A stretch of DNA of 64,000 bases. Source: Mobula hypostoma (Eukaryota). How positions within the stretch are numbered: the first letter of the stretch is position 1; each line of letters starts with the position of its first letter. Location of the stretch: contig NC_086097.1 of assembly GCF_963921235.1 (NCBI RefSeq), positions 75,826,001 through 75,890,000 on the forward strand, in the 5' to 3' direction. Below, one piece after another: positions 1 to 64,000 of this stretch. The translations under genes were made by a program, and so were the position numbers. Below the pieces are notes generated by a model. The model saw nothing but the letters and a program-made list of their open reading frames with translations, was not told the origin of the DNA and searched no databases.

Positions 1-595
1 CATTTTGTCCTACGACCATCAAAACCATGAATATTCACATCACTCTATATGCGAGCAGGCATTGTAAAATTGGTCTTGTTATCCCCCTCCCCCACTTACA
101 TAATTGTTGTCTGTGTCCTCTAAATATAAAATTTATGGATTATCATTAGATATTAAGGATTGCAGGTTGTTGGAACTGAGATGCAAATTGGCAATGACTT
201 AAATGAATGGCATAACAAGCCAGAGGGCAGTAAGTTTCTGCTGTTGTACATTTTTGTTTACATGTCCTATGAGGTCAAAGAAGGAATTTAAAAGCAAGCT
301 CTAAAAATGGTTATAAATAGGCCTAAATACTTTGATTTTTTAAAAATATGTTAGACGAAGGTGACTGCTATGATTTTCCATGTTCTAAATATTGATCTTT
401 TAAATGTACTTATCAGCATTTTAACCGAAGTCAGCTGGCTTTCTTGGTGTAACATGGATTTTATTTTGAGTTTTTAGTCTCCATAGCAAAATTTAAATAA
501 TGCTTTAAATATTTAATTTGCGGTATTTATATATGAAAGATAATTCATTAATTACATGATTTCCGTTTCAATGGAAAATAATAATTTGGAAATCA

Positions 596-803
596 GAAGA
601 ATCTCAAATGCTGGAAATCTGAAATAATTTTAAAAATGGTGAAAGCAATCATCAGCTCAGGCAGCATCTTTGGAGAGAAACAGTTAGTGCTTCGGATCAA
701 AGACCCTTAATCAGGATTTCGACAGATAAATGGTCTTTAATCTGAAACATTTACTGTTCCTCTTTCACAAATGCTGGTTGACCCGAGTGTGCATCATTTT
801 CTG
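596..803. mobile_element. old PLE 3'-end remnant arranged as an inverted pair
   Basis: gcagcatctttggagagaaacagtta (661-686) is roughly complementary to ttactgttcctctttcacaaatgctg (751-776); resembles the PLE tail. Confidence 0.6.
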
Positions 804-911
804 TTGATAAAGGGTTGGGTTCTTTTATTAACCTTTTCAAATATCTTAACTGTGGGCCTATTAAATAGATTGAAATATTGAGGTCTCTTGACTTAATATG
901 TTTGCCTACAG

Positions 912-1090
912 TATATCTTTCATCTGAGCTTCAAACTGCCAGGATCATACGGTGTAAATCTCCAGTATCGAAAGCTGAAGGCAACAAAGATATTTCTCGG
1001 GAAATTAAATCTATCTTTGCAACGCTGGGCTTTCCTTATCCTGCATCAGGTGTTGCTGACGCACAGTTATTTAAACCTGTAGAGGAAAAG
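912..1090 (+). CDS. FAM98B: FAM98B coding exon (approx. exon 4), 179 nt
   Basis: cctacag|TA TAT CTT TCA...GAG GAA AAG|gtcagt; encodes YLSSELQTARII...FATLGFP...VEEK, similar to human FAM98B FLSTELQASQIL...FDTLGIP...VESK. Confidence 0.92.
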
Positions 1091-1173
1091 GTCAGTAATG
1101 CACTTGTTTTTCCTGATACCGTGTTATGCATTACTGTAGTAAGATCACTAATAAATATATTTTGTTCTCCTAG

Positions 1174-1254
1174 ATGAAAAACATTATTTCCAAAGTTCCC
1201 AAAAGTCATATGAGTCAACCATTGCTGAAGAAGACACTAAGTCCTGAACAATGG
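1174..1254 (+). CDS. FAM98B: FAM98B coding exon (approx. exon 5), 81 nt
   Basis: ttctcctag|ATG...TGG|gtaagg; MKNIISKVPKSHMSQPLLKKTLSPEQW; phase 0-0; too short for the ORF track. Confidence 0.92.
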
Positions 1255-1489
1255 GTAAGGGACTGCACTTAGGAAAGACAATACTATTTTGATTAGAATT
1301 GCTTATTTTTGAATGAAATTTGCTATAATTAACATTACAGCTATTTGGTACACAGCAGGATCTCTTAATCAGCAGTGGCATGAATGACCATCAATGGATG
1401 TATCCTGGTTTATATTGGATAAGATACTACGAATTTAAAAAATGCATCTTTTTGTGTTTTCACGGAACGGACGGTGTATAAAGAGTACG

Positions 1490-2500
1490 GGATGTACCAG
1501 TAAGAAGGAAGGGCAAGGATGGCAGGATAAAGGATCTTTAAATTGAGAGAAGTGATAAATTTAGTGAAGAAGAAAAATAAAGCATATATAAGGTTTATGA
1601 AGTTAATATCAGTTAGGGCTCTTGAGGATCATGGAATAAAACAGCTAGAAAAGGACTCAGGAAGGGAATTTGGAGAGCTGATGATAGGAACCTGTCCAAC
1701 AGATTTGAGTTTCTCGCTGCCTGTGAAGATAGGAGTAGGGACTGTAGGAAGGACGAGAAAGTGAACTGTGGCACCATGGTGCAGGAAGCCATTCAAGAGG
1801 GAGGAGAGAAGAGGAATATAGTTTTAACTGGGGATAGCATTGTCATAGGTCAAGAGTCCCAAAGGCTGTCTTGCCTGTCCGGTGCCAGGTCAGACCACCT
1901 CATCTGACCTGCATTAATGTAGATAAGTCCCGAGGGCCTGATGGGCTGTACTTCAGATTAAGAGAGATACAAGAGGTTGAGGCCTTGACCAAGATCTTGG
2001 TGTCCTCTCTAGCAACAGATGAGCTCCCAGAGAACTGGTGACTAGCTAATGTTGTTCTGTTTTTCAAGAAGGAAGATGAGGATAACTTCAGTAATTAGAA
2101 GCTAGCGAGTCTCATGTCAGTGGTAGGGAAGCTATTGAAGAGCATTCTTAAGTATTGGAAGTATGAGCATTTGGGCAACCCTGGCTCAATTAGGGATGGT
2201 GCAGGTGAAGTCATATCTTACTGATTTTTCAAGGACATGACAACGATGGTTGATGAGGGCAGAGCTGTGAATATTACCTATGTGGATTTTAGTAAGGTGT
2301 TTGACAAGGTTCCACAAGGGAAGTTCATCCAGAAGATTGAAATGCAAGTGATTCATGGCCACTTGGATGTTTGAACTTGAAATTGGCATGTCCATCGTGT
2401 AATGGTCACTGGAACTTGGCTACTACCCTATGGACCACTGGTTGGAGGACCATGACTAACGGTGTTCTGCAGGGGTTTATACTGGGATCCCTGCTGCTTG
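1490..2500 (+). mobile_element. CR1 LINE fragments (RT region)
   Basis: Decayed DKSPGPDG, W..ANVV.FFKK, DFSK.FDKVP and LG.LL motifs. Confidence 0.8.
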
Positions 2501-2533
2501 TTTGTCTCTCTGTCTCCACACACACACACACAC

Positions 2534-4096
2534 GTTTATGAACGCTGTAGAATTTTCTCTATTTCTGCATAAATATGGCCTAAAATGTGAACAGATCTTC
2601 ACTTAAGTCCTAAAGCTAGATAATGAGAACCCAATTAAATAAATAATACAAAAAACATTATACTTGTTCATTTATTTATTGAGAAAAATGATCCAATATT
2701 ATATGTATTGGGGGGAAAACAAGTATGTGAACCTCTGGGTAATGCCTTTTACAAAAACTATTTGGAGTTAGGTGTTCCAATCAATGAGATGAGATTAGAG
2801 GTATGGGTTGCCTGTCCTATAAAAAAGACACGCAAAAACTTCTCAAGAAAGATTTATTTACGTGCACCATACCTTCATCAAAACAACTTTCAGAGGACCT
2901 TAGAAGTTTTGTAGAGATGCATGAAAGTGGAAAAGGCTACAAAAGCATTTCTAAAGACCTGAGTGTTCATCAGTCCACAGTAAGAGAAATTGTCTACAAA
3001 TGGAGGAAACTCAGTACTGTTGCTACTCTCCCTAGGAGTGGACATTCTGCAAAGATCACACCAAGAGTACAATGTACAATGCTGAAGGAGGTGAAAAAGA
3101 ACCCAAGAGTAATAGCAAAAGACCGGGAGAAATCCCTAGAATCTGCTACAGTCTCTGTTCATGTATCTACTATAAGAAATATACTGAGCAAGAATGGTAT
3201 TCATGGAAGAACACCATGAATGAAACCTGTGCTCCACAAAAAAACATGCTGCACGTTGCATGTTTGCAAAAGGCCACCTGGATGTTCTACAACGCTTCTG
3301 GGACAGTGTTCTGTGGACAGATGAGATGAAGTTGAACTTTTTGACAGAAATGTTTTGCTATATTTGAAAGGAAAAGGCACTGCACACCAACACCAAAACC
3401 TCATCCCAACTGTGAAGCATGGTGGAAGGAGCATCATGGTTTGAGGACAGCTTGCAATCGTTGAGGGAACAATGCACTCACAATTGTTATCAAGACGTTT
3501 TACAGGAGAATGTCAGGGTAGCAGTCTGTCACCTGAAGCTTAATAGAAGTTGGATTATGCAACAAGACGATGCGAAAGGCAAGAGTAAATCAAAATCAGA
3601 ATGGTTTAAATAGAAGAAAATTCGTATTTTGGAATGGCTGAGTCAAAGTCCTGACCTTAATCCTATAGAAATGTTGTGGAAGGACCTGAAGCAAGCAGTT
3701 TATGCAAGGAAGCCCTCCAACATCCCAGAGTTGAAGCAGTTTTGTAAGGAGAAATGGCCTAAAATTCTTCTAAGCTGATGTGCAGGACTGATTAACAGTT
3801 ACTGGAAACATTTGGTTGAAGTTATTGCTGTATAACAGGATCACACCATTCACTGAAAAATACATACTTTATGTTTACATACTTCTACATACAAAGTTAC
3901 ATAATTTTCCCAACAAATACATGTAATATTGTATCATTTTTCCAATAAATAAACATATAATGTGTGTGTTATTTATTTAACTGGGTTGTCTTTATCTAGT
4001 TTTAGGGTTTACATGAAGCTCTGATCACCTTTCAAATCATATTTATGCAAAAATAAAGGAATTTCTACAGTGTTCACAAACTTTCTAGCACCAATG
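2534..4096 (+). mobile_element. Tc1-family DNA transposon with ~200 bp TIRs, defective transposase
   Basis: 2534-2733 is complementary to ~3895-4096; TA at 4097-4098; SKQLSEDLR...GKGYKSISK...LPRSG, VKHGGGSIMV, MQQD and SPDLNPIE motifs with stops and frameshifts; splits a CR1 that resumes at DLDE...FAD.KIG. Confidence 0.93.
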
Positions 4097-4098
4097 TA

Positions 4099-4770
4099 AG
4101 TGACTTGGATGAAAAGGTGTATGGGTGGTTTAGTAAGTTTGCAGATATACAAAGATTGGTAGCATTGTGGATACTATAGAAAATTGTGAAGGGATATACA
4201 ACTGAATATAGGTCAGTTGCAGATATGGGTGAAGAAATGGCAGATAGGGTTTAATCAAGCCAAAGGTAATGTGTTGCACTTTAGGAGATCGATGTGAAGG
4301 GACAGTAGATGGGTAATGGCAGGATCATTAACAGTGTTGATATGAAGGGACCAATACATAGTTTTATGTATTTTACTGATTTACTGCAAAAAAACATGCT
4401 TCATGACATGCGTGAATGATATAAACCCAATTCTGATATGGGTTTCTATTGTGGACTAGGAGTGCGAAGGGGGGCAGAGAACTGTATATATAACTGTTTA
4501 CACAGTACTGTAGTGGGTGCACAAATTAATAAGGTAGTAAAGAAGGTGTATGACATGCTTGCCTTTATTACTCATGGCATCAAGATCAACAGTCGGGAAG
4601 TTCTGATTGCTCCATTATAGGTAGGATGGGGAGGTTTAGGAGAAAGTGCAGAATAGGTTTACCAGAATGCCTGAATTAGATGGTATGTGCTATGAGGAGA
4701 GGTTGGATAAGCTAGGTTGTTTTCTCTGGAGCAGCTGAAGCTGGAGGTGGAACACCTGACTGACGTGTAT
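4099..4770 (+). mobile_element. CR1 continuation after the Tc1 (fragmented)
   Basis: gacttggatgaa, aagtttgcagat.caaagattgg and VQNRFTRM..L motifs. Confidence 0.75.
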
Positions 4771-5264
4771 TGTTTTTATGTATTTCAAAAATAAACATTA
4801 TTGTTAATTTTAAAAATACAAAAAAATTGTTTTACATTCATGGTCATTACATTCAGCAGTGTTTGTTTTTAAAAACCATAATACGAGGCTCCCTTGGGTG
4901 ATGCACCCTTTTATTATTTGATAGGTTCCCTCTTCCCTCTCAGCCCCTCCATGTGTAACGGTAGAAGGAGTCTTAACTGTGGTTCTAGCCCACAGAGCTA
5001 TTGATTTTCCTTAGAGACTTCTTACTGTGCTGGAAGACCAACAAGTTTTGGGCAGAATAAAAGGCATTTTTCATCAATTTAATGACCTTCCAGAAGCACT
5101 TGATGTCGGCTTCAGTGTGTGGCTCTTGGGAATAGCCTGCAGATCAGAGACTTCTCTGTTATACTGCACATCTGCTGGGAATGAACTGAAGTAAAGACAC
5201 TTGCATCCTTCTCCTTACCCTCTTTGCAAAAACTCAATCTGCAAAGAGGTGCATCTCAACACAG

Positions 5265-6155
5265 GAGACCCTTGAGGCTATGTACTAAGTCCCCTCCTTT
5301 ACTCCCTGTATACCCGTGACTGTGTTGCTACCCACAGCTCTAATCTGCTAATTAAATTTGCCGATGACACTACATTGATTGGCCTTATCTCAAACAATAA
5401 CGAGGTAGCCTACAGAGAAGAAGTCGTCTCTCTGACACAGTGTTGTCAAGAAAAAAACCTCTTCCTCAGCATCACAAAAACAAAGGAGCTGGTTGTGGAT
5501 TACAGGAGGAATGGTTAACCCCTATTGATACCAATAGGTCTGTGATTGAGAGGGTAAACAGTTTTAAGTTTCTTGGCATCCACATCACAGAGGATCTCAC
5601 GTGGTCTGTACACACCAGTTGTGTGGTGAAAAAGGCACAACAGCGCCTCTTTCACCTCAGACAGTTGAGAAAGTTCGGTATGGGCCCCCAAATCCTAAGA
5701 ACTTTTTACAGGGGCACAATTGAGAGCATCCTGACTGGCTGCATCACTGCCTGTACCTCCCTTAATCGCAGGACTCTGCAGAGAGTGGTGCGGACAGCCC
5801 AGCGCATCTGTAGTTGTGAACTTCCCATGATTCAGGACATTTACAAAGACAGATGTGATAAAAGGGCCCGAAGGATCATTGCGGACCCACGTCATCCCAG
5901 CCACAATCTATTTCAGCTACTACCATCCAGGAAATGGTACTGCAGCATAAAAGCCAGGACCAACAGGCTCTGGGTCAGCTTCTTCCACTAGGCCATCAGA
6001 CTGATGAACTCACGCTGATTTGAGTGTATTTCTATGTTACATTGACTGTTCTAATTATTATAAATTATTATGATTGCACATTTAGACGGAGATGTAAGGT
6101 AAAGATTTTTGCTCTTCGTGTATGTGAAGGATGTAAGAAATAAAGTCAATTCAAT
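5265..6155 (+). mobile_element. Rex1/Babar-like LINE, 5'-truncated
   Basis: LSPLLYSLYT.DC, KFADDTTLIGLI and KKAQQRLFHLRQLRKFG (ORF 5440-5991); tail aataaagtcaattcaat. Confidence 0.85.
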
Positions 6156-6337
6156 CCCTTCCATACTGTAGCCATCTTGAGGACAACATGTTTTGGAAAT
6201 AATTTGTCCTGTCCAGGAAGGATTGGTATTTGAAATTAGAATTGGTTTATTATTGTCCCATTTACTGAGATACGGTGAAAAGCTTGTCTTGCATATTGTA
6301 TATATAGATCAGATCATTGCACAGTGAGCTGAAGTAC

Positions 6338-7262
6338 ATAGAACCTAAAAATTTACAGCACATTACAGGCACTTTGGCCCACAATGTTGTGCCGACCATG
6401 TAACCTACTCTAGAAATGCCCTAGAATTTCCCTACTGCATAGTCCTCTATTTTCCTAAGCTCCATGTACCTATCTAAGAAGCTCTTAAAAGACCCTATTG
6501 TATCCGCTTCCACTGCCGCCGCTGGCAGTGCATTCCATGCACCCACCACCATTCTCTGTGTGAAAAGCTTACCCCTGACATCCCCTCGGTACCTATTTCC
6601 AGGCAACTTAAAACTATGCCCCCTTGTGTTAGCCATTTCAGCCCTGAGGAAAAAGCCTCTGGCTATCCACACGATCAGTGCCCCTCATCATCTTATACAC
6701 CTCTGTCAGGTCACTTCTCATCCTCTGTTGCTCCAAGGAGGAAAGGCCAAGTTCACTCAACCTGTTCTCATTAGGTACACCCTCCAATCCAGGCAACATC
6801 CTTGTAAATCTCCTCTGCACTCTCTCTATAGTATCCACATCCTTCCTGTAGTGAGGTGACCAGAACTGAACACAGTTCTCCAAATGGGGTCTGACCAAGG
6901 TCTTGTATAGCTGTAACATTACCTCATGAACTCAATACCACGGCTGATGAATGCCAACATACCATACGCCTTCTTAACAACACTGTCAACCTACACAGCC
7001 GTTTGAGTGTCCTATCGACATGGGCCTCAAAATCTCTCAGATCCTCCACACTGCCAAGAGTCTCATCATTTATATATATTCTGTCTTCAAATTGGACCTA
7101 CCAGAACGAACCACTTCACACTTATCTGGGTTCAAGTCCATTTGCCACTTCTCAGCCCAGTTCTGCATCCTATCGATGCCCTGCTGTAACCTCTGACAAC
7201 CCTCCAGACTATCTACAGCACCTCCAACCTTTGTGGTCATCAGCAAACTTAGTAACTCACCC
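6338..7262 (-). mobile_element. CR1 LINE 3' end
   Basis: ORFs 6638-6919 (LYKTLVRPHLE.CVQFWSP...ERVQRRFTRM) and 6421-6672 (TRGHSFKL...FTQR..WNALP). Confidence 0.92.
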
Positions 7263-7571
7263 CTGTGTGCAAGATTTGATCAGCTACATAAAATATTTGG
7301 TGGAGGTGATTGCTGCTAAAGGAGGCTCCATTAGTTATCAATTCAAGCATTCACTTACTTTTTTCCCGCCTGGACTGTGAATGATTAAACAATGTGTTCA
7401 GTAAAAACATGAAAAGTACAAATATTTGTGTATTATTAGTTTAGGCAGATTGTGTTTGTCTATTATTGTGACTTTGGAGATTAGACCACATTTTATGAGT
7501 AATTAATGGAGAAAATCAAGTTCACAAACCCTTTGTGGCAAAGGGTGCACGAACTGTTTCTTTCAATGATA
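7263..7571 (+). mobile_element. 3' fragment of a second Tc1-like element
   Basis: LISYIKYLVEVIAAKGGSISY transposase C-terminus followed by TIR-like sequence. Confidence 0.75.
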
Positions 7572-7934
7572 CATGTTCAAACTAGAGGATCAAAAGCACT
7601 GTAATGAATCAGCACTAGCAGGGTGCTTTAAGCAGAAAAGATATACTGGCGGTCTGGTTTTTGGAATGTTGTCTTCATGTAGTTTTGTAACCTGATCAGT
7701 GTGTGTAATATACTTAAGATACTTTTAGAGGTAGAAATATTAGAATCAATTTTATGGCATATTCTGAGAATTTAGGACAAAGGCACTGTGCCGGTTGACC
7801 ATTTTAGACAGTCTTATAATGGATCATATTTTAGGTGAAGTACAAAGTAACATTGGAACAAGATCAAGGCCCCTTGCATGACAACTTTAAGTAATATTAA
7901 TTATGGAAAAGGTTTTGGAAGCATAATACCATTA

Positions 7935-8340
7935 CAACGTTCAGAAGAATGAGTGGATTTTATTGAAAAACATAAAGTTATGACAGGGTTAGATAGGACA
8001 AAGGCAGATAAGTTGTTTCCATGGTAAGTGAGGCGAGAACAAGGGGACAGAGCTTCAAGATTTGGGGGAGTAGATTTAAGATGGAGATGAGTAGAAATTT
8101 TTTTTTCCCAGAGACTAATGAATCTGTGGAATTCTCAGCCCAGGGAAGCAGTAGAGACTACCTTGTTAAATATATTTAAGACACAAGTTAGGTAGATTTT
8201 TGCATACCAAGGAAATTTAGAATTGAGAAGAAAAGGCAGTTAGATAGAGCTGAATGCCAGGCCAGATCAGCAAAGATGTCTTGAATGGCAGAGCAGGCTT
8301 GATGGACCAAGTGGCTTACTCCTCAAACTACTTATGTTTT
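7935..8340 (+). mobile_element. CR1 3' end
   Basis: RRM..D.IE..K, RTRG.S.KI.G and FFSQR..NLWNS motifs plus a 3' stem-loop region. Confidence 0.8.
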
Positions 8341-8571
8341 TAAACCACAACTGTATCACAGGTCCCTTGAACATTACCTTAGTGGGCTACAAGTGGGATA
8401 TAAAAGTTGCATACAAAATCAGCTTGAAAATATATTCTTGTTTAAGCCAATTATTCAAACAGATTTTTTGAGCATTGCTAGGCTGAAGTGGTTTTATATA
8501 ATCTATACTCATACTAATGGATTTAATTCCATATGGATAATAATTCACTTTTGCAATATCTTTTTACACAG

Positions 8572-8688
8572 GAGAACCTTGTGGAGATAAATAAAGCTCT
8601 CACCAGTGAGTACGAGTGTCGCAGAAGGATGTTGATCAAACGTCTAGATGTGACTGTCCAGTCATTTGGCTGGTCTGACAAAGCCCAG
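8572..8688 (+). CDS. FAM98B: FAM98B coding exon (approx. exon 6), 117 nt
   Basis: tttacacag|GAG...CAG|gtaaaa; ENLVEINKALTSEYECRRRMLIKRLDVTVQSFGWSDKAQ, the FAM98 signature. Confidence 0.97.
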
Positions 8689-8841
8689 GTAAAAATCAGA
8701 GTCTGAGGCATAATGTATATAGAGGAACTGTTTACTTTGGTAGCATGACTTTTAAAACCACCCTCAATATTTGACTTCATTCCAACCTTAGATGTTAGGA
8801 ATCTTTGTTTATACGTGCAACCATAGGCTTTATTATATAGG

Positions 8842-10005
8842 AACACATGCAACATGCTGGAAGAACTCAACAGGTCAGGCAGCATCTGTGGAAGTGTAAA
8901 GATAGTTGATGTTTCAAGCAAGACCTTTTTCAGAACTAAGAAAGAAGGGGCCAGAATATATGCCAGAATATAAAGGTGGTTGGGGGGGTGATGGGGAGGC
9001 TAATTGGAAGGTGATAGGTGAAACATAAAGTGGATGGGGAAGGTAAAGGGCTGGAGAAGGAATCTGATAGGAGAGCAGAGTGGACCACAGGAGATGGGAA
9101 GGAGGAGAGGACCCAATGGGAAGTAATTGGCAGGTGAGAAGAGGGAAAAGGTCAGAATGGGGAATAGAGGAAGTGGGGAGGAGGGGTAGTTTTTTGTTTA
9201 CCAGAAGGGGATATCGATATTCATACTATCAGGTTGGAGGCTACCCAGACAGAATATGTGTTGCTCCTCCACCCTAAGGAATGCCTCGTCTTGGCACACG
9301 AGGAAGCCATGGACCGACTCATTAGAATGGGAATGGGTATTAAAATGTTTGGCCACTGGGAAGTCCCACTTTGTTGAGCAGTACCTCAATTTACAACCGG
9401 TTTCACCAATGTGGAGGAGGCGGCATGAGGAACACTGGGCATGATAGACAACTCTAGTAGATTTGTGAAGTGTTGCTTCACCTGGAAGGACAGGTGAGGG
9501 TGGTGGTGTGGGGTAGTTGTAGCAGTTGGACTGCTTGCAGGGATAAATACTGGGAGGATTTATGGGGAAAGACGAATGGACAAGGGAATCGTGGAGGAAG
9601 CGATCCCTGTTTGGGGGGTGGTTTGATGGATGAGATAAAGATATGTTTAGTGGTAGGATCCCTTTGGTGGAAGTTGCAGAGGATAATGTGTTGGATGCAG
9701 ATACCGATGGGGTGGTAGGTAAGAACAAAAGGAACTTTATCACTATTAAGGCGGCAGGAAGATGGGGTGAGCGCGGATGTACGGGAAATGGAGGAGATGC
9801 AAATGAGAGAAACATCAATAGCAGAGGGAGGGAAACCCTGTTCTTTAAAGGAGGATGACATCCATGATGTCCTGGAACTGAAAAGCTCTGTCCTGGGAAC
9901 TGATGTGCAGAGGCAAAGAAACTGAAAACGGAATAGCATTTTTATAGGAGATAGGATGGGAAAAGGTATAATCGAGATAACCATGGGAATCAGTAGGTTT
10001 ATAGA
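8842..10005 (-). mobile_element. Penelope-like element, decayed 3' portion
   Basis: ORF 9198-9818 has remnants of the GIY-YIG domain (LLHIGETG...EEQHIF.LGSLQPDSMNID); VPFVLTYHP in ORF 9478-10071. Confidence 0.88.
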
Positions 10006-10799
10006 AAGTACATAGGTGCCAAATAAATGGTAATAATGAGTCCAGGAATCCTTAACGTAGATCCTGTTCATCCCCTTGTTTAATCTTTTAACATTTTATT
10101 ATTTCATATCAGCTAGTAAAATTTTTAATGTCTTTCCAAATGAGCTGAAACGGTATGAAGGGTGCTGCTTACTTAAATACTGATCATTACCAGGCTATTC
10201 CTTTATTAGTTTGCCAGTAAATGTCTACAATATTATGCAGGCGTCTTGGTACCTCACCTTTGAGTAGGATGGGGTGGGAGATGGTAATGAAGGAGGAGGT
10301 GGGAATTTGGGAGTAGAAGTTGGTAAACTTCTCCATTACTTTAGTTGACCTTCTTAGAACAAGCTTGTTCCTTACAAAGGTAAAATTTGCTTCAATGTCA
10401 TATGAAAAATACAGTCAAAGTTGGGCAAAACAAGCACTGAGCTAAGAACATCTTTGGTGCAATGGTGCCTATTAGTTTACCTTATATCCAGAGAAAATCC
10501 ACTGAATTCTCCTCTTGCAGATCCTCAGGATTAAAGATTGCTTGTTTCCACCCTAATTCTATGGCTTTTCAGATAGATGATGAAGCCAATGTGGATCTTG
10601 TAGATCCTGCTACGGGTTGGACATGAGGTGCTTCAGTAGACAGATCTGTACGTAGCTTCAGAAGTGGTGCATTCCTTTTGCCATTTACCCAGGGCAAATG
10701 GACGTGGATTTCTCAAGGAAATCTGAAATGTGTCATGTCATTTTTGAGTAGTCATGGGCTGAAGATACCGACAGTCAGTAAGGACTCTTGGAGAAACTC

Positions 10800-11800
10800 C
10801 TTGAAACAGGCCCTCTATTAATGTTGCGGTGATGCAGTTGTTGAGCATGATACTGTTATTGTATGCCCATTAGAGCCATACATAGTGTTTAATTAGGGCC
10901 TTAATGCTTCAGAACTATATACAGGATCAGGGATCACTTTTGCCTGAAAGGGCATGAACTGTGTACTGAGTTTGAAAATCTTGACCTTAAGCACATTTTT
11001 CATTAGACGGGAAAAGATGTAATGAATACGATGGGGAATGTTATTCAGAAGTGGTCCCCAATATGGGGAAATAGTTCATATTTTCCAAGACCTTGAAAAG
11101 GCTTTTATTATCGGAAGGCAGTCTGGTACAGCTGGGCCAAGTTGGAAGAAGACTTGTGTTCTGTACTTGGGTAGTGTCTTTAAGGCCCAATCTCTCATAC
11201 TTCATTGCTTAATACTTAGCCTGTGAACATGCAAACACTGGAATTGTCTGAATTGCAGTTGTTAGTGTTAGCCTGGTTCTGGAGCAGAGACAACAAAGGC
11301 TAAACAATTTCCCTTTTGTTCTCTAGATTAAAGTCCAATTCAAGGGAAGATTGCTGGTGAAATGCAGCATTGTGAGGAAGAAGATTGAGAGAACTGCTGG
11401 GCAGTGATAGGTTCTTGATTGGTGTCAGTCACATTGAGTCTGGGTCTATTGTGGACGGACCCATTGGTTCATGTAACTGCTTGTCTGTCATGAGTAGCAG
11501 ATGTAGCATGTGGTGAATATTCCATGGGTAATTTCATGAGTAAAACTTGAGGGATGTTCCACGGTCTCTTTTGATCGACAGAGTCAAAGGCTTTACCCAG
11601 TGGAGATAAGCCTCGCTCCAAGTATGTGTGGTAGCTGGTGTGAACAGCCACCTCATTTTAAACAATTATGTGCAACAACTTTTGCTCTTTGAAAGAAGCA
11701 CAGGACCTGATGGATAGCTCTTGAGAGGATAAACCTGAGTGCTGCTCTGCAGTTGCAGCCCTGAACCAATGAAGCGTTCAACCAGAGGCAACCCTTTCTT
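10800..11800 (-). mobile_element. ancient RTE-like LINE remnant
   Basis: KAFDSVD (ORF 11469-11651) and GKLF.L-type motifs; heavily decayed, limits approximate. Confidence 0.45.
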
Positions 11801-12616
11801 TTAAACCAAGAAAAAAATTCTAAATCACTTTAGAAAGAATTAGGAAAAACCATATACTTATAGGATTTCAATTAATATTTATATTAATTACTGATAAGAG
11901 TATATAAAATATTTCTTTTCTTGTAAAGGTAATTTAATTGTGCTATGGTAATCCTTCATAGTATTAGCTGAATAATATAAATTAATGTATAATTGCCAGT
12001 TTATTGAAGTGAGCACCACAGATGAAAAATGGTCAAATGTTGAGGATATCTGGTGGAACTGTATGTGTTGCAGCCTCCACCACCCCCCACTTCCCCACTT
12101 CCCCACCCCATGAGAGACCGAATTGCCCTGCAGTAAATTATACATGTTGTTTAAATAGTTCCTCTGAAATGCTTGTTGACCTTCTGACTTCTAGATATTC
12201 CTGAATCTCCCAACTCATGATGATTAATAGCACTAATTAAAGCATTGCTTATATATTGTGCAATGTGTTGTATTAAATTAAAAGGTTGCACTGCCACTAG
12301 AAATGTACTCTATGCAGTATTCTAAAAGGCTCTTCAAGTAAGGCCAAGTGGGTAGTGCTCAGTAACAAAGAGATGATCAATTTGCTATGTTGTACTGCAG
12401 GTTCCCTAATAGTCAGTGGGAGATAGAGGAGTAGATGTGTAAGCAAATTACAAAGTGTTTACAAGAATAATAGAGCTATAGTTATAGGAATATCCATTTT
12501 CCCAATGTTATCTGTGATCACCTTAGTATGAAAGGCTTAGACTGTGTGGAAATTTTAAACTGTGTTTGAGAGAGCTTTTTGATTGTCCTATTATAGAGAG
12601 CGCAGTACTGGATTGA

Positions 12617-13302
12617 AGATGGCGGCATGCTTGGATGCAGCAGCCTCTATGGGGCCAAGGAAAGGTTTTAGTGTCTTTTTTAGATACTTTTTTATGATCG
12701 TAAGACCCTGCTAGACACTAAAACTTCAAGTACTGAAGTTCCACCCCATCAGAGAGTCAAGCTGGATGTGCAGACTTGTGTTGCCACCTGCTACAGAAGG
12801 GCATCAGAGTCAGTGTGCAAAGGTGGTGTGCAGTCTAACAGCGAGTGATTGTCTTGGATGTTTTTCTTGTGATCACAAGAACCTGTTCAACATTGGTAAT
12901 GTAGAGTACTACATGTCTGATTCACTGGTTTATTGGGAGCTGTGTGGCCTCGATTGTAGTGCGGACTAGTCCTCATGCAGCAGTGTCTCCTGTTGCAGCC
13001 ACCCAAGAGAGGTGACACTGGTGGTGGTGTGGTGTGGTATCCATGCTGGGTTGGGTGCTGGTCCCTCCCATCGGTGTTCGCTCAGTGGAAGACAAGCTGG
13101 ATTGTTTTCATCTGCAGATTACTGCAGTCTTGGGCAATATAATATATCTTTTTGTGTGACTGTTTGTTTACTGTATGTGTCTTGTGCTGTATGTGACTGT
13201 TGGTACTGTGGTTTGCACCTTATCTCTGGAGGAATGCGGTTTTGTTTGGCTGTATCTGTGGGTATTCATGTGTGATTGAATGACAATTAAACTTGAACTT
13301 GA
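12617..13302 (+). mobile_element. non-coding retroposon-like insert
   Basis: Starts aagatggcggc and ends atgacaattaaacttgaacttga (short tandem tail); GT-rich body; family not recognised. Confidence 0.5.
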
Positions 13303-13494
13303 CAAAGCCAGTTTTCATATCATCACTAAGCTTGCGGATGATGCCTCCTACATTCGCGTCCAAATCATTAATGTATGTAATGAGTATAAATAATAGAAGC
13401 TAGTAGATATCTTCATCTTTTGCCATTTGGCCAAGTGGAGATGCTGGAAATCTGAAACATAGTAAGAAATACTCAGCAATACTTAGTAAAAAAT

Positions 13495-14275
13495 ACACTT
13501 AGGAGGCAGTGATCATAATATGATAGAATTCATCCTGCAGTTGGAGACGGAATAGATAAAGTCAGACGTATCAGTATTACAGTGGATTAAAAGGAATTAT
13601 AGAGGCATGAGAGAGAAGCTGGGCAAAGTTGATTGGAAGGGGACAGTAGCAGGGGTGATAGCAGAACAGTAACAGTTGGAGTTTCTGGGGGCAATTTGGA
13701 AGGTGCAGGATAGATATGTCCCAAAGATGAAGGAGTATTCTAAAGGAAGGATGGCACAACGGTGACAGACACAGAAGTCAAAGATGGCATAAAAGCAAAA
13801 CAGAGGGTATAGAATATAGCAAATATTTGTGGGAAGTCGGAGGATTGGGAAGTTTTTAAAAACCAACAGAAGGCAACTAAAGAAACCATAAGGAGAGAAA
13901 AGATGAAATATGAAGATAAGCTAGCCAGTAATATAAAAGAGGATACCAAAAGTTTTTTCAAATATGTAAAGTGTAAAAGAGGTGAGGGTAAATATTGGAC
14001 ACTGGAAAAGAGGGACTGCTTTTCACATTATATGTCGACGATTTAGATAATGGATTGATGGCTTTGTAGCCAAGTTTTCAGATGACACAAAGATGGGTGG
14101 AGGGGCTGGTAGTGTTGAGGAAACTGGGACTCTGCAGAAGGACTTGGACGGATTGGGAGAATGGTCAAAGAAGAGGCAGATGGAATAAAGGCACAGATTA
14201 TTTTCTAAATGGGGAGAAAAAATGAAAAGGGTGTGACACTGAGGCTTTATAAGGCATTGGTCAGATCACACTTTG
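13495..14275 (+). mobile_element. CR1 ORF2 fragments with internal deletions
   Basis: SDHNMIEF, FFKYVK, KFSDDTKMGG and LYKALVRSH motifs. Confidence 0.8.
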
Positions 14276-14779
14276 CAAGGGGGAGGGGTGATGCTTTGCT
14301 GCTTATGCATGGGAGAGGGGAGTGGGCTTTGGGTTCTAACGCTTTTCTGTCTTTCATTCTTTGGGGTTTTCTTCTGTTTTGTAGATGTCTGCAAAGAGTA
14401 AAAATTCAGAATGTCAAATTCAGACATTCAGTGGGGAGAGAGAAACAGTTAACTTCTCATTATTTGATATATGAGCTCTGTTTTTCTCTCCATAGTTTAT
14501 TCTAATGTTGTTTCTATTACTAAATGTCTAAATGTGGTGTAAATCTTCTGTCCAAACCTCGAATCAGTATTTAGCTTCCTTTGTTTCCATCTGTTTGTAA
14601 GGATAATCTCTTAATTAATTTGCAGTTTAGGACCTGGCTCAGTTTATGCCTTCTCCTCTGCAGTTACTGTTTTTAACTGCTATTCTTCATTAGCTATTAC
14701 TTTCGTGGTTTTCAAAATTTGCATTTTATTTTTACAATGCTTTTCTAAAAGTTGCCACTGTATAGCTCCACTACCTAAG

Positions 14780-14945
14780 TTTGAGCCTAACTCTGGTGCT
14801 GTCTGAAGATTTCTCATGTTTTCCCTGTCACTGCATGGTTCCTCTAGGTGTTCTGCTTTCCTACTTTGTGCCAAGTACATGTTGGCTGTTAAGTGTATTG
14901 TCTACTATAAATTGCCCCTGGTGTAGATGGGTGGTAGAGATATTG
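14780..14945 (+). mobile_element. V-SINE-like fragment
   Basis: catgttttccctgtcactgcatggttcctctaggtgttctgctttcct, a V-domain-like core. Confidence 0.55.
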
Positions 14946-16284
14946 GGGGAGACATGAAAGGATTCTTAATGGGCAAGTCAGAAAGAATAGGGAAATAGTG
15001 GGAGTTTGGGATTCATGACTTGTTCTGAATGGCTGCTTCTTATGTTATGAGAATCTATCATCTTTTCTCCCTCCAGGGGTACAAAGATGTAATTTTCTGT
15101 CAAATCTGGAATCGGTTTCCCTACACTTGTGTGGTCAAATAGTCTTTGGTCTAACTTCTGCCTCAGCTCAGTGTCAAGAGCACTTTAGTTATAGTTACCA
15201 AGATTAACCTTGATCTGGAGTTCTTTATCTTCTACAATCCCAGTTTCACCATCCATACTACACAATTTTGATTAACTGTTGTCCATGCCTATAGTGGTAC
15301 TACTGTTCAGTAATGTTCCCATATATGCTGAATTGCTAATATATCACTAAAGGTTCAGCTACTTTTTAGTAACTACTAGTTTTCCAAGTTGCAGTTTCCA
15401 GCTTATTTTTCTCATTTATTCTGTTGTACAGGAGAAGTATCTATACCTGTTCTGAAACGGATAATTATACTTTGCTGTATTGCTTTTTAATATGCATATT
15501 TTGGTTCATGCACATTGCTTGCAATTTATCCATCCTTAATTCTTCTTAAAGTGGTAGTGAATAAACTATCCTGTCTTCATTTTCCTACACTTTGCTGCTT
15601 ACATAAATGACTCAAATGGTCTTCAGTTTTTACATTCATAAAAGTTTCCTATTTCCAGCATTGCAAAGCTCTGGTTTTATCTCCCTTACTGCATGACTCA
15701 ATTGTGGAGATAAAATGGTGTCAACTCCTGCAGACTTGAAGCTGCCCGTGTTTTATGTTAAGTAGTGCTGTTAATTTCATTTAACATTTAGTGACACGAT
15801 GTATTAAGTACAAAAATAAGGATTGGAACCATGAATAGCCTTTAGTTATTAATATGTTTCCAATGTAACTAACAAGTTTTTCAACCTGGCATTTGAGGGT
15901 TGTACTATTGTGTTTTGTTGCAAAAACTCATTTGTTTCACTAATGGTCATCAGAAGAAATATCTGCAAACCTTAACTGATTGTGATTTTTAAACTCACGA
16001 TATTGTGCTTAACTCTCAAATGTTCTGGAATAAGCAGCTTTGCTATCATTTAATTCTTGGGAAATTAGGGGTGGCTAATTAATGTTGGCCTAAACTGAGT
16101 GCCAAAGCAAAGTAATATTTTGACAGTGGGAGTAGAAGATTAAGCTAGTGGTATTCAAAAGTCAATATATGTTTCATATCAGCATAAATCACGTTTGTTT
16201 TCTGGGCTTATTTTTGATGACAATGATTGTATGATCATTTAGAAAATGTGGAAAAATTAAAAAATAGGCTTTTGCTTTTCTTAG

Positions 16285-16452
16285 GCAAATACAGACAAAA
16301 TGGCAAAAGTCTATCAACCAAAAAGGCAGTCTTTATCGTTGATGTCAACCATAACCCTGGCTCACCTCCTGGCTGCGCGTGAGGACTTGTCCAAAATCCT
16401 GAAAACCAGCAGTGGTTCCTTAAGAGAAGGAACATCCTGTGCCATTAACAAG
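16285..16452 (+). CDS. FAM98B: FAM98B coding exon (approx. exon 7), 168 nt
   Basis: ttttcttag|GCA...AAG|gtaggg; ANTDKMAKVYQPKRQSLSLMSTITLAHLLAAREDLSKILKTSSGSLREGTSCAINK. Confidence 0.97.
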
Positions 16453-17315
16453 GTAGGGTTATTTGCATTTGAACACGTATCTATTTTTGACTCTGGATAG
16501 CATTTATTGAAATGATGTCATTTTTCATTTGGCGCTGTTTCCACATATGACTCTTGCAGTGTCAGCGGAAACATCAGAACTTTTGCAAGTCAGTTAACGT
16601 TCAGGGAAAGATAAATCATATTTAGCATAATTTAGGGTATTTGTATATTTTAAAGCAAATGTCAAATCACTGCACACATAGGCACGATTTTATTTTGAGA
16701 GTGTGAATAACTATTTTCTGCATTTGCGGCATGTGCTTGTGACTGAGCATTTCAAACCTACTTGATGTTGAACCTTGTATAGCAAAGAAAGGATACTGCA
16801 TTAAAGCTACAGAATCTTAATGTCATAAAGCTAAACGACGGCATATTTGGAATCCTTCTGTTATTCCTGGGTATCCCGGCAAGTGATTTTAGTGCTTCTA
16901 ATGAGAAGAAAGCTGAATTTTATGTTTTGCAGTGAATTTGGGATTTGATTAAATACCAAGCGATATTGCTATTGTACTGTGCTACATGCAGCGTTATGGG
17001 TCATTAGTATTTATTCATCCTGACAAGTCAAAAGTTTCAAAATGCAGTTGAATTATCAGTGTGAAGAATTTCACCATGTAGTTTTAAAAGAAAATGGTAA
17101 TCCAACAGAGGTAAAAATTAACTGGTCAGGACAAGGTTTGGATTTCCTTTAGCTCAGAAGTAACTGCATGTATTTTAGTTGAAACAACAGTCATTTTTCC
17201 TGGATGATTGTGAGTTAATAAATTCTATCCAGTATCCTTCTGAGCAGGGCAAACAGACAAACTAAATATCTGCACGTTATACATCAGTGAGGAGACCTGC
17301 TGGTTCTTGTATGAT

Positions 17316-17744
17316 ACTTTATTGTCGCCAAACAATTGATACTAGAGCGTACAATCTTCACAGCGATATTTGATTCTGCTCTTCGTGCTCCCTGGAGTAC
17401 AAATCAATAGTAAATATTAAAAATTTAAATTATAAATCATAAATAGAAAATAGAAAAGGGAAAGTAAGGTAGTGCAAAAAAGAACCCAGAGGCAGGTCTG
17501 GATGTTTGGAGGGTACGGCCCAGATCCAGGTCAGGATCCGTTCCGCATTCTTATCACAGTTGGAAAGAAGCTGTTCCCAAATCTGGCCGTATGAGTCTTC
17601 CAGCTCCTGAGCCTTCTCCCGGAGGGAAGAGGGATGAAAAGTGTGTTGACTGGGTGGGTCGTGTCCTTGATTATCCTCGCAGCACTGCTCCAACAGCGTG
17701 CGGTGTAAAGTGAGTCCAAGGATGGAAGATTGGTTTGTGTGATG
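17316..17744 (-). mobile_element. young Rex1-like LINE 3' end
   Basis: LPSLDSLYTARC...HP.NTLF.PLPSGRR...NSFFPTVIR; close reverse complement of 27817-28248. Confidence 0.88.
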
Positions 17745-18252
17745 CCATCAGGAAAATACTTGAAGGACAAACAAGATAGAAATTGGTGAAAACTGGAGAG
17801 AATGGGAAATATTAAAAGGAAAGAAGTAAATGAAGTTGAGAGATTGAATTACAAAGGGGGGAGAAAAGGAAAGAGAAATCAGGCAAAAGTGTGTGCTGAT
17901 TTAAGATTTAGGACAAATCTCACATACTTAACAGGTTTAAAAATACATTTTTTTCAACCAGGTTGTTGGAGAGCACAGCTGATTCCTCTCTGGAATTCAG
18001 TTGAGCAATTTTACTTATGGTTTGCAAATTGTGACTTCATATGCTCTCATATGCATAACTGAGCAGATAGAACATGATGCCTCTTGGTGTTGGTGAATTT
18101 TTCAGAGACCTCAAATGAAGTTACGTGGTGAAGTAATTTCTTTCTAAATTGCCATGCTCGTTTTTGGTACATATAACATGCAACTGGTGGCACATGCAGT
18201 TTCTGGACCATTAATATTTTGTTTACCTCAGACCCATCAGTGAAATTATTAA

Positions 18253-18408
18253 GCAACACACATCAAAGTTGCTCTTCCTTCAGTTAGTCCTGACGAAGGG
18301 TCTCGGCCTGAAATGTCAACTGTACCTCTTCCTAGAGATGCTGCCTGGCCTGCTGCGTTCACCAGCAACTTTGATGTGTGTTGCTTGAATTTCCAGCATC
18401 TGTTATTT
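18253..18408 (+). mobile_element. mini PLE 3'-end insertion with 14-bp TSD
   Basis: agtgaaattattaa at 18239-18252 and 18409-18422; 5' inverted piece gcaacacacatcaaagttgct; hammerhead-like motif at 18286-18321. Confidence 0.88.
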
Positions 18409-18760
18409 AGTGAAATTATTAATGTCTTTTTGTTAGATTGGTTTTTGACTAGAGTGCTGGAAACATCTGAAAGACTGCCTCAGAGAGTCATGGAAGCTGC
18501 TTCACTGACAGCATTTAAGAAGTATCTAAAATGAGTACTTAAATCATCTAGGCATTGGAAGCCACTAATCAAGTGTTGGTAGATTGGATTAATATAGATA
18601 GTTACATTCTAGCTAGTGTGTACACGGTGAGCCAAATGGCCTATTTCCATTTTGTATGACTATGATTTTGTTATATTATGACAATATTAGGCAAATAATT
18701 AGTACTCTCTGTATGGATAATCATCGATGTAGCTAACAAAACAGTTTAAATGTGTAGTTT

Positions 18761-21368
18761 CTCTCTCAGATCCCACCACCAGCTCTTGGGCCCTCGGAAA
18801 CTCCATCTTACTCTCACCCCACCATCCCTGAATACCGTAACCTCCTTTCTCCTCTAACACCATCCCTGAATACCATAACCTCCCTTTTCCCCCTCTGAAC
18901 CCAGCCCTCAAATGTTCTGGGTCTTCACTATTCCCACCAACCTTCCACAGCTCAGTGAATTCTGCGCCCTCCATGACAGTGAGCTTTTCTCCTGCCACCT
19001 CTGTCTCTGAGCTTACTTCTTTGGCAAGGACTCTCTACCCCGCACCGATGACCCCTTCTCCTCTTAGTGGATACCCCGTCCTGGCCTTCTGTCTGCTCTG
19101 GACCTTTTCATTGCCAACTCCTGACGGGACATCAATTGTCTTGACTTCAACACTTCTCTCTCCAATTCCAACCTCACTCCTTCCTAACGCTTTGCTCTCC
19201 ACTTCTTCCGCACTAATCCTAACCTCACCATCAAACCTGCGGATAAGGGTGGGGGTGGTGCTGTGGTAGCCTGGCATGCTGACCTCTACCTTGCTGAGGC
19301 CCAGCGACAACTCTGAAGACACCTCCTCTTACTTATTGCTTGAGCAGGACCCCACTAAGGAGCACCAGGCCATTGTCTCCCACACCATCACCGACCTTAT
19401 TAGCTCTGGGGATCTCTCATCTGCTGCCACCAACCTCATAGTTTCCACATCCCACACTTACTGTTTCTACCTCCGACCCAAGATCCACAAAACCGCTTGT
19501 CCAGGTAGACCCATTCTTTCAGCTTGTTCCTACTCCACTGAACTCATATCTGCATACCTCGACTCTGTTTTATCCCCTCCCCCCAGTTTTGTCCCTTCCT
19601 ATCTACTTCCTTGACGCTTCACACACTCTGGGTCTTTTCAGTGATTTCAAGTCTTCCAGCCCCCATCATCTTATTTTTACTATGAATGTCCAATCCCTAT
19701 ACATCTCCATCCCCCACCAGGAAGGCCTCAAAGCTCTCTGTTTCTTTCTGGACACCCCCGCCATGCACCATTCTCCTCCATCTAATGGAACTTGTTCTCA
19801 TTCTTAATGATTTCTCCTTTGGCTCCTCCCACTTCCTTCAAACAAAAGGTGTAGCCTTGGGCACTCGTGTGGGTCCCGGCTATGCCTGCTTTTTTTGTCA
19901 ACTACTTGGAACAGCCTACACTGGTGGCCGTTCCCCACTTTTCCTACGCTACTTTGATGACTGCATTGGTGCTGCTTCCTGCACCCATGTGGAACTCGTC
20001 AACTTCATCCACTTTGCCTCCAACTTCCACCCTGCCCTCAAATTTACTTGGTCCTTTTCCGTCACCTCCCTCCCCCTTCTCGATCTCTCTGTCTCTATCT
20101 TCTGACGTCTACTATAAACCCACTGACTGTCACAGGGGACTATATCTCCTCGAATCCTGGTACTTGTGAAAATGCTAACCCTTTCTCTCAATTCCTCAGT
20201 TCCTGCCACATCGGCTCTCAAGGTGAGGCTTTTCATTCCAGAATGAAGGAGATGTCCTCCTCCTTCAAAGAAAGAAGCTTCCCTTCCTCCACCAGCAATG
20301 CTGCCCTCAATTGCATCTCTACCATTTCACGTACGTCAGCTCTCACCCCATCCTTCCGCCACCCTACTAGGGATTAGGTTCCTCTTGTCCTCACCTACCA
20401 CCCCTGCAGCCTCCGCGTCCAGCACATAAGTCTCCACAACTTCCACCATCTCCAATGGGATTCCACCACCAAGCACCTTTCCCTCCCCCCACTTTCTGCT
20501 TTCCACAGGGATCACTCCCTACGCGACTCCCTTGTCCATTCATCCCTCCCACTGATCTCCTTCCTGGCACTTACCCTTGCAAGCAGGACAAGTGCTACAC
20601 CTGCCCCTACATCACCTCCCTCACTATCATTCAGGGCCCCAAATAGTCCTTCCAGGTGAGGCGACACTTCACCTGTGTGTCTTTTGGGGCCATATACTGT
20701 GTCCGGTGCTCCCAGTGTGGCCTCCTGTATATTGGTGAAACCCGATGTAGATTGGGAGACCACTTCGCCAAGCACCTACGCTCCATGTGCCGGAAAAAGT
20801 GAGCTCTCCCAGTCGCCACCTATTTTAATCCCACTTCCCATTCTCATTCCGATATGTCTATCCATGGCCTCCTCTACTGTCGCGTTGAGGCCATACTCAG
20901 GTTGGAGGAAGAACACCTTAGATTCTGGCTGGGTGGCCTCCCAATCTGATGGCATGAACTTCAATTTCTTGAACTTCCAGTTATGCCCCCCTTTCACCAT
21001 TCCCTGTCCCCTTTTCCCTCTCTCACCTTATCTCCTTGCTTGCCCATCAGCTCCCTCTGATGTTCTTGCCTTTTCTATCTTCCATGGCACTCTGTCCTCT
21101 CCTGTCAGATTCTCTCTTCTCCAGCCCTGTACCTCTATGACCATTCAACTTTCCAGCCATTTACTTCTCCCCTCCCCCCACCTTTTAACTCTGCTCCTCA
21201 TTTTCTTTCCTCTCCTGCTGAAGGGTTTTGGCCTGAAACGTCGACTGTACTCTTTTCCATAGATGCTGCCTGACCTGCTGGGTTTCATTGTATCAACAAT
21301 ACACCAGTCAAAGCATCTCCAGCATTTTCTGTGTGTTGCTTGGATTTCCAGCATCTGCAGATTTTCTC
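18761..21368 (+). mobile_element. Penelope-like retroelement (Neptune-like), 2.6 kb, decayed RT + GIY-YIG
   Basis: IKPADKG, FYL.PKIHK..CPGRPI, GVALGTRVGP.YA, FLRYFDD, TYPCK..KCYTCPY and LYIGET motifs; 15-bp TSD ttaaatgtgtagttt at 18746 and 21369. Confidence 0.93.
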
Positions 21369-21738
21369 TTAAATGTGTAGTTTGGAGGGTTGGATGAAAT
21401 CCAGGAAAAATTGCCATTGTTATGTTTTAAGTTCAATACAAATATTCCAATGCATTTGTACCCACAACTGTCATGTACATTTTTTCTATTCTTTGCCGTT
21501 GGTTCTGTGGCAGTATAAAGGTTCTCTCTTGTCTCCTTCGTACTTACTCGAGGCTGAACTGAGGCTATCAGCAATTTGTTTTGGCTTCTGTTTTGCTTTC
21601 TTTAGCTCCAAGTCAATAATTGACTTTGACCAGGGTATTGTTGATACACTGATTACTGCTCTAAATTATTTAAATTATAGAAAACCCTCTCTTTGCTATC
21701 TTAAAAACAGAATTCATTTGTGGCTTTTTGTTTTGCAG

Positions 21739-22245
21739 GTTCTGATGGGGAGAGTGCCTGACCGAGGAGGTAGGCCATCTGAAATAGAAGCACCACCACC
21801 AGAGATGCCACCATGGCAGAAGAGACAAGATGGCGGGAGAGGTGGATTTGGTGGTGGAGGTGGTGGTCGTGGTTGGGGTGGTGGACAAGGAGGTGCAGGT
21901 GGCAGGGGTGGTGGAGGAAGAGGTGCACAAGGGGGAGGAGGTGGTTCTTGGGGGGGTGGAGGTGGTGGCTATGGGGGTGGCCAAGGAGGTGGAGGCTGGC
22001 GAGGTGGCCAGGGAGGTGGTGGCTATGGAGGTGGCCAGGGAGGTGGTGGCTATGGAGGTGGCCAGGGAAGTGGTGGCTATGGGGGTGGCCAGGGAGGTGG
22101 TGGCTATGGAGGTGGCGGTTACGGAGGTGGCCAGGGAGGTAGAGGTGGGAGAGGAGGGTATGGGGGAAGAGGAGGTTATGGGGGAAGAGGAGGGTATGGA
22201 GATACAGGAAACTATAGTGGACGAGGAGGTTATGGGAGATACTAA
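21739..22245 (+). CDS. FAM98B: FAM98B last coding exon with Gly/RGG-rich tail
   Basis: ttttgcag|GTT CTG ATG GGG; VLMGRVPDRGGRPSEIEAPPPEMPPWQKRQ, then GGGGYGGGQ and RGGYGG repeats to TAA at 22243-22245. Paralogue assigned by sequence and by RASGRP1 adjacency. Confidence 0.96.
   Translation, partial: VLMGRVPDRGGRPSEIEAPPPEMPPWQKRQDGGRGGFGGGGGGRGWGGGQGGAGGRGGGGRGAQGGGGGSWGGGGGGYGGGQGGGGWRGGQGGGGYGGGQGGGGYGGGQGSGGYGGGQGGGGYGGGGYGGGQGGRGGRGGYGGRGGYGGRGGYGDTGNYSGRGGYGRY
21958..22200 (+). repeat. coding tandem repeats: 27-nt (GGGGYGGGQ)n, then 18-nt (RGGYGG)n
   Basis: ggaggtggtggctatggaggtggccag-type units, then agaggagg(g/t)tatggggga units. Confidence 0.9.
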
Positions 22246-22653
22246 ATGGACATGACAATTCGTTCAGAATACCTGCATTAACTGTTGACTCTTAGAGCTA
22301 CACTGTTTGCAATCAGTGCAACAGAGAAGATTGTACCTGTGGCTAGAATGATTTTATCGACCCAAGATCAGAAAATTACAGCATTCTGTTATCCTTTAGG
22401 GTACATGAATGGTAAAGGACTTCTTAAATAGTTATGCATACATGGTACATATTGTTTACTATCGAAAACAAGAAACATTTTTTTACTTTCATTGAAAATG
22501 TTCATTGTACAAACGTCCTTTTTTATGAGAATGTGATTATTAAAATTATTTTACTGTGTAAATGCTAGAAGGCTATGAAAAACTGTGAGCAGTTGAGATT
22601 TTCTAAATTACTATAAAGATTTTGGCCATGTAGTAATTAAAAATGAACTAATT

Positions 22654-23575
22654 AATAAATGGAGTTTTGTTTTGAAATTTAAATATGCATGGATGATTTG
22701 GTGAAATTCTTAGTGCTTCATTAACACAATTAGGATCCTTGCCTGTCAACATGGTAAAGTGTTGGATTTCAGGTGAATTTATAAATACTGAATGCCTACC
22801 ATCCACACAATGAGTTCCTTGGGTCTGACCTGTTTGCAGGTTGGAATGCTCTATCACATGAATAAAATACTTTTTTCCTTTATAAGTAGAAACAACGTTC
22901 ATGGTATTCAACAAAAATGAGACCTCTACTTGCCTGCAGATTTTGTAAATTTCATGTATAATGAAGAGTGGGTTGATTTTCTCTGCATGTATAATTTGGC
23001 CTTAAACAAATGGCCATTAACACCAGAGTAAGTGCATGTTTCCACTTCAGAACTGCATTCAGCTATAGTTTTAACAAAGAAAACAAATTGCCTAATTATC
23101 TGCTTTTATCTGTGATTTAGATTAGTACATCAGTTACAGGTTTGACAGGTGAAAAGGCACCTAATTGTTTCCAACTGACTGACATCATTGTCCTTTTGTA
23201 CATATTTCACGGTTCAATTTGTATCCCTTCAGCATTGTAGTGCTTTTAAAAATCTGTAACTGCTACCCCCCACAACTCACCCCAGTGAAGACGTGCAGTT
23301 CCAAAATCATCCAAAAGGTGGACTGCTTAGTATTTTAATGAGAAAGTTATAAAATATCATTGTGTTGTTAGTTTACTGATGATAAGTGGATGTGGATGCT
23401 ATAGGAAATCTCTTTTATATATGGTTTTTTTAAAAAATGGCATAGATTTCTGATTTGTTGTCCAAGTAACATTGATTTAGTATTTCTTGTTGCTACTGGT
23501 TAGGTGAATTGAGTTTCAGGATTCACTTATAGATATATGGAATATACAACTCAATGTAAAGACTGTGGAAATAAA
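22654..23575 (+). promoter_or_regulatory. candidate FAM98B polyadenylation signals
   Basis: AATAAA at 22654, 22861 and 23570 in AT-rich sequence after the stop; which one is used cannot be read from sequence. Confidence 0.45.
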
Positions 23576-25119
23576 AAGATACTTAAAATCACTGAAGAAT
23601 TACATGCGTGCATGGATATTTCCAGAATGTATGAATGATCTTACTGCATACAAGCAGGTTATTGCAGCAAAATAGACAAGCCTGACCCCTATAAGCAAGC
23701 TATCTTCTGGGGGGCTCAGAACTGTAGCTGACAAATACAGTATGTTCTCAATGCCAGCCTGAATGCTCCTTCTCACTGGACCAGGGATTTGAGAGAGTTG
23801 ATGGAGATGTTACTTCCTTCAAGAAAACTTTGATGACATCCTTAGCACTTTGCTCCAACCACCTGGTAATCTCCTGTCACGATAGAGTTTGGAATAGAAG
23901 TATGTATATTTCTAAAGTTTGGTGTTAGGCATGCAGATGTGGTGTGGTCTGCCCTTTGGAGGCAACTGAGTGTGATTAGGCCCAAAGTGCTGGTCATATT
24001 GACCTGGGGGAGTATGCTGATGTTGTTAGACTGGCCTAACAGTGGATTTGGAGAATCTTGTGAAGATGGTTGTTGTGGTATCTTCCCAGTAATTTAAAGT
24101 GCTTACTGTAGGTTGTCTTAGTTTTGAAATAGGAGGGCACAAATTACTGTTGCTTGATAGATTATGATCTTATGGAAGTGTTAAAGTTTTAATTTTCAAG
24201 CATATTTGCAGGTGGAGAAAGATGTTGATTACTGAAGATGTTAGATTGATGTCTGTCTTTGCTGAGGGACAGCACTTGAGATATGGGAAGTAATCAGTGT
24301 CTTCCACTGTCGAATTGTGGATTTTATGTGGAAAGGCAGTGTAATGCACTGGGAACAGATAAGTAAAGAACCATTATTATTTGAGTGTCAAGAGTATTCT
24401 CTCATGCTTCCATGAACTTGTTAATGGTGGCCTTGGTGCTGCATCTCCAAACCCTCATATGCATATTGCAGCTGAAGTTGTGGTTCTGAAGGGACAGTGG
24501 GCAGCTATTAAGTAATTCAATTTTGAGGCTTGAAAGATGAGCAGCCTTGTTTGGCACCTTCCTGCTCTGAGATTGGGTCTGATTTTAATGTGTTGGTTAA
24601 GATCATGGTTTCTATTGCCATGATGAAACAAACGCACATGGTTCAAGTGACAGTCTGTGAAGACAAATTTCTGTACACAACCGTAACTGATAAGGAAGCT
24701 TCACAATGACAGAATCAAAGCCTTGTGTGAGGTCAAAAAAGACAATGGGGTTTAAAAAGTCTGTGCTGTCTCTGCATCAGTGAGTAGGGTATTTGCGACT
24801 TGGTGCTACTGACAACATTGTCCATCACTTTGTTGATGATTGAGAAGGTAATTAACCCAATTGACCTTTTTGTAAATTCTAGGGTTATTGAATTGCCTGA
24901 ATTTAAATTCTCCAGCTGCCAGAGTGAAATTCAAACTATTGTCACTGGAATAATGGTTCAAAACACAAGCTGCCAGTCTTGTAATTTAGTCATTGTTGAA
25001 CCATTTATCAGATAAACAGTTGTCAGGTCACAAATTTTGAACACCCACCCAAAATTTACCTCAGCACTGAAACACTTCTGCTGAATCAGTTTGTCACTCT
25101 GACCAACTCACTTTATCAC

Positions 25120-25900
25120 AATAGAACACAACACAGCAATAGGCTCTTTGGTTCATGATATCTGTGCTAGCTATGATCTAAATGTGTTCATTCTCTGCTT
25201 GTTCGTGTGCTGATGCCCCTTAGAAGTTGCTGTCGTATCTGCTTTCACCACCTCCCTGGCAGCAACCAGGCACCCACCGTTTTTGTTATTTCTGTAAAAT
25301 AAGTAACTTGCCTTGTAAATATCCTTTAACATATTCCCCCTAACCTTAAAGTTATTTTCCCAACCTTAAAGTTATGCCTTTCATTTTCTGCAGAGTGCCA
25401 CTTGTCACAGACATCTATATAGCATACCTGCACCTCTACCATGTTCTCTATGGCCAAACCAATTTTGAATCCAGTCTACAAAGTCACCAAGTATTCCATG
25501 TGATTTAATCTTTTGGCTGAAGGACCTTTTTGAATATTTTACTAAATCCATGCTTACATTATTGCAATACCCTCATCAATCATCTTTGTCACCTCCTCAA
25601 AAGTCTCAGTTGAAGTTCATAAGACAAAACCTGCTCTGCAGAAAGCTGTAAAAAGGTCATGTATTTAGCAAATGTGAAAAAATTCTATCCCTAAGAATCT
25701 TCGCCAATAATTTCCCTACCACAGATGTAAGTTTCATCAGCCTAGAATTTGCTGGATGATCTCCATTGCCCTTCTTATACGAGGGAACAACATTGGCTAT
25801 TCTCCATTTCTCTGAGACTTCACCGTAGCTAAAGAGGATGCAAAGATCTATCAAGGCCCCAGCATCCCTCCTTTTGTCTTTCTAAGTAACCTGGGATAAG
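25120..25900 (-). mobile_element. CR1 fragments
   Basis: ORF 25657-25854: WRIANVVP.YKKG...LTSVVGKLL..ILRDRI. Confidence 0.75.
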
Positions 25901-26258
25901 AAAATTCAGTGCAAATATCAGCAAACCTTCTCAGCTTTGGCATGGTTCAATTGACAGTCTGCAATCCTAAAATGTGGGTATCTAGCTGAGACTTGTGACC
26001 CAGATGATCATTGTTAAACTGCTCTGGAAACTGTTACCTATTCCTAATCAGCAAGGTTGAACAGCTTCCTCCTCTGCCTCAAAAAGTTCCGTGAGTTATC
26101 TTGGAACTAATAGATTACCAATAATGAGCCGTGAGACAACCTGCCTCTAGTCACATTGCCTAGAGAAGGCTCTGCTCTTTAGTCTACTTGATAACCACCC
26201 TCAGCACAGAGAAAGTCCAAGCCTCCAATACAGCAACAAGTTCACAAAAAGGTCTAAG

Positions 26259-26351
26259 CAAGGATTCTCAACCTGTAACCTCTCAAACTGGGTCCAGGGA
26301 ACCCCTCAGGTAATGTTAGGATCCATGGCATAAAAAGGTTGGGAGCTCCTG
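26259..26351. mobile_element. hAT-type MITE (~93 bp)
   Basis: Imperfect TIRs caaggattctcaacct / aggttgggagctcctg; flanks gtctaag / gtctaaag resemble an 8-bp TA-centred TSD. Confidence 0.6.
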
Positions 26352-26734
26352 GTCTAAAGAAATACAGTATTCCCATAGTCTTCCCATGTCTGTAGCCACA
26401 TAATTTCGGTAAGGATCATGCTAGCATGAGAGAGTCCTGTTTGATGGCAACAGGGTGAGCCAGGAAACAGTACATCATCTACTGGATGAATGGATTTTAG
26501 CTGCTGTGGGATGGTTTGCCATTTGCACTTTGGATTCTGTTCCACATTATTCACAAGCACTACTGACTGAATGACTTTGTCATGTCTCCACTTACCTGCC
26601 CATATGTTGTACAACATTCACCTCTTCGTAACAGTGGGATCATCAAGAAACTCAAAAGTTGAATGAAAAACTTTTTATTGGCTGAGGAATCTAGGAATTA
26701 GGGCCAAGCTGTTTTTGATTGAAGTAAGAAACCA

Positions 26735-26998
26735 TGGTAGTGTAGTGGTTAGAATGACACTTTTACAGCTCGAGCATTCTGGAGTTCGGAGTTCAATTCT
26801 TGTGCTGTTCTCTAAGTCTCTGTACGTTCTCCCTGTGGAATGCATGGGTTTTCTCCAGATTCTCCAATTTTCTCTACAGTCCAAAGACATACCAGGTAGG
26901 TTAATTGATCATTGGGTTAAGGTTAATCGGGTTTGTTGAGTGTTGCTGGGGCGGCGTAGCTGGAAGGGCCTACCCCCATACTGTACCAATAAATAAAT
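26735..26998 (+). mobile_element. tRNA-derived V-SINE
   Basis: A-box-like tggtagtgtagtgg, B-box-like ggagttcaattc, V-domain core, (aata)n tail. Confidence 0.75.
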
Positions 26999-27784
26999 AT
27001 GTGCAGAGGGTGGTAGAAATTTGGATCCCTCTTTCACAGACTCCTACAAGCTTAATTATAAATTTTTAATCTGAGACCAACAAAGATATTTTATCCAAAG
27101 CTGAGAGGGACATAGAGTTGGATCACAAATCAATTATGAAACATAAATGGTGGTTCAGAATTTAGGTGCTAAATAGCTGGCTTGTACTTAACTCTTAAGT
27201 AAATGGTTATGTAGAAGGGAAGGATTAAATTGGTCTTCAAGTTGATTAAAAGGTCAGCACAACATTGTGGGCTGAAGGGCCTGTACCGTTATGTTCCATG
27301 TGTTTTCTGTTTTGGTTAAAACTAGGCTTTCTGTAATTGTCTCATTGTTATCTGGTTGCAAAAGGAGTCTTGTACTTTGGAGGGGGGGAAAATTTAATAT
27401 TGGGTTGAGTTTACAGCACCTTTTCTAATTGCATTGCATGTTTTGTGCCATCAGATTAATACATTGAATGCCAACAATTCCATTAATTATTTTCATATGG
27501 TTATTATGGTCCAATTACTGGAGCTCTCTGTTCTCTCTTTGAATAGAAATTTTACAGCGCAGGCATTCCAAGCACATGTTCCACAATAGCAATCATATTG
27601 CCTTCTATGTTATTGGAATGAATCCAGAAAGAAATAAATCATAATGAAGCCCTAACAAACTGGTAAGATGCTGCCCATTTTGATTGTATGGGGTGAAACT
27701 TTTTGATTGGAGTTGCTGGTGTTCACTGCTTAAACTCCATTAAATCTTACACTGCTACTCCATACAAAAGTCCAAGACCATAAG

Positions 27785-28248
27785 AAGCTGCAGAAGATCG
27801 TGAACACAGCCCAGCCCATCACACAAACCAATCTTCCATCCTTGGACTCACTTTACACCGCACGCTGTCGGATCAATGCTGCCAGGATAATCAAGGACAC
27901 AACCCACCCAGCCAACACACTTTTCGTCCCTCTTCCCTCCGGGAGAAGGCTCAGGCGCTTGAAGACTCGTACGGTCAGATTTGGGAACAAATTCTTTCCA
28001 ACTGTGATAAGACTGCTGAACGGATCCTGACCCGGATCTGGGCCATACCCTCCAAATATCTGGACCTGCCTCTCGGTTTTTATGCACTACCTTACTTTCC
28101 CTTCTCTATTTTCTATTTATGATTTATAATTTAAATTTTTAATATTTACTATTGATTTGTACTCCAGGGAGCACGAAGAGCAGAATCAAATATCGCTGTG
28201 ATGATTGTATGCTCTAGTATCAATTGTTTGGGGACTATAAAGTAAAGT
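27785..28248 (+). mobile_element. young Rex1-like LINE 3' end
   Basis: ORF 27800-28030; (taaag) tail; same family as 17316-17744. Confidence 0.88.
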
Positions 28249-28579
28249 TACATATGGGATTGCTTCTCTCATAAGGCCTCATTGCTGGATTCGTCCTAGT
28301 GCAGGATTTTAAACCCCATTTAAATTCAATAGAGATTCAAGGTCCGTGGATCAGGGAAAACAAGTATTTTTGTAATTAATAATTTTAAGGTTAATAGTTC
28401 TAAAAGCCAGCTTGTCTGAGATTTATAAATTTGTTAAAGATCCATACCAATTTGACTGGAGTCAAAGTTCTGAACCCATGCCAGCCTTAACTTCAATCAA
28501 GATTTGTCAAAAAATTTTTGGGAGAAAAGCCTTTGTCATGATCCTGTCTATGACCTGATTACCCTTTATATTTTAAAAA

Positions 28580-30824
28580 CAAGAGTTTCTGCAGATGCTG
28601 AAAACCTTGAGAAACACAAAATGCTAGAGGAACTCAGCGGATCAGGCAGCATTTATGAAAGTGAATGAACAGTGGACATTCGGGCTGAGACCCTTCAGGA
28701 CTGAAAAGGGACAGAATAAGAAGGTAGGTGGGTGGGGGAGGGGGAGGACAAACCTGACCATCTGGATAGGCCCATTGTTTCTGCCTGCTCCTGTCCAACT
28801 GAAATTGTGTTCGCATACTTCAACTCCATTTTATCCCACTTAGTTCAGTCCTTTTCCACCTACATTTGCAACACTTCACATGCTGTTGATCTCAAGAACT
28901 TCCAGTTCCCTGGCCCTGATTCCCTCATTTTCACCATGAATGTCCAGGTCTTATATACTTCTATCCCCCTTCAAGAAGGCCTTCCACTTCTTTCTTGACA
29001 ACAGACGCAACCAGTTCCTTTCCACCACCACCACCCTACTCTATATGGCTGAACTGATCCTCATTCTCAACAATTTCTCTTGGCTCCTTCCACTTTCTCC
29101 AAACTCAAAAAGTGTAGCCGTGGGCCCCAGGTATGCCTGCCTTTTCGTTGGCTACATGGAATAATCCATGTTCCAAGCCTTCCATGGTAATGCTGACCAA
29201 CTCTTTCTGTGCTACACTGACGACTGCATTGGTGCTGCTTCATGCATCCATGCTGAGATTGTCAACTTCATCAATTTTTTCCTCCAATTTTCACCCTACC
29301 TTTAACGGGTGGCACAGTAGCTTAGTGGGTTCAGTTCTTGCTGGTGGCTGTATGTTCTCCCCATGACTGCACGGGTTTCCTCTAGGTGTTTCTTCCTACA
29401 ATCCAAAGACCTATCAGTTGGTAGGTTAATTGGTCATTGTAAATTGTCCAATTTGTCAGATTAAATTGGGGAATTGCTCTGGCAATGTGGCTCCAAGGGC
29501 TGGAAGGACCTATTCAGTGCTGAATTGCAATAAGTAAATTAACTTGGCTCATTTTTGAAAATCACTTTCTCAATCTATCTGTCTCTATCTCTGGAGATAA
29601 ACTGTCTACAAATATTTTTTTATAAACCTACTGATTCCCACAGCTATCTTGAATATACCTCTTACAACCCTGCCTCATGTAAAAATACTATTCCTTTTTC
29701 TCAGTTCCTTCGTCTCTGCTGTATCTGCTCCAGGATGAGGCTTTCCTATACAGGACATCAGAGATGTTATTCTCCTTCAAAGAACGGGATTTTTCTTTGT
29801 CCACCATTGACCTTTGCCATCACTCACATCTCCATTTCCCAGATATCTGCCCTCACCCCATCTTCCCACTGCTTTATCAAGGATGAGAGTTCCTCTTGTC
29901 CTTACCTAAAACCCCATGAGCCTCTGCACCCAACACATCACTTCCTGCAACTTCAGCTATCTATAATGGGGCCCCACCACCGAAGACATCTTTACCTCCC
30001 CCCACCAACTCTGCTTTTCACAGGGTTAATTTCCTCAGCGATTTCTTTATCCATCTAACCTTCTCCACTAATCTGGCACTTATCTCTGCAGGTGGCATAA
30101 ATGTTACACCTGCCCATTCACCTCTATTCAGGGCCCCAAGCAGTCGTTCCAGGTGAGACAACACCTCACCTGCGAATCTGTTGGGGTCATCTACTGTGTC
30201 CAGTGCTCCTCTAAATTGGTGAGACTTAACATAGATTGGGGCCTCCGCTCCATCCTCAAAAAGCGGAATTTCCCAGTGGCCAACAATTTTAATTCCTATT
30301 CCCACATGTCTATGGCCTCCTTTTTTGCCACGATGAGGCCACTCTCGGGTCGGAGGAGCAACACCTCATATTCTCCAACCTGGTATGAACATCGATTTCT
30401 CCAACATCTGGTAATTTCTCCCCTCCCCTCGTCTTCAATTTCCCACTCTGGCCTCTTAAATCTTCTCCTCACCTGCCTATCCTATCACCTCTCCCTGGTG
30501 CCAATCCTCCTTCCCTTTCTCCCTTGGACCATTCTCCTATCAGATTCCTTCTTCTCCAGTACTGTCTTTTCCACCTACAACCTATCAGCTTCTTACTTCA
30601 TCCCCCCCCCCCACTCCCCTACCCATCTGGCTTCACCTATCACCTTTTAGCTTGTTGTCCTTCCCCTCTCCCCACCTTCATTCTGCCATCTTCCCCCTTC
30701 CTTCTGCCATCTTCCCCCTTCCTTTCCGGTCCTGAAAACCAGTCTCAGCCCTAAATATCGGCTGTTATTCATTTTCATAAATGCTGCCTGACCTACTGAG
30801 CTCCTCCAGCATTTTGTGTGAGTT
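28580..30824 (+). mobile_element. Penelope-like element with an inverted 3' piece at its 5' end, interrupted by a SINE
   Basis: 28580-28750 is the reverse complement of the PLE tail; RPIVSACSCPTE, YACLFVGY, YKPTDSHSYL and VIYCVQCS motifs. Confidence 0.88.
29307..29540 (+). mobile_element. V-SINE nested in the PLE
   Basis: V-domain core; PLE reading interrupted at FHPT and resumed at W.I. Confidence 0.75.
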
Positions 30825-31459
30825 AACCTTCACATCTCCCTGCCTAAACGGAGGGCAAGATAGGGACCATGAGTCAGGATGGTTTGGTTGGGGAGGTGGT
30901 AGGGATTGATCAGGATTTCTCAATTTTCATCTTTTAGTTCAATTTGCTTTCTACTTTCTGCTCTTTCATTTACTCATCCATCATTAATACTGAAGGACAC
31001 AGTCATAAAAAAATACCTGTAGTTCTGTTCAAAGCACTGCCTTCTTGTCAGCACACAATCCATTCCTTTTTATTTTTTATTAGTTTCTAAATAAAGGCAA
31101 GCCTGAGGTCAATGTCTACTGTAACCCAGATCTCAGTACTAACATAAGCAAGCTTTTTACAAGATGTAGTAGGTCAGTTATTAGAGAGAACACTAGATGA
31201 ACCTGAATAAATTTGCTAAATCGTGTCATTAATCATTGACGTAAGTATTAAAATAGTTTTGCATTTGGACCTCACGTCAACTTAAAAACCTATGTTAAAA
31301 ACATAATGATCTCTCAATAAATCCAGTTCTTTCAGTCTCCCTTCTCACTCCCAAGTCTTAGCCTTTTAAGCAAAAGAAACACTTCCAGGCACCAAGTACC
31401 ATATTCTAATCTCTTGGATCCAGAGCAAGTTGTAAGATATTAGACTTTGGCTTTTTAAA

Positions 31460-33658
31460 AACACAATAGACAAAAGGGAATTTTATTTTGAGGCTGTGTT
31501 TAATATTTGTACTTTCAACAAATAAGATCATTTTCATTATTACATCATGCTACAGATCACTTACCCATCACAAACAAGTCAGGTGTACAAAAACATATTT
31601 ATCATACAATTATACATATATACAATCACTAAAAAGTACAATTTGTTGTTTACTTTATAAAGGGAGTTACTTACCTAAGTTTTAAAGCTCATTTTGCTTA
31701 TATGTAAAGATCTAACTGAAATTACGGCTAACATCTTATTTAGTACAGCCTACTAACTTAACAATCTTAATCAAACAGTGTGAGTACCTGACAGCCTTGT
31801 AGTTATCTAATTTTCAGGTACAGAACAAAGCCCGAGTAATATTCACTGTTGGGTTTGCAATGCATATGGAAGAGTGGCGGTTTATTAAACCAATTGAAAT
31901 ATACTTTGTGGATCTTGTGCATTTTATAATCAAATTGAATGATAACTCAGTTATATTCAAATTTTTTGTCATACCCTGTATTCTTACCTGAGTTTATGCA
32001 GGCAGATAAAAAGTTACATTTATTTCATGTCAACTATTTAGACCATGTTTTGATGTTTGCTTCAGTTTTACTACTTCATAAAGAAGCAAGGAATAGTTTT
32101 GACAACGATTCTGGGTTTTGAGTGGATCACAGGCTTTTTAGAATTACATTGATATTTACAATGCAAATATTTGAGTTATTTTACACTAAAGCATCAGCAT
32201 ACTTATTTCAAAAAACTTCCATAGTTCATGTAATCTAGAGAAAAGCTACGGATGGTCCCGAGAGATGTACAAAAATGCAATGGCATTTAGTTAAAGACTC
32301 AAATATTAGCAAACATGCTTTGTGCATTCTGGTTCATACATACATAAAATTGTGAAACATTTTTGCTATTGAAAAAAATCAACATATTTGCAATTGCTGA
32401 ATTTAGCCATTCAACCTTGGTCATCTGTTCAGTTCTGAATATGGCTATTTAATATGTGGTAGCTGAGAAGCCATAAATGCCAATGAGGCAGCAAAAGTGA
32501 TTGCCTATGCTGAACATGCCTTGCAATATCAATGACATTTTTAAATCTAGACCTATGGAGCTTCTGAGTAATCCTAGGTGACTCTTGAGTCACTATGATT
32601 CATTTCTGATGACTTAAGTACTGATTACACAAGTGAGGTTAATCAACTTTCTAAACAGGTTGTCTTGGAGAAATGCAATTTGGAGGCTTTAGAGTGATGA
32701 TTGGCTTTGTCATATATAAACGTTAAATAAATGCTTCATGCTAGTTTGTTGTTTCAGTGGCTCAACATAGTTTAAGATACATATACAGCATATATATATT
32801 TTCTCATTTTTACAAAGCTTTTTAAACAGTAGGGATATACTAAGAGTATCTTTTCATGCCTGATATTGCAAAGTACTTTGAAATACAGTTACTATTGTAA
32901 TGTAAATTGAAAATAGTGGTATAAAAACCTTGTAACCCATCAATATGTGGGTCACCATGGCTATTTGATTGAGGTTGATAGAACTGCTTAGTTTCAGTTT
33001 GTTTATTTAAAACTTACATTAATAAAGATTGTTTTATAATCGGGGAATGTTTTACCTCAATTGTCTCTCTCCAAGAATGACTAAACAGCCTAAGAGTTTA
33101 CTGTATGTATTTTTAAAAAATTGTTTTGATTTTACCTCAAATTTTTTTGCTTTAACTTCAGATTGCATTGTTAAGAAATGAGGTTATGTTTTATTCTGCA
33201 TAATTATACAATCCATATACACATTAAGTATTTTTGGCATATAACTCCTAACAAAAATAGGAGGCAAATACTTTTGGTGATGAGATGCCTATTATCTCTC
33301 GATTGTAACATTTGTGATATTTCTAATTTTATGCTAATGCCAGTTAAAACTACATCTGTGTGATCCTACTAAGTTGTCGTTTTTGGTTTCTGAAACCACC
33401 AAAGACAATTTTTCATCAAATATCCACTCAAATTCAACCTCTTGCTTAGAGGTGCACTTGATTCTTCATAAACTTGTATTTAGTGTTTGTATTAATGCTC
33501 AAGTTTGCAATCTAAAAAGTAATCATTTTTGTCGACCAAGGAAAACAAAGTTAAACAGTGGGAAAATATCCAGTTATTCTTACCAAAAAAATCCTCACTT
33601 CTTTAACGTTCTATATTCACTCTAGTTGGTATGAGTACTAAATGATATTAAATTATGC
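31460..33658 (-). other. RASGRP1: probable RASGRP1 3' UTR
   Basis: About 2.2 kb AT-rich stretch with no transposon I can recognise; minus-strand ATTAAA (31499-31504) and AATAAA (31482-31487) followed by a U/GU-rich tract; other AATAAA at 31881, 33002 and 33190. Confidence 0.55.
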
Positions 33659-33817
33659 TTATGAAGAGCTGCTTGGATCTATGATCATATGTTTACGGAA
33701 TGAATCAAGTTGTTCTGCAAGAGCTTTAATTTCCTGCTGTGCCTCTAATAACCTTGTCTGCAGATTTGTGTTTTCAATGTGCAGCTTTTCCTTCTCTTCT
33801 CGAAGCTGGGTTCTTTC
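33659..33817 (-). CDS. RASGRP1: RASGRP1 last coding exon, coiled coil
   Basis: cctgtttttag|GAA AGA...TCA TAA; ERTQLREEKEKLHIENTNLQTRLLEAQQEIKALAEQLDSFRKHMIIDPSSSS*; phase 0 matches the previous exon; heptad pattern. Confidence 0.88.
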   Translation of the reverse strand, partial: ERTQLREEKEKLHIENTNLQTRLLEAQQEIKALAEQLDSFRKHMIIDPSSSS

Positions 33818-34022
33818 CTAAAAACAGGAAAAAATATAATTACGTACAACTACTCAGATTGTTTTAATCCCCTATTTTCTAAAGCTTCTATTTTACCTTG
33901 CTACTAATTTGACAAATATTGGACAACGCTATTTTTGATGTTCTGATTAAGAAACTGGATGAAACTAGATGTTATGGTTTTGCTTAAATCCCTTTAATAC
34001 TAAACAACAGTACTTTTATTGA

Positions 34023-34642
34023 GCAACATACATCAAAGTTGCTGGTGAACGCAGCAGGCCAGGCAGCATCTCTAGGAAGAGGTACAGTCGACGTTTCAGG
34101 CCGAGACCCTTCGTCAGGACTAACTGAAGGAAGAGTTGGTAAGAAATTTGAAAGTGGGACGGGGAGGGGGAGATCCAAAATGATAGGAGAAGACAGGAGG
34201 GGGAGGATGGAGCCAAGAGCTGTACAGGTGATTGGCAAAGGGGATATGAGAGGATTATGGGACAGGAGGTCCGGGGAGAAAGACTGGGGGGGCAGGGGGA
34301 GGGACCCAGAGGATGGGCAAGGAGTATAGTCAGAGGGACAGAGGGAGAAAAAGGACAGAGAGAGAAAGAATGTGTGTATATAAATAAATAACGGATGGGG
34401 TACGAGGGGGAGGTGGGGCATTAGCGGAAGTTAGAGAAGTCAATGTTCATGCCATCAGGTTGGAGGCTACCCAGACAGAATATAAGGTATTGTTCCTCCA
34501 ACCTGAGTGTGGCTTCATCTTTACAGTAGAGGAGGCCGTGTATAGACATGTCAGAATGGGAATGGGATGTGGAATTAAAATGTGTGGCCACTGGGAGATC
34601 CTGTGCTTTGTCCGCCAGCATCTGCAGAATTCCTGTTGTTTT
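34023..34642 (-). mobile_element. young 5'-truncated PLE with 14-bp TSD
   Basis: agtacttttattga at 34009 and 34643; DLPVATHFNS...QPDGMNIDFSNFR*; inverted tail piece at ~34614-34642. Confidence 0.93.
34086..34121 (-). ncRNA. minimal type-I hammerhead ribozyme motif (intact core)
   Basis: Minus strand AGUC CUGACGA AGGGUCUCGGCCU GAAA CG UC^GACU: stem I AGUC/GACU, CUGANGA and GAAA boxes, UC cleavage site. Confidence 0.75.
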
Positions 34643-34741
34643 AGTACTTTTATTGAATTTGAATTGGCTTATCTGTCTTTGTAAGATCTTCAGTACAGGA
34701 GATGCAGGTATTAAAGTACTTAAATGCAAAACTACCTCTTC

Positions 34742-37129
34742 CAGTGGTCCCCAACCACCGGTATCGGGCCGCAAAGCATGTGCTACCAGGCCGCGAGGAA
34801 ACGATATGATTTGGTGATATGAAACAATATGAGTCAGCTGCACCTTTCCTCATTCCCTGTCACACCCATTGTTGAACTTGAACGCACGCAAGGTCATCAG
34901 TTGGTCATTAACCTACAACTACTCGATGAGTTAAAAACAAACGTCGCTTGAGAGTTTCTTTGGAAGAGGTGGTAGGGGACATAAAAGGCCTAACGATGAT
35001 GATAACGCAGAGACACCTGAGGCCAAGACTGCAAAAAAAAAAGAAAGCTTCCTTCAACAGAAAATAACAAGAGTCGTACATAAAATATGGCTTTATTGCG
35101 ACCAGTAACTCACACGGTCCAAGCCCCCTGTATGTGATATGTGGAGACAAGCTGTCTAATGAGGCAATGAAGCCCTCAAAACTGCTTCGGCACCTTGAGT
35201 CCGAGCGCCCTGCACTTAAAGACAAACTCGTTGAGTTTTTTGAGTGGAAAAAAACATGAGCAAGCCGGACAGAAGCAAGTGCTGAGAGCCACCGCCTCCA
35301 CAAATGCTGCTGCTCTGAGAGCGGTGTACTTAGTGGCTAGCCGTATTGCTAAGGCTAAGAAGCCTTTCACTGTTGGTGGTGAATTGATTCTGCCTGCTGC
35401 CAAGTACATGTGCTGTGAACTGTTGGGAGAAGCTACAGCTAACAAGATGGCGCAGGTTTCTCTTTCAGCTACCACAGTTTCAGGGAGAATCGATGACATA
35501 GCGGAGGACATCGAAGCACAGCTGTTAGAACAGCTGAGCGAGTCACCATGGTATGCTATCCAGGTCGACGAGTCTACCGATGTCAACAACAAGGCAGTAC
35601 TGCAGGTCTATGTGCGATATACATTTCAAGACGATGTGCACGAAGATATGTTGTGTGCACTGCTGCTGCCAACTAACACAACTGGGGCAGAACTATTCAA
35701 GTCTTTGAATGACTACATGTCAGGCAAACTGGGCTGGTCATTCTGTGTTGGAATATGCAGAGACTGGGCTGCAGCTATGACTGGACTGTCTGGTTTCACT
35801 ACCCGAGTCAAAGGGGTTGCTCCTGAATGCCAGTCTACACACTGTGTCACACACAGGGAAATGCTGGCTAGCCGAAAAATGTCACCTGATCTTAACAGCG
35901 TATTGAGTGACATTGAAGCTATCAATCACATCAAAGCAAAAGCCCTTAACTCACGTCTGTTTGAGCAGCTTTGCGAGGAAGTGGATGCAGAGCACAAACG
36001 CCTTCTCTTAAACACTGAAGTCAGGTGGCTATCAAGGGAGAGAGCCCTGGCCGGGGGTTTTGAGTTAAGAGAGCAGCTGCAGAGATTTCTTTCTGGCAGC
36101 ACACTTCAGTGACGAGGAGTGGATAGTAAAACTTGCTTATCTGTGTGACATCTTCAACCTGCTCAATGAACTCAATTTGTCACTTCAGGGGAGAATGACA
36201 ACTGTCTTCAAGTTGGCAGATAAAGTGTCTGCTTTCACAGCCAAACTAGAACTGTGAGGATGGCGAGTGGACAAGGGCATATTTGACATATTCCCAACAT
36301 TAGCTGGGATTTTGGGAGAGACCGAGGCTGCACCGTCCTTCTTACAGCTGGTGCGTGATCACGTATCTTCACTGTCGACAGAATTTGAGCGTTTATTCCC
36401 CACTGCAAATGACCCAAGACGTGCAAAGGAATGGATCCGTGACCCATTTGTGAATGTCCCCTGTAAATCATCCATGTCAGCGCGGGAAGAAGATCAACTT
36501 GAGCTTGCAAATGACGGTGGGCTGAAAAGTATGTTTGACATAACATCTCTGCCGGCATTCTGGATCAAAATCAAAGCTGAATATCCTGAGATAACCACAA
36601 AAGTACTGAAAACGTTGCTTCCATTTCCAACATCATATCTCTGCAAGGCAGGGTTTTCTGCAATGAATGCAACGAAAACTAAATTACAGAATAGACTGGA
36701 CATAAAGAACACCCTTCGAGTATCACTGTCTCCTATCACCCCGTGTTGCAGGGAAACAAGCCAAGGGCTCCCACTGATTCAGCGATATTGGTGTGTTGCA
36801 ATGATTTTATATGTTCATACGAGGAAAATATGCGCTGTGTGTTTAATATCCAAACGTTACTTAAAATATTATGATGCTATTGATTTATAAGTGACATATA
36901 ATTGACTTATAATGATATTCATGTGAGGAAAATATGTGTTGTTTAATATTAAATTCGTTAGATAACCCCTTTTAGAAACGAAATTGAGTGTATTAGCCAC
37001 TTATAAGTGACTTATAGTTGACTTATTACCTATATTCTGGTCGTGATTAACCCCCCCCCCACCCGGTCAGCAAGAATATTGTCAATATCAAACCGGTCCG
37101 CAGTGCAAAAATAGGTCGGGGACCCCTTG
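34742..37129 (+). mobile_element. Buster/Charlie-type hAT transposon, near full length, defective transposase
   Basis: TIRs cagtggtccccaacc / ggtcggggaccccttg; TSD acctcttc / acctattc; BED-finger remnant (MKPSKLLRHL), IQVDESTD, HCVTHRE, EVRWLSR and LLPFPTSYLC.AGFS. Confidence 0.95.
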
Positions 37130-37477
37130 ACCTATTCTACCACAGAGAAAGAAGAATACATGTTTTAAGTTTTCCCTCATTGCCTGCTCCAACCAGGCTG
37201 AATTTGCCACAGTACTGTTGACTAGGACATGTTGTCTTACTTCGGTTCAGTGATATTATTGAAATAGATGAGTGGATGGATATCTACCAAACAAACAACT
37301 ATTTCCTGAGCATTTTTTTTCTAAACAAGTGTATTAGATACAGAAATTGAAGTTTAGTTTTAACATGTATTTTTTTAAAACTATGTGGTGTATTGGTACA
37401 ATGACCAAAGCATATGTATTTTTGCCTCTTAAGTAGTTTAATTATGATTGAGCCAAGGGGAAAAAATCAATTCATAC

Positions 37478-37848
37478 CTTTTCCAGTTGAAATATTCGAT
37501 GGTCCTTCGTAAAATCATCTCCTTTAGGCTTATGAAAGGAAGCCATGTTTTCCCATTTAACACAAGGTCTTCTGCGAGCTGGAATAGGGCTTGGGCATAA
37601 TGGAAGTATATTTGGAGATAGCAGTGAGGTGTCTGTCTTAATTTTTCCCAGAGAAGCAGCTTGATTTCCAGTGGTATCTGTGTCCGAGATAGAAATGTCT
37701 GTTTGCGAAGACTTGTGCATTACAATAGGCTTCAGTCTTACTGAAACTTTCTGTGCTGAACTGCCCATTAGTACGATAGTGCGGTCCTTGCGTTCAGAAT
37801 GGTTATGAGCTTCCTCATTAAAGTACGTAAATGGTCCATCCTCATTTC
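37478..37848 (-). CDS. RASGRP1: RASGRP1 exon (approx. 16), SuPT/PT region, 371 nt
   Basis: ttttgcag|GA AAT GAG...GAA AAG|gtatga; EDGPFTYFN...KDRTIVLMGSSAQKVSVRL...KSSQTD...CPSPIPARRRPCVKWEN. Confidence 0.95.
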
Positions 37849-38074
37849 CTGCAAAATTTGTAATGTGAAAGGTGTCAGCAAATTGTAGAGAATGAGATAA
37901 TATACTCATGAACAACCAATGGCTTTCTATGTGTTGATTTATATATACTCTTCTATTACAGAGTCCTAGAACACAGAAACAGACCTTGGTCCACAGTGAT
38001 CAAGATACCTCATCCAACTAGTCGTATTTGCCAGTGTTTGGCCCATAACCTTCTAAACCTTTTCAATCCATATA

Positions 38075-39699
38075 TCTCAAATACAAGGAAATCTGCAGGT
38101 GCTGGAAATTCAAGCAACACACACATAAAATGCTCTTGGCTCCTCCCACTTCCTCCAAACTAAAGGTGTAGCCATGGGCACCCGTATGGGTCCCAGCTGT
38201 CTTTTTGTTGGCTTTGTGGAACAATCCATGTTCCAAGCCTATACTGGTATCCGTCCCCCACTTTTCCATCGCTACATCGACGGCTGCATTGGCACTGCTT
38301 CCTGCACGGATGCTGAGCTCGTTGACTTCATTAACTTTGCCTTCAACTTTCACCCTGCCCTCAAATTTTCCTGGTCCATTTCCGACACCTCCCTCCCCTT
38401 TCTTAATCTTTCTATCTCTATCTACTGATGTCAAGCCTACGGACTCTCACAGCTACCTGGACAATTCCTCTTCCCATTCTATCTCTTGCAAAAATGCCAT
38501 CCCCTTTTCGCGATTCCTCCGTCTCCACCGCATCTGTTCTCAGGATGAGGCTTTTCATTCCAGGACGAAGGAGATGTCTTCCTTTTTTAAAGAAAAGGGC
38601 TTCCCTTCCTCCACCATCAACTCTGCTCTCAAATGCATCTCTCCCATTTCACACACATCTGCTCTCACCCCTTCCTCCTGCCACCCCACTAGGGATATGG
38701 TTCCCCTTGTCCTCACCTATCACCCCACCAGCCTCCGGGTCCAACATATAATTCTCCGTAACTTCCGCCACTTCCAACAGGATCCCACCACTAAGCATAT
38801 CTTCCCCTCCCCGCCTTTCTGCTTTCCGCAACTCCCTTGTCCATTCGTCCCTCCCCATCCCTTCCCACTGATCCCCCTCCCGGCATTTATCCTTGTAAGC
38901 AGAACAAGTGCTACACATGCCCTTACACTTCCTCCCTCACCAACATTCAGGGCCCCAGACAGTCCTTCCAGGTGAGGCGACACTTCACTTGTGAGTTGGC
39001 TGGTGTGATATACTGCGTCCGGTGCTCCCAGTGCAGCCTTCCATATATTGGCGAGATTGGCGAGACCTCACGCAGACTGGGAGACCATTTCACTGAACAC
39101 CTACGCTCTGTCCACCAGAGAAAGCAGGGTCTCCCAGTGGCCACACATTTTAATTCCATGTCCCATTCCCATTCTGATAAATCCATCCATGGCCTCCTCT
39201 ACTGTCAAGATGAAGCCACACTCAGGTTGGAGGAACAACACCTTATATTCCATCTGGGTAGCCTCCAACTTGATGGCATGCACATTGTCTTTTCTAACTT
39301 CCATTAATGCCCCTCCTCCCCTTACCCCATCCCTTATTTATTTATTATTTTTTTCCCCTTTTTTTGTTGCTCTTTTTTCTCCCTCTGTTCCTCTCACTAT
39401 ATCTTCCTCTGGTGCCCCCTCCCCCTTTCTTTCTCCCTAGGCCTCCCGTCCCATGACCCTCTCCCTTCTCCAGCCTCATATCCCTTTTGCCAATCAACTT
39501 TATAGCTCTTGGCTCCATCCCTCCCCCCTCCTGTCTTCTCCTATCATTTTGGATCTCCCCTCCCCCTCCCACTTTCAAATCTCTTACTATCTCTTCTTTC
39601 AGTTAGTCCTGACGAAGGGTCTCGGCCCGGAATGTCGACTGTACCTCTTCCTATAGATGCTGCCTGGCCTGCTGCGTTCCACCAGCATTTTGTGTATTG
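38075..39699 (+). mobile_element. PLE with 11-bp TSD inserted into a CR1 3' end
   Basis: caatccatata at 38064 and 39700; inverted tail at ~38080-38135; GVAMGTRMGPS, RYIDG and VIYCVRCSQC..YIGE motifs; hammerhead-like motif at 39605-39640 with GAAA>GGAA. Confidence 0.93.
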
Positions 39700-39710
39700 C
39701 AATCCATATA

Positions 39711-42050
39711 CCTGTTCAACTGTCTTAAAAATTGTTATTGTACTTGCCTCAGCCACTCCTCTTGCATCTCATTCCACATGTATACCACCCTTGGTGTTAC
39801 AAAAGTTGCCCCTTGTATTCCTCTTAAATCTTTCCCCTCTCACCTTAAACCTATGTCCTCTAATTCTTGATACTTCAACTCTGAAGTCCATTTACCCTAT
39901 TTATGGCTGTCATGATTTTATACACCTCTATTAAGCTTATTCCTTGGAGCAAAGGAGACTGAGGGGCAAAATCCTAACCTCTCCAACCTCTTCCTATAAC
40001 TCAGTTCCTCAATATTTCTGCACTCTTTCTAGTTCAATAATATCTTTCTTATAACAAGGTGACTAAATCTAAACATATTACTCCAAGTGCAGCCTCACCT
40101 GTATAACTGTACCACGACCTCCCAACCTTTATACACAATGCCCTTCTTCGCCACTTTATCTGTGACTCCAATTCCAATGAAACATGGTACTCGTACTCCA
40201 AGGTACCTCTGTTCTGCAACACTCCCCGGTACCCTATTATTCACTTTTAATGTTCTACAATTTTCCAAAATGTAACACCTTGCACTTATCCAAATTAAAT
40301 TACATTTGCCATTCCTGGACCCACTTACTCTGTTGATCAAGATCTTTCAGTAATTTTTGATAACCTTCTTCACTGTCCACTCTACCACCTATTTTAGTGT
40401 CATCTTGGACATTCTGATCCAGATCATTGATATGCCTGACAAACAATAATGGGTCCAGCACTGAACCGAGGCACACCACTAGTCACTGGCCTCCAGACTG
40501 AGTAACACACTGCTAACATCCACTGATTTATTTGCTCAGGCATATGTGTAACCAATTCGCCAGTGCTCCCTGGAGTACATGAAGTGTAACTGTCCAAAGC
40601 AGTCTACCATGTGGAACTATCATTGCTTTGCTACGCTTCTAAGAGGCACATTTACTGCCCTCTAGTCTTCTGGCACCTGACTCTAACAATGATGTAAACA
40701 TCTCAGCCAGAGTTCTCAAATTTTTCCTGCTAGCCTGCTGCAGTATTCTTGGATACTGGAAATTGTCTACCTTCATTCCTTCTGAGACATACAGCTCCTC
40801 CTTTACTGTATCACAGACCATCCCATTTACTTATCCTACTTCCATAGCCTTCATGTCTTCACAGTAAAAATAGCGGAGAAATACTAGACCATAAGACATA
40901 GGAGCAGAATTAGACCATTTGGGCCATTAAGTGCTCTGCTATTCCATCATGGCTGATTTATTATCCTATCCCTCTCAGTCCATTCTCCTGCCTTCTCCCC
41001 ATGACCCTTGACTCCCTTAATAATCAAGAACCTATCAATCTCTGCTTTAAATATACCCATGACTTGGCCTCCGCAGCCCTTTGTGGCAATGAATTCTACA
41101 GTTTCGCTACCCGCTGGCTAAAGAAATTCTTCTTCAACTCTTCTAAAGGGATATCTTTCTCTTCTCAGGCTATGGTCTCTGTTTTTTGACTGCTCCATTA
41201 TAGGAAACATTCTCTCCACATCCACTCTATCTAGGCCGTTCAATATTTGATAGGTTTCAGTGAGGTCCCACTCTTATTCTTCTAAACTCCAGTGAGCCCA
41301 GACCCAGAGCTATCAAGCGCTCCTTGTATGTTAACCCTTTCATTACCAGGATCATTCTTGTGAACCTCCTCTGGACCCTCTCCAATGCTAGCACATCCTG
41401 TCTTAGAAAAAGGGCCCAAAACTGCTCTCAATACTCCATGTGCAGTCTGACCAATGCCTTATAAAGCCTCAGCATTACATCTTTGCTTTTGTATTCTAGT
41501 CCTCTCAAAATGCATGCTAACATTGCATTTCCCTTCCTTACCACCAACTAACCTGGAAGCTAACCTTTAGGGAATTCTGCATGACGATGCCCAAGTCTCT
41601 TTGCATCAGTGATTTCTGAATTTTTACCCTGTTTAGAAAATAGTCTACACCTTTATTCCTTCTACCAAAGTGCATGACCATACAATTTCCTACACTGTAT
41701 TTCTTTGCCCATTCTCCCATTCATTAAGAACCTTGTCCACCTCCTGTAGCTCCACGCAAATGTGTCCCCTTTGGTCGTTGAGGGGTCTTATTCTCTCTCT
41801 AGATTCTGTTTCCCAAAATATAAACAGAAAATCTCTTTTAATATTTTTTAATCTCCTTTGCCAAAGTTTTCTCATGTCACTTTTTTTGTTGCTGATTTCC
41901 TTCTTGAGTATACTTTTACAATCCTTGTACTCCTCCAGCAATTGCTTGATCCCAACCCAACCCATTCCTCCTTTATTCCCAGACAGGATCTCAATACTCT
42001 CATCCTTCAGTGTTTCCTGCTTCTAGAAACTCTCAGATCATGCCCTAAGT
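39711..42050 (-). mobile_element. old CR1 (3' tip at ~37965-38074), itself split by a second CR1 at ~40886-41716
   Basis: CR1 ORF2 motifs in ORFs 40095-40340, 41538-41720 and 41690-41965; ccataagacatagga tail at ~40889. Confidence 0.8.
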
Positions 42051-43599
42051 GAAGCCCCGTGCTTAGTAACCCACCAGCTGCCTTAAGATTCCAAAGGGTA
42101 CTTTCCATTCCATATTGTTTCCTTTCCCATTCCCTTACTGCAGGAAATTATAAATCATTTAATAATTCTGTGGAATTTTTTTTACATTGTTGTGAATGAG
42201 AGGACAGTTTGTTATTTAAGTTTAAATTCTCATCTTGGACTAAAAGCTAGGAAACCTCCTAAACTTGGGGGCCAACATTTCATAGTTTGAAAAGATATGA
42301 CTTCATAGTGAATGAAGTAGCTTTTAACCTCCAGAATTCCCTAAATATAATCTAGCATTTAAGAAAGGAAGTGTGGCAGTCTATCAACCAAAAACCAACT
42401 GGGCTGACAATAGGAGGGGAAAATATTATAACTTATTTTGAAAGATAAGGTAATATGGCACTTGAGAAACCTGATAACAAGCAGAGTTGACATGGTTTTA
42501 TGAAAGCAAAGTCATGTTTGACAAATGTATCAGTAGTTTTGAGGGTATAACTAGCTGCTAACTAAGTGAAACACAAGTTGAACCATTTTGCCCTGTCATT
42601 CAATGTCTTTAATTATATATCATACTTGGATTTAAAATATACAATTGCTATTTTTAGAATTCTAACCCTAGCCTCTTGTTTCCTATCAATATCTTAAAAG
42701 CTCCAATCACAGCTTCCTTTATTGTTCTAAATTACAGGAAATAGACTTAGTTGCTGTCTATCTTCATAATTTAACTCTTTCTTTAGGTTTCCCTTTTGCA
42801 CATCTGATTAGCTTTAGAAAATCCAAATATACTATATCTCCTACCTTCTCACTCAACAGTACAAATGGAAACATTACAAAGATACAAAGGCAAACCTTCA
42901 GTACTGGCATGTGGGCAATCACTCACTTGGGTCCAAAGAGGAAGAGCACACTACCTTCAAAGCACTTAGAATATAGGTTCTAAAGTGAAATAAGCAGTCG
43001 ACATTTTGGTTCAAGACCCTTCAGTAGGACTCTAAAGTGAAATGCCATCCTTGTCCATATATTGTTCAGGTGCAGAAGATATCGAGAGGCTAGTAGAACA
43101 TAGGTTTTTCTGTATAAAGTACTCGAGTACAAGAGGATAGTAATAGTATCTCTATAGGAAGATCTAGTTAGTTCAGTGCAATAGTACGTTTATGCAGCAT
43201 GCAATCCAAAGCAATACTTCCAGCTCAATGGGTAGTACTCAATATCTATGCTCCAGATGAAGTCTAATCAGATCGTTGCAAGGATGTATTTAGCTGGGGA
43301 GAATAGTAACCATCTAGGACTAGACTGAGATGATAATTTGTCTTTTTGAAGGATTGGGGTGGGAGGGCAGGACTGTGAATAATTAGAATTATCTACTACA
43401 GAGAACTGAAGCTGGCTTGTCATGTTTGGAAAAAGTATTAACTGAAACTTTATGAACACAGGTAATTAAGATAGAGTGGGGAAAATAGTCTGAGCTATAT
43501 GTTTAACTACACTATTGAATGTGGAAGTGCTGGCTTGAACATCCAGATGGCCCACTCCTAATTATTAAGTCTTAAATTAAAGGAAAAAAAAATCAATAT

Positions 43600-43806
43600 T
43601 TATTATTTATTTATTGAGATACAGCACGGATCAGGTCCATTCAAGCTGCGCCACTCAGTAACCCCCAACTTTGTCCTAGCACAGGACAATTTACAATGAC
43701 CAATTAACCTACCACCAGATGTCTTTGGATTGTGGGAGGAAACCAGAGCACCCAGAGAAAACCCACACAGGAAGAATGTACTGACTCCTTACAGACGGTG
43801 GCGGGG
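43600..43806 (-). mobile_element. V-SINE-like copy
   Basis: (ttta)n tail and reverse V-domain ctttggattgtgggaggaaaccagagcaccc. Confidence 0.7.
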
Positions 43807-44447
43807 TAAAACTTCCTCAGTACTATACTTAGTAACTACCTACATTCTGGCTAGGATTTTGGAGCAATGTTTGAACCCACAATCCTCTGACTCAGAGGAT
43901 TGGGCATCGTGGAATAATTAATGAAATGTGATTTCTGCATGAAGATATTGAGGTGGGTACTATGCAGGCCTAAACTTTTGAGTTGATGTCCAGCTTGTGA
44001 AACGCTCATTGGATTTACTGATAATTTTCACCTTAACCTTTCCAATTCCTCCTCAGAAAATCTCTGAATGGAATTAACTTACTAGTTTTCCAAAAAGACA
44101 GAAGCACTTTTACATTGATATGGCAATGATTTGAGACCCAGCACCATAGCTTGATTGAAACTAATGTGTGACCAACATGAACCAACACAGGTGGATGAAT
44201 GATTAGGTTATTTTGAAACTATTACAGAAGATAAGGTTCATCACAATAAAATATAATCAAAATGTTTTCTTAACATGATGTTAAAGAGTTTAACAAATAA
44301 AAGCACAAATTCTACAAAGTACGGTGTATAGTACTTAGAGGAATGCATCTTTTATTTAAATCACTTAAACACAAAAATATCAATAGAACCATTTCTAAAT
44401 GTTATTTTAATCCAGAAGGTACACTATTGTATGAAAGGTAACATTAC

Positions 44448-44591
44448 CAATGTTGTAGCCTTTAGGTCCAGCAGGACAGAGTGCAGTGGGAGTGGAGCTT
44501 GATGTTGGACTGGAGTCTGTGGCCTTGGGTCTGTTTTTGCATTCCAAGACCACCAAGTCTCGACACTGTTTGTGACAGTTCATGCCACAGT
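44448..44591 (-). CDS. RASGRP1: RASGRP1 exon (approx. 15), end of C1, 144 nt
   Basis: cacccag|AC TGT GGC...AAC ATT G|gtaatg; [23 protein letters not shown]...; phase 1-1. Confidence 0.92.
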
Positions 44592-45078
44592 CTGGGTGAT
44601 GAAAAATCAACAATTAGAAACACAATATTTGCAACAGCCGAGTAATTTCCGACTAGAAAATTGACAATCTTCAGAAATGCATGCAGCTGGAGGTAAAAAT
44701 TTCCATGCACAGATAGTAGCCAACAATTTTGCAATGTGTGATGTTGCTTTGGGCAGCTATAAACATAGGAAGGTTTTTTTTTCCTCCAAACATAATTAAG
44801 GCCGTAAGACATATGAGCAGAATTAGGCCACTTGGCCCATTGAGTCTGCTGCACCATTTCATCATGGCTGATTTATTAACCCTCTCAACCCCATTCTCCT
44901 GCCTTCTCCCCATAACCTTTGATGCCCAACTAAGAACCTATCAACCTCTGCCTCAAGTATACTCAATGACTTGTCCTCCACAGCTGTTCATGGCAATGAA
45001 TTACACAGCTTCTTCACCCTCAGGCTAAAGAAGTTCCTTCTCATCTCTGTTCCAAATGGATGTTCCTCTTTCCTAAGA

Positions 45079-45752
45079 CCATAGAAACTACAGCACAGAA
45101 ACAGGCCTTTTGGCCCTTCTTGGCTGTGCCAAACCATTTTCTGCCTAGTCCCACTGACCTGCACACGGACCATATCCCTCCATAACCCTCCCATCCATGT
45201 ATCTGTCCAATTTATTCTTAAATGTTAAAAAAGAACCCGCATTTACCACCTCATCTGGCAGCTCATTCCATACTGCTACCACTCTCTGTGTGAAGAAGCC
45301 TCCACTAATGTTCCCTTTAAACTTTTCCCCCCTCACCCTTAACCCATGTCCTCTGGTTTTTTTCTCCCCTTGCCTCAGTGGAAAAAGCCTGCTTGCATTC
45401 ACTCTATCTATACCCATCATAATTTTATATACCTCTATCAAATCTCCCCTCATTCTTCTACGCTCCAGGGAATAAAGTCCTAACCTATTCAACCTTTCTA
45501 TGTAACGGAGTTTCTCAAGTCCTGGCAACATCCTTGTAAACCTTCTCTGCACTCTTTCAACCTTATTTATATCCTTCCTGTAATTTGGTGACCAAAACTG
45601 AACACAATACTCCAGATTCGGCCTCACCAATGCCTTATACAACCTCATCATAACATTCCAGCTCTTATACTCAATACTTTGATTAATAAAGGCCAATGTA
45701 CCAAAAGCTCTCTTTACGACCCTATCTACTTGTGATGCCACTTTTAGGGAAC
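45079..45752 (-). mobile_element. young CR1 3' end with open ORF2 C-terminus
   Basis: ORF 45145-45810 has no stop over LYKALVRPNLEYCVQFWSP...TRGHGL...WNELP. Confidence 0.93.
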
Positions 45753-45894
45753 CTGTTATCTCTGGTCCTAGACTCATCCTCTGTAGGAAATATCCTCTCC
45801 AATTCCACACCGTTAAGGTCTTTTAATTTTCGATAGTTTTCAATGAGACCCCCCCCCCTCATTCTTCTAAACACCAGCAAGCACAGGCCCAGAA

Positions 45895-46632
45895 GGGAGT
45901 GACGAATACAGGGCCCTGGTGGAGGACTTTGTCAAATGGTGCAAGCTGAATCATCTGCAGCTCATCATCAGTAAGACAAAAGAGATGGTGATGGACTTTA
46001 GGAAGACCAAGCCTGCACTGTTACTATTGATGGTGAGGATGTGGTGAGGACCTACAAGAACCTGGGGATACACTTGAGTGGAGCACCAAGACAGAGGCCG
46101 TATACGAGACTGAGGGCCTTTGGAGTATGCAGGCCTCTCCTTCACATGTTCTACCAGTCTGCTGTTGCCATTGCAATCTTCTATTCAGTGGTGAGCTGGG
46201 GCAATGGCATCAACATGGGTGATGCCAACAGGCTCAATAAACAGACTAGAAAGGTTGGCTCTTTTATAGGAGTCAAACTGGACACTGAAAGCTGTAGTAG
46301 AACAAAGGACCGTATGGAAAATCCTGGCAAATCTAGACAATGTTTCTCACCCTCTGCATGCCATCTTGGCCGAACATAGGAGCACTTTTGGTAATAGACT
46401 ATATTACTTCAAAGAGCGCTATATGAGGCCATTCTTACCGTCAGCCATTAGGCTCCCTAATGAGTCAACCTGTAGCTGGGGAAGTGATGATCCTCTCCTA
46501 TTAGACCATTTGAGGTAACTTATTTTTTATTCTTTCTTCCTTCTCCTCTAATATTTGTATATCTGTGCACTTGTAATGCTACTGTGATACTGTAATTTCC
46601 TTTGGGATCAATAAAGTATCTTCCTATCTATC
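45895..46632 (+). mobile_element. Rex1-like LINE fragment nested in the CR1
   Basis: EYRALVEDFVKWCKLNHLQL..SKTKEMVMDFRK; tail gggatcaataaagtatc..tatctatc. Confidence 0.82.
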
Positions 46633-49118
46633 AGATGCTCTTCATACGATAGCCTTTTCATTCCCAGAATCATTCTAGCAAAACTCCTCTGAACACTCCA
46701 ATGCCAGCACATCTTTTCTTAAAGTGCCAAAAACTGCTCACAATACTCCTTTACCAATGTCTTATAAAGCATCAGCATCATATCCTTGCTCTTATATTCT
46801 AGTTCTCTTGAAATGAATGCTAACATTGAATTTGCCTTCCCCACCACCAACTCAACCTGAAAGTTTAGGGAATTCTGCACAAAGACACCCAAGTCCCTTT
46901 GCGCCTCAGATTTTTGAATTTTCTCTCTATTTAGAAAATAGTTTACACTTCTATTGTTTTTTTAACAAAGTGCATGACCGTACACTTCTCTACACCATCT
47001 GCCCATTCTCCCAATTTGTCCAAGTTTTTCTGTAGGTTCCCTGCTTTCTCAGCTCCATTTGACCCTCCACCTATCTTTGTATCATCTACAAACTTGGCCA
47101 CAAAGCCATCAATTTCATCATCTAAATCATTGGCATACAATGTGAAAAGAAGCATTGCCAATATAGACTTCTATAGAATACCACTCGTCACTGGCACCCC
47201 AACCAGAACAGGCCCCCTTTAATTAAGTGCTGTACAATTTTATAGCCTTTAAGTACGATTAGAAAAATGTTAGGTATTTCACAAAACATTTAATTAGTTT
47301 AAAAGCAGCTAAGGTAACTGCAGTGTCAGGATATATAAACTAATAATACTTGCACAAATTTATTTCATTTTGTTATATTTGTTGTTTAAAGGCTCATTCT
47401 TCCTGTTCCTAGGAATATAGAGAAAATGTAAATATAGGTGTCTCCTTTCAATGTTCTGATAGCATTGTTAAAATTTGTAAATAATGCCAGGAGGTCTCTC
47501 CTTTGTTTTATCAGCTTGTATTGTATGTTAACATCTCAGTTAAGGCATTAGTAGTGGTAACCGCACACACATACACACACTCACACTCAGAACTTTCACT
47601 GCATCAGATTGGTCCCAATACTGAAAATGAAATGACTGTGTTCCGTATCACTATGCTTAATTAATATTTTGTGTTTACTGATTCACAACTGACCTTTGAT
47701 CTTGTGCCTAAATATTTTCAGTCTCTCTGGAGTGTTTTGAAGTTATTCTACTTTGTCTGGTAAAAAAAAGTAAATTGCTGCAACTAAAACTGCAGCTTTG
47801 GAATTATTAACCTGCACTGGTAAAGGGGAACTGATCAAAAGTATCTATAAAAGATTTACCCTGATACTGTGTGGATTTGTTGATCAAAAGCCCACCTTGG
47901 GGTGAAAGGCTGTAAGCATCTCATTGACTTCACCAAGGAGAAAGGAAATGCAGTTTGTGATAGAGCAACGCCCAGTGGTCGTCTACTTCAAATATTTATT
48001 ATTGTATTCCTATCACCACAGGTGCTTCCTGATCTTGTGAGTTACTTCAGCAGCTTGTTTTTCAGATTTGTAGCATCCACAGTTATTTAATGAAAGCTTT
48101 CCTTTAAAAAGATAACTTGAGATCATAAAGACCTTTGTAATGAGCTGACCCTAGCCTGCCCTCGTTCCCTGCACAATACCTGCTGCTGCAGCTGACCTGG
48201 ATTCATAACTTATCTCATGAGGCATAGTGGCAATAAGTAGCCACGAGACCCTGGGTGCCGGATTTGAGGACTTGCTCCAGCTGTGCAGATATGTCCATTT
48301 TGGCACTGTCAGGGGCCTCCTTCTGATAGTCAAAGACATTTAAACACAGTTCAGATTGGTGTAAATCATTTTAAAAATGAAACAAATTTATTTGAACTGC
48401 TAAAATTTAAAAACAAGGATTTAAAGGGAAAGGAAAATAAATGATCTAACTCAGCTTTTTAATCAAGGTCGGTGATCTGTTTAAGTAAATTGTATTATTC
48501 TACTTCTGCCTGGAATATAAAGTGGATCCAGCTGCTCGACTCAGTGAGATTCCAGCACACTGGCCTCTAACCTCCAGTTAATGTCATTTGCCTATTGCAA
48601 TGGGCAATAGTGACAGTTAGAGCCAACTGATGGGGATGTCATCAACATTTCAGTATGAAACTGTTGTAATAATCGTTGTCTATCAGTTCAAGCATGATTA
48701 TGCTAGATAATTTTAATGACCATTACAATAACTAATTCCTCATAATACCAAACTGTTTTTTTCTCTTTAGTTATGTTGTACATTACTTTGCTGATAAATT
48801 GATTTTAATTTGTTCCCTTTGGTTTGTGAAGCCATTGTCAATTATTCATACTTTATTTAACTATTCATGCATTGGCAAAATTGTAGCTGTGCATTGCTTG
48901 ATTTCAATAAGCTGGTTAACAAAATCCAGTTTGCTATAGAAATATCAACCAGAGAAAGCAGTTTCTCAATTAGTACCATTCCTCAATGGAATTCGTAAAA
49001 GTGATTCCACTAATGCAACAATTTCACAAAAGTATTTGCATAAACTTGTTCTGCGTATTGAGAGATTACCAAAATGCTTAAGCATAATTAACATGTTTTT
49101 TGAAGAAATGTCATTTAC

Positions 49119-49155
49119 CTCTGCATCTGTATCCTTGTTTAATGACACCCCAGAT
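49119..49155 (-). CDS. RASGRP1: RASGRP1 37-nt exon (approx. 14), middle of the C1 domain
   Basis: tttgcag|ATC TGG GGT GTC ATT AAA CAA GGA TAC AGA TGC AGA G|gtaaat; IWGVIKQGYRCR; restores the frame between neighbouring exons. Confidence 0.96.
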
Positions 49156-49627
49156 CTGCAAAGAATAAACAGATGTTACCTTGGTTTTGTAAATTTTAAA
49201 GAATGAATAGTTAAACCTGTAATTGGACAATTAATTGCATTTCCTGAGAACTAGCCAACAAGGTAACATTTATTCACCATCTCTATATATCTTGTGGACA
49301 TTAACATCAATCACATGATGTGACAGTAGAACTGGTTGTAGCCCAAGTACAATGATGGTAACATCGTTTCTCTAAAGTTGGGTTATTACAACACTGTTAC
49401 AACTCTAATAAATTTCCAGGTACTATCTCACAAATCACATGATTTAACTAATTCAGGTTCACTGCATGTTCAAGTGAGATTTTAATTTACAAACCCAGCA
49501 TGATTACCATTAAAATGTTTTATGTATTATCTAAGTGCTGCTGGAATAATTACTTGTCAAAAACTATCTGGCTATTTTACATCTGATTCAGAGGCAGGCC
49601 AGGAAATGATGGGAGAAAATTGCTTAC

Positions 49628-49772
49628 AAATCCAGCACAATTGTCACAGAAGGTAGGCTTCAGATATGTTGTCTCTTGGAAATTATGGAGAAAGCCTTGG
49701 ACTGACTTTGAGAAGATGGAACTGGACCTCATGAAATAAGCTGTAATCTCCTCTCTGCTTATTAGTCCTTCA
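49628..49772 (-). CDS. RASGRP1: RASGRP1 exon (approx. 13), EF hand 2 and start of C1, 145 nt
   Basis: ttttccag|T GAA GGA...GGA TTT|gtaagc; (C)[48 protein letters not shown]. Confidence 0.97.
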
Positions 49773-52317
49773 CTGGAAAACGAGAATTTTTCATTAGTGC
49801 AGCTTTTACATACAAGTGGAACAAATATTTAACTGGAGCTCTGCGTAAACTATTTGGTAAAAATGGTAGCAAAAGCAGACTTCAGGCTTTGGTAAAAATT
49901 ATAATCTGCAATAATCACTGCAAACTATACTTTCTGCCACATTTTAAATAACGCACAAGTGAAAACATTATTGAGTACAATTAAGCTATGCTGTCATAAA
50001 CAAACCCGTACTTGGGCAATCATTCGTGTGACACTCAGGAATAAAACAGTGCTGCATGACGACATTGATTTACTTAATAGAAGAGTCAAAGATGTGTGCT
50101 TAGCTTACTATATTCTGTGTGCACTTTTTGAGAGTAAAAGACAATTGATGTAAAGATGTAATATGTTTTGCTTCAGAATTGGGTAATATTCACTGTTTTA
50201 ATGGCTGCAATCTGCCTCTGGTTTTTCGTGAGTGCCATTAGCTGCTGGCTTTTTTGCCACCATTTTGGTGCTGGACAGGTGCGGTGAAGCCATTAAGCTG
50301 TAAATTTTACTTCTCTATTGCAATAGTAGTGAGCACTAAGCTGCATGTTAAACTCCTGACCATGAATGGATTTAGATTTCTGATGCAGGATAAGTAATGA
50401 AAAACCTTAATGGTACTCCTGTCAAAACTGACAAAAGTTTTCAAAAATTTATCATGCTATTTTAACAATTGCTGATGAAACACAAATGGACTGAGTTCAA
50501 ACACACCAGTAAAACCCATTATGCCATAGTCTTCAAATGGTAATACTTAACTGTAAAGACAGTAGTGATATTCTTTTAAGTACATTTCTGATTCTTTGCT
50601 GAAATGGCTTGCAGAGAACTGGCCTACTAAGAATCCATTTTTAAAAATATAATGTCAGATATACTCCTGTTTTCCCTTTGTCAAGTGTTGCTTAAGAGAA
50701 TGTGTTGTATTTAGACTAATAAACCAAGTGTGAATATAGTGGTGGCACATTTATTTCACTATCTCTGTTCTCCAGTATCAAGCATTACAATTACTGTGTA
50801 AGCCTGCGAGTATTGCACTTGTACAATTGGCCTACAGGATATACAATGAGTTGGTTCATGTAGACCTTTGTTAATTTAGTGTGCCAGTTTGTTGCTTCAC
50901 ATGTAAATTTGTTCATTTCTTTGCACTTAGAATTTTCTGTATCCTGCTGGAGACCTGAGTGAGTCATGCCTATATTTATAGAAATAAATACTTGTTATAA
51001 TTGCTAAACAAAAAATAATAGCCATGCAAGAATGGTGATGGTGCTGTCTGTGAAGAGTTTGCATGTTCTGCCCATGTGTTTCCTCCCATCTCCTAAAGGG
51101 GTCAAGGTAGGTTAATTAACTGCAGTAACATACTCGAAAGGGTTGTGATTGATGGGAATATGTGAGCAAATTGATTTGCAGGGATGTGGTGAAATAAGAG
51201 GGAGCACGAGTCCAATGGATTTGCTTCCCTATAGCTGGTGTGTATCTGATTGGGGGTGGAGGGGGGGAGATAGCTTTTGTCCATTCTTTGTAAGATTAAG
51301 GTACTCAGTATAAATCATGGAGATTTTAGGGAAGGAGCAGAAAAGCTTGATTCAATTATGGTATGAAAAATTGAGGGCTATTGAGGAGGAACTGGGGCAA
51401 ACCTGCTTCCAATGAAAATAGGGTTTAATGCAAAGCCATAAGGTAATTAGGAAAATCACCAAAGAGATGAAGGAGAAAATCTTTTGTTTAACCAGTGAAC
51501 AGTGAGTTGAAGGTGAGGGAATAAGGAAATATGCAACACATGGTAAAACTTGGAAAGGAACGTTGAAAGCAGGCCTGGAAGATGAATTGGGATAAATTAG
51601 TTGCAATGAGATTTTCTTCCATCTACAACTATGAATTTAGACAGATTAGATACAGAAAGAAAAAATGGAGAGATTGAAATGAGAATGGATGGCAGAAAAC
51701 ATGTAAAATCTCAAAAATAAATTTCTACCTTCCAACTTTATTCTTTTTTGAATTGAGAGTGAGTTGCATTGAACGAATGAATACATAATGATAGATTTTG
51801 TCATTTAATAGTGGTTTTAAATTATATTTGCAACACAATCTTCAGCATTTTGAAGCCTCTCAAGAGACTGGGAGTGAATTCCTCTTGTTAAACTAACAAA
51901 GCATTTTCACACTTTGTACCTGGCAATTTCTGACTTCATTACTCTTCTTGACACAAACCGCTGGAATTCTACAGATAATGCGTGACTTTATTATAGACAT
52001 AGAATTTGTTAGCAAAACTATCACATTCCAAGGGAGTTGTTTTCCCTTATTCAAGTACATAATCAACAAAGCCATAGAAAAAGAGCAGGGGAATGAGAAT
52101 AATGGGTTAATGCTTTCAAAGACCTGGCATGCATCTAAAATGTCTTCCTTGAATACTGTTGCATGCGTGTGTAATAAAAGTACAAACTCAAAAAAAACTG
52201 GGATTATGATCTGAACATTTAACTCTTTCAGTCATACTAAAAACATTCAATTCTGTTGGAATGCATGCCATCATACTTTCGGGACATTTTACACCATTGT
52301 GAAATTGCTTTACCTAC

Positions 52318-52427
52318 CAATCTTTATCCATAACGCAAAAGGAAAAAGGAAAACTGGCAGCAATCTTTTCAAATTCCTCCTGTGAGATATAGCCATCCTG
52401 ATCATGATCATAATTTTTAAAGACTGA
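52318..52427 (-). CDS. RASGRP1: RASGRP1 exon (approx. 12), EF hand 1, 110 nt
   Basis: ttctgcag|TCA GTC...GAT TG|gtaggt; [36 protein letters not shown]. Confidence 0.97.
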
Positions 52428-53455
52428 CTGCAGAAAACATATAAAAGATTACAGTTATTATATACTCAATTATAATAATGAACAACCTTGAATAGTACTA
52501 GTAACTAGGTTCACATTAAGGTTGAAAGGGCAACTTTGGGAATGATATCTAAAAATGTTATCTTAAATGTGGAAACTGCTTTAAATGTAATTGTCTTTAT
52601 CCAAACCAAATATTAAGTTTGTGAAAAATAGGAGCAAGTGTTGGCAATAATGCTAGTTAAGCTTGCTCTGCCTTTTAAGATCTTGGCTGGTCTGATCTTG
52701 ACTCACTTTTCACCTTTTCCCGATATAATGCTCAATTCCCTGCTACTTGCAATTTCTGTCGAATAGCTTTAAACATGGTCAAGGTTTCAACCACCACACC
52801 CTCAAAGAAATTTTTCCTTATCTTGAATGGGTGAATGTTTATTCCAAATCCTCAAATGGTTGGATTAATTTAATATCAGAGAATGTATACAGTATACAAC
52901 CTGAAATTCTTACTCTTCACAGACATTGATTTGAACATCGTCACCTGTGAAATGAAACATCCTCTCAGCATCTAAACAACTTCCACCCAAACCCCTCTCC
53001 TTCAGAATTGTATGCACTAATAAAAAAGATCACCTCTCATTCTTCTAAACTCTGCTGATTGCAAAACTAACCCACTTGTTACAGATTCCCATTACTGAAA
53101 TTGGGAAAATCATTCACCAGTTGCAAATGTTCCACAGGATTAGTTTGATCTCTATTCCTGTATTCTACTTGGAAAAAGCAGTATTATTTTCTACTGAAAG
53201 AAGATTCACTGATGTGATCCAATCTTGGGAGGGGACTACAACTTTCACCCAGTCTTCAACCTTTCAGAGGGCAATGTCAGTTTTCACCAATATTCTTCAC
53301 TTCTCCGCTATGTTGGAAAATTGTGGCAGCGCTCACTCTTGGCTTGTTGGCTTGAAGATGGGCTGTGGCCAATGACAGCTCAGCTAGGTTAGTGTTAGTG
53401 GTGCATGGGTGCCCTCTGGTGAAGCAACGACATTTTTGGTAGGGGAAAAACTCAC

Positions 53456-53560
53456 GTCAACCATCCGTTGAACATGTTTGCTGACAGTCTTCGGATCAGG
53501 CTTTGGGGATATTCCAGGGGCCCAGTCTGCTACAACAGGTGGTTTGCAAGGAGTTGTAGG
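53456..53560 (-). CDS. RASGRP1: RASGRP1 exon (approx. 11), CDC25-EF linker, 105 nt
   Basis: tatttag|CCT...GAC|gtgagt; [35 protein letters not shown]. Confidence 0.97.
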
Positions 53561-54568
53561 CTAAATAAAATAAAGTCCTGTAAGTTACATTGCAACGTGT
53601 GTGTGGGAAAAGGACATGTATTAATGTGATACAGTAGCTGGATACTTGAATCATCAAGCAGTTCTGACAACCTGATACAATTTCAGACAATAGTAACCTC
53701 CTATTAATTTTGTGGAAGCTATATGTATCCAAGAATAATTATATGTTGAGTCTTTGCTAATTTAAACTGTTGATGGCCAATGTTAAGTCATAAATCTGGT
53801 ATTCCTTTTTAAACAAGTGTTTTATAATTATTAAATAATAAAAGAATGTATGAATCTATCTTTCAACAGTTTCCAGTTCTCCATTATATTAAAATAAGTA
53901 TTCCACAGCCTCAAATATTATAAACTAAAATTATCATAAGGATAGGGATGCCAAAATATGCACTGGATAAGTTCAGCGGGTCTTCAATCTGAAATACTAG
54001 CTCTGTTTTTCTTTCCACAACTGCAGTCTGGCCTGTTTAGTGTTTCCAGTATTTATGGTTTTTATCTGTTTTTATTGAAGATTTCTAACATCTGTAATGT
54101 TTAAATTTTCAGGTACTTTGGACCGTTTTAGTCTTCATATTATAAAAACAGAGAGGAAGACAATTGAGAAACTGCAAAGAAATTACCAGCTAAAAAACCA
54201 AGCAGAGATTTTATCTGCTGATATTGGACTAGCCAGAGGCCTTTGCTATAGAATAGAGAAGACTGAGGCATTTTACAGGGTGCATGTCAGAAGAAGTTTT
54301 CTTAGCAGGTCAAAATTATAAATAAAAGACAGCCAATAATGAATTCAGTAGGATGTTCACAAGAAACTATTTTATCTAGTCAATTGTTAGAATATGGGAG
54401 TTGTTGCCATCAGGAATATCTGAGATAAATGGAACTGTGATGCTGACTAAATTCAACATTGAGTAAAGAACAAATGGAGCACAAAGAATCAGCCCTTATA
54501 GCACACCTGCACTGTTAGTTTACACTAATTCTATTGTTTTTCTTTGGGAAAGAAACACCAAAAACCCA

Positions 54569-55749
54569 GCAACACACATCAAAGTTGCTGGTGAACGCAG
54601 CAGGCCAGGCAGCATCTCTAGGAAGAGGTACAGTCGACGTTTCAGGCCGAGACCCTTCGTCAGGACTAACTGAAGGAAGAGTTAGTAAGAGATTTGAAAG
54701 TGGGAGGGGGAGGGGGAGGGGGAGATCCAAAATGATAGGAGAAGACAGGAGGGGGAGGGATGGAGCCAAGAGCTGGACAGGTGATTGGCAAAGGGGATAC
54801 GAGAGGATCATGGGACAGGAGGTCCAGGAAGAAAGACAAGGGGGGGGGGGGGAATGCAGAGGATGGGCAAGGGGTATATTCAGAGGGACAGAGGGAGAAA
54901 AAAGAGAGTGAGAGAAAGAATGTGTGTATAAAAATAAATAACAGATGGGGTACGAGGGGGAGGTGGGGCATTAGCGGAAGTTAGAGAAGTCGATGTTCAT
55001 GCCATCAGGTTGGAGGCTACCCAGATGGAATATAAGGTGCTGTTCCTCCAACCTGAGTGTGGCTTCATCTTTACAGTAGAGGAGGCCGTGGAAAGACATG
55101 TCAGAATGGGAATGGGATGTAGAATTAAAATGTGTGGCCACTGGGAGATCCTGCTTTCTCTGGCGGACAGAGCGTAGGTGTTCAGCAAAGCGGTCTCCCA
55201 GTCTGCGTTGGGACTCGCCAATATATAGAAGGCCACATCGGGAGCACCGGACGCAGTATATCACCCCAGCCGACTCACAGGTGAAGTGTCACCTCACCTG
55301 GAAGGACTGTTTGGGGCCCTAAATGGTGGTAAGGGAGGAAGTGTAAGGGCATGTGTAGCACTTGTTCCGCTTACAAGGATAAGTGCCAGGAGGGAGATCA
55401 GTGGGGAGGGTTGGGGGGGGAAGAATGGACAAGAGAGTCGCGTAGGGAGCGATCCCTGCGGAAAGCGGGGGGGGGGGAAGGGAAAGATGTGCTTAGTGGT
55501 GGGATCCCGTTGGAGGTGGCGGAAGTTACGGCGAATAATATGTTGGACCCGGAGGCTGGTGGGTGGTAGGTGAGGACCAGGGGAACCCTATTCCTAGTGG
55601 GGTGGCAGGAGGATGGGGTGAGAGCAGATGTGCGTGAAATGGGGGAGATGCGTTAGAGAGCAGAGTTGATAGTGGAGGAAGGGAAGCCCCTTTCTTTAAA
55701 AAAGGAAGACATCTCCCTCATCCTGGAATGAAAAGCCTCATCCTGAGAG
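54569..55749 (-). mobile_element. young PLE (1.2 kb) with intact GIY-YIG C-terminus and 10-bp TSD
   Basis: caaaaaccca at 54559 and 55750; ORF 54971-55264 IYCVRCSRCGLLYIGESQRRLGDRFAEH...FSNFR. Confidence 0.95.
54632..54667 (-). ncRNA. minimal type-I hammerhead ribozyme motif (intact core)
   Basis: 36 nt identical to 34086-34121. Confidence 0.75.
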
Positions 55750-56571
55750 CAAAAACCCATTTGCCACAACTATTAGACCAAATCATGACAAGGTTATTGA
55801 AATGGCGATTTCAGTGGTAGATAAACTAATCATGCAGAAACTTCTCAACAAATGATGCAACCTATTTTGAAAGTACTCTAATATATCCAGATAGTCAGTA
55901 AAGTAATTTAAATTGATTTAACTTGGATTACACCTCCTTGGATGGGGAAAAAGAGTACACATTAGCACAGGGATCCAAACCAATAATGCATCATTAATTA
56001 AACAGTTTTGTTCAGATATGTCAGCTTAATTTTGAATTTGGACAATTGTATAAAGTAAGGGGTATTTTATCAGTTACCCAGTGAAATACCTTTCCTAGTG
56101 AAATGTTCATCAGGTCTGATGGATTAATACTTGGTTTACATATACAGTATATCAAAAAAAAGTGGCTCACAAATAAAACAAATGTCTTAAATTCAAGTCA
56201 TCTTGGCTTCCCAATTTCAACAAATGCTTACCTCCATACAGTATCTCATTTATAAATACAAAAAAAGGTCTATTACTTTTAATGTAACAAAGAATTCTTT
56301 TTGCAATGTAAAGCTTCCCGGACACTTAACATGCTTTCAGTCCGAAATCAATTACATGCTTGCTTAAAGAGCGGTAAAGCTCCTGATTTGAACACGATCA
56401 AATTTGATTGTCTTTCAAATTTAACCACCTGCAATTTCACGATATATAATTTATCTGGCAATCTGACAAGATAATTGCTGCTACAATCAGCAGTAATGCA
56501 TATCACAATATGGCACTTAATATGAAACAGCAATATCAAATGACAGGAATAATATAAGGAAACTTTCTTAC

Positions 56572-56652
56572 TGGAGCTTTATTGTTCCTTGGCTCGCGTG
56601 CATATGAAAGCTCGTAAATTTCATCTTCTGAGTAGTAGAGGTCTAGTGAGAG
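56572..56652 (-). CDS. RASGRP1: RASGRP1 exon (approx. 10), 81 nt
   Basis: atttcag|CTC...CCA|gtaaga; [27 protein letters not shown]. Confidence 0.97.
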
Positions 56653-58404
56653 CTGAAATAGTGCAGAGTACCAGTAAAACAAACTGCTTTCAATAAATGT
56701 TTCAGTTTTCACTCACTGCACCCATGTTTGGTCAGTACCTTTCATTGTATATTGATAGACCCACTAATTATGAAATGTTATACTCACAGTTCAATTAATG
56801 ATTTACTGATGACTCAAACTACTGCAAATACCTACAGAGGGCACCAGTAACCCTGATTACAGATGGCCTACATTAACATGCAGTCTCACTTTATTTAATT
56901 GCATCAATAAAACCCTTTAAAGAAAACCAAATATGGAATATTTTAGACTAAAATTTCAATTATGTTTATGGTTCATAATTCTCTCACCTCTTCTTGACCA
57001 CATTGCTGGAATAAGATTACACAGGTTTCCTAAGAACTAAGGTCTTGCCAATAAGCATTAGAGAGAATATTAACATTGAGGACCAAAGTAGATCATGTAA
57101 CTACAAAGGATATCTGACTCTTGCCCTATTCCATACTCACCAAATGTTTACTAGTGCTTTAAGGTTTCAGAAATAGATACCATATATTACTTATACATTC
57201 CCTCTCTTTATTCAGATGTGCTGTTCCAGTGCTTCCCAAGACTGGTCTATAAGGCCACCAGAGACTAGGTTCACATTCATTGGAATGGCTCTCCTGCATT
57301 GTTATATAACTACCATTCAACATAAAAATACTACTTTAAAAAGCTTGTATGACATAATTTAAACTGGCATAGCAAGCAGCAAATTAATGTACAAAATAAA
57401 TTCACTGGCAAATACATCTCTTCCTTAAATCAATGCAGCAAAAAAACTGACTGATAATAGTCTTATTATTTGAACAATACTATCCTGGTACACAGAGATC
57501 AGTGAAAATATATTCCTTTATATATTCATCACCACCCCTACCATTTATCCCCAAATTTTACTGTCTTCAGTGGCTATGACAGAAGTATGGAATAATATAT
57601 CTACTTCTGCTGCTCTTGAGCGGGCAGTTTGGAGAGGCATAAAGTTGATGTTAGTGATGACACAGTCCAGAATTCTGCTCAGCATTTCGTGAGAGAAAAG
57701 CAAGATCGCAAACAAAAATTCAATTTTTTATATGTCTCCATAAAGCCTGGCATTGAATTACATTATGATTTTTCAATGTAATCCACAATGTTCAGCAATA
57801 CCATTGGCAAATGATCCTGGAAAAATCATAGTATTTAACACTTAATAGAGGAGCAAGTTAATGGTGGCCAGTCTGACTATTTCTGACTGATTTGCATCTT
57901 GATTTATTATCAGCAACTGGATTCTATTTCACATTCAGTAATGGCGTGCCCAGAGGTTAATAATCCCTAATAGGATGCTGTAATTGAAGAACACTAGGTG
58001 AATTTGTTTGATTACACCTAGCAACAGCTATGAAGCAGGCAGATTTTGCACTCTGAATAGTAAGCTGCGCTCTCACCAATCATCTGCATGCCTGTCAAGC
58101 ATTGACTCTTCTGCAACCAGCACTGCAAATACCCAGAGGCAGCTCACTGGCTTTCAAGTGAATCTGCCAAAAAAAGTGCCAGTGAAGAACAGTGCAATAC
58201 AATTAATACTCATTGAAACCAATTAATACTTACTGATTAAAATTTAAATTCAAAATTCTGCTTGCAGAATCACAGAGCCCTGCTAAATGGTCTCTGTACA
58301 AACACAAAGGAAGCACTGTGGCAAGCTCAAAGTGAAACAAGAACTCAAGATGTATTTTTGCTTTTGCAACTGTATTTTGTATATTTGTTCAACTTATTGC
58401 TGGC

Positions 58405-58444
58405 CATGTGGTTGAGATAAACCACAGGAAGAAAAGGACAGCTG
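58405..58444. promoter_or_regulatory. candidate haematopoietic/lymphoid enhancer motif cluster
   Basis: TGTGGTT (RUNX), AGATAA (GATA), AACCACA (RUNX), CAGGAAG (ETS) and CAGCTG (E-box) within 40 bp. Confidence 0.45.
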
Positions 58445-58755
58445 TATTTAAAAGGCTCGTCTTTATGAGAGAAGTGTGCTGTACACACCTTTTATAAACA
58501 TTAAGGAAATACAACTAAAATCCTGCATTTATGTAGAATAGGTAATTTAATGAAACACTCCACAACAATTAATAGGACACAACAGAATTAATATTGCCAA
58601 ATAGAAGTATGGTAATAGCATATAGAAAACTGATACCGCAGACCAAGCCACAGAAAGATATTTCGGAGATGACTCAATGCTTGATCACAGATAGTCTTTA
58701 AGGAGCGTATTAAAGGACAAGAGAGAAGCGGGAAGTAAGGAAATAATTAGAACCT

Positions 58756-59187
58756 CACACACAAAATGCTGAAGGAACTCAGCAGGTCAGGCAGCATCTA
58801 TGGAAATGAATAAACAGTCAACATTTCGAGCTGAGACCCTTTTTTCAGGACTGGAAAGGAAGGGGGAAGATGCTAGGATAAGGAGGTGGGAGGAGGGGAA
58901 GGAGGATAGCTAAAAGGCGATAGGTAAAGTCAGGTGAGTAGGAAAGATAAATGCCTGGAGAAGAAGGGATCTGATAGGAGAGGAGAGTGGACCATAGGAG
59001 AAAAGGAAGGAGGAGGGAGCCCAGATGGTAACAGGCAGGTGAGACGAGGTAAAAGTATGGAATAGAAAGAGAGGGGAGGGGGAGGGTATTTTTTTAACCA
59101 GAAGGAGAAATCAATATTCACACCATCAGATTGGAGGCTACCAAGATGGAATATAAAGTGTTACTCCTCCACCCTGATGGTAGCTTT
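58756..59187 (-). mobile_element. older PLE 3' fragment
   Basis: EE.HFIFHLGSLQSDG.NIDFS remnant; degenerate hammerhead at 58816-58852; imperfect TSD attagaacct / attagagctt. Confidence 0.8.
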
Positions 59188-59416
59188 ATTAGAGCTTAGG
59201 GGTAAGGCGGCTGATATTGGACGTATATATTAGGGGAATGCAAGAAGCCAACGTTTGTAAAGATAAAATAATATGGTTTGTATGGTTGAAGGAAATGTAT
59301 AAATGGCAGTGGTGATGACGCACTAAGTGGGGTCGGTACTACAGGAAAAGAGCATGGTAAAGCTCTTAGTTCATTAAGAAATATGAAAATTTGCCCTTTA
59401 ACTGTTCAGTTAATAC

Positions 59417-59572
59417 TAGCTCCTTATGGTGGGTCTCAGCCCAAAATCTCCACTGTTTATTCCTCTCCATGGATGCTGTAGGAGCAGACTCTATGGGCAA
59501 AAGGCCTAATTTTGCTCCTATGTCTTATGGTCTATGACCTGCTGAGTTCCTCCAGCATTTTGTGTGTGTTAC
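59417..59572 (+). mobile_element. mini PLE tail with 11-bp TSD and an embedded CR1 3' tip
   Basis: tcagttaatac at 59406 and 59573; CR1-type end gggcaaaaggcctaattttgctcctatgtcttatggtct inside. Confidence 0.75.
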
Positions 59573-61095
59573 TCAGTTAATACCATCTTACTTTGAATTA
59601 GTAAAGTTCATTGTTAAAGTGTATGATCACTTGACTCATAAACTAAGAGCTCAAGACTCTTGGTAAGTTAAGTTTCCTGCAGCTCATTTTTGTTTTGCTC
59701 ATTAATTTGCTTGCAACTGAACTGTGCAAGTGGGATTTCCTGGTGTACTATTTTGAAGTACTGTGTAACTGTAAAGGTACATCCAGAAGATGGCTTTCTT
59801 TTGCTTTGTCCATCTTAGTGCCACATTAATACATGTAAGATGTAAACTGGCATTTTGAGGTGAAAGTGATGACCAGGTGAATCATACTTTGTTGCTTACA
59901 ATATAGGTTTCACATTGTAGTTCAGTTAAAATTTTATTTTTTCTCTGGATAAATAAATGAAAACTTTAGAAGCTTTCAGAAGATTGGAGCAAATAGTTTT
60001 AATAAAACTGCCGAGGTTCAAAGCTTTTGAACTGTTTAGCTTGACTGATAGGTCATTATATTGTGATAGTTATAAAAGGCTATGGTGGTGAAATATTGAC
60101 ATTTTTAACAGTACTCAACTTTTTTTGAAAAAAAAATTAAAATAATACAAATAGCTATAATTTGTTCTTATAGATAAAACTGGCTGACAAATGATCATAA
60201 TATTTAAATGAATTACACCCTATCCTCGTTATATGCGTCTTCAGACTATGCGGATTCACAGTTATGCGTGGAACCTATTTCTACCAACGTCTCCTTATAT
60301 GCGTCCAAAATTCACAGTTATGCGAGGAGCACTGCCTTCCCGCCAATACAAGTCACGTGCGCAGGCTTCACAGTCTCACTATTGGGATGAGAAGCACTGC
60401 TTTCCCACCAATACAAGTCAGGTGCGCGCGCCTCACAATCTCTCTCCCGCCACTCTCGCATTGGTTTTGACAAGGTGTGGATGCACGATCTTAAACTTTT
60501 GTTGGTTTTACCTACGGTGCAGTGATCTTCTGCTTGAAATATTTAACTATGCCTCCTAAGCATCCGATGTCATGTCTTGGTCTGTCAGCCCAGCGGCAGA
60601 GAACTGCTTTAACACTTGAAAAAATGTTGGAAATTATAAACAGCGTGGCATCAGCTGAAGGTAACACAGCTCTGGGACGCTACTGCCGGGAACAGAATCT
60701 TGCCTTTAAAGTTCTTTTGTTGCTTGACAATGCGCCAGCCCATCCTAAAAATTTGGACAGCATTCATCCTAACATAACAGTGCTTTTCCTGCCGCCTAAC
60801 ACAACATCACTGATTCAACCACTCGACCAGTGTGAGCCACATTCAAGGCGTACGTATTTTTTTTTACGGCGAACTATCTCTCAGATGCTGCAAGCAACAG
60901 ATGATTTTGAAAATCCCGGGAGTTTACCAACGGTGAGGGAATGGTGGAAGTCGGAACACTTGACACAAATGGCGATGGACATGGACCCAAGTTTAGAACG
61001 GAGTCAGCATTTCAGTCATTCCCTGCTGTCAACCTTTCTCCCCTACAAGCAAATTTATGCTGAAAAACAAAATGCTGCCAAGCAAACAACCCTCA

Positions 61096-61197
61096 TACAT
61101 CAAAGTTGCTGGTGAACGCAGCAGGCCAAGCAGCATCTATAGGAAGAGGTGCAGTCGACGTTTCAGGCCGAGACCCTTCGTCAGGACTAACTGAAGG
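61096..61197 (-). mobile_element. ~100-bp PLE tail nested in the Tigger
   Basis: 16-bp direct repeat aagcaaacaaccctca at 61080 and 61198. Confidence 0.92.
61153..61188 (-). ncRNA. minimal type-I hammerhead ribozyme motif (intact core)
   Basis: 36 nt identical to 34086-34121 and 54632-54667. Confidence 0.75.
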
Positions 61198-62698
61198 AAG
61201 CAAACAACCCTCACCATTTTATTCAAATCGCTGTAATCTTCTGCTGCCGACAGTTCTAAGAGTTCTGTGAGTCTTCCTTCACCCCTTGCTGTGCTTGATA
61301 TGATCCTAACGACCACAACAATCCACCTTATCCGTCTAAAGCTGCCCAACATCACAACAACCACTCATCTCCCGGAGCGAACACACCTGCCACTGTTGGT
61401 GAGTACTGTACACCAGAGGATGTTAACTTTCTATGATTTATTACATTGAATATTACCTTAAATTGATGAAATATAATACAAATGTTGTCTTGTAGTACTG
61501 CTTTTGTGTCGTATTGGTACGAAAATGTGAATAAATTACAGATAAAACATATTTAGGAAGCCCTCTGTAACGCATCCCTATTTTCTCCATTTAAATAATT
61601 ATTCACGTTATGTGATTTCACATTATGCGTCAACTTCGAGGAACGCATCCCTGGCACATAACGAGGATAGGGTGTAATAGCATTTTTCAACACAGTTAAG
61701 GAGCAAAAGAATATCAATATTTTATGAATGTTCTAATGGAAAATTCTTTGTCTTTATAATCTCCAGTTACAAAATTGATAACTCCCATTGTGTTTGATCT
61801 CCCTGTGAGATTGGTTGCCCTTATCTTTGTACCTTCTCTACTCACACAACCTTCAAGTCTCTAATAAGCTCCAGTTTTGATTTCCTGGCAGATACGGCCT
61901 ATTAGCAAACTGCTTGGTTGAAGAGGTTTGAAGAAGTTTGAAGAATTCAGCGAGTGAAGTGAGGAGACATGGTTGGCAGATCCGGGTCCAGTTTGTTATG
62001 GACTCCATGCTCTTCATTGGTTCTGGATGTTGGTGGCTTGTGATAAAACTGAGAGCACCTATACTCAGTTTCAGGACAACATTAGGTCAACATAGGGTTT
62101 GCACCTAAAGAGAGTTACAGACCTGGAATGTAAGCAGTTTCCAACAGCCACATGGCCATAGGACTGTCCCGAACCAGTGCTACCTTTATCAAGTCACCAG
62201 GTAGAGGGGAATCATTCAAACTGAGCACTGGCTGTCAATTGAAAGAGTCAAGTCCAGGTATCTGACCTTAACTCTGTGACTAAATCAGTGTAAGTGCCAA
62301 AGAATCACAGAAACAAACTTCAATTCCACTCTGGACTTCACATGAAGCCCTTTGTCAGAACTAAGCAGGAAGATGCTACTAGACCTCATGTAATAAGTTC
62401 AGAACTTCTGCATTTGTACTTTTTGGCATTTATCTTGAGGAATGACAATGGTTGAAATTGACCATTTAAGTCAAGATCAGATTATCTGAACAAAAACACC
62501 CACTTGCACTTAAATAACACAATGAACACTTCTAGGTTCTGATTCAATGATACAAGTTATAGACTTTGTTTGCATTTATCATGTCATTTTTGAGATGCTT
62601 AATGCCTCAGTATTTGGAATGTCAGTGTGCATTTTTCAATCTAAGGACTATTTATCATTTGATAGAACAAACCATCATTGCAGTAAAGACTGACTTAC

Positions 62699-62974
62699 TG
62701 TGAGCAAATGAACAAGGTCCTTGTTTGCTTCCAGAGGTGGTACAGTGTTCTGAAGCTGGACAAGCTCATTGATGTGGTTGTACAGAATCTGCAGCTTGTG
62801 TATGTTAATCTTGCTATCTTCAACATAGTCTGGCAAGGCTTCGTGTAGTGAGATAAGATCTTTCAAATGGACACCCAAAATAGGAATCTTGAAGTCTAAG
62901 CAATCACTGTAGACACGTCGATAGCTATTGTAGTTTCCACTGGATGAAAGCAGCTCAGTCATTTCATTCATTAC
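62699..62974 (-). CDS. RASGRP1: RASGRP1 exon (approx. 9), end of the CDC25 GEF domain, 276 nt
   Basis: atgtag|GTA ATG AAT...CTC ACA|gtaagt; [20 protein letters not shown]...[16 protein letters not shown]...[14 protein letters not shown]. Confidence 0.97.
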
Positions 62975-64000
62975 CTACATTAAAAATACCAAGATTACAC
63001 ATTCTGACTATTCATACTTAAAGGAATCATTTATCTTAACCATACAATTTTTCCATTTGATAGTTTTGAGAAAACATGACCAGTTAAAGTACAAGAATGA
63101 GTTAATGCAAACACAAAATAGTCTACATTGCATAAGCAACCTGCCATTGTCCTACTTTGTATCAAACTTTGCGAAAGAGGTTTCTTCTTGAGATATTGTA
63201 AACCTTGCCTAGAGCTGGCTACCACAGGTGCTTAGCTGCCTGGAATCATGTATTGCAGGTTTACCAGCCAGGTCGGCAATCATTCTATTCTTGGTAATAG
63301 ATTTTAGAGTCTACGGTACTTCCTGTGTTACTGTCAGGACTTCCTCTGACTGGCATTCATAGGGAAAATATTGATTTATCAGATCATAAGGGGATATATT
63401 GAAGTTTATATTCTGTACCACAGATCTTTTGTCATGGCTGGAGATGCATTGTGGTCCAGAGACAACAGTGAGGGCATACTAAGGCCAAATTCTCTGAATT
63501 AATTTCTGCACTACTTCTGCCAAAAGGTACAGGAAATACCTGGGGATGATGACACCAGACTGAGTAGTTGAATGGGAGTTGTGGCTCCTGATGAGAAATT
63601 ATGGTTACCAAATGAGTTGCAGATCATAACATGTCTGCCTAATTAATTAAAAAATATTCTTAAGAATTAAAAATGTTTGAGACCATATAATTAAAAGTTT
63701 CTTGGTGTGTTAGAAACATTAATGCCAGGTAATTATAATGCATGCTCAATGTTCCTTGTATAGAATTCTAATCAAGTTGCCTTCAATAAGGAAATTTATG
63801 CTGCGTGGGGAAAAATAGTCTTTTCTGTTCTTAGAATCATAGACAATTTACAGTGTTGAAGGAAATCATTGAGTCTCACACTGTCATTTCCCTGTAAAAC
63901 TGAAAATGATGGCATAAGCAAATAGCATCAAACTTTGACACGGTGCAACACGCACATTTTGTTCAGGTATAATTTTTCACAGAACAAGTGCGATGTGGGG

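What the first reader, a model, noticed from the sequence alone, without database searches (positions are those of the whole stretch)
34086..61188. Three identical minimal hammerhead ribozyme motifs in sense orientation in RASGRP1 introns
Seen: the same 36-mer (RNA AGUC-CUGACGA-AGGGUCUCGGCCU-GAAA-CG-UC^GACU) sits on the minus strand at 34086-34121 (intron 16), 54632-54667 (intron 10) and 61153-61188 (intron 9). It has both hammerhead core boxes, a 4-bp stem I, a short stem II (register ambiguous, possibly with an extra A after CUGACGA) and almost no stem III apart from the palindrome ACGU. Established: Penelope-like elements carry minimal type-I hammerheads thought to cleave as dimers through a palindromic stem III. 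Inference: all three intact copies are transcribed within one RASGRP1 pre-mRNA and could dimerise in cis (the 54.6k and 61.2k copies flank exon 10), cutting introns co-transcriptionally. Copies on the other strand (18286, ~21214, 39605) each have core or stem changes.
Basis: partly seen in the sequence, partly recalled or inferred. Interest (0 to 1): 0.8.

Follow-up and report, generated by a model that had tools for sequence, protein, structure and literature searches.

The report
Penelope-element minimal hammerhead motifs in introns
The three identical 36-base "ribozyme" motifs are real. They are the standard minimal hammerhead carried near the 3' end of a very abundant Penelope-like retrotransposon (about 33,000 identical copies in this genome), so finding them in RASGRP1 introns is ordinary, and nothing shows that they cut the gene's RNA.

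Summary
The 36-mer sits exactly on the minus strand at 34086-34121, 54632-54667 and 61153-61188. The minus strand is the sense strand of a RASGRP1-like gene, and the latter two copies flank an expressed exon at 56572-56652.

The motif is not special to this gene:
- It lies about 65 nt from the 3' end of 5'-truncated Penelope-like element (PLE) insertions. The evidence is a GIY-YIG endonuclease ORF just upstream, a 15-16-nt target-site duplication, an inverted 3'-end piece, and head-to-head inverted copies.
- The genome holds 32,886 exact copies, split equally between strands, and at least 102,000 core-intact variants.
- A 64-kb window is expected to hold 0.6 exact copies.

The anatomy matches the published PLE "min-HHR": both core boxes, a 4-5-bp helix I, an unpaired A between positions 9 and 10.1, a 4-bp helix II, and no helix III apart from the palindrome ACGU. 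This family has G10.1·U11.1 instead of G-C.

Three tests gave no support for activity or selection:
- No Rfam hammerhead model matches.
- Genomic copies show no covariation beyond controls.
- Copies do not start preferentially at the predicted cut site.

Published work reports very low cleavage that depends on dimers or on PLE protein. Cutting of RASGRP1 pre-mRNA by dimers formed in cis is unsupported. The finding is a new member of a known kind, of low interest. The scan also noted similar PLE-HHR insertions nearby.

The parts
34086..34121 (-). Minimal hammerhead (min-HHR) motif, copy 1. The predicted cut lies after the C at 34090.
   Evidence: Exact 36-mer.
34022..34603 (-). 5'-truncated PLE insertion (about 580 bp) that carries copy 1. 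It holds the end of the endonuclease ORF, the HHR, the conserved AGATGCTGCCTGGCCTGCTG block and the 3' end ...GATGTATGTTGCT.
   Evidence: Repeat families D2, D3, D17, I5 and I12; alignment A1.
54632..54667 (-). min-HHR motif, copy 2. The predicted cut lies between 54636 and 54635.
   Evidence: Exact 36-mer. Transcriptome contigs from other copies bridge the site.
54568..55751 (-). 5'-truncated PLE insertion (about 1.2 kb) that carries copy 2.
   Evidence: Inverted and direct repeat matches to the 38136-39679 and 19819-21285 copies.
54974..55288 (-). Stop-free remnant of the PLE ORF C-terminus: a GIY-YIG endonuclease domain that includes Cys/His residues.
   Evidence: Pfam PF01541, 22.8 bits against a cutoff of 22.6, E 1.2e-4. 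The homologous ORF at 38837-39307(+) shows a C-x4-C-x2-C linker ahead of the domain. ESM Atlas neighbours are GIY-YIG clusters from Chordata and Rotifera.
61153..61188 (-). min-HHR motif, copy 3.
   Evidence: Exact 36-mer.
61096..61197 (-). PLE 3'-end insertion of about 100 nt (HHR plus 3' block only). It is flanked by a 15-16-nt target-site duplication (T)GAGGGTTGTTTGCTT at 61198-61213 and 61080-61095.
   Evidence: Read directly from the sequence.
56572..56652 (-). RASGRP1 exon lying between copies 2 and 3 (context).
   Evidence: This is the only unique stretch of 54300-56800 covered by contigs of runs X4, X5, X7 and X9, and it sits inside contigs of up to 4-4.7 kb. It matches 4l9m residues 364-394.
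18272..18392 (+). Antisense short PLE 3'-end copy with a decayed HHR at 18286-18321. An inverted 22-nt piece of the element's 3' end abuts it at 18252-18273.
38136..39687 (+). Antisense 5'-truncated PLE copy (about 1.5 kb). Its HHR at 39605-39640 has a broken core (GGAA in place of GAAA).
19819..21285 (+). Antisense copy of an older PLE family. Its HHR region at 21213-21284 has a broken first core box (CUGCUGA).
58782..58867 (-). Sense-strand decayed HHR/3' module of an older PLE family. Similar modules lie at 8871-8947, 28637-28713, 42975-43041 and 653-718, all on the minus strand.

Best explanation
The three 36-mers are the minimal type-I hammerhead motif (min-HHR) that lies in the 3' region (pseudo-LTR) of a young, very successful family of Penelope-like retrotransposons (PLEs). 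Each motif arrived in a RASGRP1 intron as part of an independent 5'-truncated PLE insertion, of about 580 bp, 1.2 kb and 100 bp. They are identical because the insertions are recent, not because the host selects for them.

In the element's own life cycle the motif is thought to act on PLE RNA. Two motifs brought together in tandem copies would pair through the palindrome A15.1-C-G-U16.1 to build helix III, and cleavage would follow C17. This step is inferred from the literature, where such cleavage is weak and helped by dimers or by the PLE protein.

In the host pre-mRNA the copies are most likely inert passengers.
For: Shown here:
- Exact copies at the three sites.
- A GIY-YIG ORF 300-400 nt upstream on the same strand.
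- A target-site duplication around the 100-nt copy.
- An inverted 3'-end piece at 18252-18273.
- Genome-wide, close opposite-strand pairs are always head-to-head (one search list; L010).
- 32,886 exact copies, 16,386 on one strand and 16,500 on the other, with 0 in the control; 102,041 core-intact variants; about one HHR/3' module per 4-6 kb in a random 214-kb sample.
- The motif meets the published min-HHR hallmarks: CUGANGA and GAAA boxes, an unpaired nucleotide between 9 and 10.1, a 4-bp helix II, a 4-5-bp helix I and palindromic 15.2-16.2. Older families carry G10.1-C11.1 in 16 of 28 distinct copies.
- Position N7 varies between families (C, U or A) while the rest of the core is kept.

From the literature:
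- PLE pLTRs always carry such hammerheads, thousands per genome in coelacanth and Xenopus, with low dimeric activity (PMC4209133, PMC6765202).
- The HHR lies near PLE 3' ends, and inverted 5'-truncated copies and 'tails' are typical of PLEs (PMC8557442).
- The anole PLE hammerhead is protein-assisted, is not needed for insertion in vitro, and no RNA-seq reads ended at its cut site (PMC11167929).
Against: - No Rfam hammerhead model matches, even at E<=10 on a 71-nt piece. This is expected for a motif without helix III, but it means a covariance model does not confirm membership.
- Copies within this genome show no compensatory covariation beyond controls. The covariation score is 0.203 against 0.199 in shuffles. 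The excess of double changes at pair 2.1-1.1 has an odds ratio of 2.4, which is no larger than the roughly 3.1 seen for an unpaired control site.
- This family has G10.1·U11.1 rather than the usual G-C.
- The thermodynamic MFE folds are not the hammerhead fold.
- The copies in the window contain no reverse-transcriptase domain, so the PLE assignment rests on the endonuclease and on insertion architecture.
- Cleavage was not tested.
Confidence: 0.88

Rival explanations
1. The three sense-strand motifs pair with each other within one RASGRP1 pre-mRNA (or with PLE RNAs in trans, perhaps helped by PLE protein). They cut the introns co-transcriptionally and so lower or modulate RASGRP1 expression.
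For: The three cores are intact, all are in sense orientation, and two flank an expressed exon. PLE-derived RNA carrying the motif is abundant in transcriptome assemblies of several species, so partners in trans would exist.
Against: - Helix III would be only 4 bp between sites 6.5 and 20.5 kb apart.
- The overlapping palindrome GUCGAC and upstream pairing compete with the hammerhead fold.
- Published PLE hammerheads are barely active even as tandem dimers and need PLE protein (PMC4209133, PMC11167929).
- No read ends were found at the site in anole RNA-seq (PMC11167929).
- At least 102,000 core-intact copies with no strand preference imply that such motifs are tolerated everywhere.
- The RASGRP1 exon appears normally spliced inside long contigs.
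- Genomic copies show no excess of 5' ends at the cut site: 766 against 727 one base downstream.
Confidence: 0.04
2. The motif only looks like a hammerhead. It is conserved in PLE 3' regions for another reason, such as a recognition element for the element's reverse transcriptase or endonuclease, or part of the promoter or 5' UTR of the tandem unit. It never cleaves.
For: - No covariation and no Rfam match.
- A G·U at 10.1-11.1 in the most successful family.
- No fossil 5' ends at the cut site.
- HHR mutants do not affect insertion in vitro, and PLE clades without an HHR proliferate well (PMC11167929, PMC8557442).
Against: Both core boxes are kept across families in this genome, while N7, the one freely variable core position, changes. 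C3/G8 mutants and the compensatory double mutant behave as expected for a true hammerhead in the anole PLE (PMC11167929). PLEs of fungi and plants carry fully active hammerheads at the same place (PMC4209133).
Confidence: 0.15
3. The identical copies come from a segmental or intragenic duplication of RASGRP1 sequence rather than from independent transposition.
For: Copies 1 and 2 share 93-97% identity over about 580 bp (families D2, D3, D17).
Against: The similarity stops at the element boundaries and the flanks are unrelated. The three copies have different lengths. Copy 3 has its own target-site duplication. The same 36-mer occurs 32,886 times genome-wide.
Confidence: 0.01

Closest known systems
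Minimal hammerhead ribozymes (min-HHR) of Penelope-like elements (Cervera & de la Pena 2014, PMC4209133; Lunse, Weinberg & Breaker 2017, cited through PMC6765202)
   Same: Type-I topology, CUGANGA and GAAA core boxes, an unpaired nucleotide between 9 and 10.1, a short helix I (4-5 bp), no helix III apart from palindromic 15.2-16.2, a position in the PLE terminal repeat or 3' region, thousands of dispersed and mostly solitary copies, and pairs on opposite strands.
   Different: Helix II is only 4 bp with a tetraloop, against 6-8 bp in the Schistosoma and Drosophila examples. The dominant family has G10.1·U11.1 instead of G-C. The copy number (about 33,000 identical, at least 102,000 core-intact in 3.5 Gb) is far above the 4,000-9,000 reported for coelacanth and Xenopus. 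The copies are highly uniform rather than highly variable.
Poseidon PLE of Anolis carolinensis (PAc) and its hammerhead (Frangieh et al. 2024, PMC11167929)
   Same: A vertebrate PLE with a GIY-YIG endonuclease, an HHR in the pLTR and an optional 3' 'tail' extension. That work provides the experimental picture used here: protein-assisted cleavage, not needed for insertion.
   Different: In PAc the ORF starts inside the HHR. Here the nearest ATG lies in the conserved block about 20 nt downstream of the motif. No biochemical data exist for this family.
Intronic hammerheads HH9 and HH10 of amniotes (Rfam RF02275 and RF02277; de la Pena & Garcia-Robles 2010, cited in PMC7229834)
   Same: Sense-oriented hammerheads inside introns of protein-coding genes.
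   Different: Those are single-copy, ultraconserved, complete hammerheads with a stable helix III and loop-loop contacts. The motifs here are multi-copy transposon parts without helix III, and they do not match those Rfam models.
Non-LTR retrozymes of animals (PMC7229834; bioRxiv 10.64898/2026.07.22.740005)
   Same: Non-autonomous HHR-bearing units related to PLE pLTRs. The short copies here of about 100-120 nt carry only the HHR and the 3' block.
   Different: Retrozymes are tandem repeats with canonical type-I hammerheads that yield circular RNAs. The short copies here are solitary, have a target-site duplication, and look like ordinary 5' truncations.

Membership tests
Hammerhead ribozyme (catalytic core) | Conserved core: C3 U4 G5 A6 N7 G8 A9, G12 A13 A14, the A15.1-U16.1 pair, and H17 at the cleavage site | tested here: met
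   CUGACGA ... GAAA-CG-UC is read directly in all three copies. The A15.1-U16.1 pair can only form between two molecules.
Hammerhead ribozyme (catalytic core) | Match to a curated hammerhead covariance model (Rfam Hammerhead_1, _3, _II, HH9 or HH10) | tested here: not met
   No hit at gathering score on the window, and none at E<=10 on pieces of 401 nt and 71 nt.
Hammerhead ribozyme (catalytic core) | Site-specific self-cleavage after H17 | not testable with these tools
   Only assembled contigs were available, not raw RNA reads. As an indirect test, genomic copies do not start preferentially at the site: 766 against 727 at the next base.
PLE minimal hammerhead (min-HHR) | [quoted passage not shown] | tested here: met
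   With the A bulged, helix II pairs in 87.3% of cells across 28 distinct copies. The register that pairs this A gives 63.4%.
PLE minimal hammerhead (min-HHR) | Conserved G10.1-C11.1 pair | tested here: inconclusive
   The three copies and the 32,886-copy family have G·U. Across the sample, G-C occurs in 16 of 28 copies and G·U in 6 of 28. The U sits in what was a CpG.
PLE minimal hammerhead (min-HHR) | No or minimal helix III, with palindromic 15.2-16.2 that allows a dimeric helix III | tested here: met
   A-CG-U gives ACGU, which is self-complementary.
PLE minimal hammerhead (min-HHR) | Families within a genome show covariation or compensatory changes in helices I and II | tested here: not met
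   Covariation score 0.203 against 0.199 in shuffles, reached by 202 of 500 shuffles. The genome-wide 2x2 table for pair 2.1-1.1 gives an odds ratio of 2.4, no larger than the roughly 3.1 for an unpaired control. Changes are mostly one-sided wobble changes.
PLE minimal hammerhead (min-HHR) | Location in the terminal repeat or 3' region of a PLE | tested here: met
   The motif lies 300-400 nt downstream of the GIY-YIG ORF and about 65 nt from the 3' end in four copies.
Penelope-like element (EN+ clades) | C-terminal GIY-YIG endonuclease with Cys/His motif and a CX2-5CxxC linker | tested here: met
   PF01541, 22.8 bits against a cutoff of 22.6. C-x4-C-x2-C and the Cys/His residues are read in ORF 38837-39307. 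Atlas neighbours are GIY-YIG clusters.
Penelope-like element (EN+ clades) | Telomerase-like reverse transcriptase upstream of the endonuclease | tested here: inconclusive
   All copies in the window are 5'-truncated. Only a short stretch with a YIDD-like motif (RYIDG) remains, and it has no Pfam hit.
Penelope-like element (EN+ clades) | Insertion architecture: 5' truncation, an adjacent inverted 5'-truncated copy, an optional 30-40-bp tail | tested here: met
   Head-to-head pairs only (9 of 9 close opposite-strand pairs in the list; L010:3077-3195). An inverted end piece at 18252-18273. An optional extension after TGTTGCT.

The most novel reading that the evidence does not exclude
Sense-strand PLE min-HHRs in introns are not inert. 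When the PLE protein or abundant PLE RNAs are present, they pair in trans or in cis and cut host pre-mRNAs. With about 10^5 intact motifs, this genome would then carry a transposon-driven, genome-wide layer of intron cleavage that dampens long genes such as RASGRP1.
Probability: 0.04. Interest if true: 0.7.

Novelty: new member of a known kind. Interest (0 to 1): 0.15.

Why it matters
For RASGRP1 it most likely does not matter. The motifs are transposon cargo found in introns throughout this genome.

The useful results are three:
- These sites should be annotated as PLE 3' ends, not as host ribozymes.
- The helix II register is resolved in favour of the bulged A.
- This 3.5-Gb genome carries one of the densest populations of hammerhead-core motifs on record: at least 102,000 core-intact copies, about 33,000 of them identical. 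Published figures are 4,000-9,000 in coelacanth and Xenopus, and about 120,000 retrozyme copies in the roughly 28-Gb axolotl genome.

That density makes the organism a good system to test whether PLE hammerheads cleave in vivo, and whether sense intronic copies have any cost.

Tried and rejected
- **Rfam scans** at gathering score and at E<=10 found no hammerhead family.
- **MFE and cofold predictions:** the hammerhead fold (-6.0 kcal/mol) is not the minimum (-10.0). Predicted dimers use the GUCGAC/AGUCGACU palindrome or flanking pairing, not ACGU. This says little, because the core is non-canonical.
- **Covariation** on 29 copies from a random 214-kb sample was no better than shuffles.
- **Genome-wide 2x2 counts** for the C2.1-G1.1 to U-A change gave an odds ratio of 2.4. 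I rejected this as evidence because an unpaired CpG site shows an odds ratio of about 3.1 between the same lists, which points to age heterogeneity.
- **'Fossil cleavage' test:** copies whose 5' neighbour differs at the cut site number 766, against 727 one base downstream, so there is no pile-up.
- **Conservation contrast:** the exact HHR 36-mer (32,886 copies, four CpGs) is only modestly more frequent than the adjacent downstream 36-mer (27,361 copies, one CpG).
- **RNA ends:** no raw-read RNA run was available. The contigs show only presence and bridging of the cut site.
- **Lunse et al. 2017** is not held in the library.
- **Segmental duplication** was rejected on the flanks.

Full report
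**Observation.** The minus strand reads AGTCCTGACGAAGGGTCTCGGCCTGAAACGTCGACT at 34086-34121, 54632-54667 and 61153-61188. A search allowing 3 mismatches finds these three exact copies plus plus-strand copies at 18286 (2 mismatches) and 39605 (3 mismatches). Shuffled sequence gives none. A further diverged copy lies at 21213-21284.

The host gene is RASGRP1-like and runs on the minus strand. Stop-free stretches match the RasGRP1 structure 4l9m: 62678-62974(-) to residues 275-371 (E 5e-45), 56539-56712(-) to 364-394 (E 2e-10), and 49580-49828(-) to 464-515 (E 1e-22). Contigs of four transcriptome-like runs cover, within 54300-56800, only 56572-56652 as unique sequence, and they do so inside contigs of up to 4-4.7 kb. 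So the motifs are intronic and in sense orientation, and the 54.6k and 61.2k copies flank a real exon. I did not check the intron numbers.

**What the motif belongs to.** The 36-mer is embedded in longer repeats: 34022-34603(-), 54568-55751(-), 38136-39687(+) and 19819-21285(+).
- About 300-400 nt upstream on the same strand lies an ORF remnant with the signature ...VIYCVRCSxCxLxYIGE..RRLGDRFxEHLRSV.... It reaches the Pfam GIY-YIG gathering score (22.8 against 22.6 bits). A C-x4-C-x2-C linker precedes it. Its ESM Atlas neighbours are GIY-YIG clusters from chordates and rotifers.
- The 61.2k copy is a 100-nt insertion (61096-61197) bounded by a 15-16-nt target-site duplication.
- The 18.3k copy abuts an inverted 22-nt piece of the element's own 3' end.
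- Genome-wide, every close opposite-strand pair among the first 100 exact matches is head-to-head (9 of 9). One sampled locus joins two copies inside helix II (L010).
- Some copies carry an optional extension after the usual 3' end.

These features (a C-terminal GIY-YIG with a Cys-rich linker, strong 5' truncation, an adjacent inverted truncated copy, an optional tail, and a hammerhead near the 3' end) describe Penelope-like elements as given by Craig et al. (PMC8557442) and Frangieh et al. (PMC11167929). The copies in the window hold no reverse-transcriptase domain because all are 5'-truncated, so that defining feature remains untested.

**How common it is.** The window's genome (3.476 Gb) contains 32,886 exact copies of the 36-mer, 16,386 on one strand and 16,500 on the other. 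The reversed control pattern gives 0. A relaxed pattern keeps both core boxes and three helix I pairs but frees N7, helix II and positions 15.2, 16.2 and 17. It matches 102,041 times, against 2 for the control. In a random sample of 214 kb (the window plus fifteen 10-kb stretches), the HHR/3' module of all ages occurs roughly once per 4-6 kb. By my arithmetic, 0.6 exact copies are expected per 64 kb, and P(>=3) is about 0.02. Three on one strand is a 1-in-4 event. The contrast of 3 of 8 sense copies intact against 0 of 6 antisense copies intact is not significant (P = 0.15). The damaging changes are mostly CpG transitions, which reflect age.

The present motif reads as follows: helix I AGUC/GACU (plus a possible U·G), CUGACGA, a bulged A, helix II GGGU-[CUCG]-GCCU, GAAA, CG, UC^. 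On an alignment of 29 sampled copies, the register with the bulged A pairs in 87.3% of helix II cells. The register that pairs the A gives 63.4%. Older families have G10.1-C11.1 (16 of 28 copies). The dominant young family has G·U, a C-to-U change at a former CpG. N7 differs between families (C, U or A) while the other core positions are kept.

**Tests that did not support activity or selection.**
- No Rfam hammerhead model matches at any threshold tried. This is expected, since those models include helix III.
- Covariation on the sampled copies equals the shuffled expectation (0.203 against 0.199).
- Genome-wide counts for the innermost helix I pair are GUC..GAC 102,041, GUU..AAC 717, GUC..AAC 13,805 and GUU..GAC 2,249. 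The odds ratio for the double change is 2.4. An unpaired CpG site (GAAACA) is enriched about as much between the same lists (13 of 100 against 32 of 100, odds ratio about 3.1). The excess therefore reflects copy age, not compensation.
- If cleaved RNA were a common template, copies should begin at G1.1. Copies with a foreign purine in place of C17 number 766, and copies with a foreign pyrimidine one base further number 727. There is no pile-up.
- Energy models do not favour the hammerhead fold, and predicted dimers use other palindromes.
- Transcriptome contigs from other copies run across the cut site, and no end cluster is reported. Contigs cannot show RNA ends, however.

**Mechanism.**
- *Shown:* the motifs are parts of independent PLE insertions.
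- *Inferred from the literature:* in PLE RNA, two motifs from tandem units can form a double hammerhead through ACGU and cleave after C17. Reported rates are very low even for dimers (PMC4209133; review PMC6765202). In the only purified system, cleavage needs the PLE protein and is dispensable for insertion, and no RNA-seq reads began or ended at the cut site (PMC11167929).
I put it at about 4%.

**Verdict.** The identification as a PLE-type minimal hammerhead is correct. The host-gene function is unsupported. The element is a new member of a known kind, notable only for its abundance and uniformity in this genome. Notes from this scan record similar PLE-HHR insertions at 61080-61213 and about 12 kb before the window, so the scan has met this element before on neighbouring DNA.

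Noticed in passing
G000 genome-wide; window 1-64000: The density of hammerhead-core motifs is very high. There are 32,886 identical 36-mers and at least 102,041 core-intact variants in 3.48 Gb, and about one HHR/3' module per 4-6 kb in a random 214-kb sample. That is far denser than published counts for other vertebrates.
   Followed up: partly
G000:C1 list; L010:3077-3195: Close opposite-strand pairs of the motif are always in head-to-head order (9 of 9). Some abut directly or overlap inside helix II. A transcript across such a pair would form a long perfect hairpin.
   Followed up: partly
window 54598-54616, 34052-34070, 18337-18355, 21262-21280, 39656-39674, 58780-58798: A second block, AGATGCTGCCTGRCCTGCTG, lies 20 nt downstream of the HHR. 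It is as conserved across old and young PLE families as the HHR itself, while the spacer between them differs. It contains an ATG and may be the RT initiation or recognition site, or the ORF start of the tandem unit.
   Followed up: no
window 18386-18402; loose ends at 54568: An optional 3' extension ...TGAATTTCCAGCATCTG follows the usual element end TGTTGCT in many copies. It is partly complementary to the AGATGCTG block and probably corresponds to the PLE 'tail'.
   Followed up: partly
window 18272, 61197; L001:1550/1553: Several independent short copies begin within a few bases of each other, about 10-18 nt upstream of the HHR. This hints at a preferred 5' end, or a non-autonomous 'HHR plus 3' end' unit of about 100-120 nt.
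   Followed up: no
window 21835-22208: A tandem array with a 12/15/27-nt period lies here. On the minus strand it translates to a long stop-free Ser/Thr/Pro/Ala-rich frame (21673-22263). It is unrelated to the finding.
   Followed up: no
window 17315-17744 and 27817-28244: Inverted repeat arms of 92-96% identity lie about 10 kb apart (I2 and I7). They belong to another young repeat family inside the gene.
   Followed up: no
window 6424-7279, 40303-41458, 45148-45822, 46722-47170 (minus strand): ORF remnants resembling the C-terminal region of LINE-type reverse transcriptases (for example ...LVRPHLEYCVQFWSP...RVQRRFTRMLPG...) occur in several sense-strand copies. Together with the PLE copies, much of the sequenced introns is transposon-derived.
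   Followed up: no
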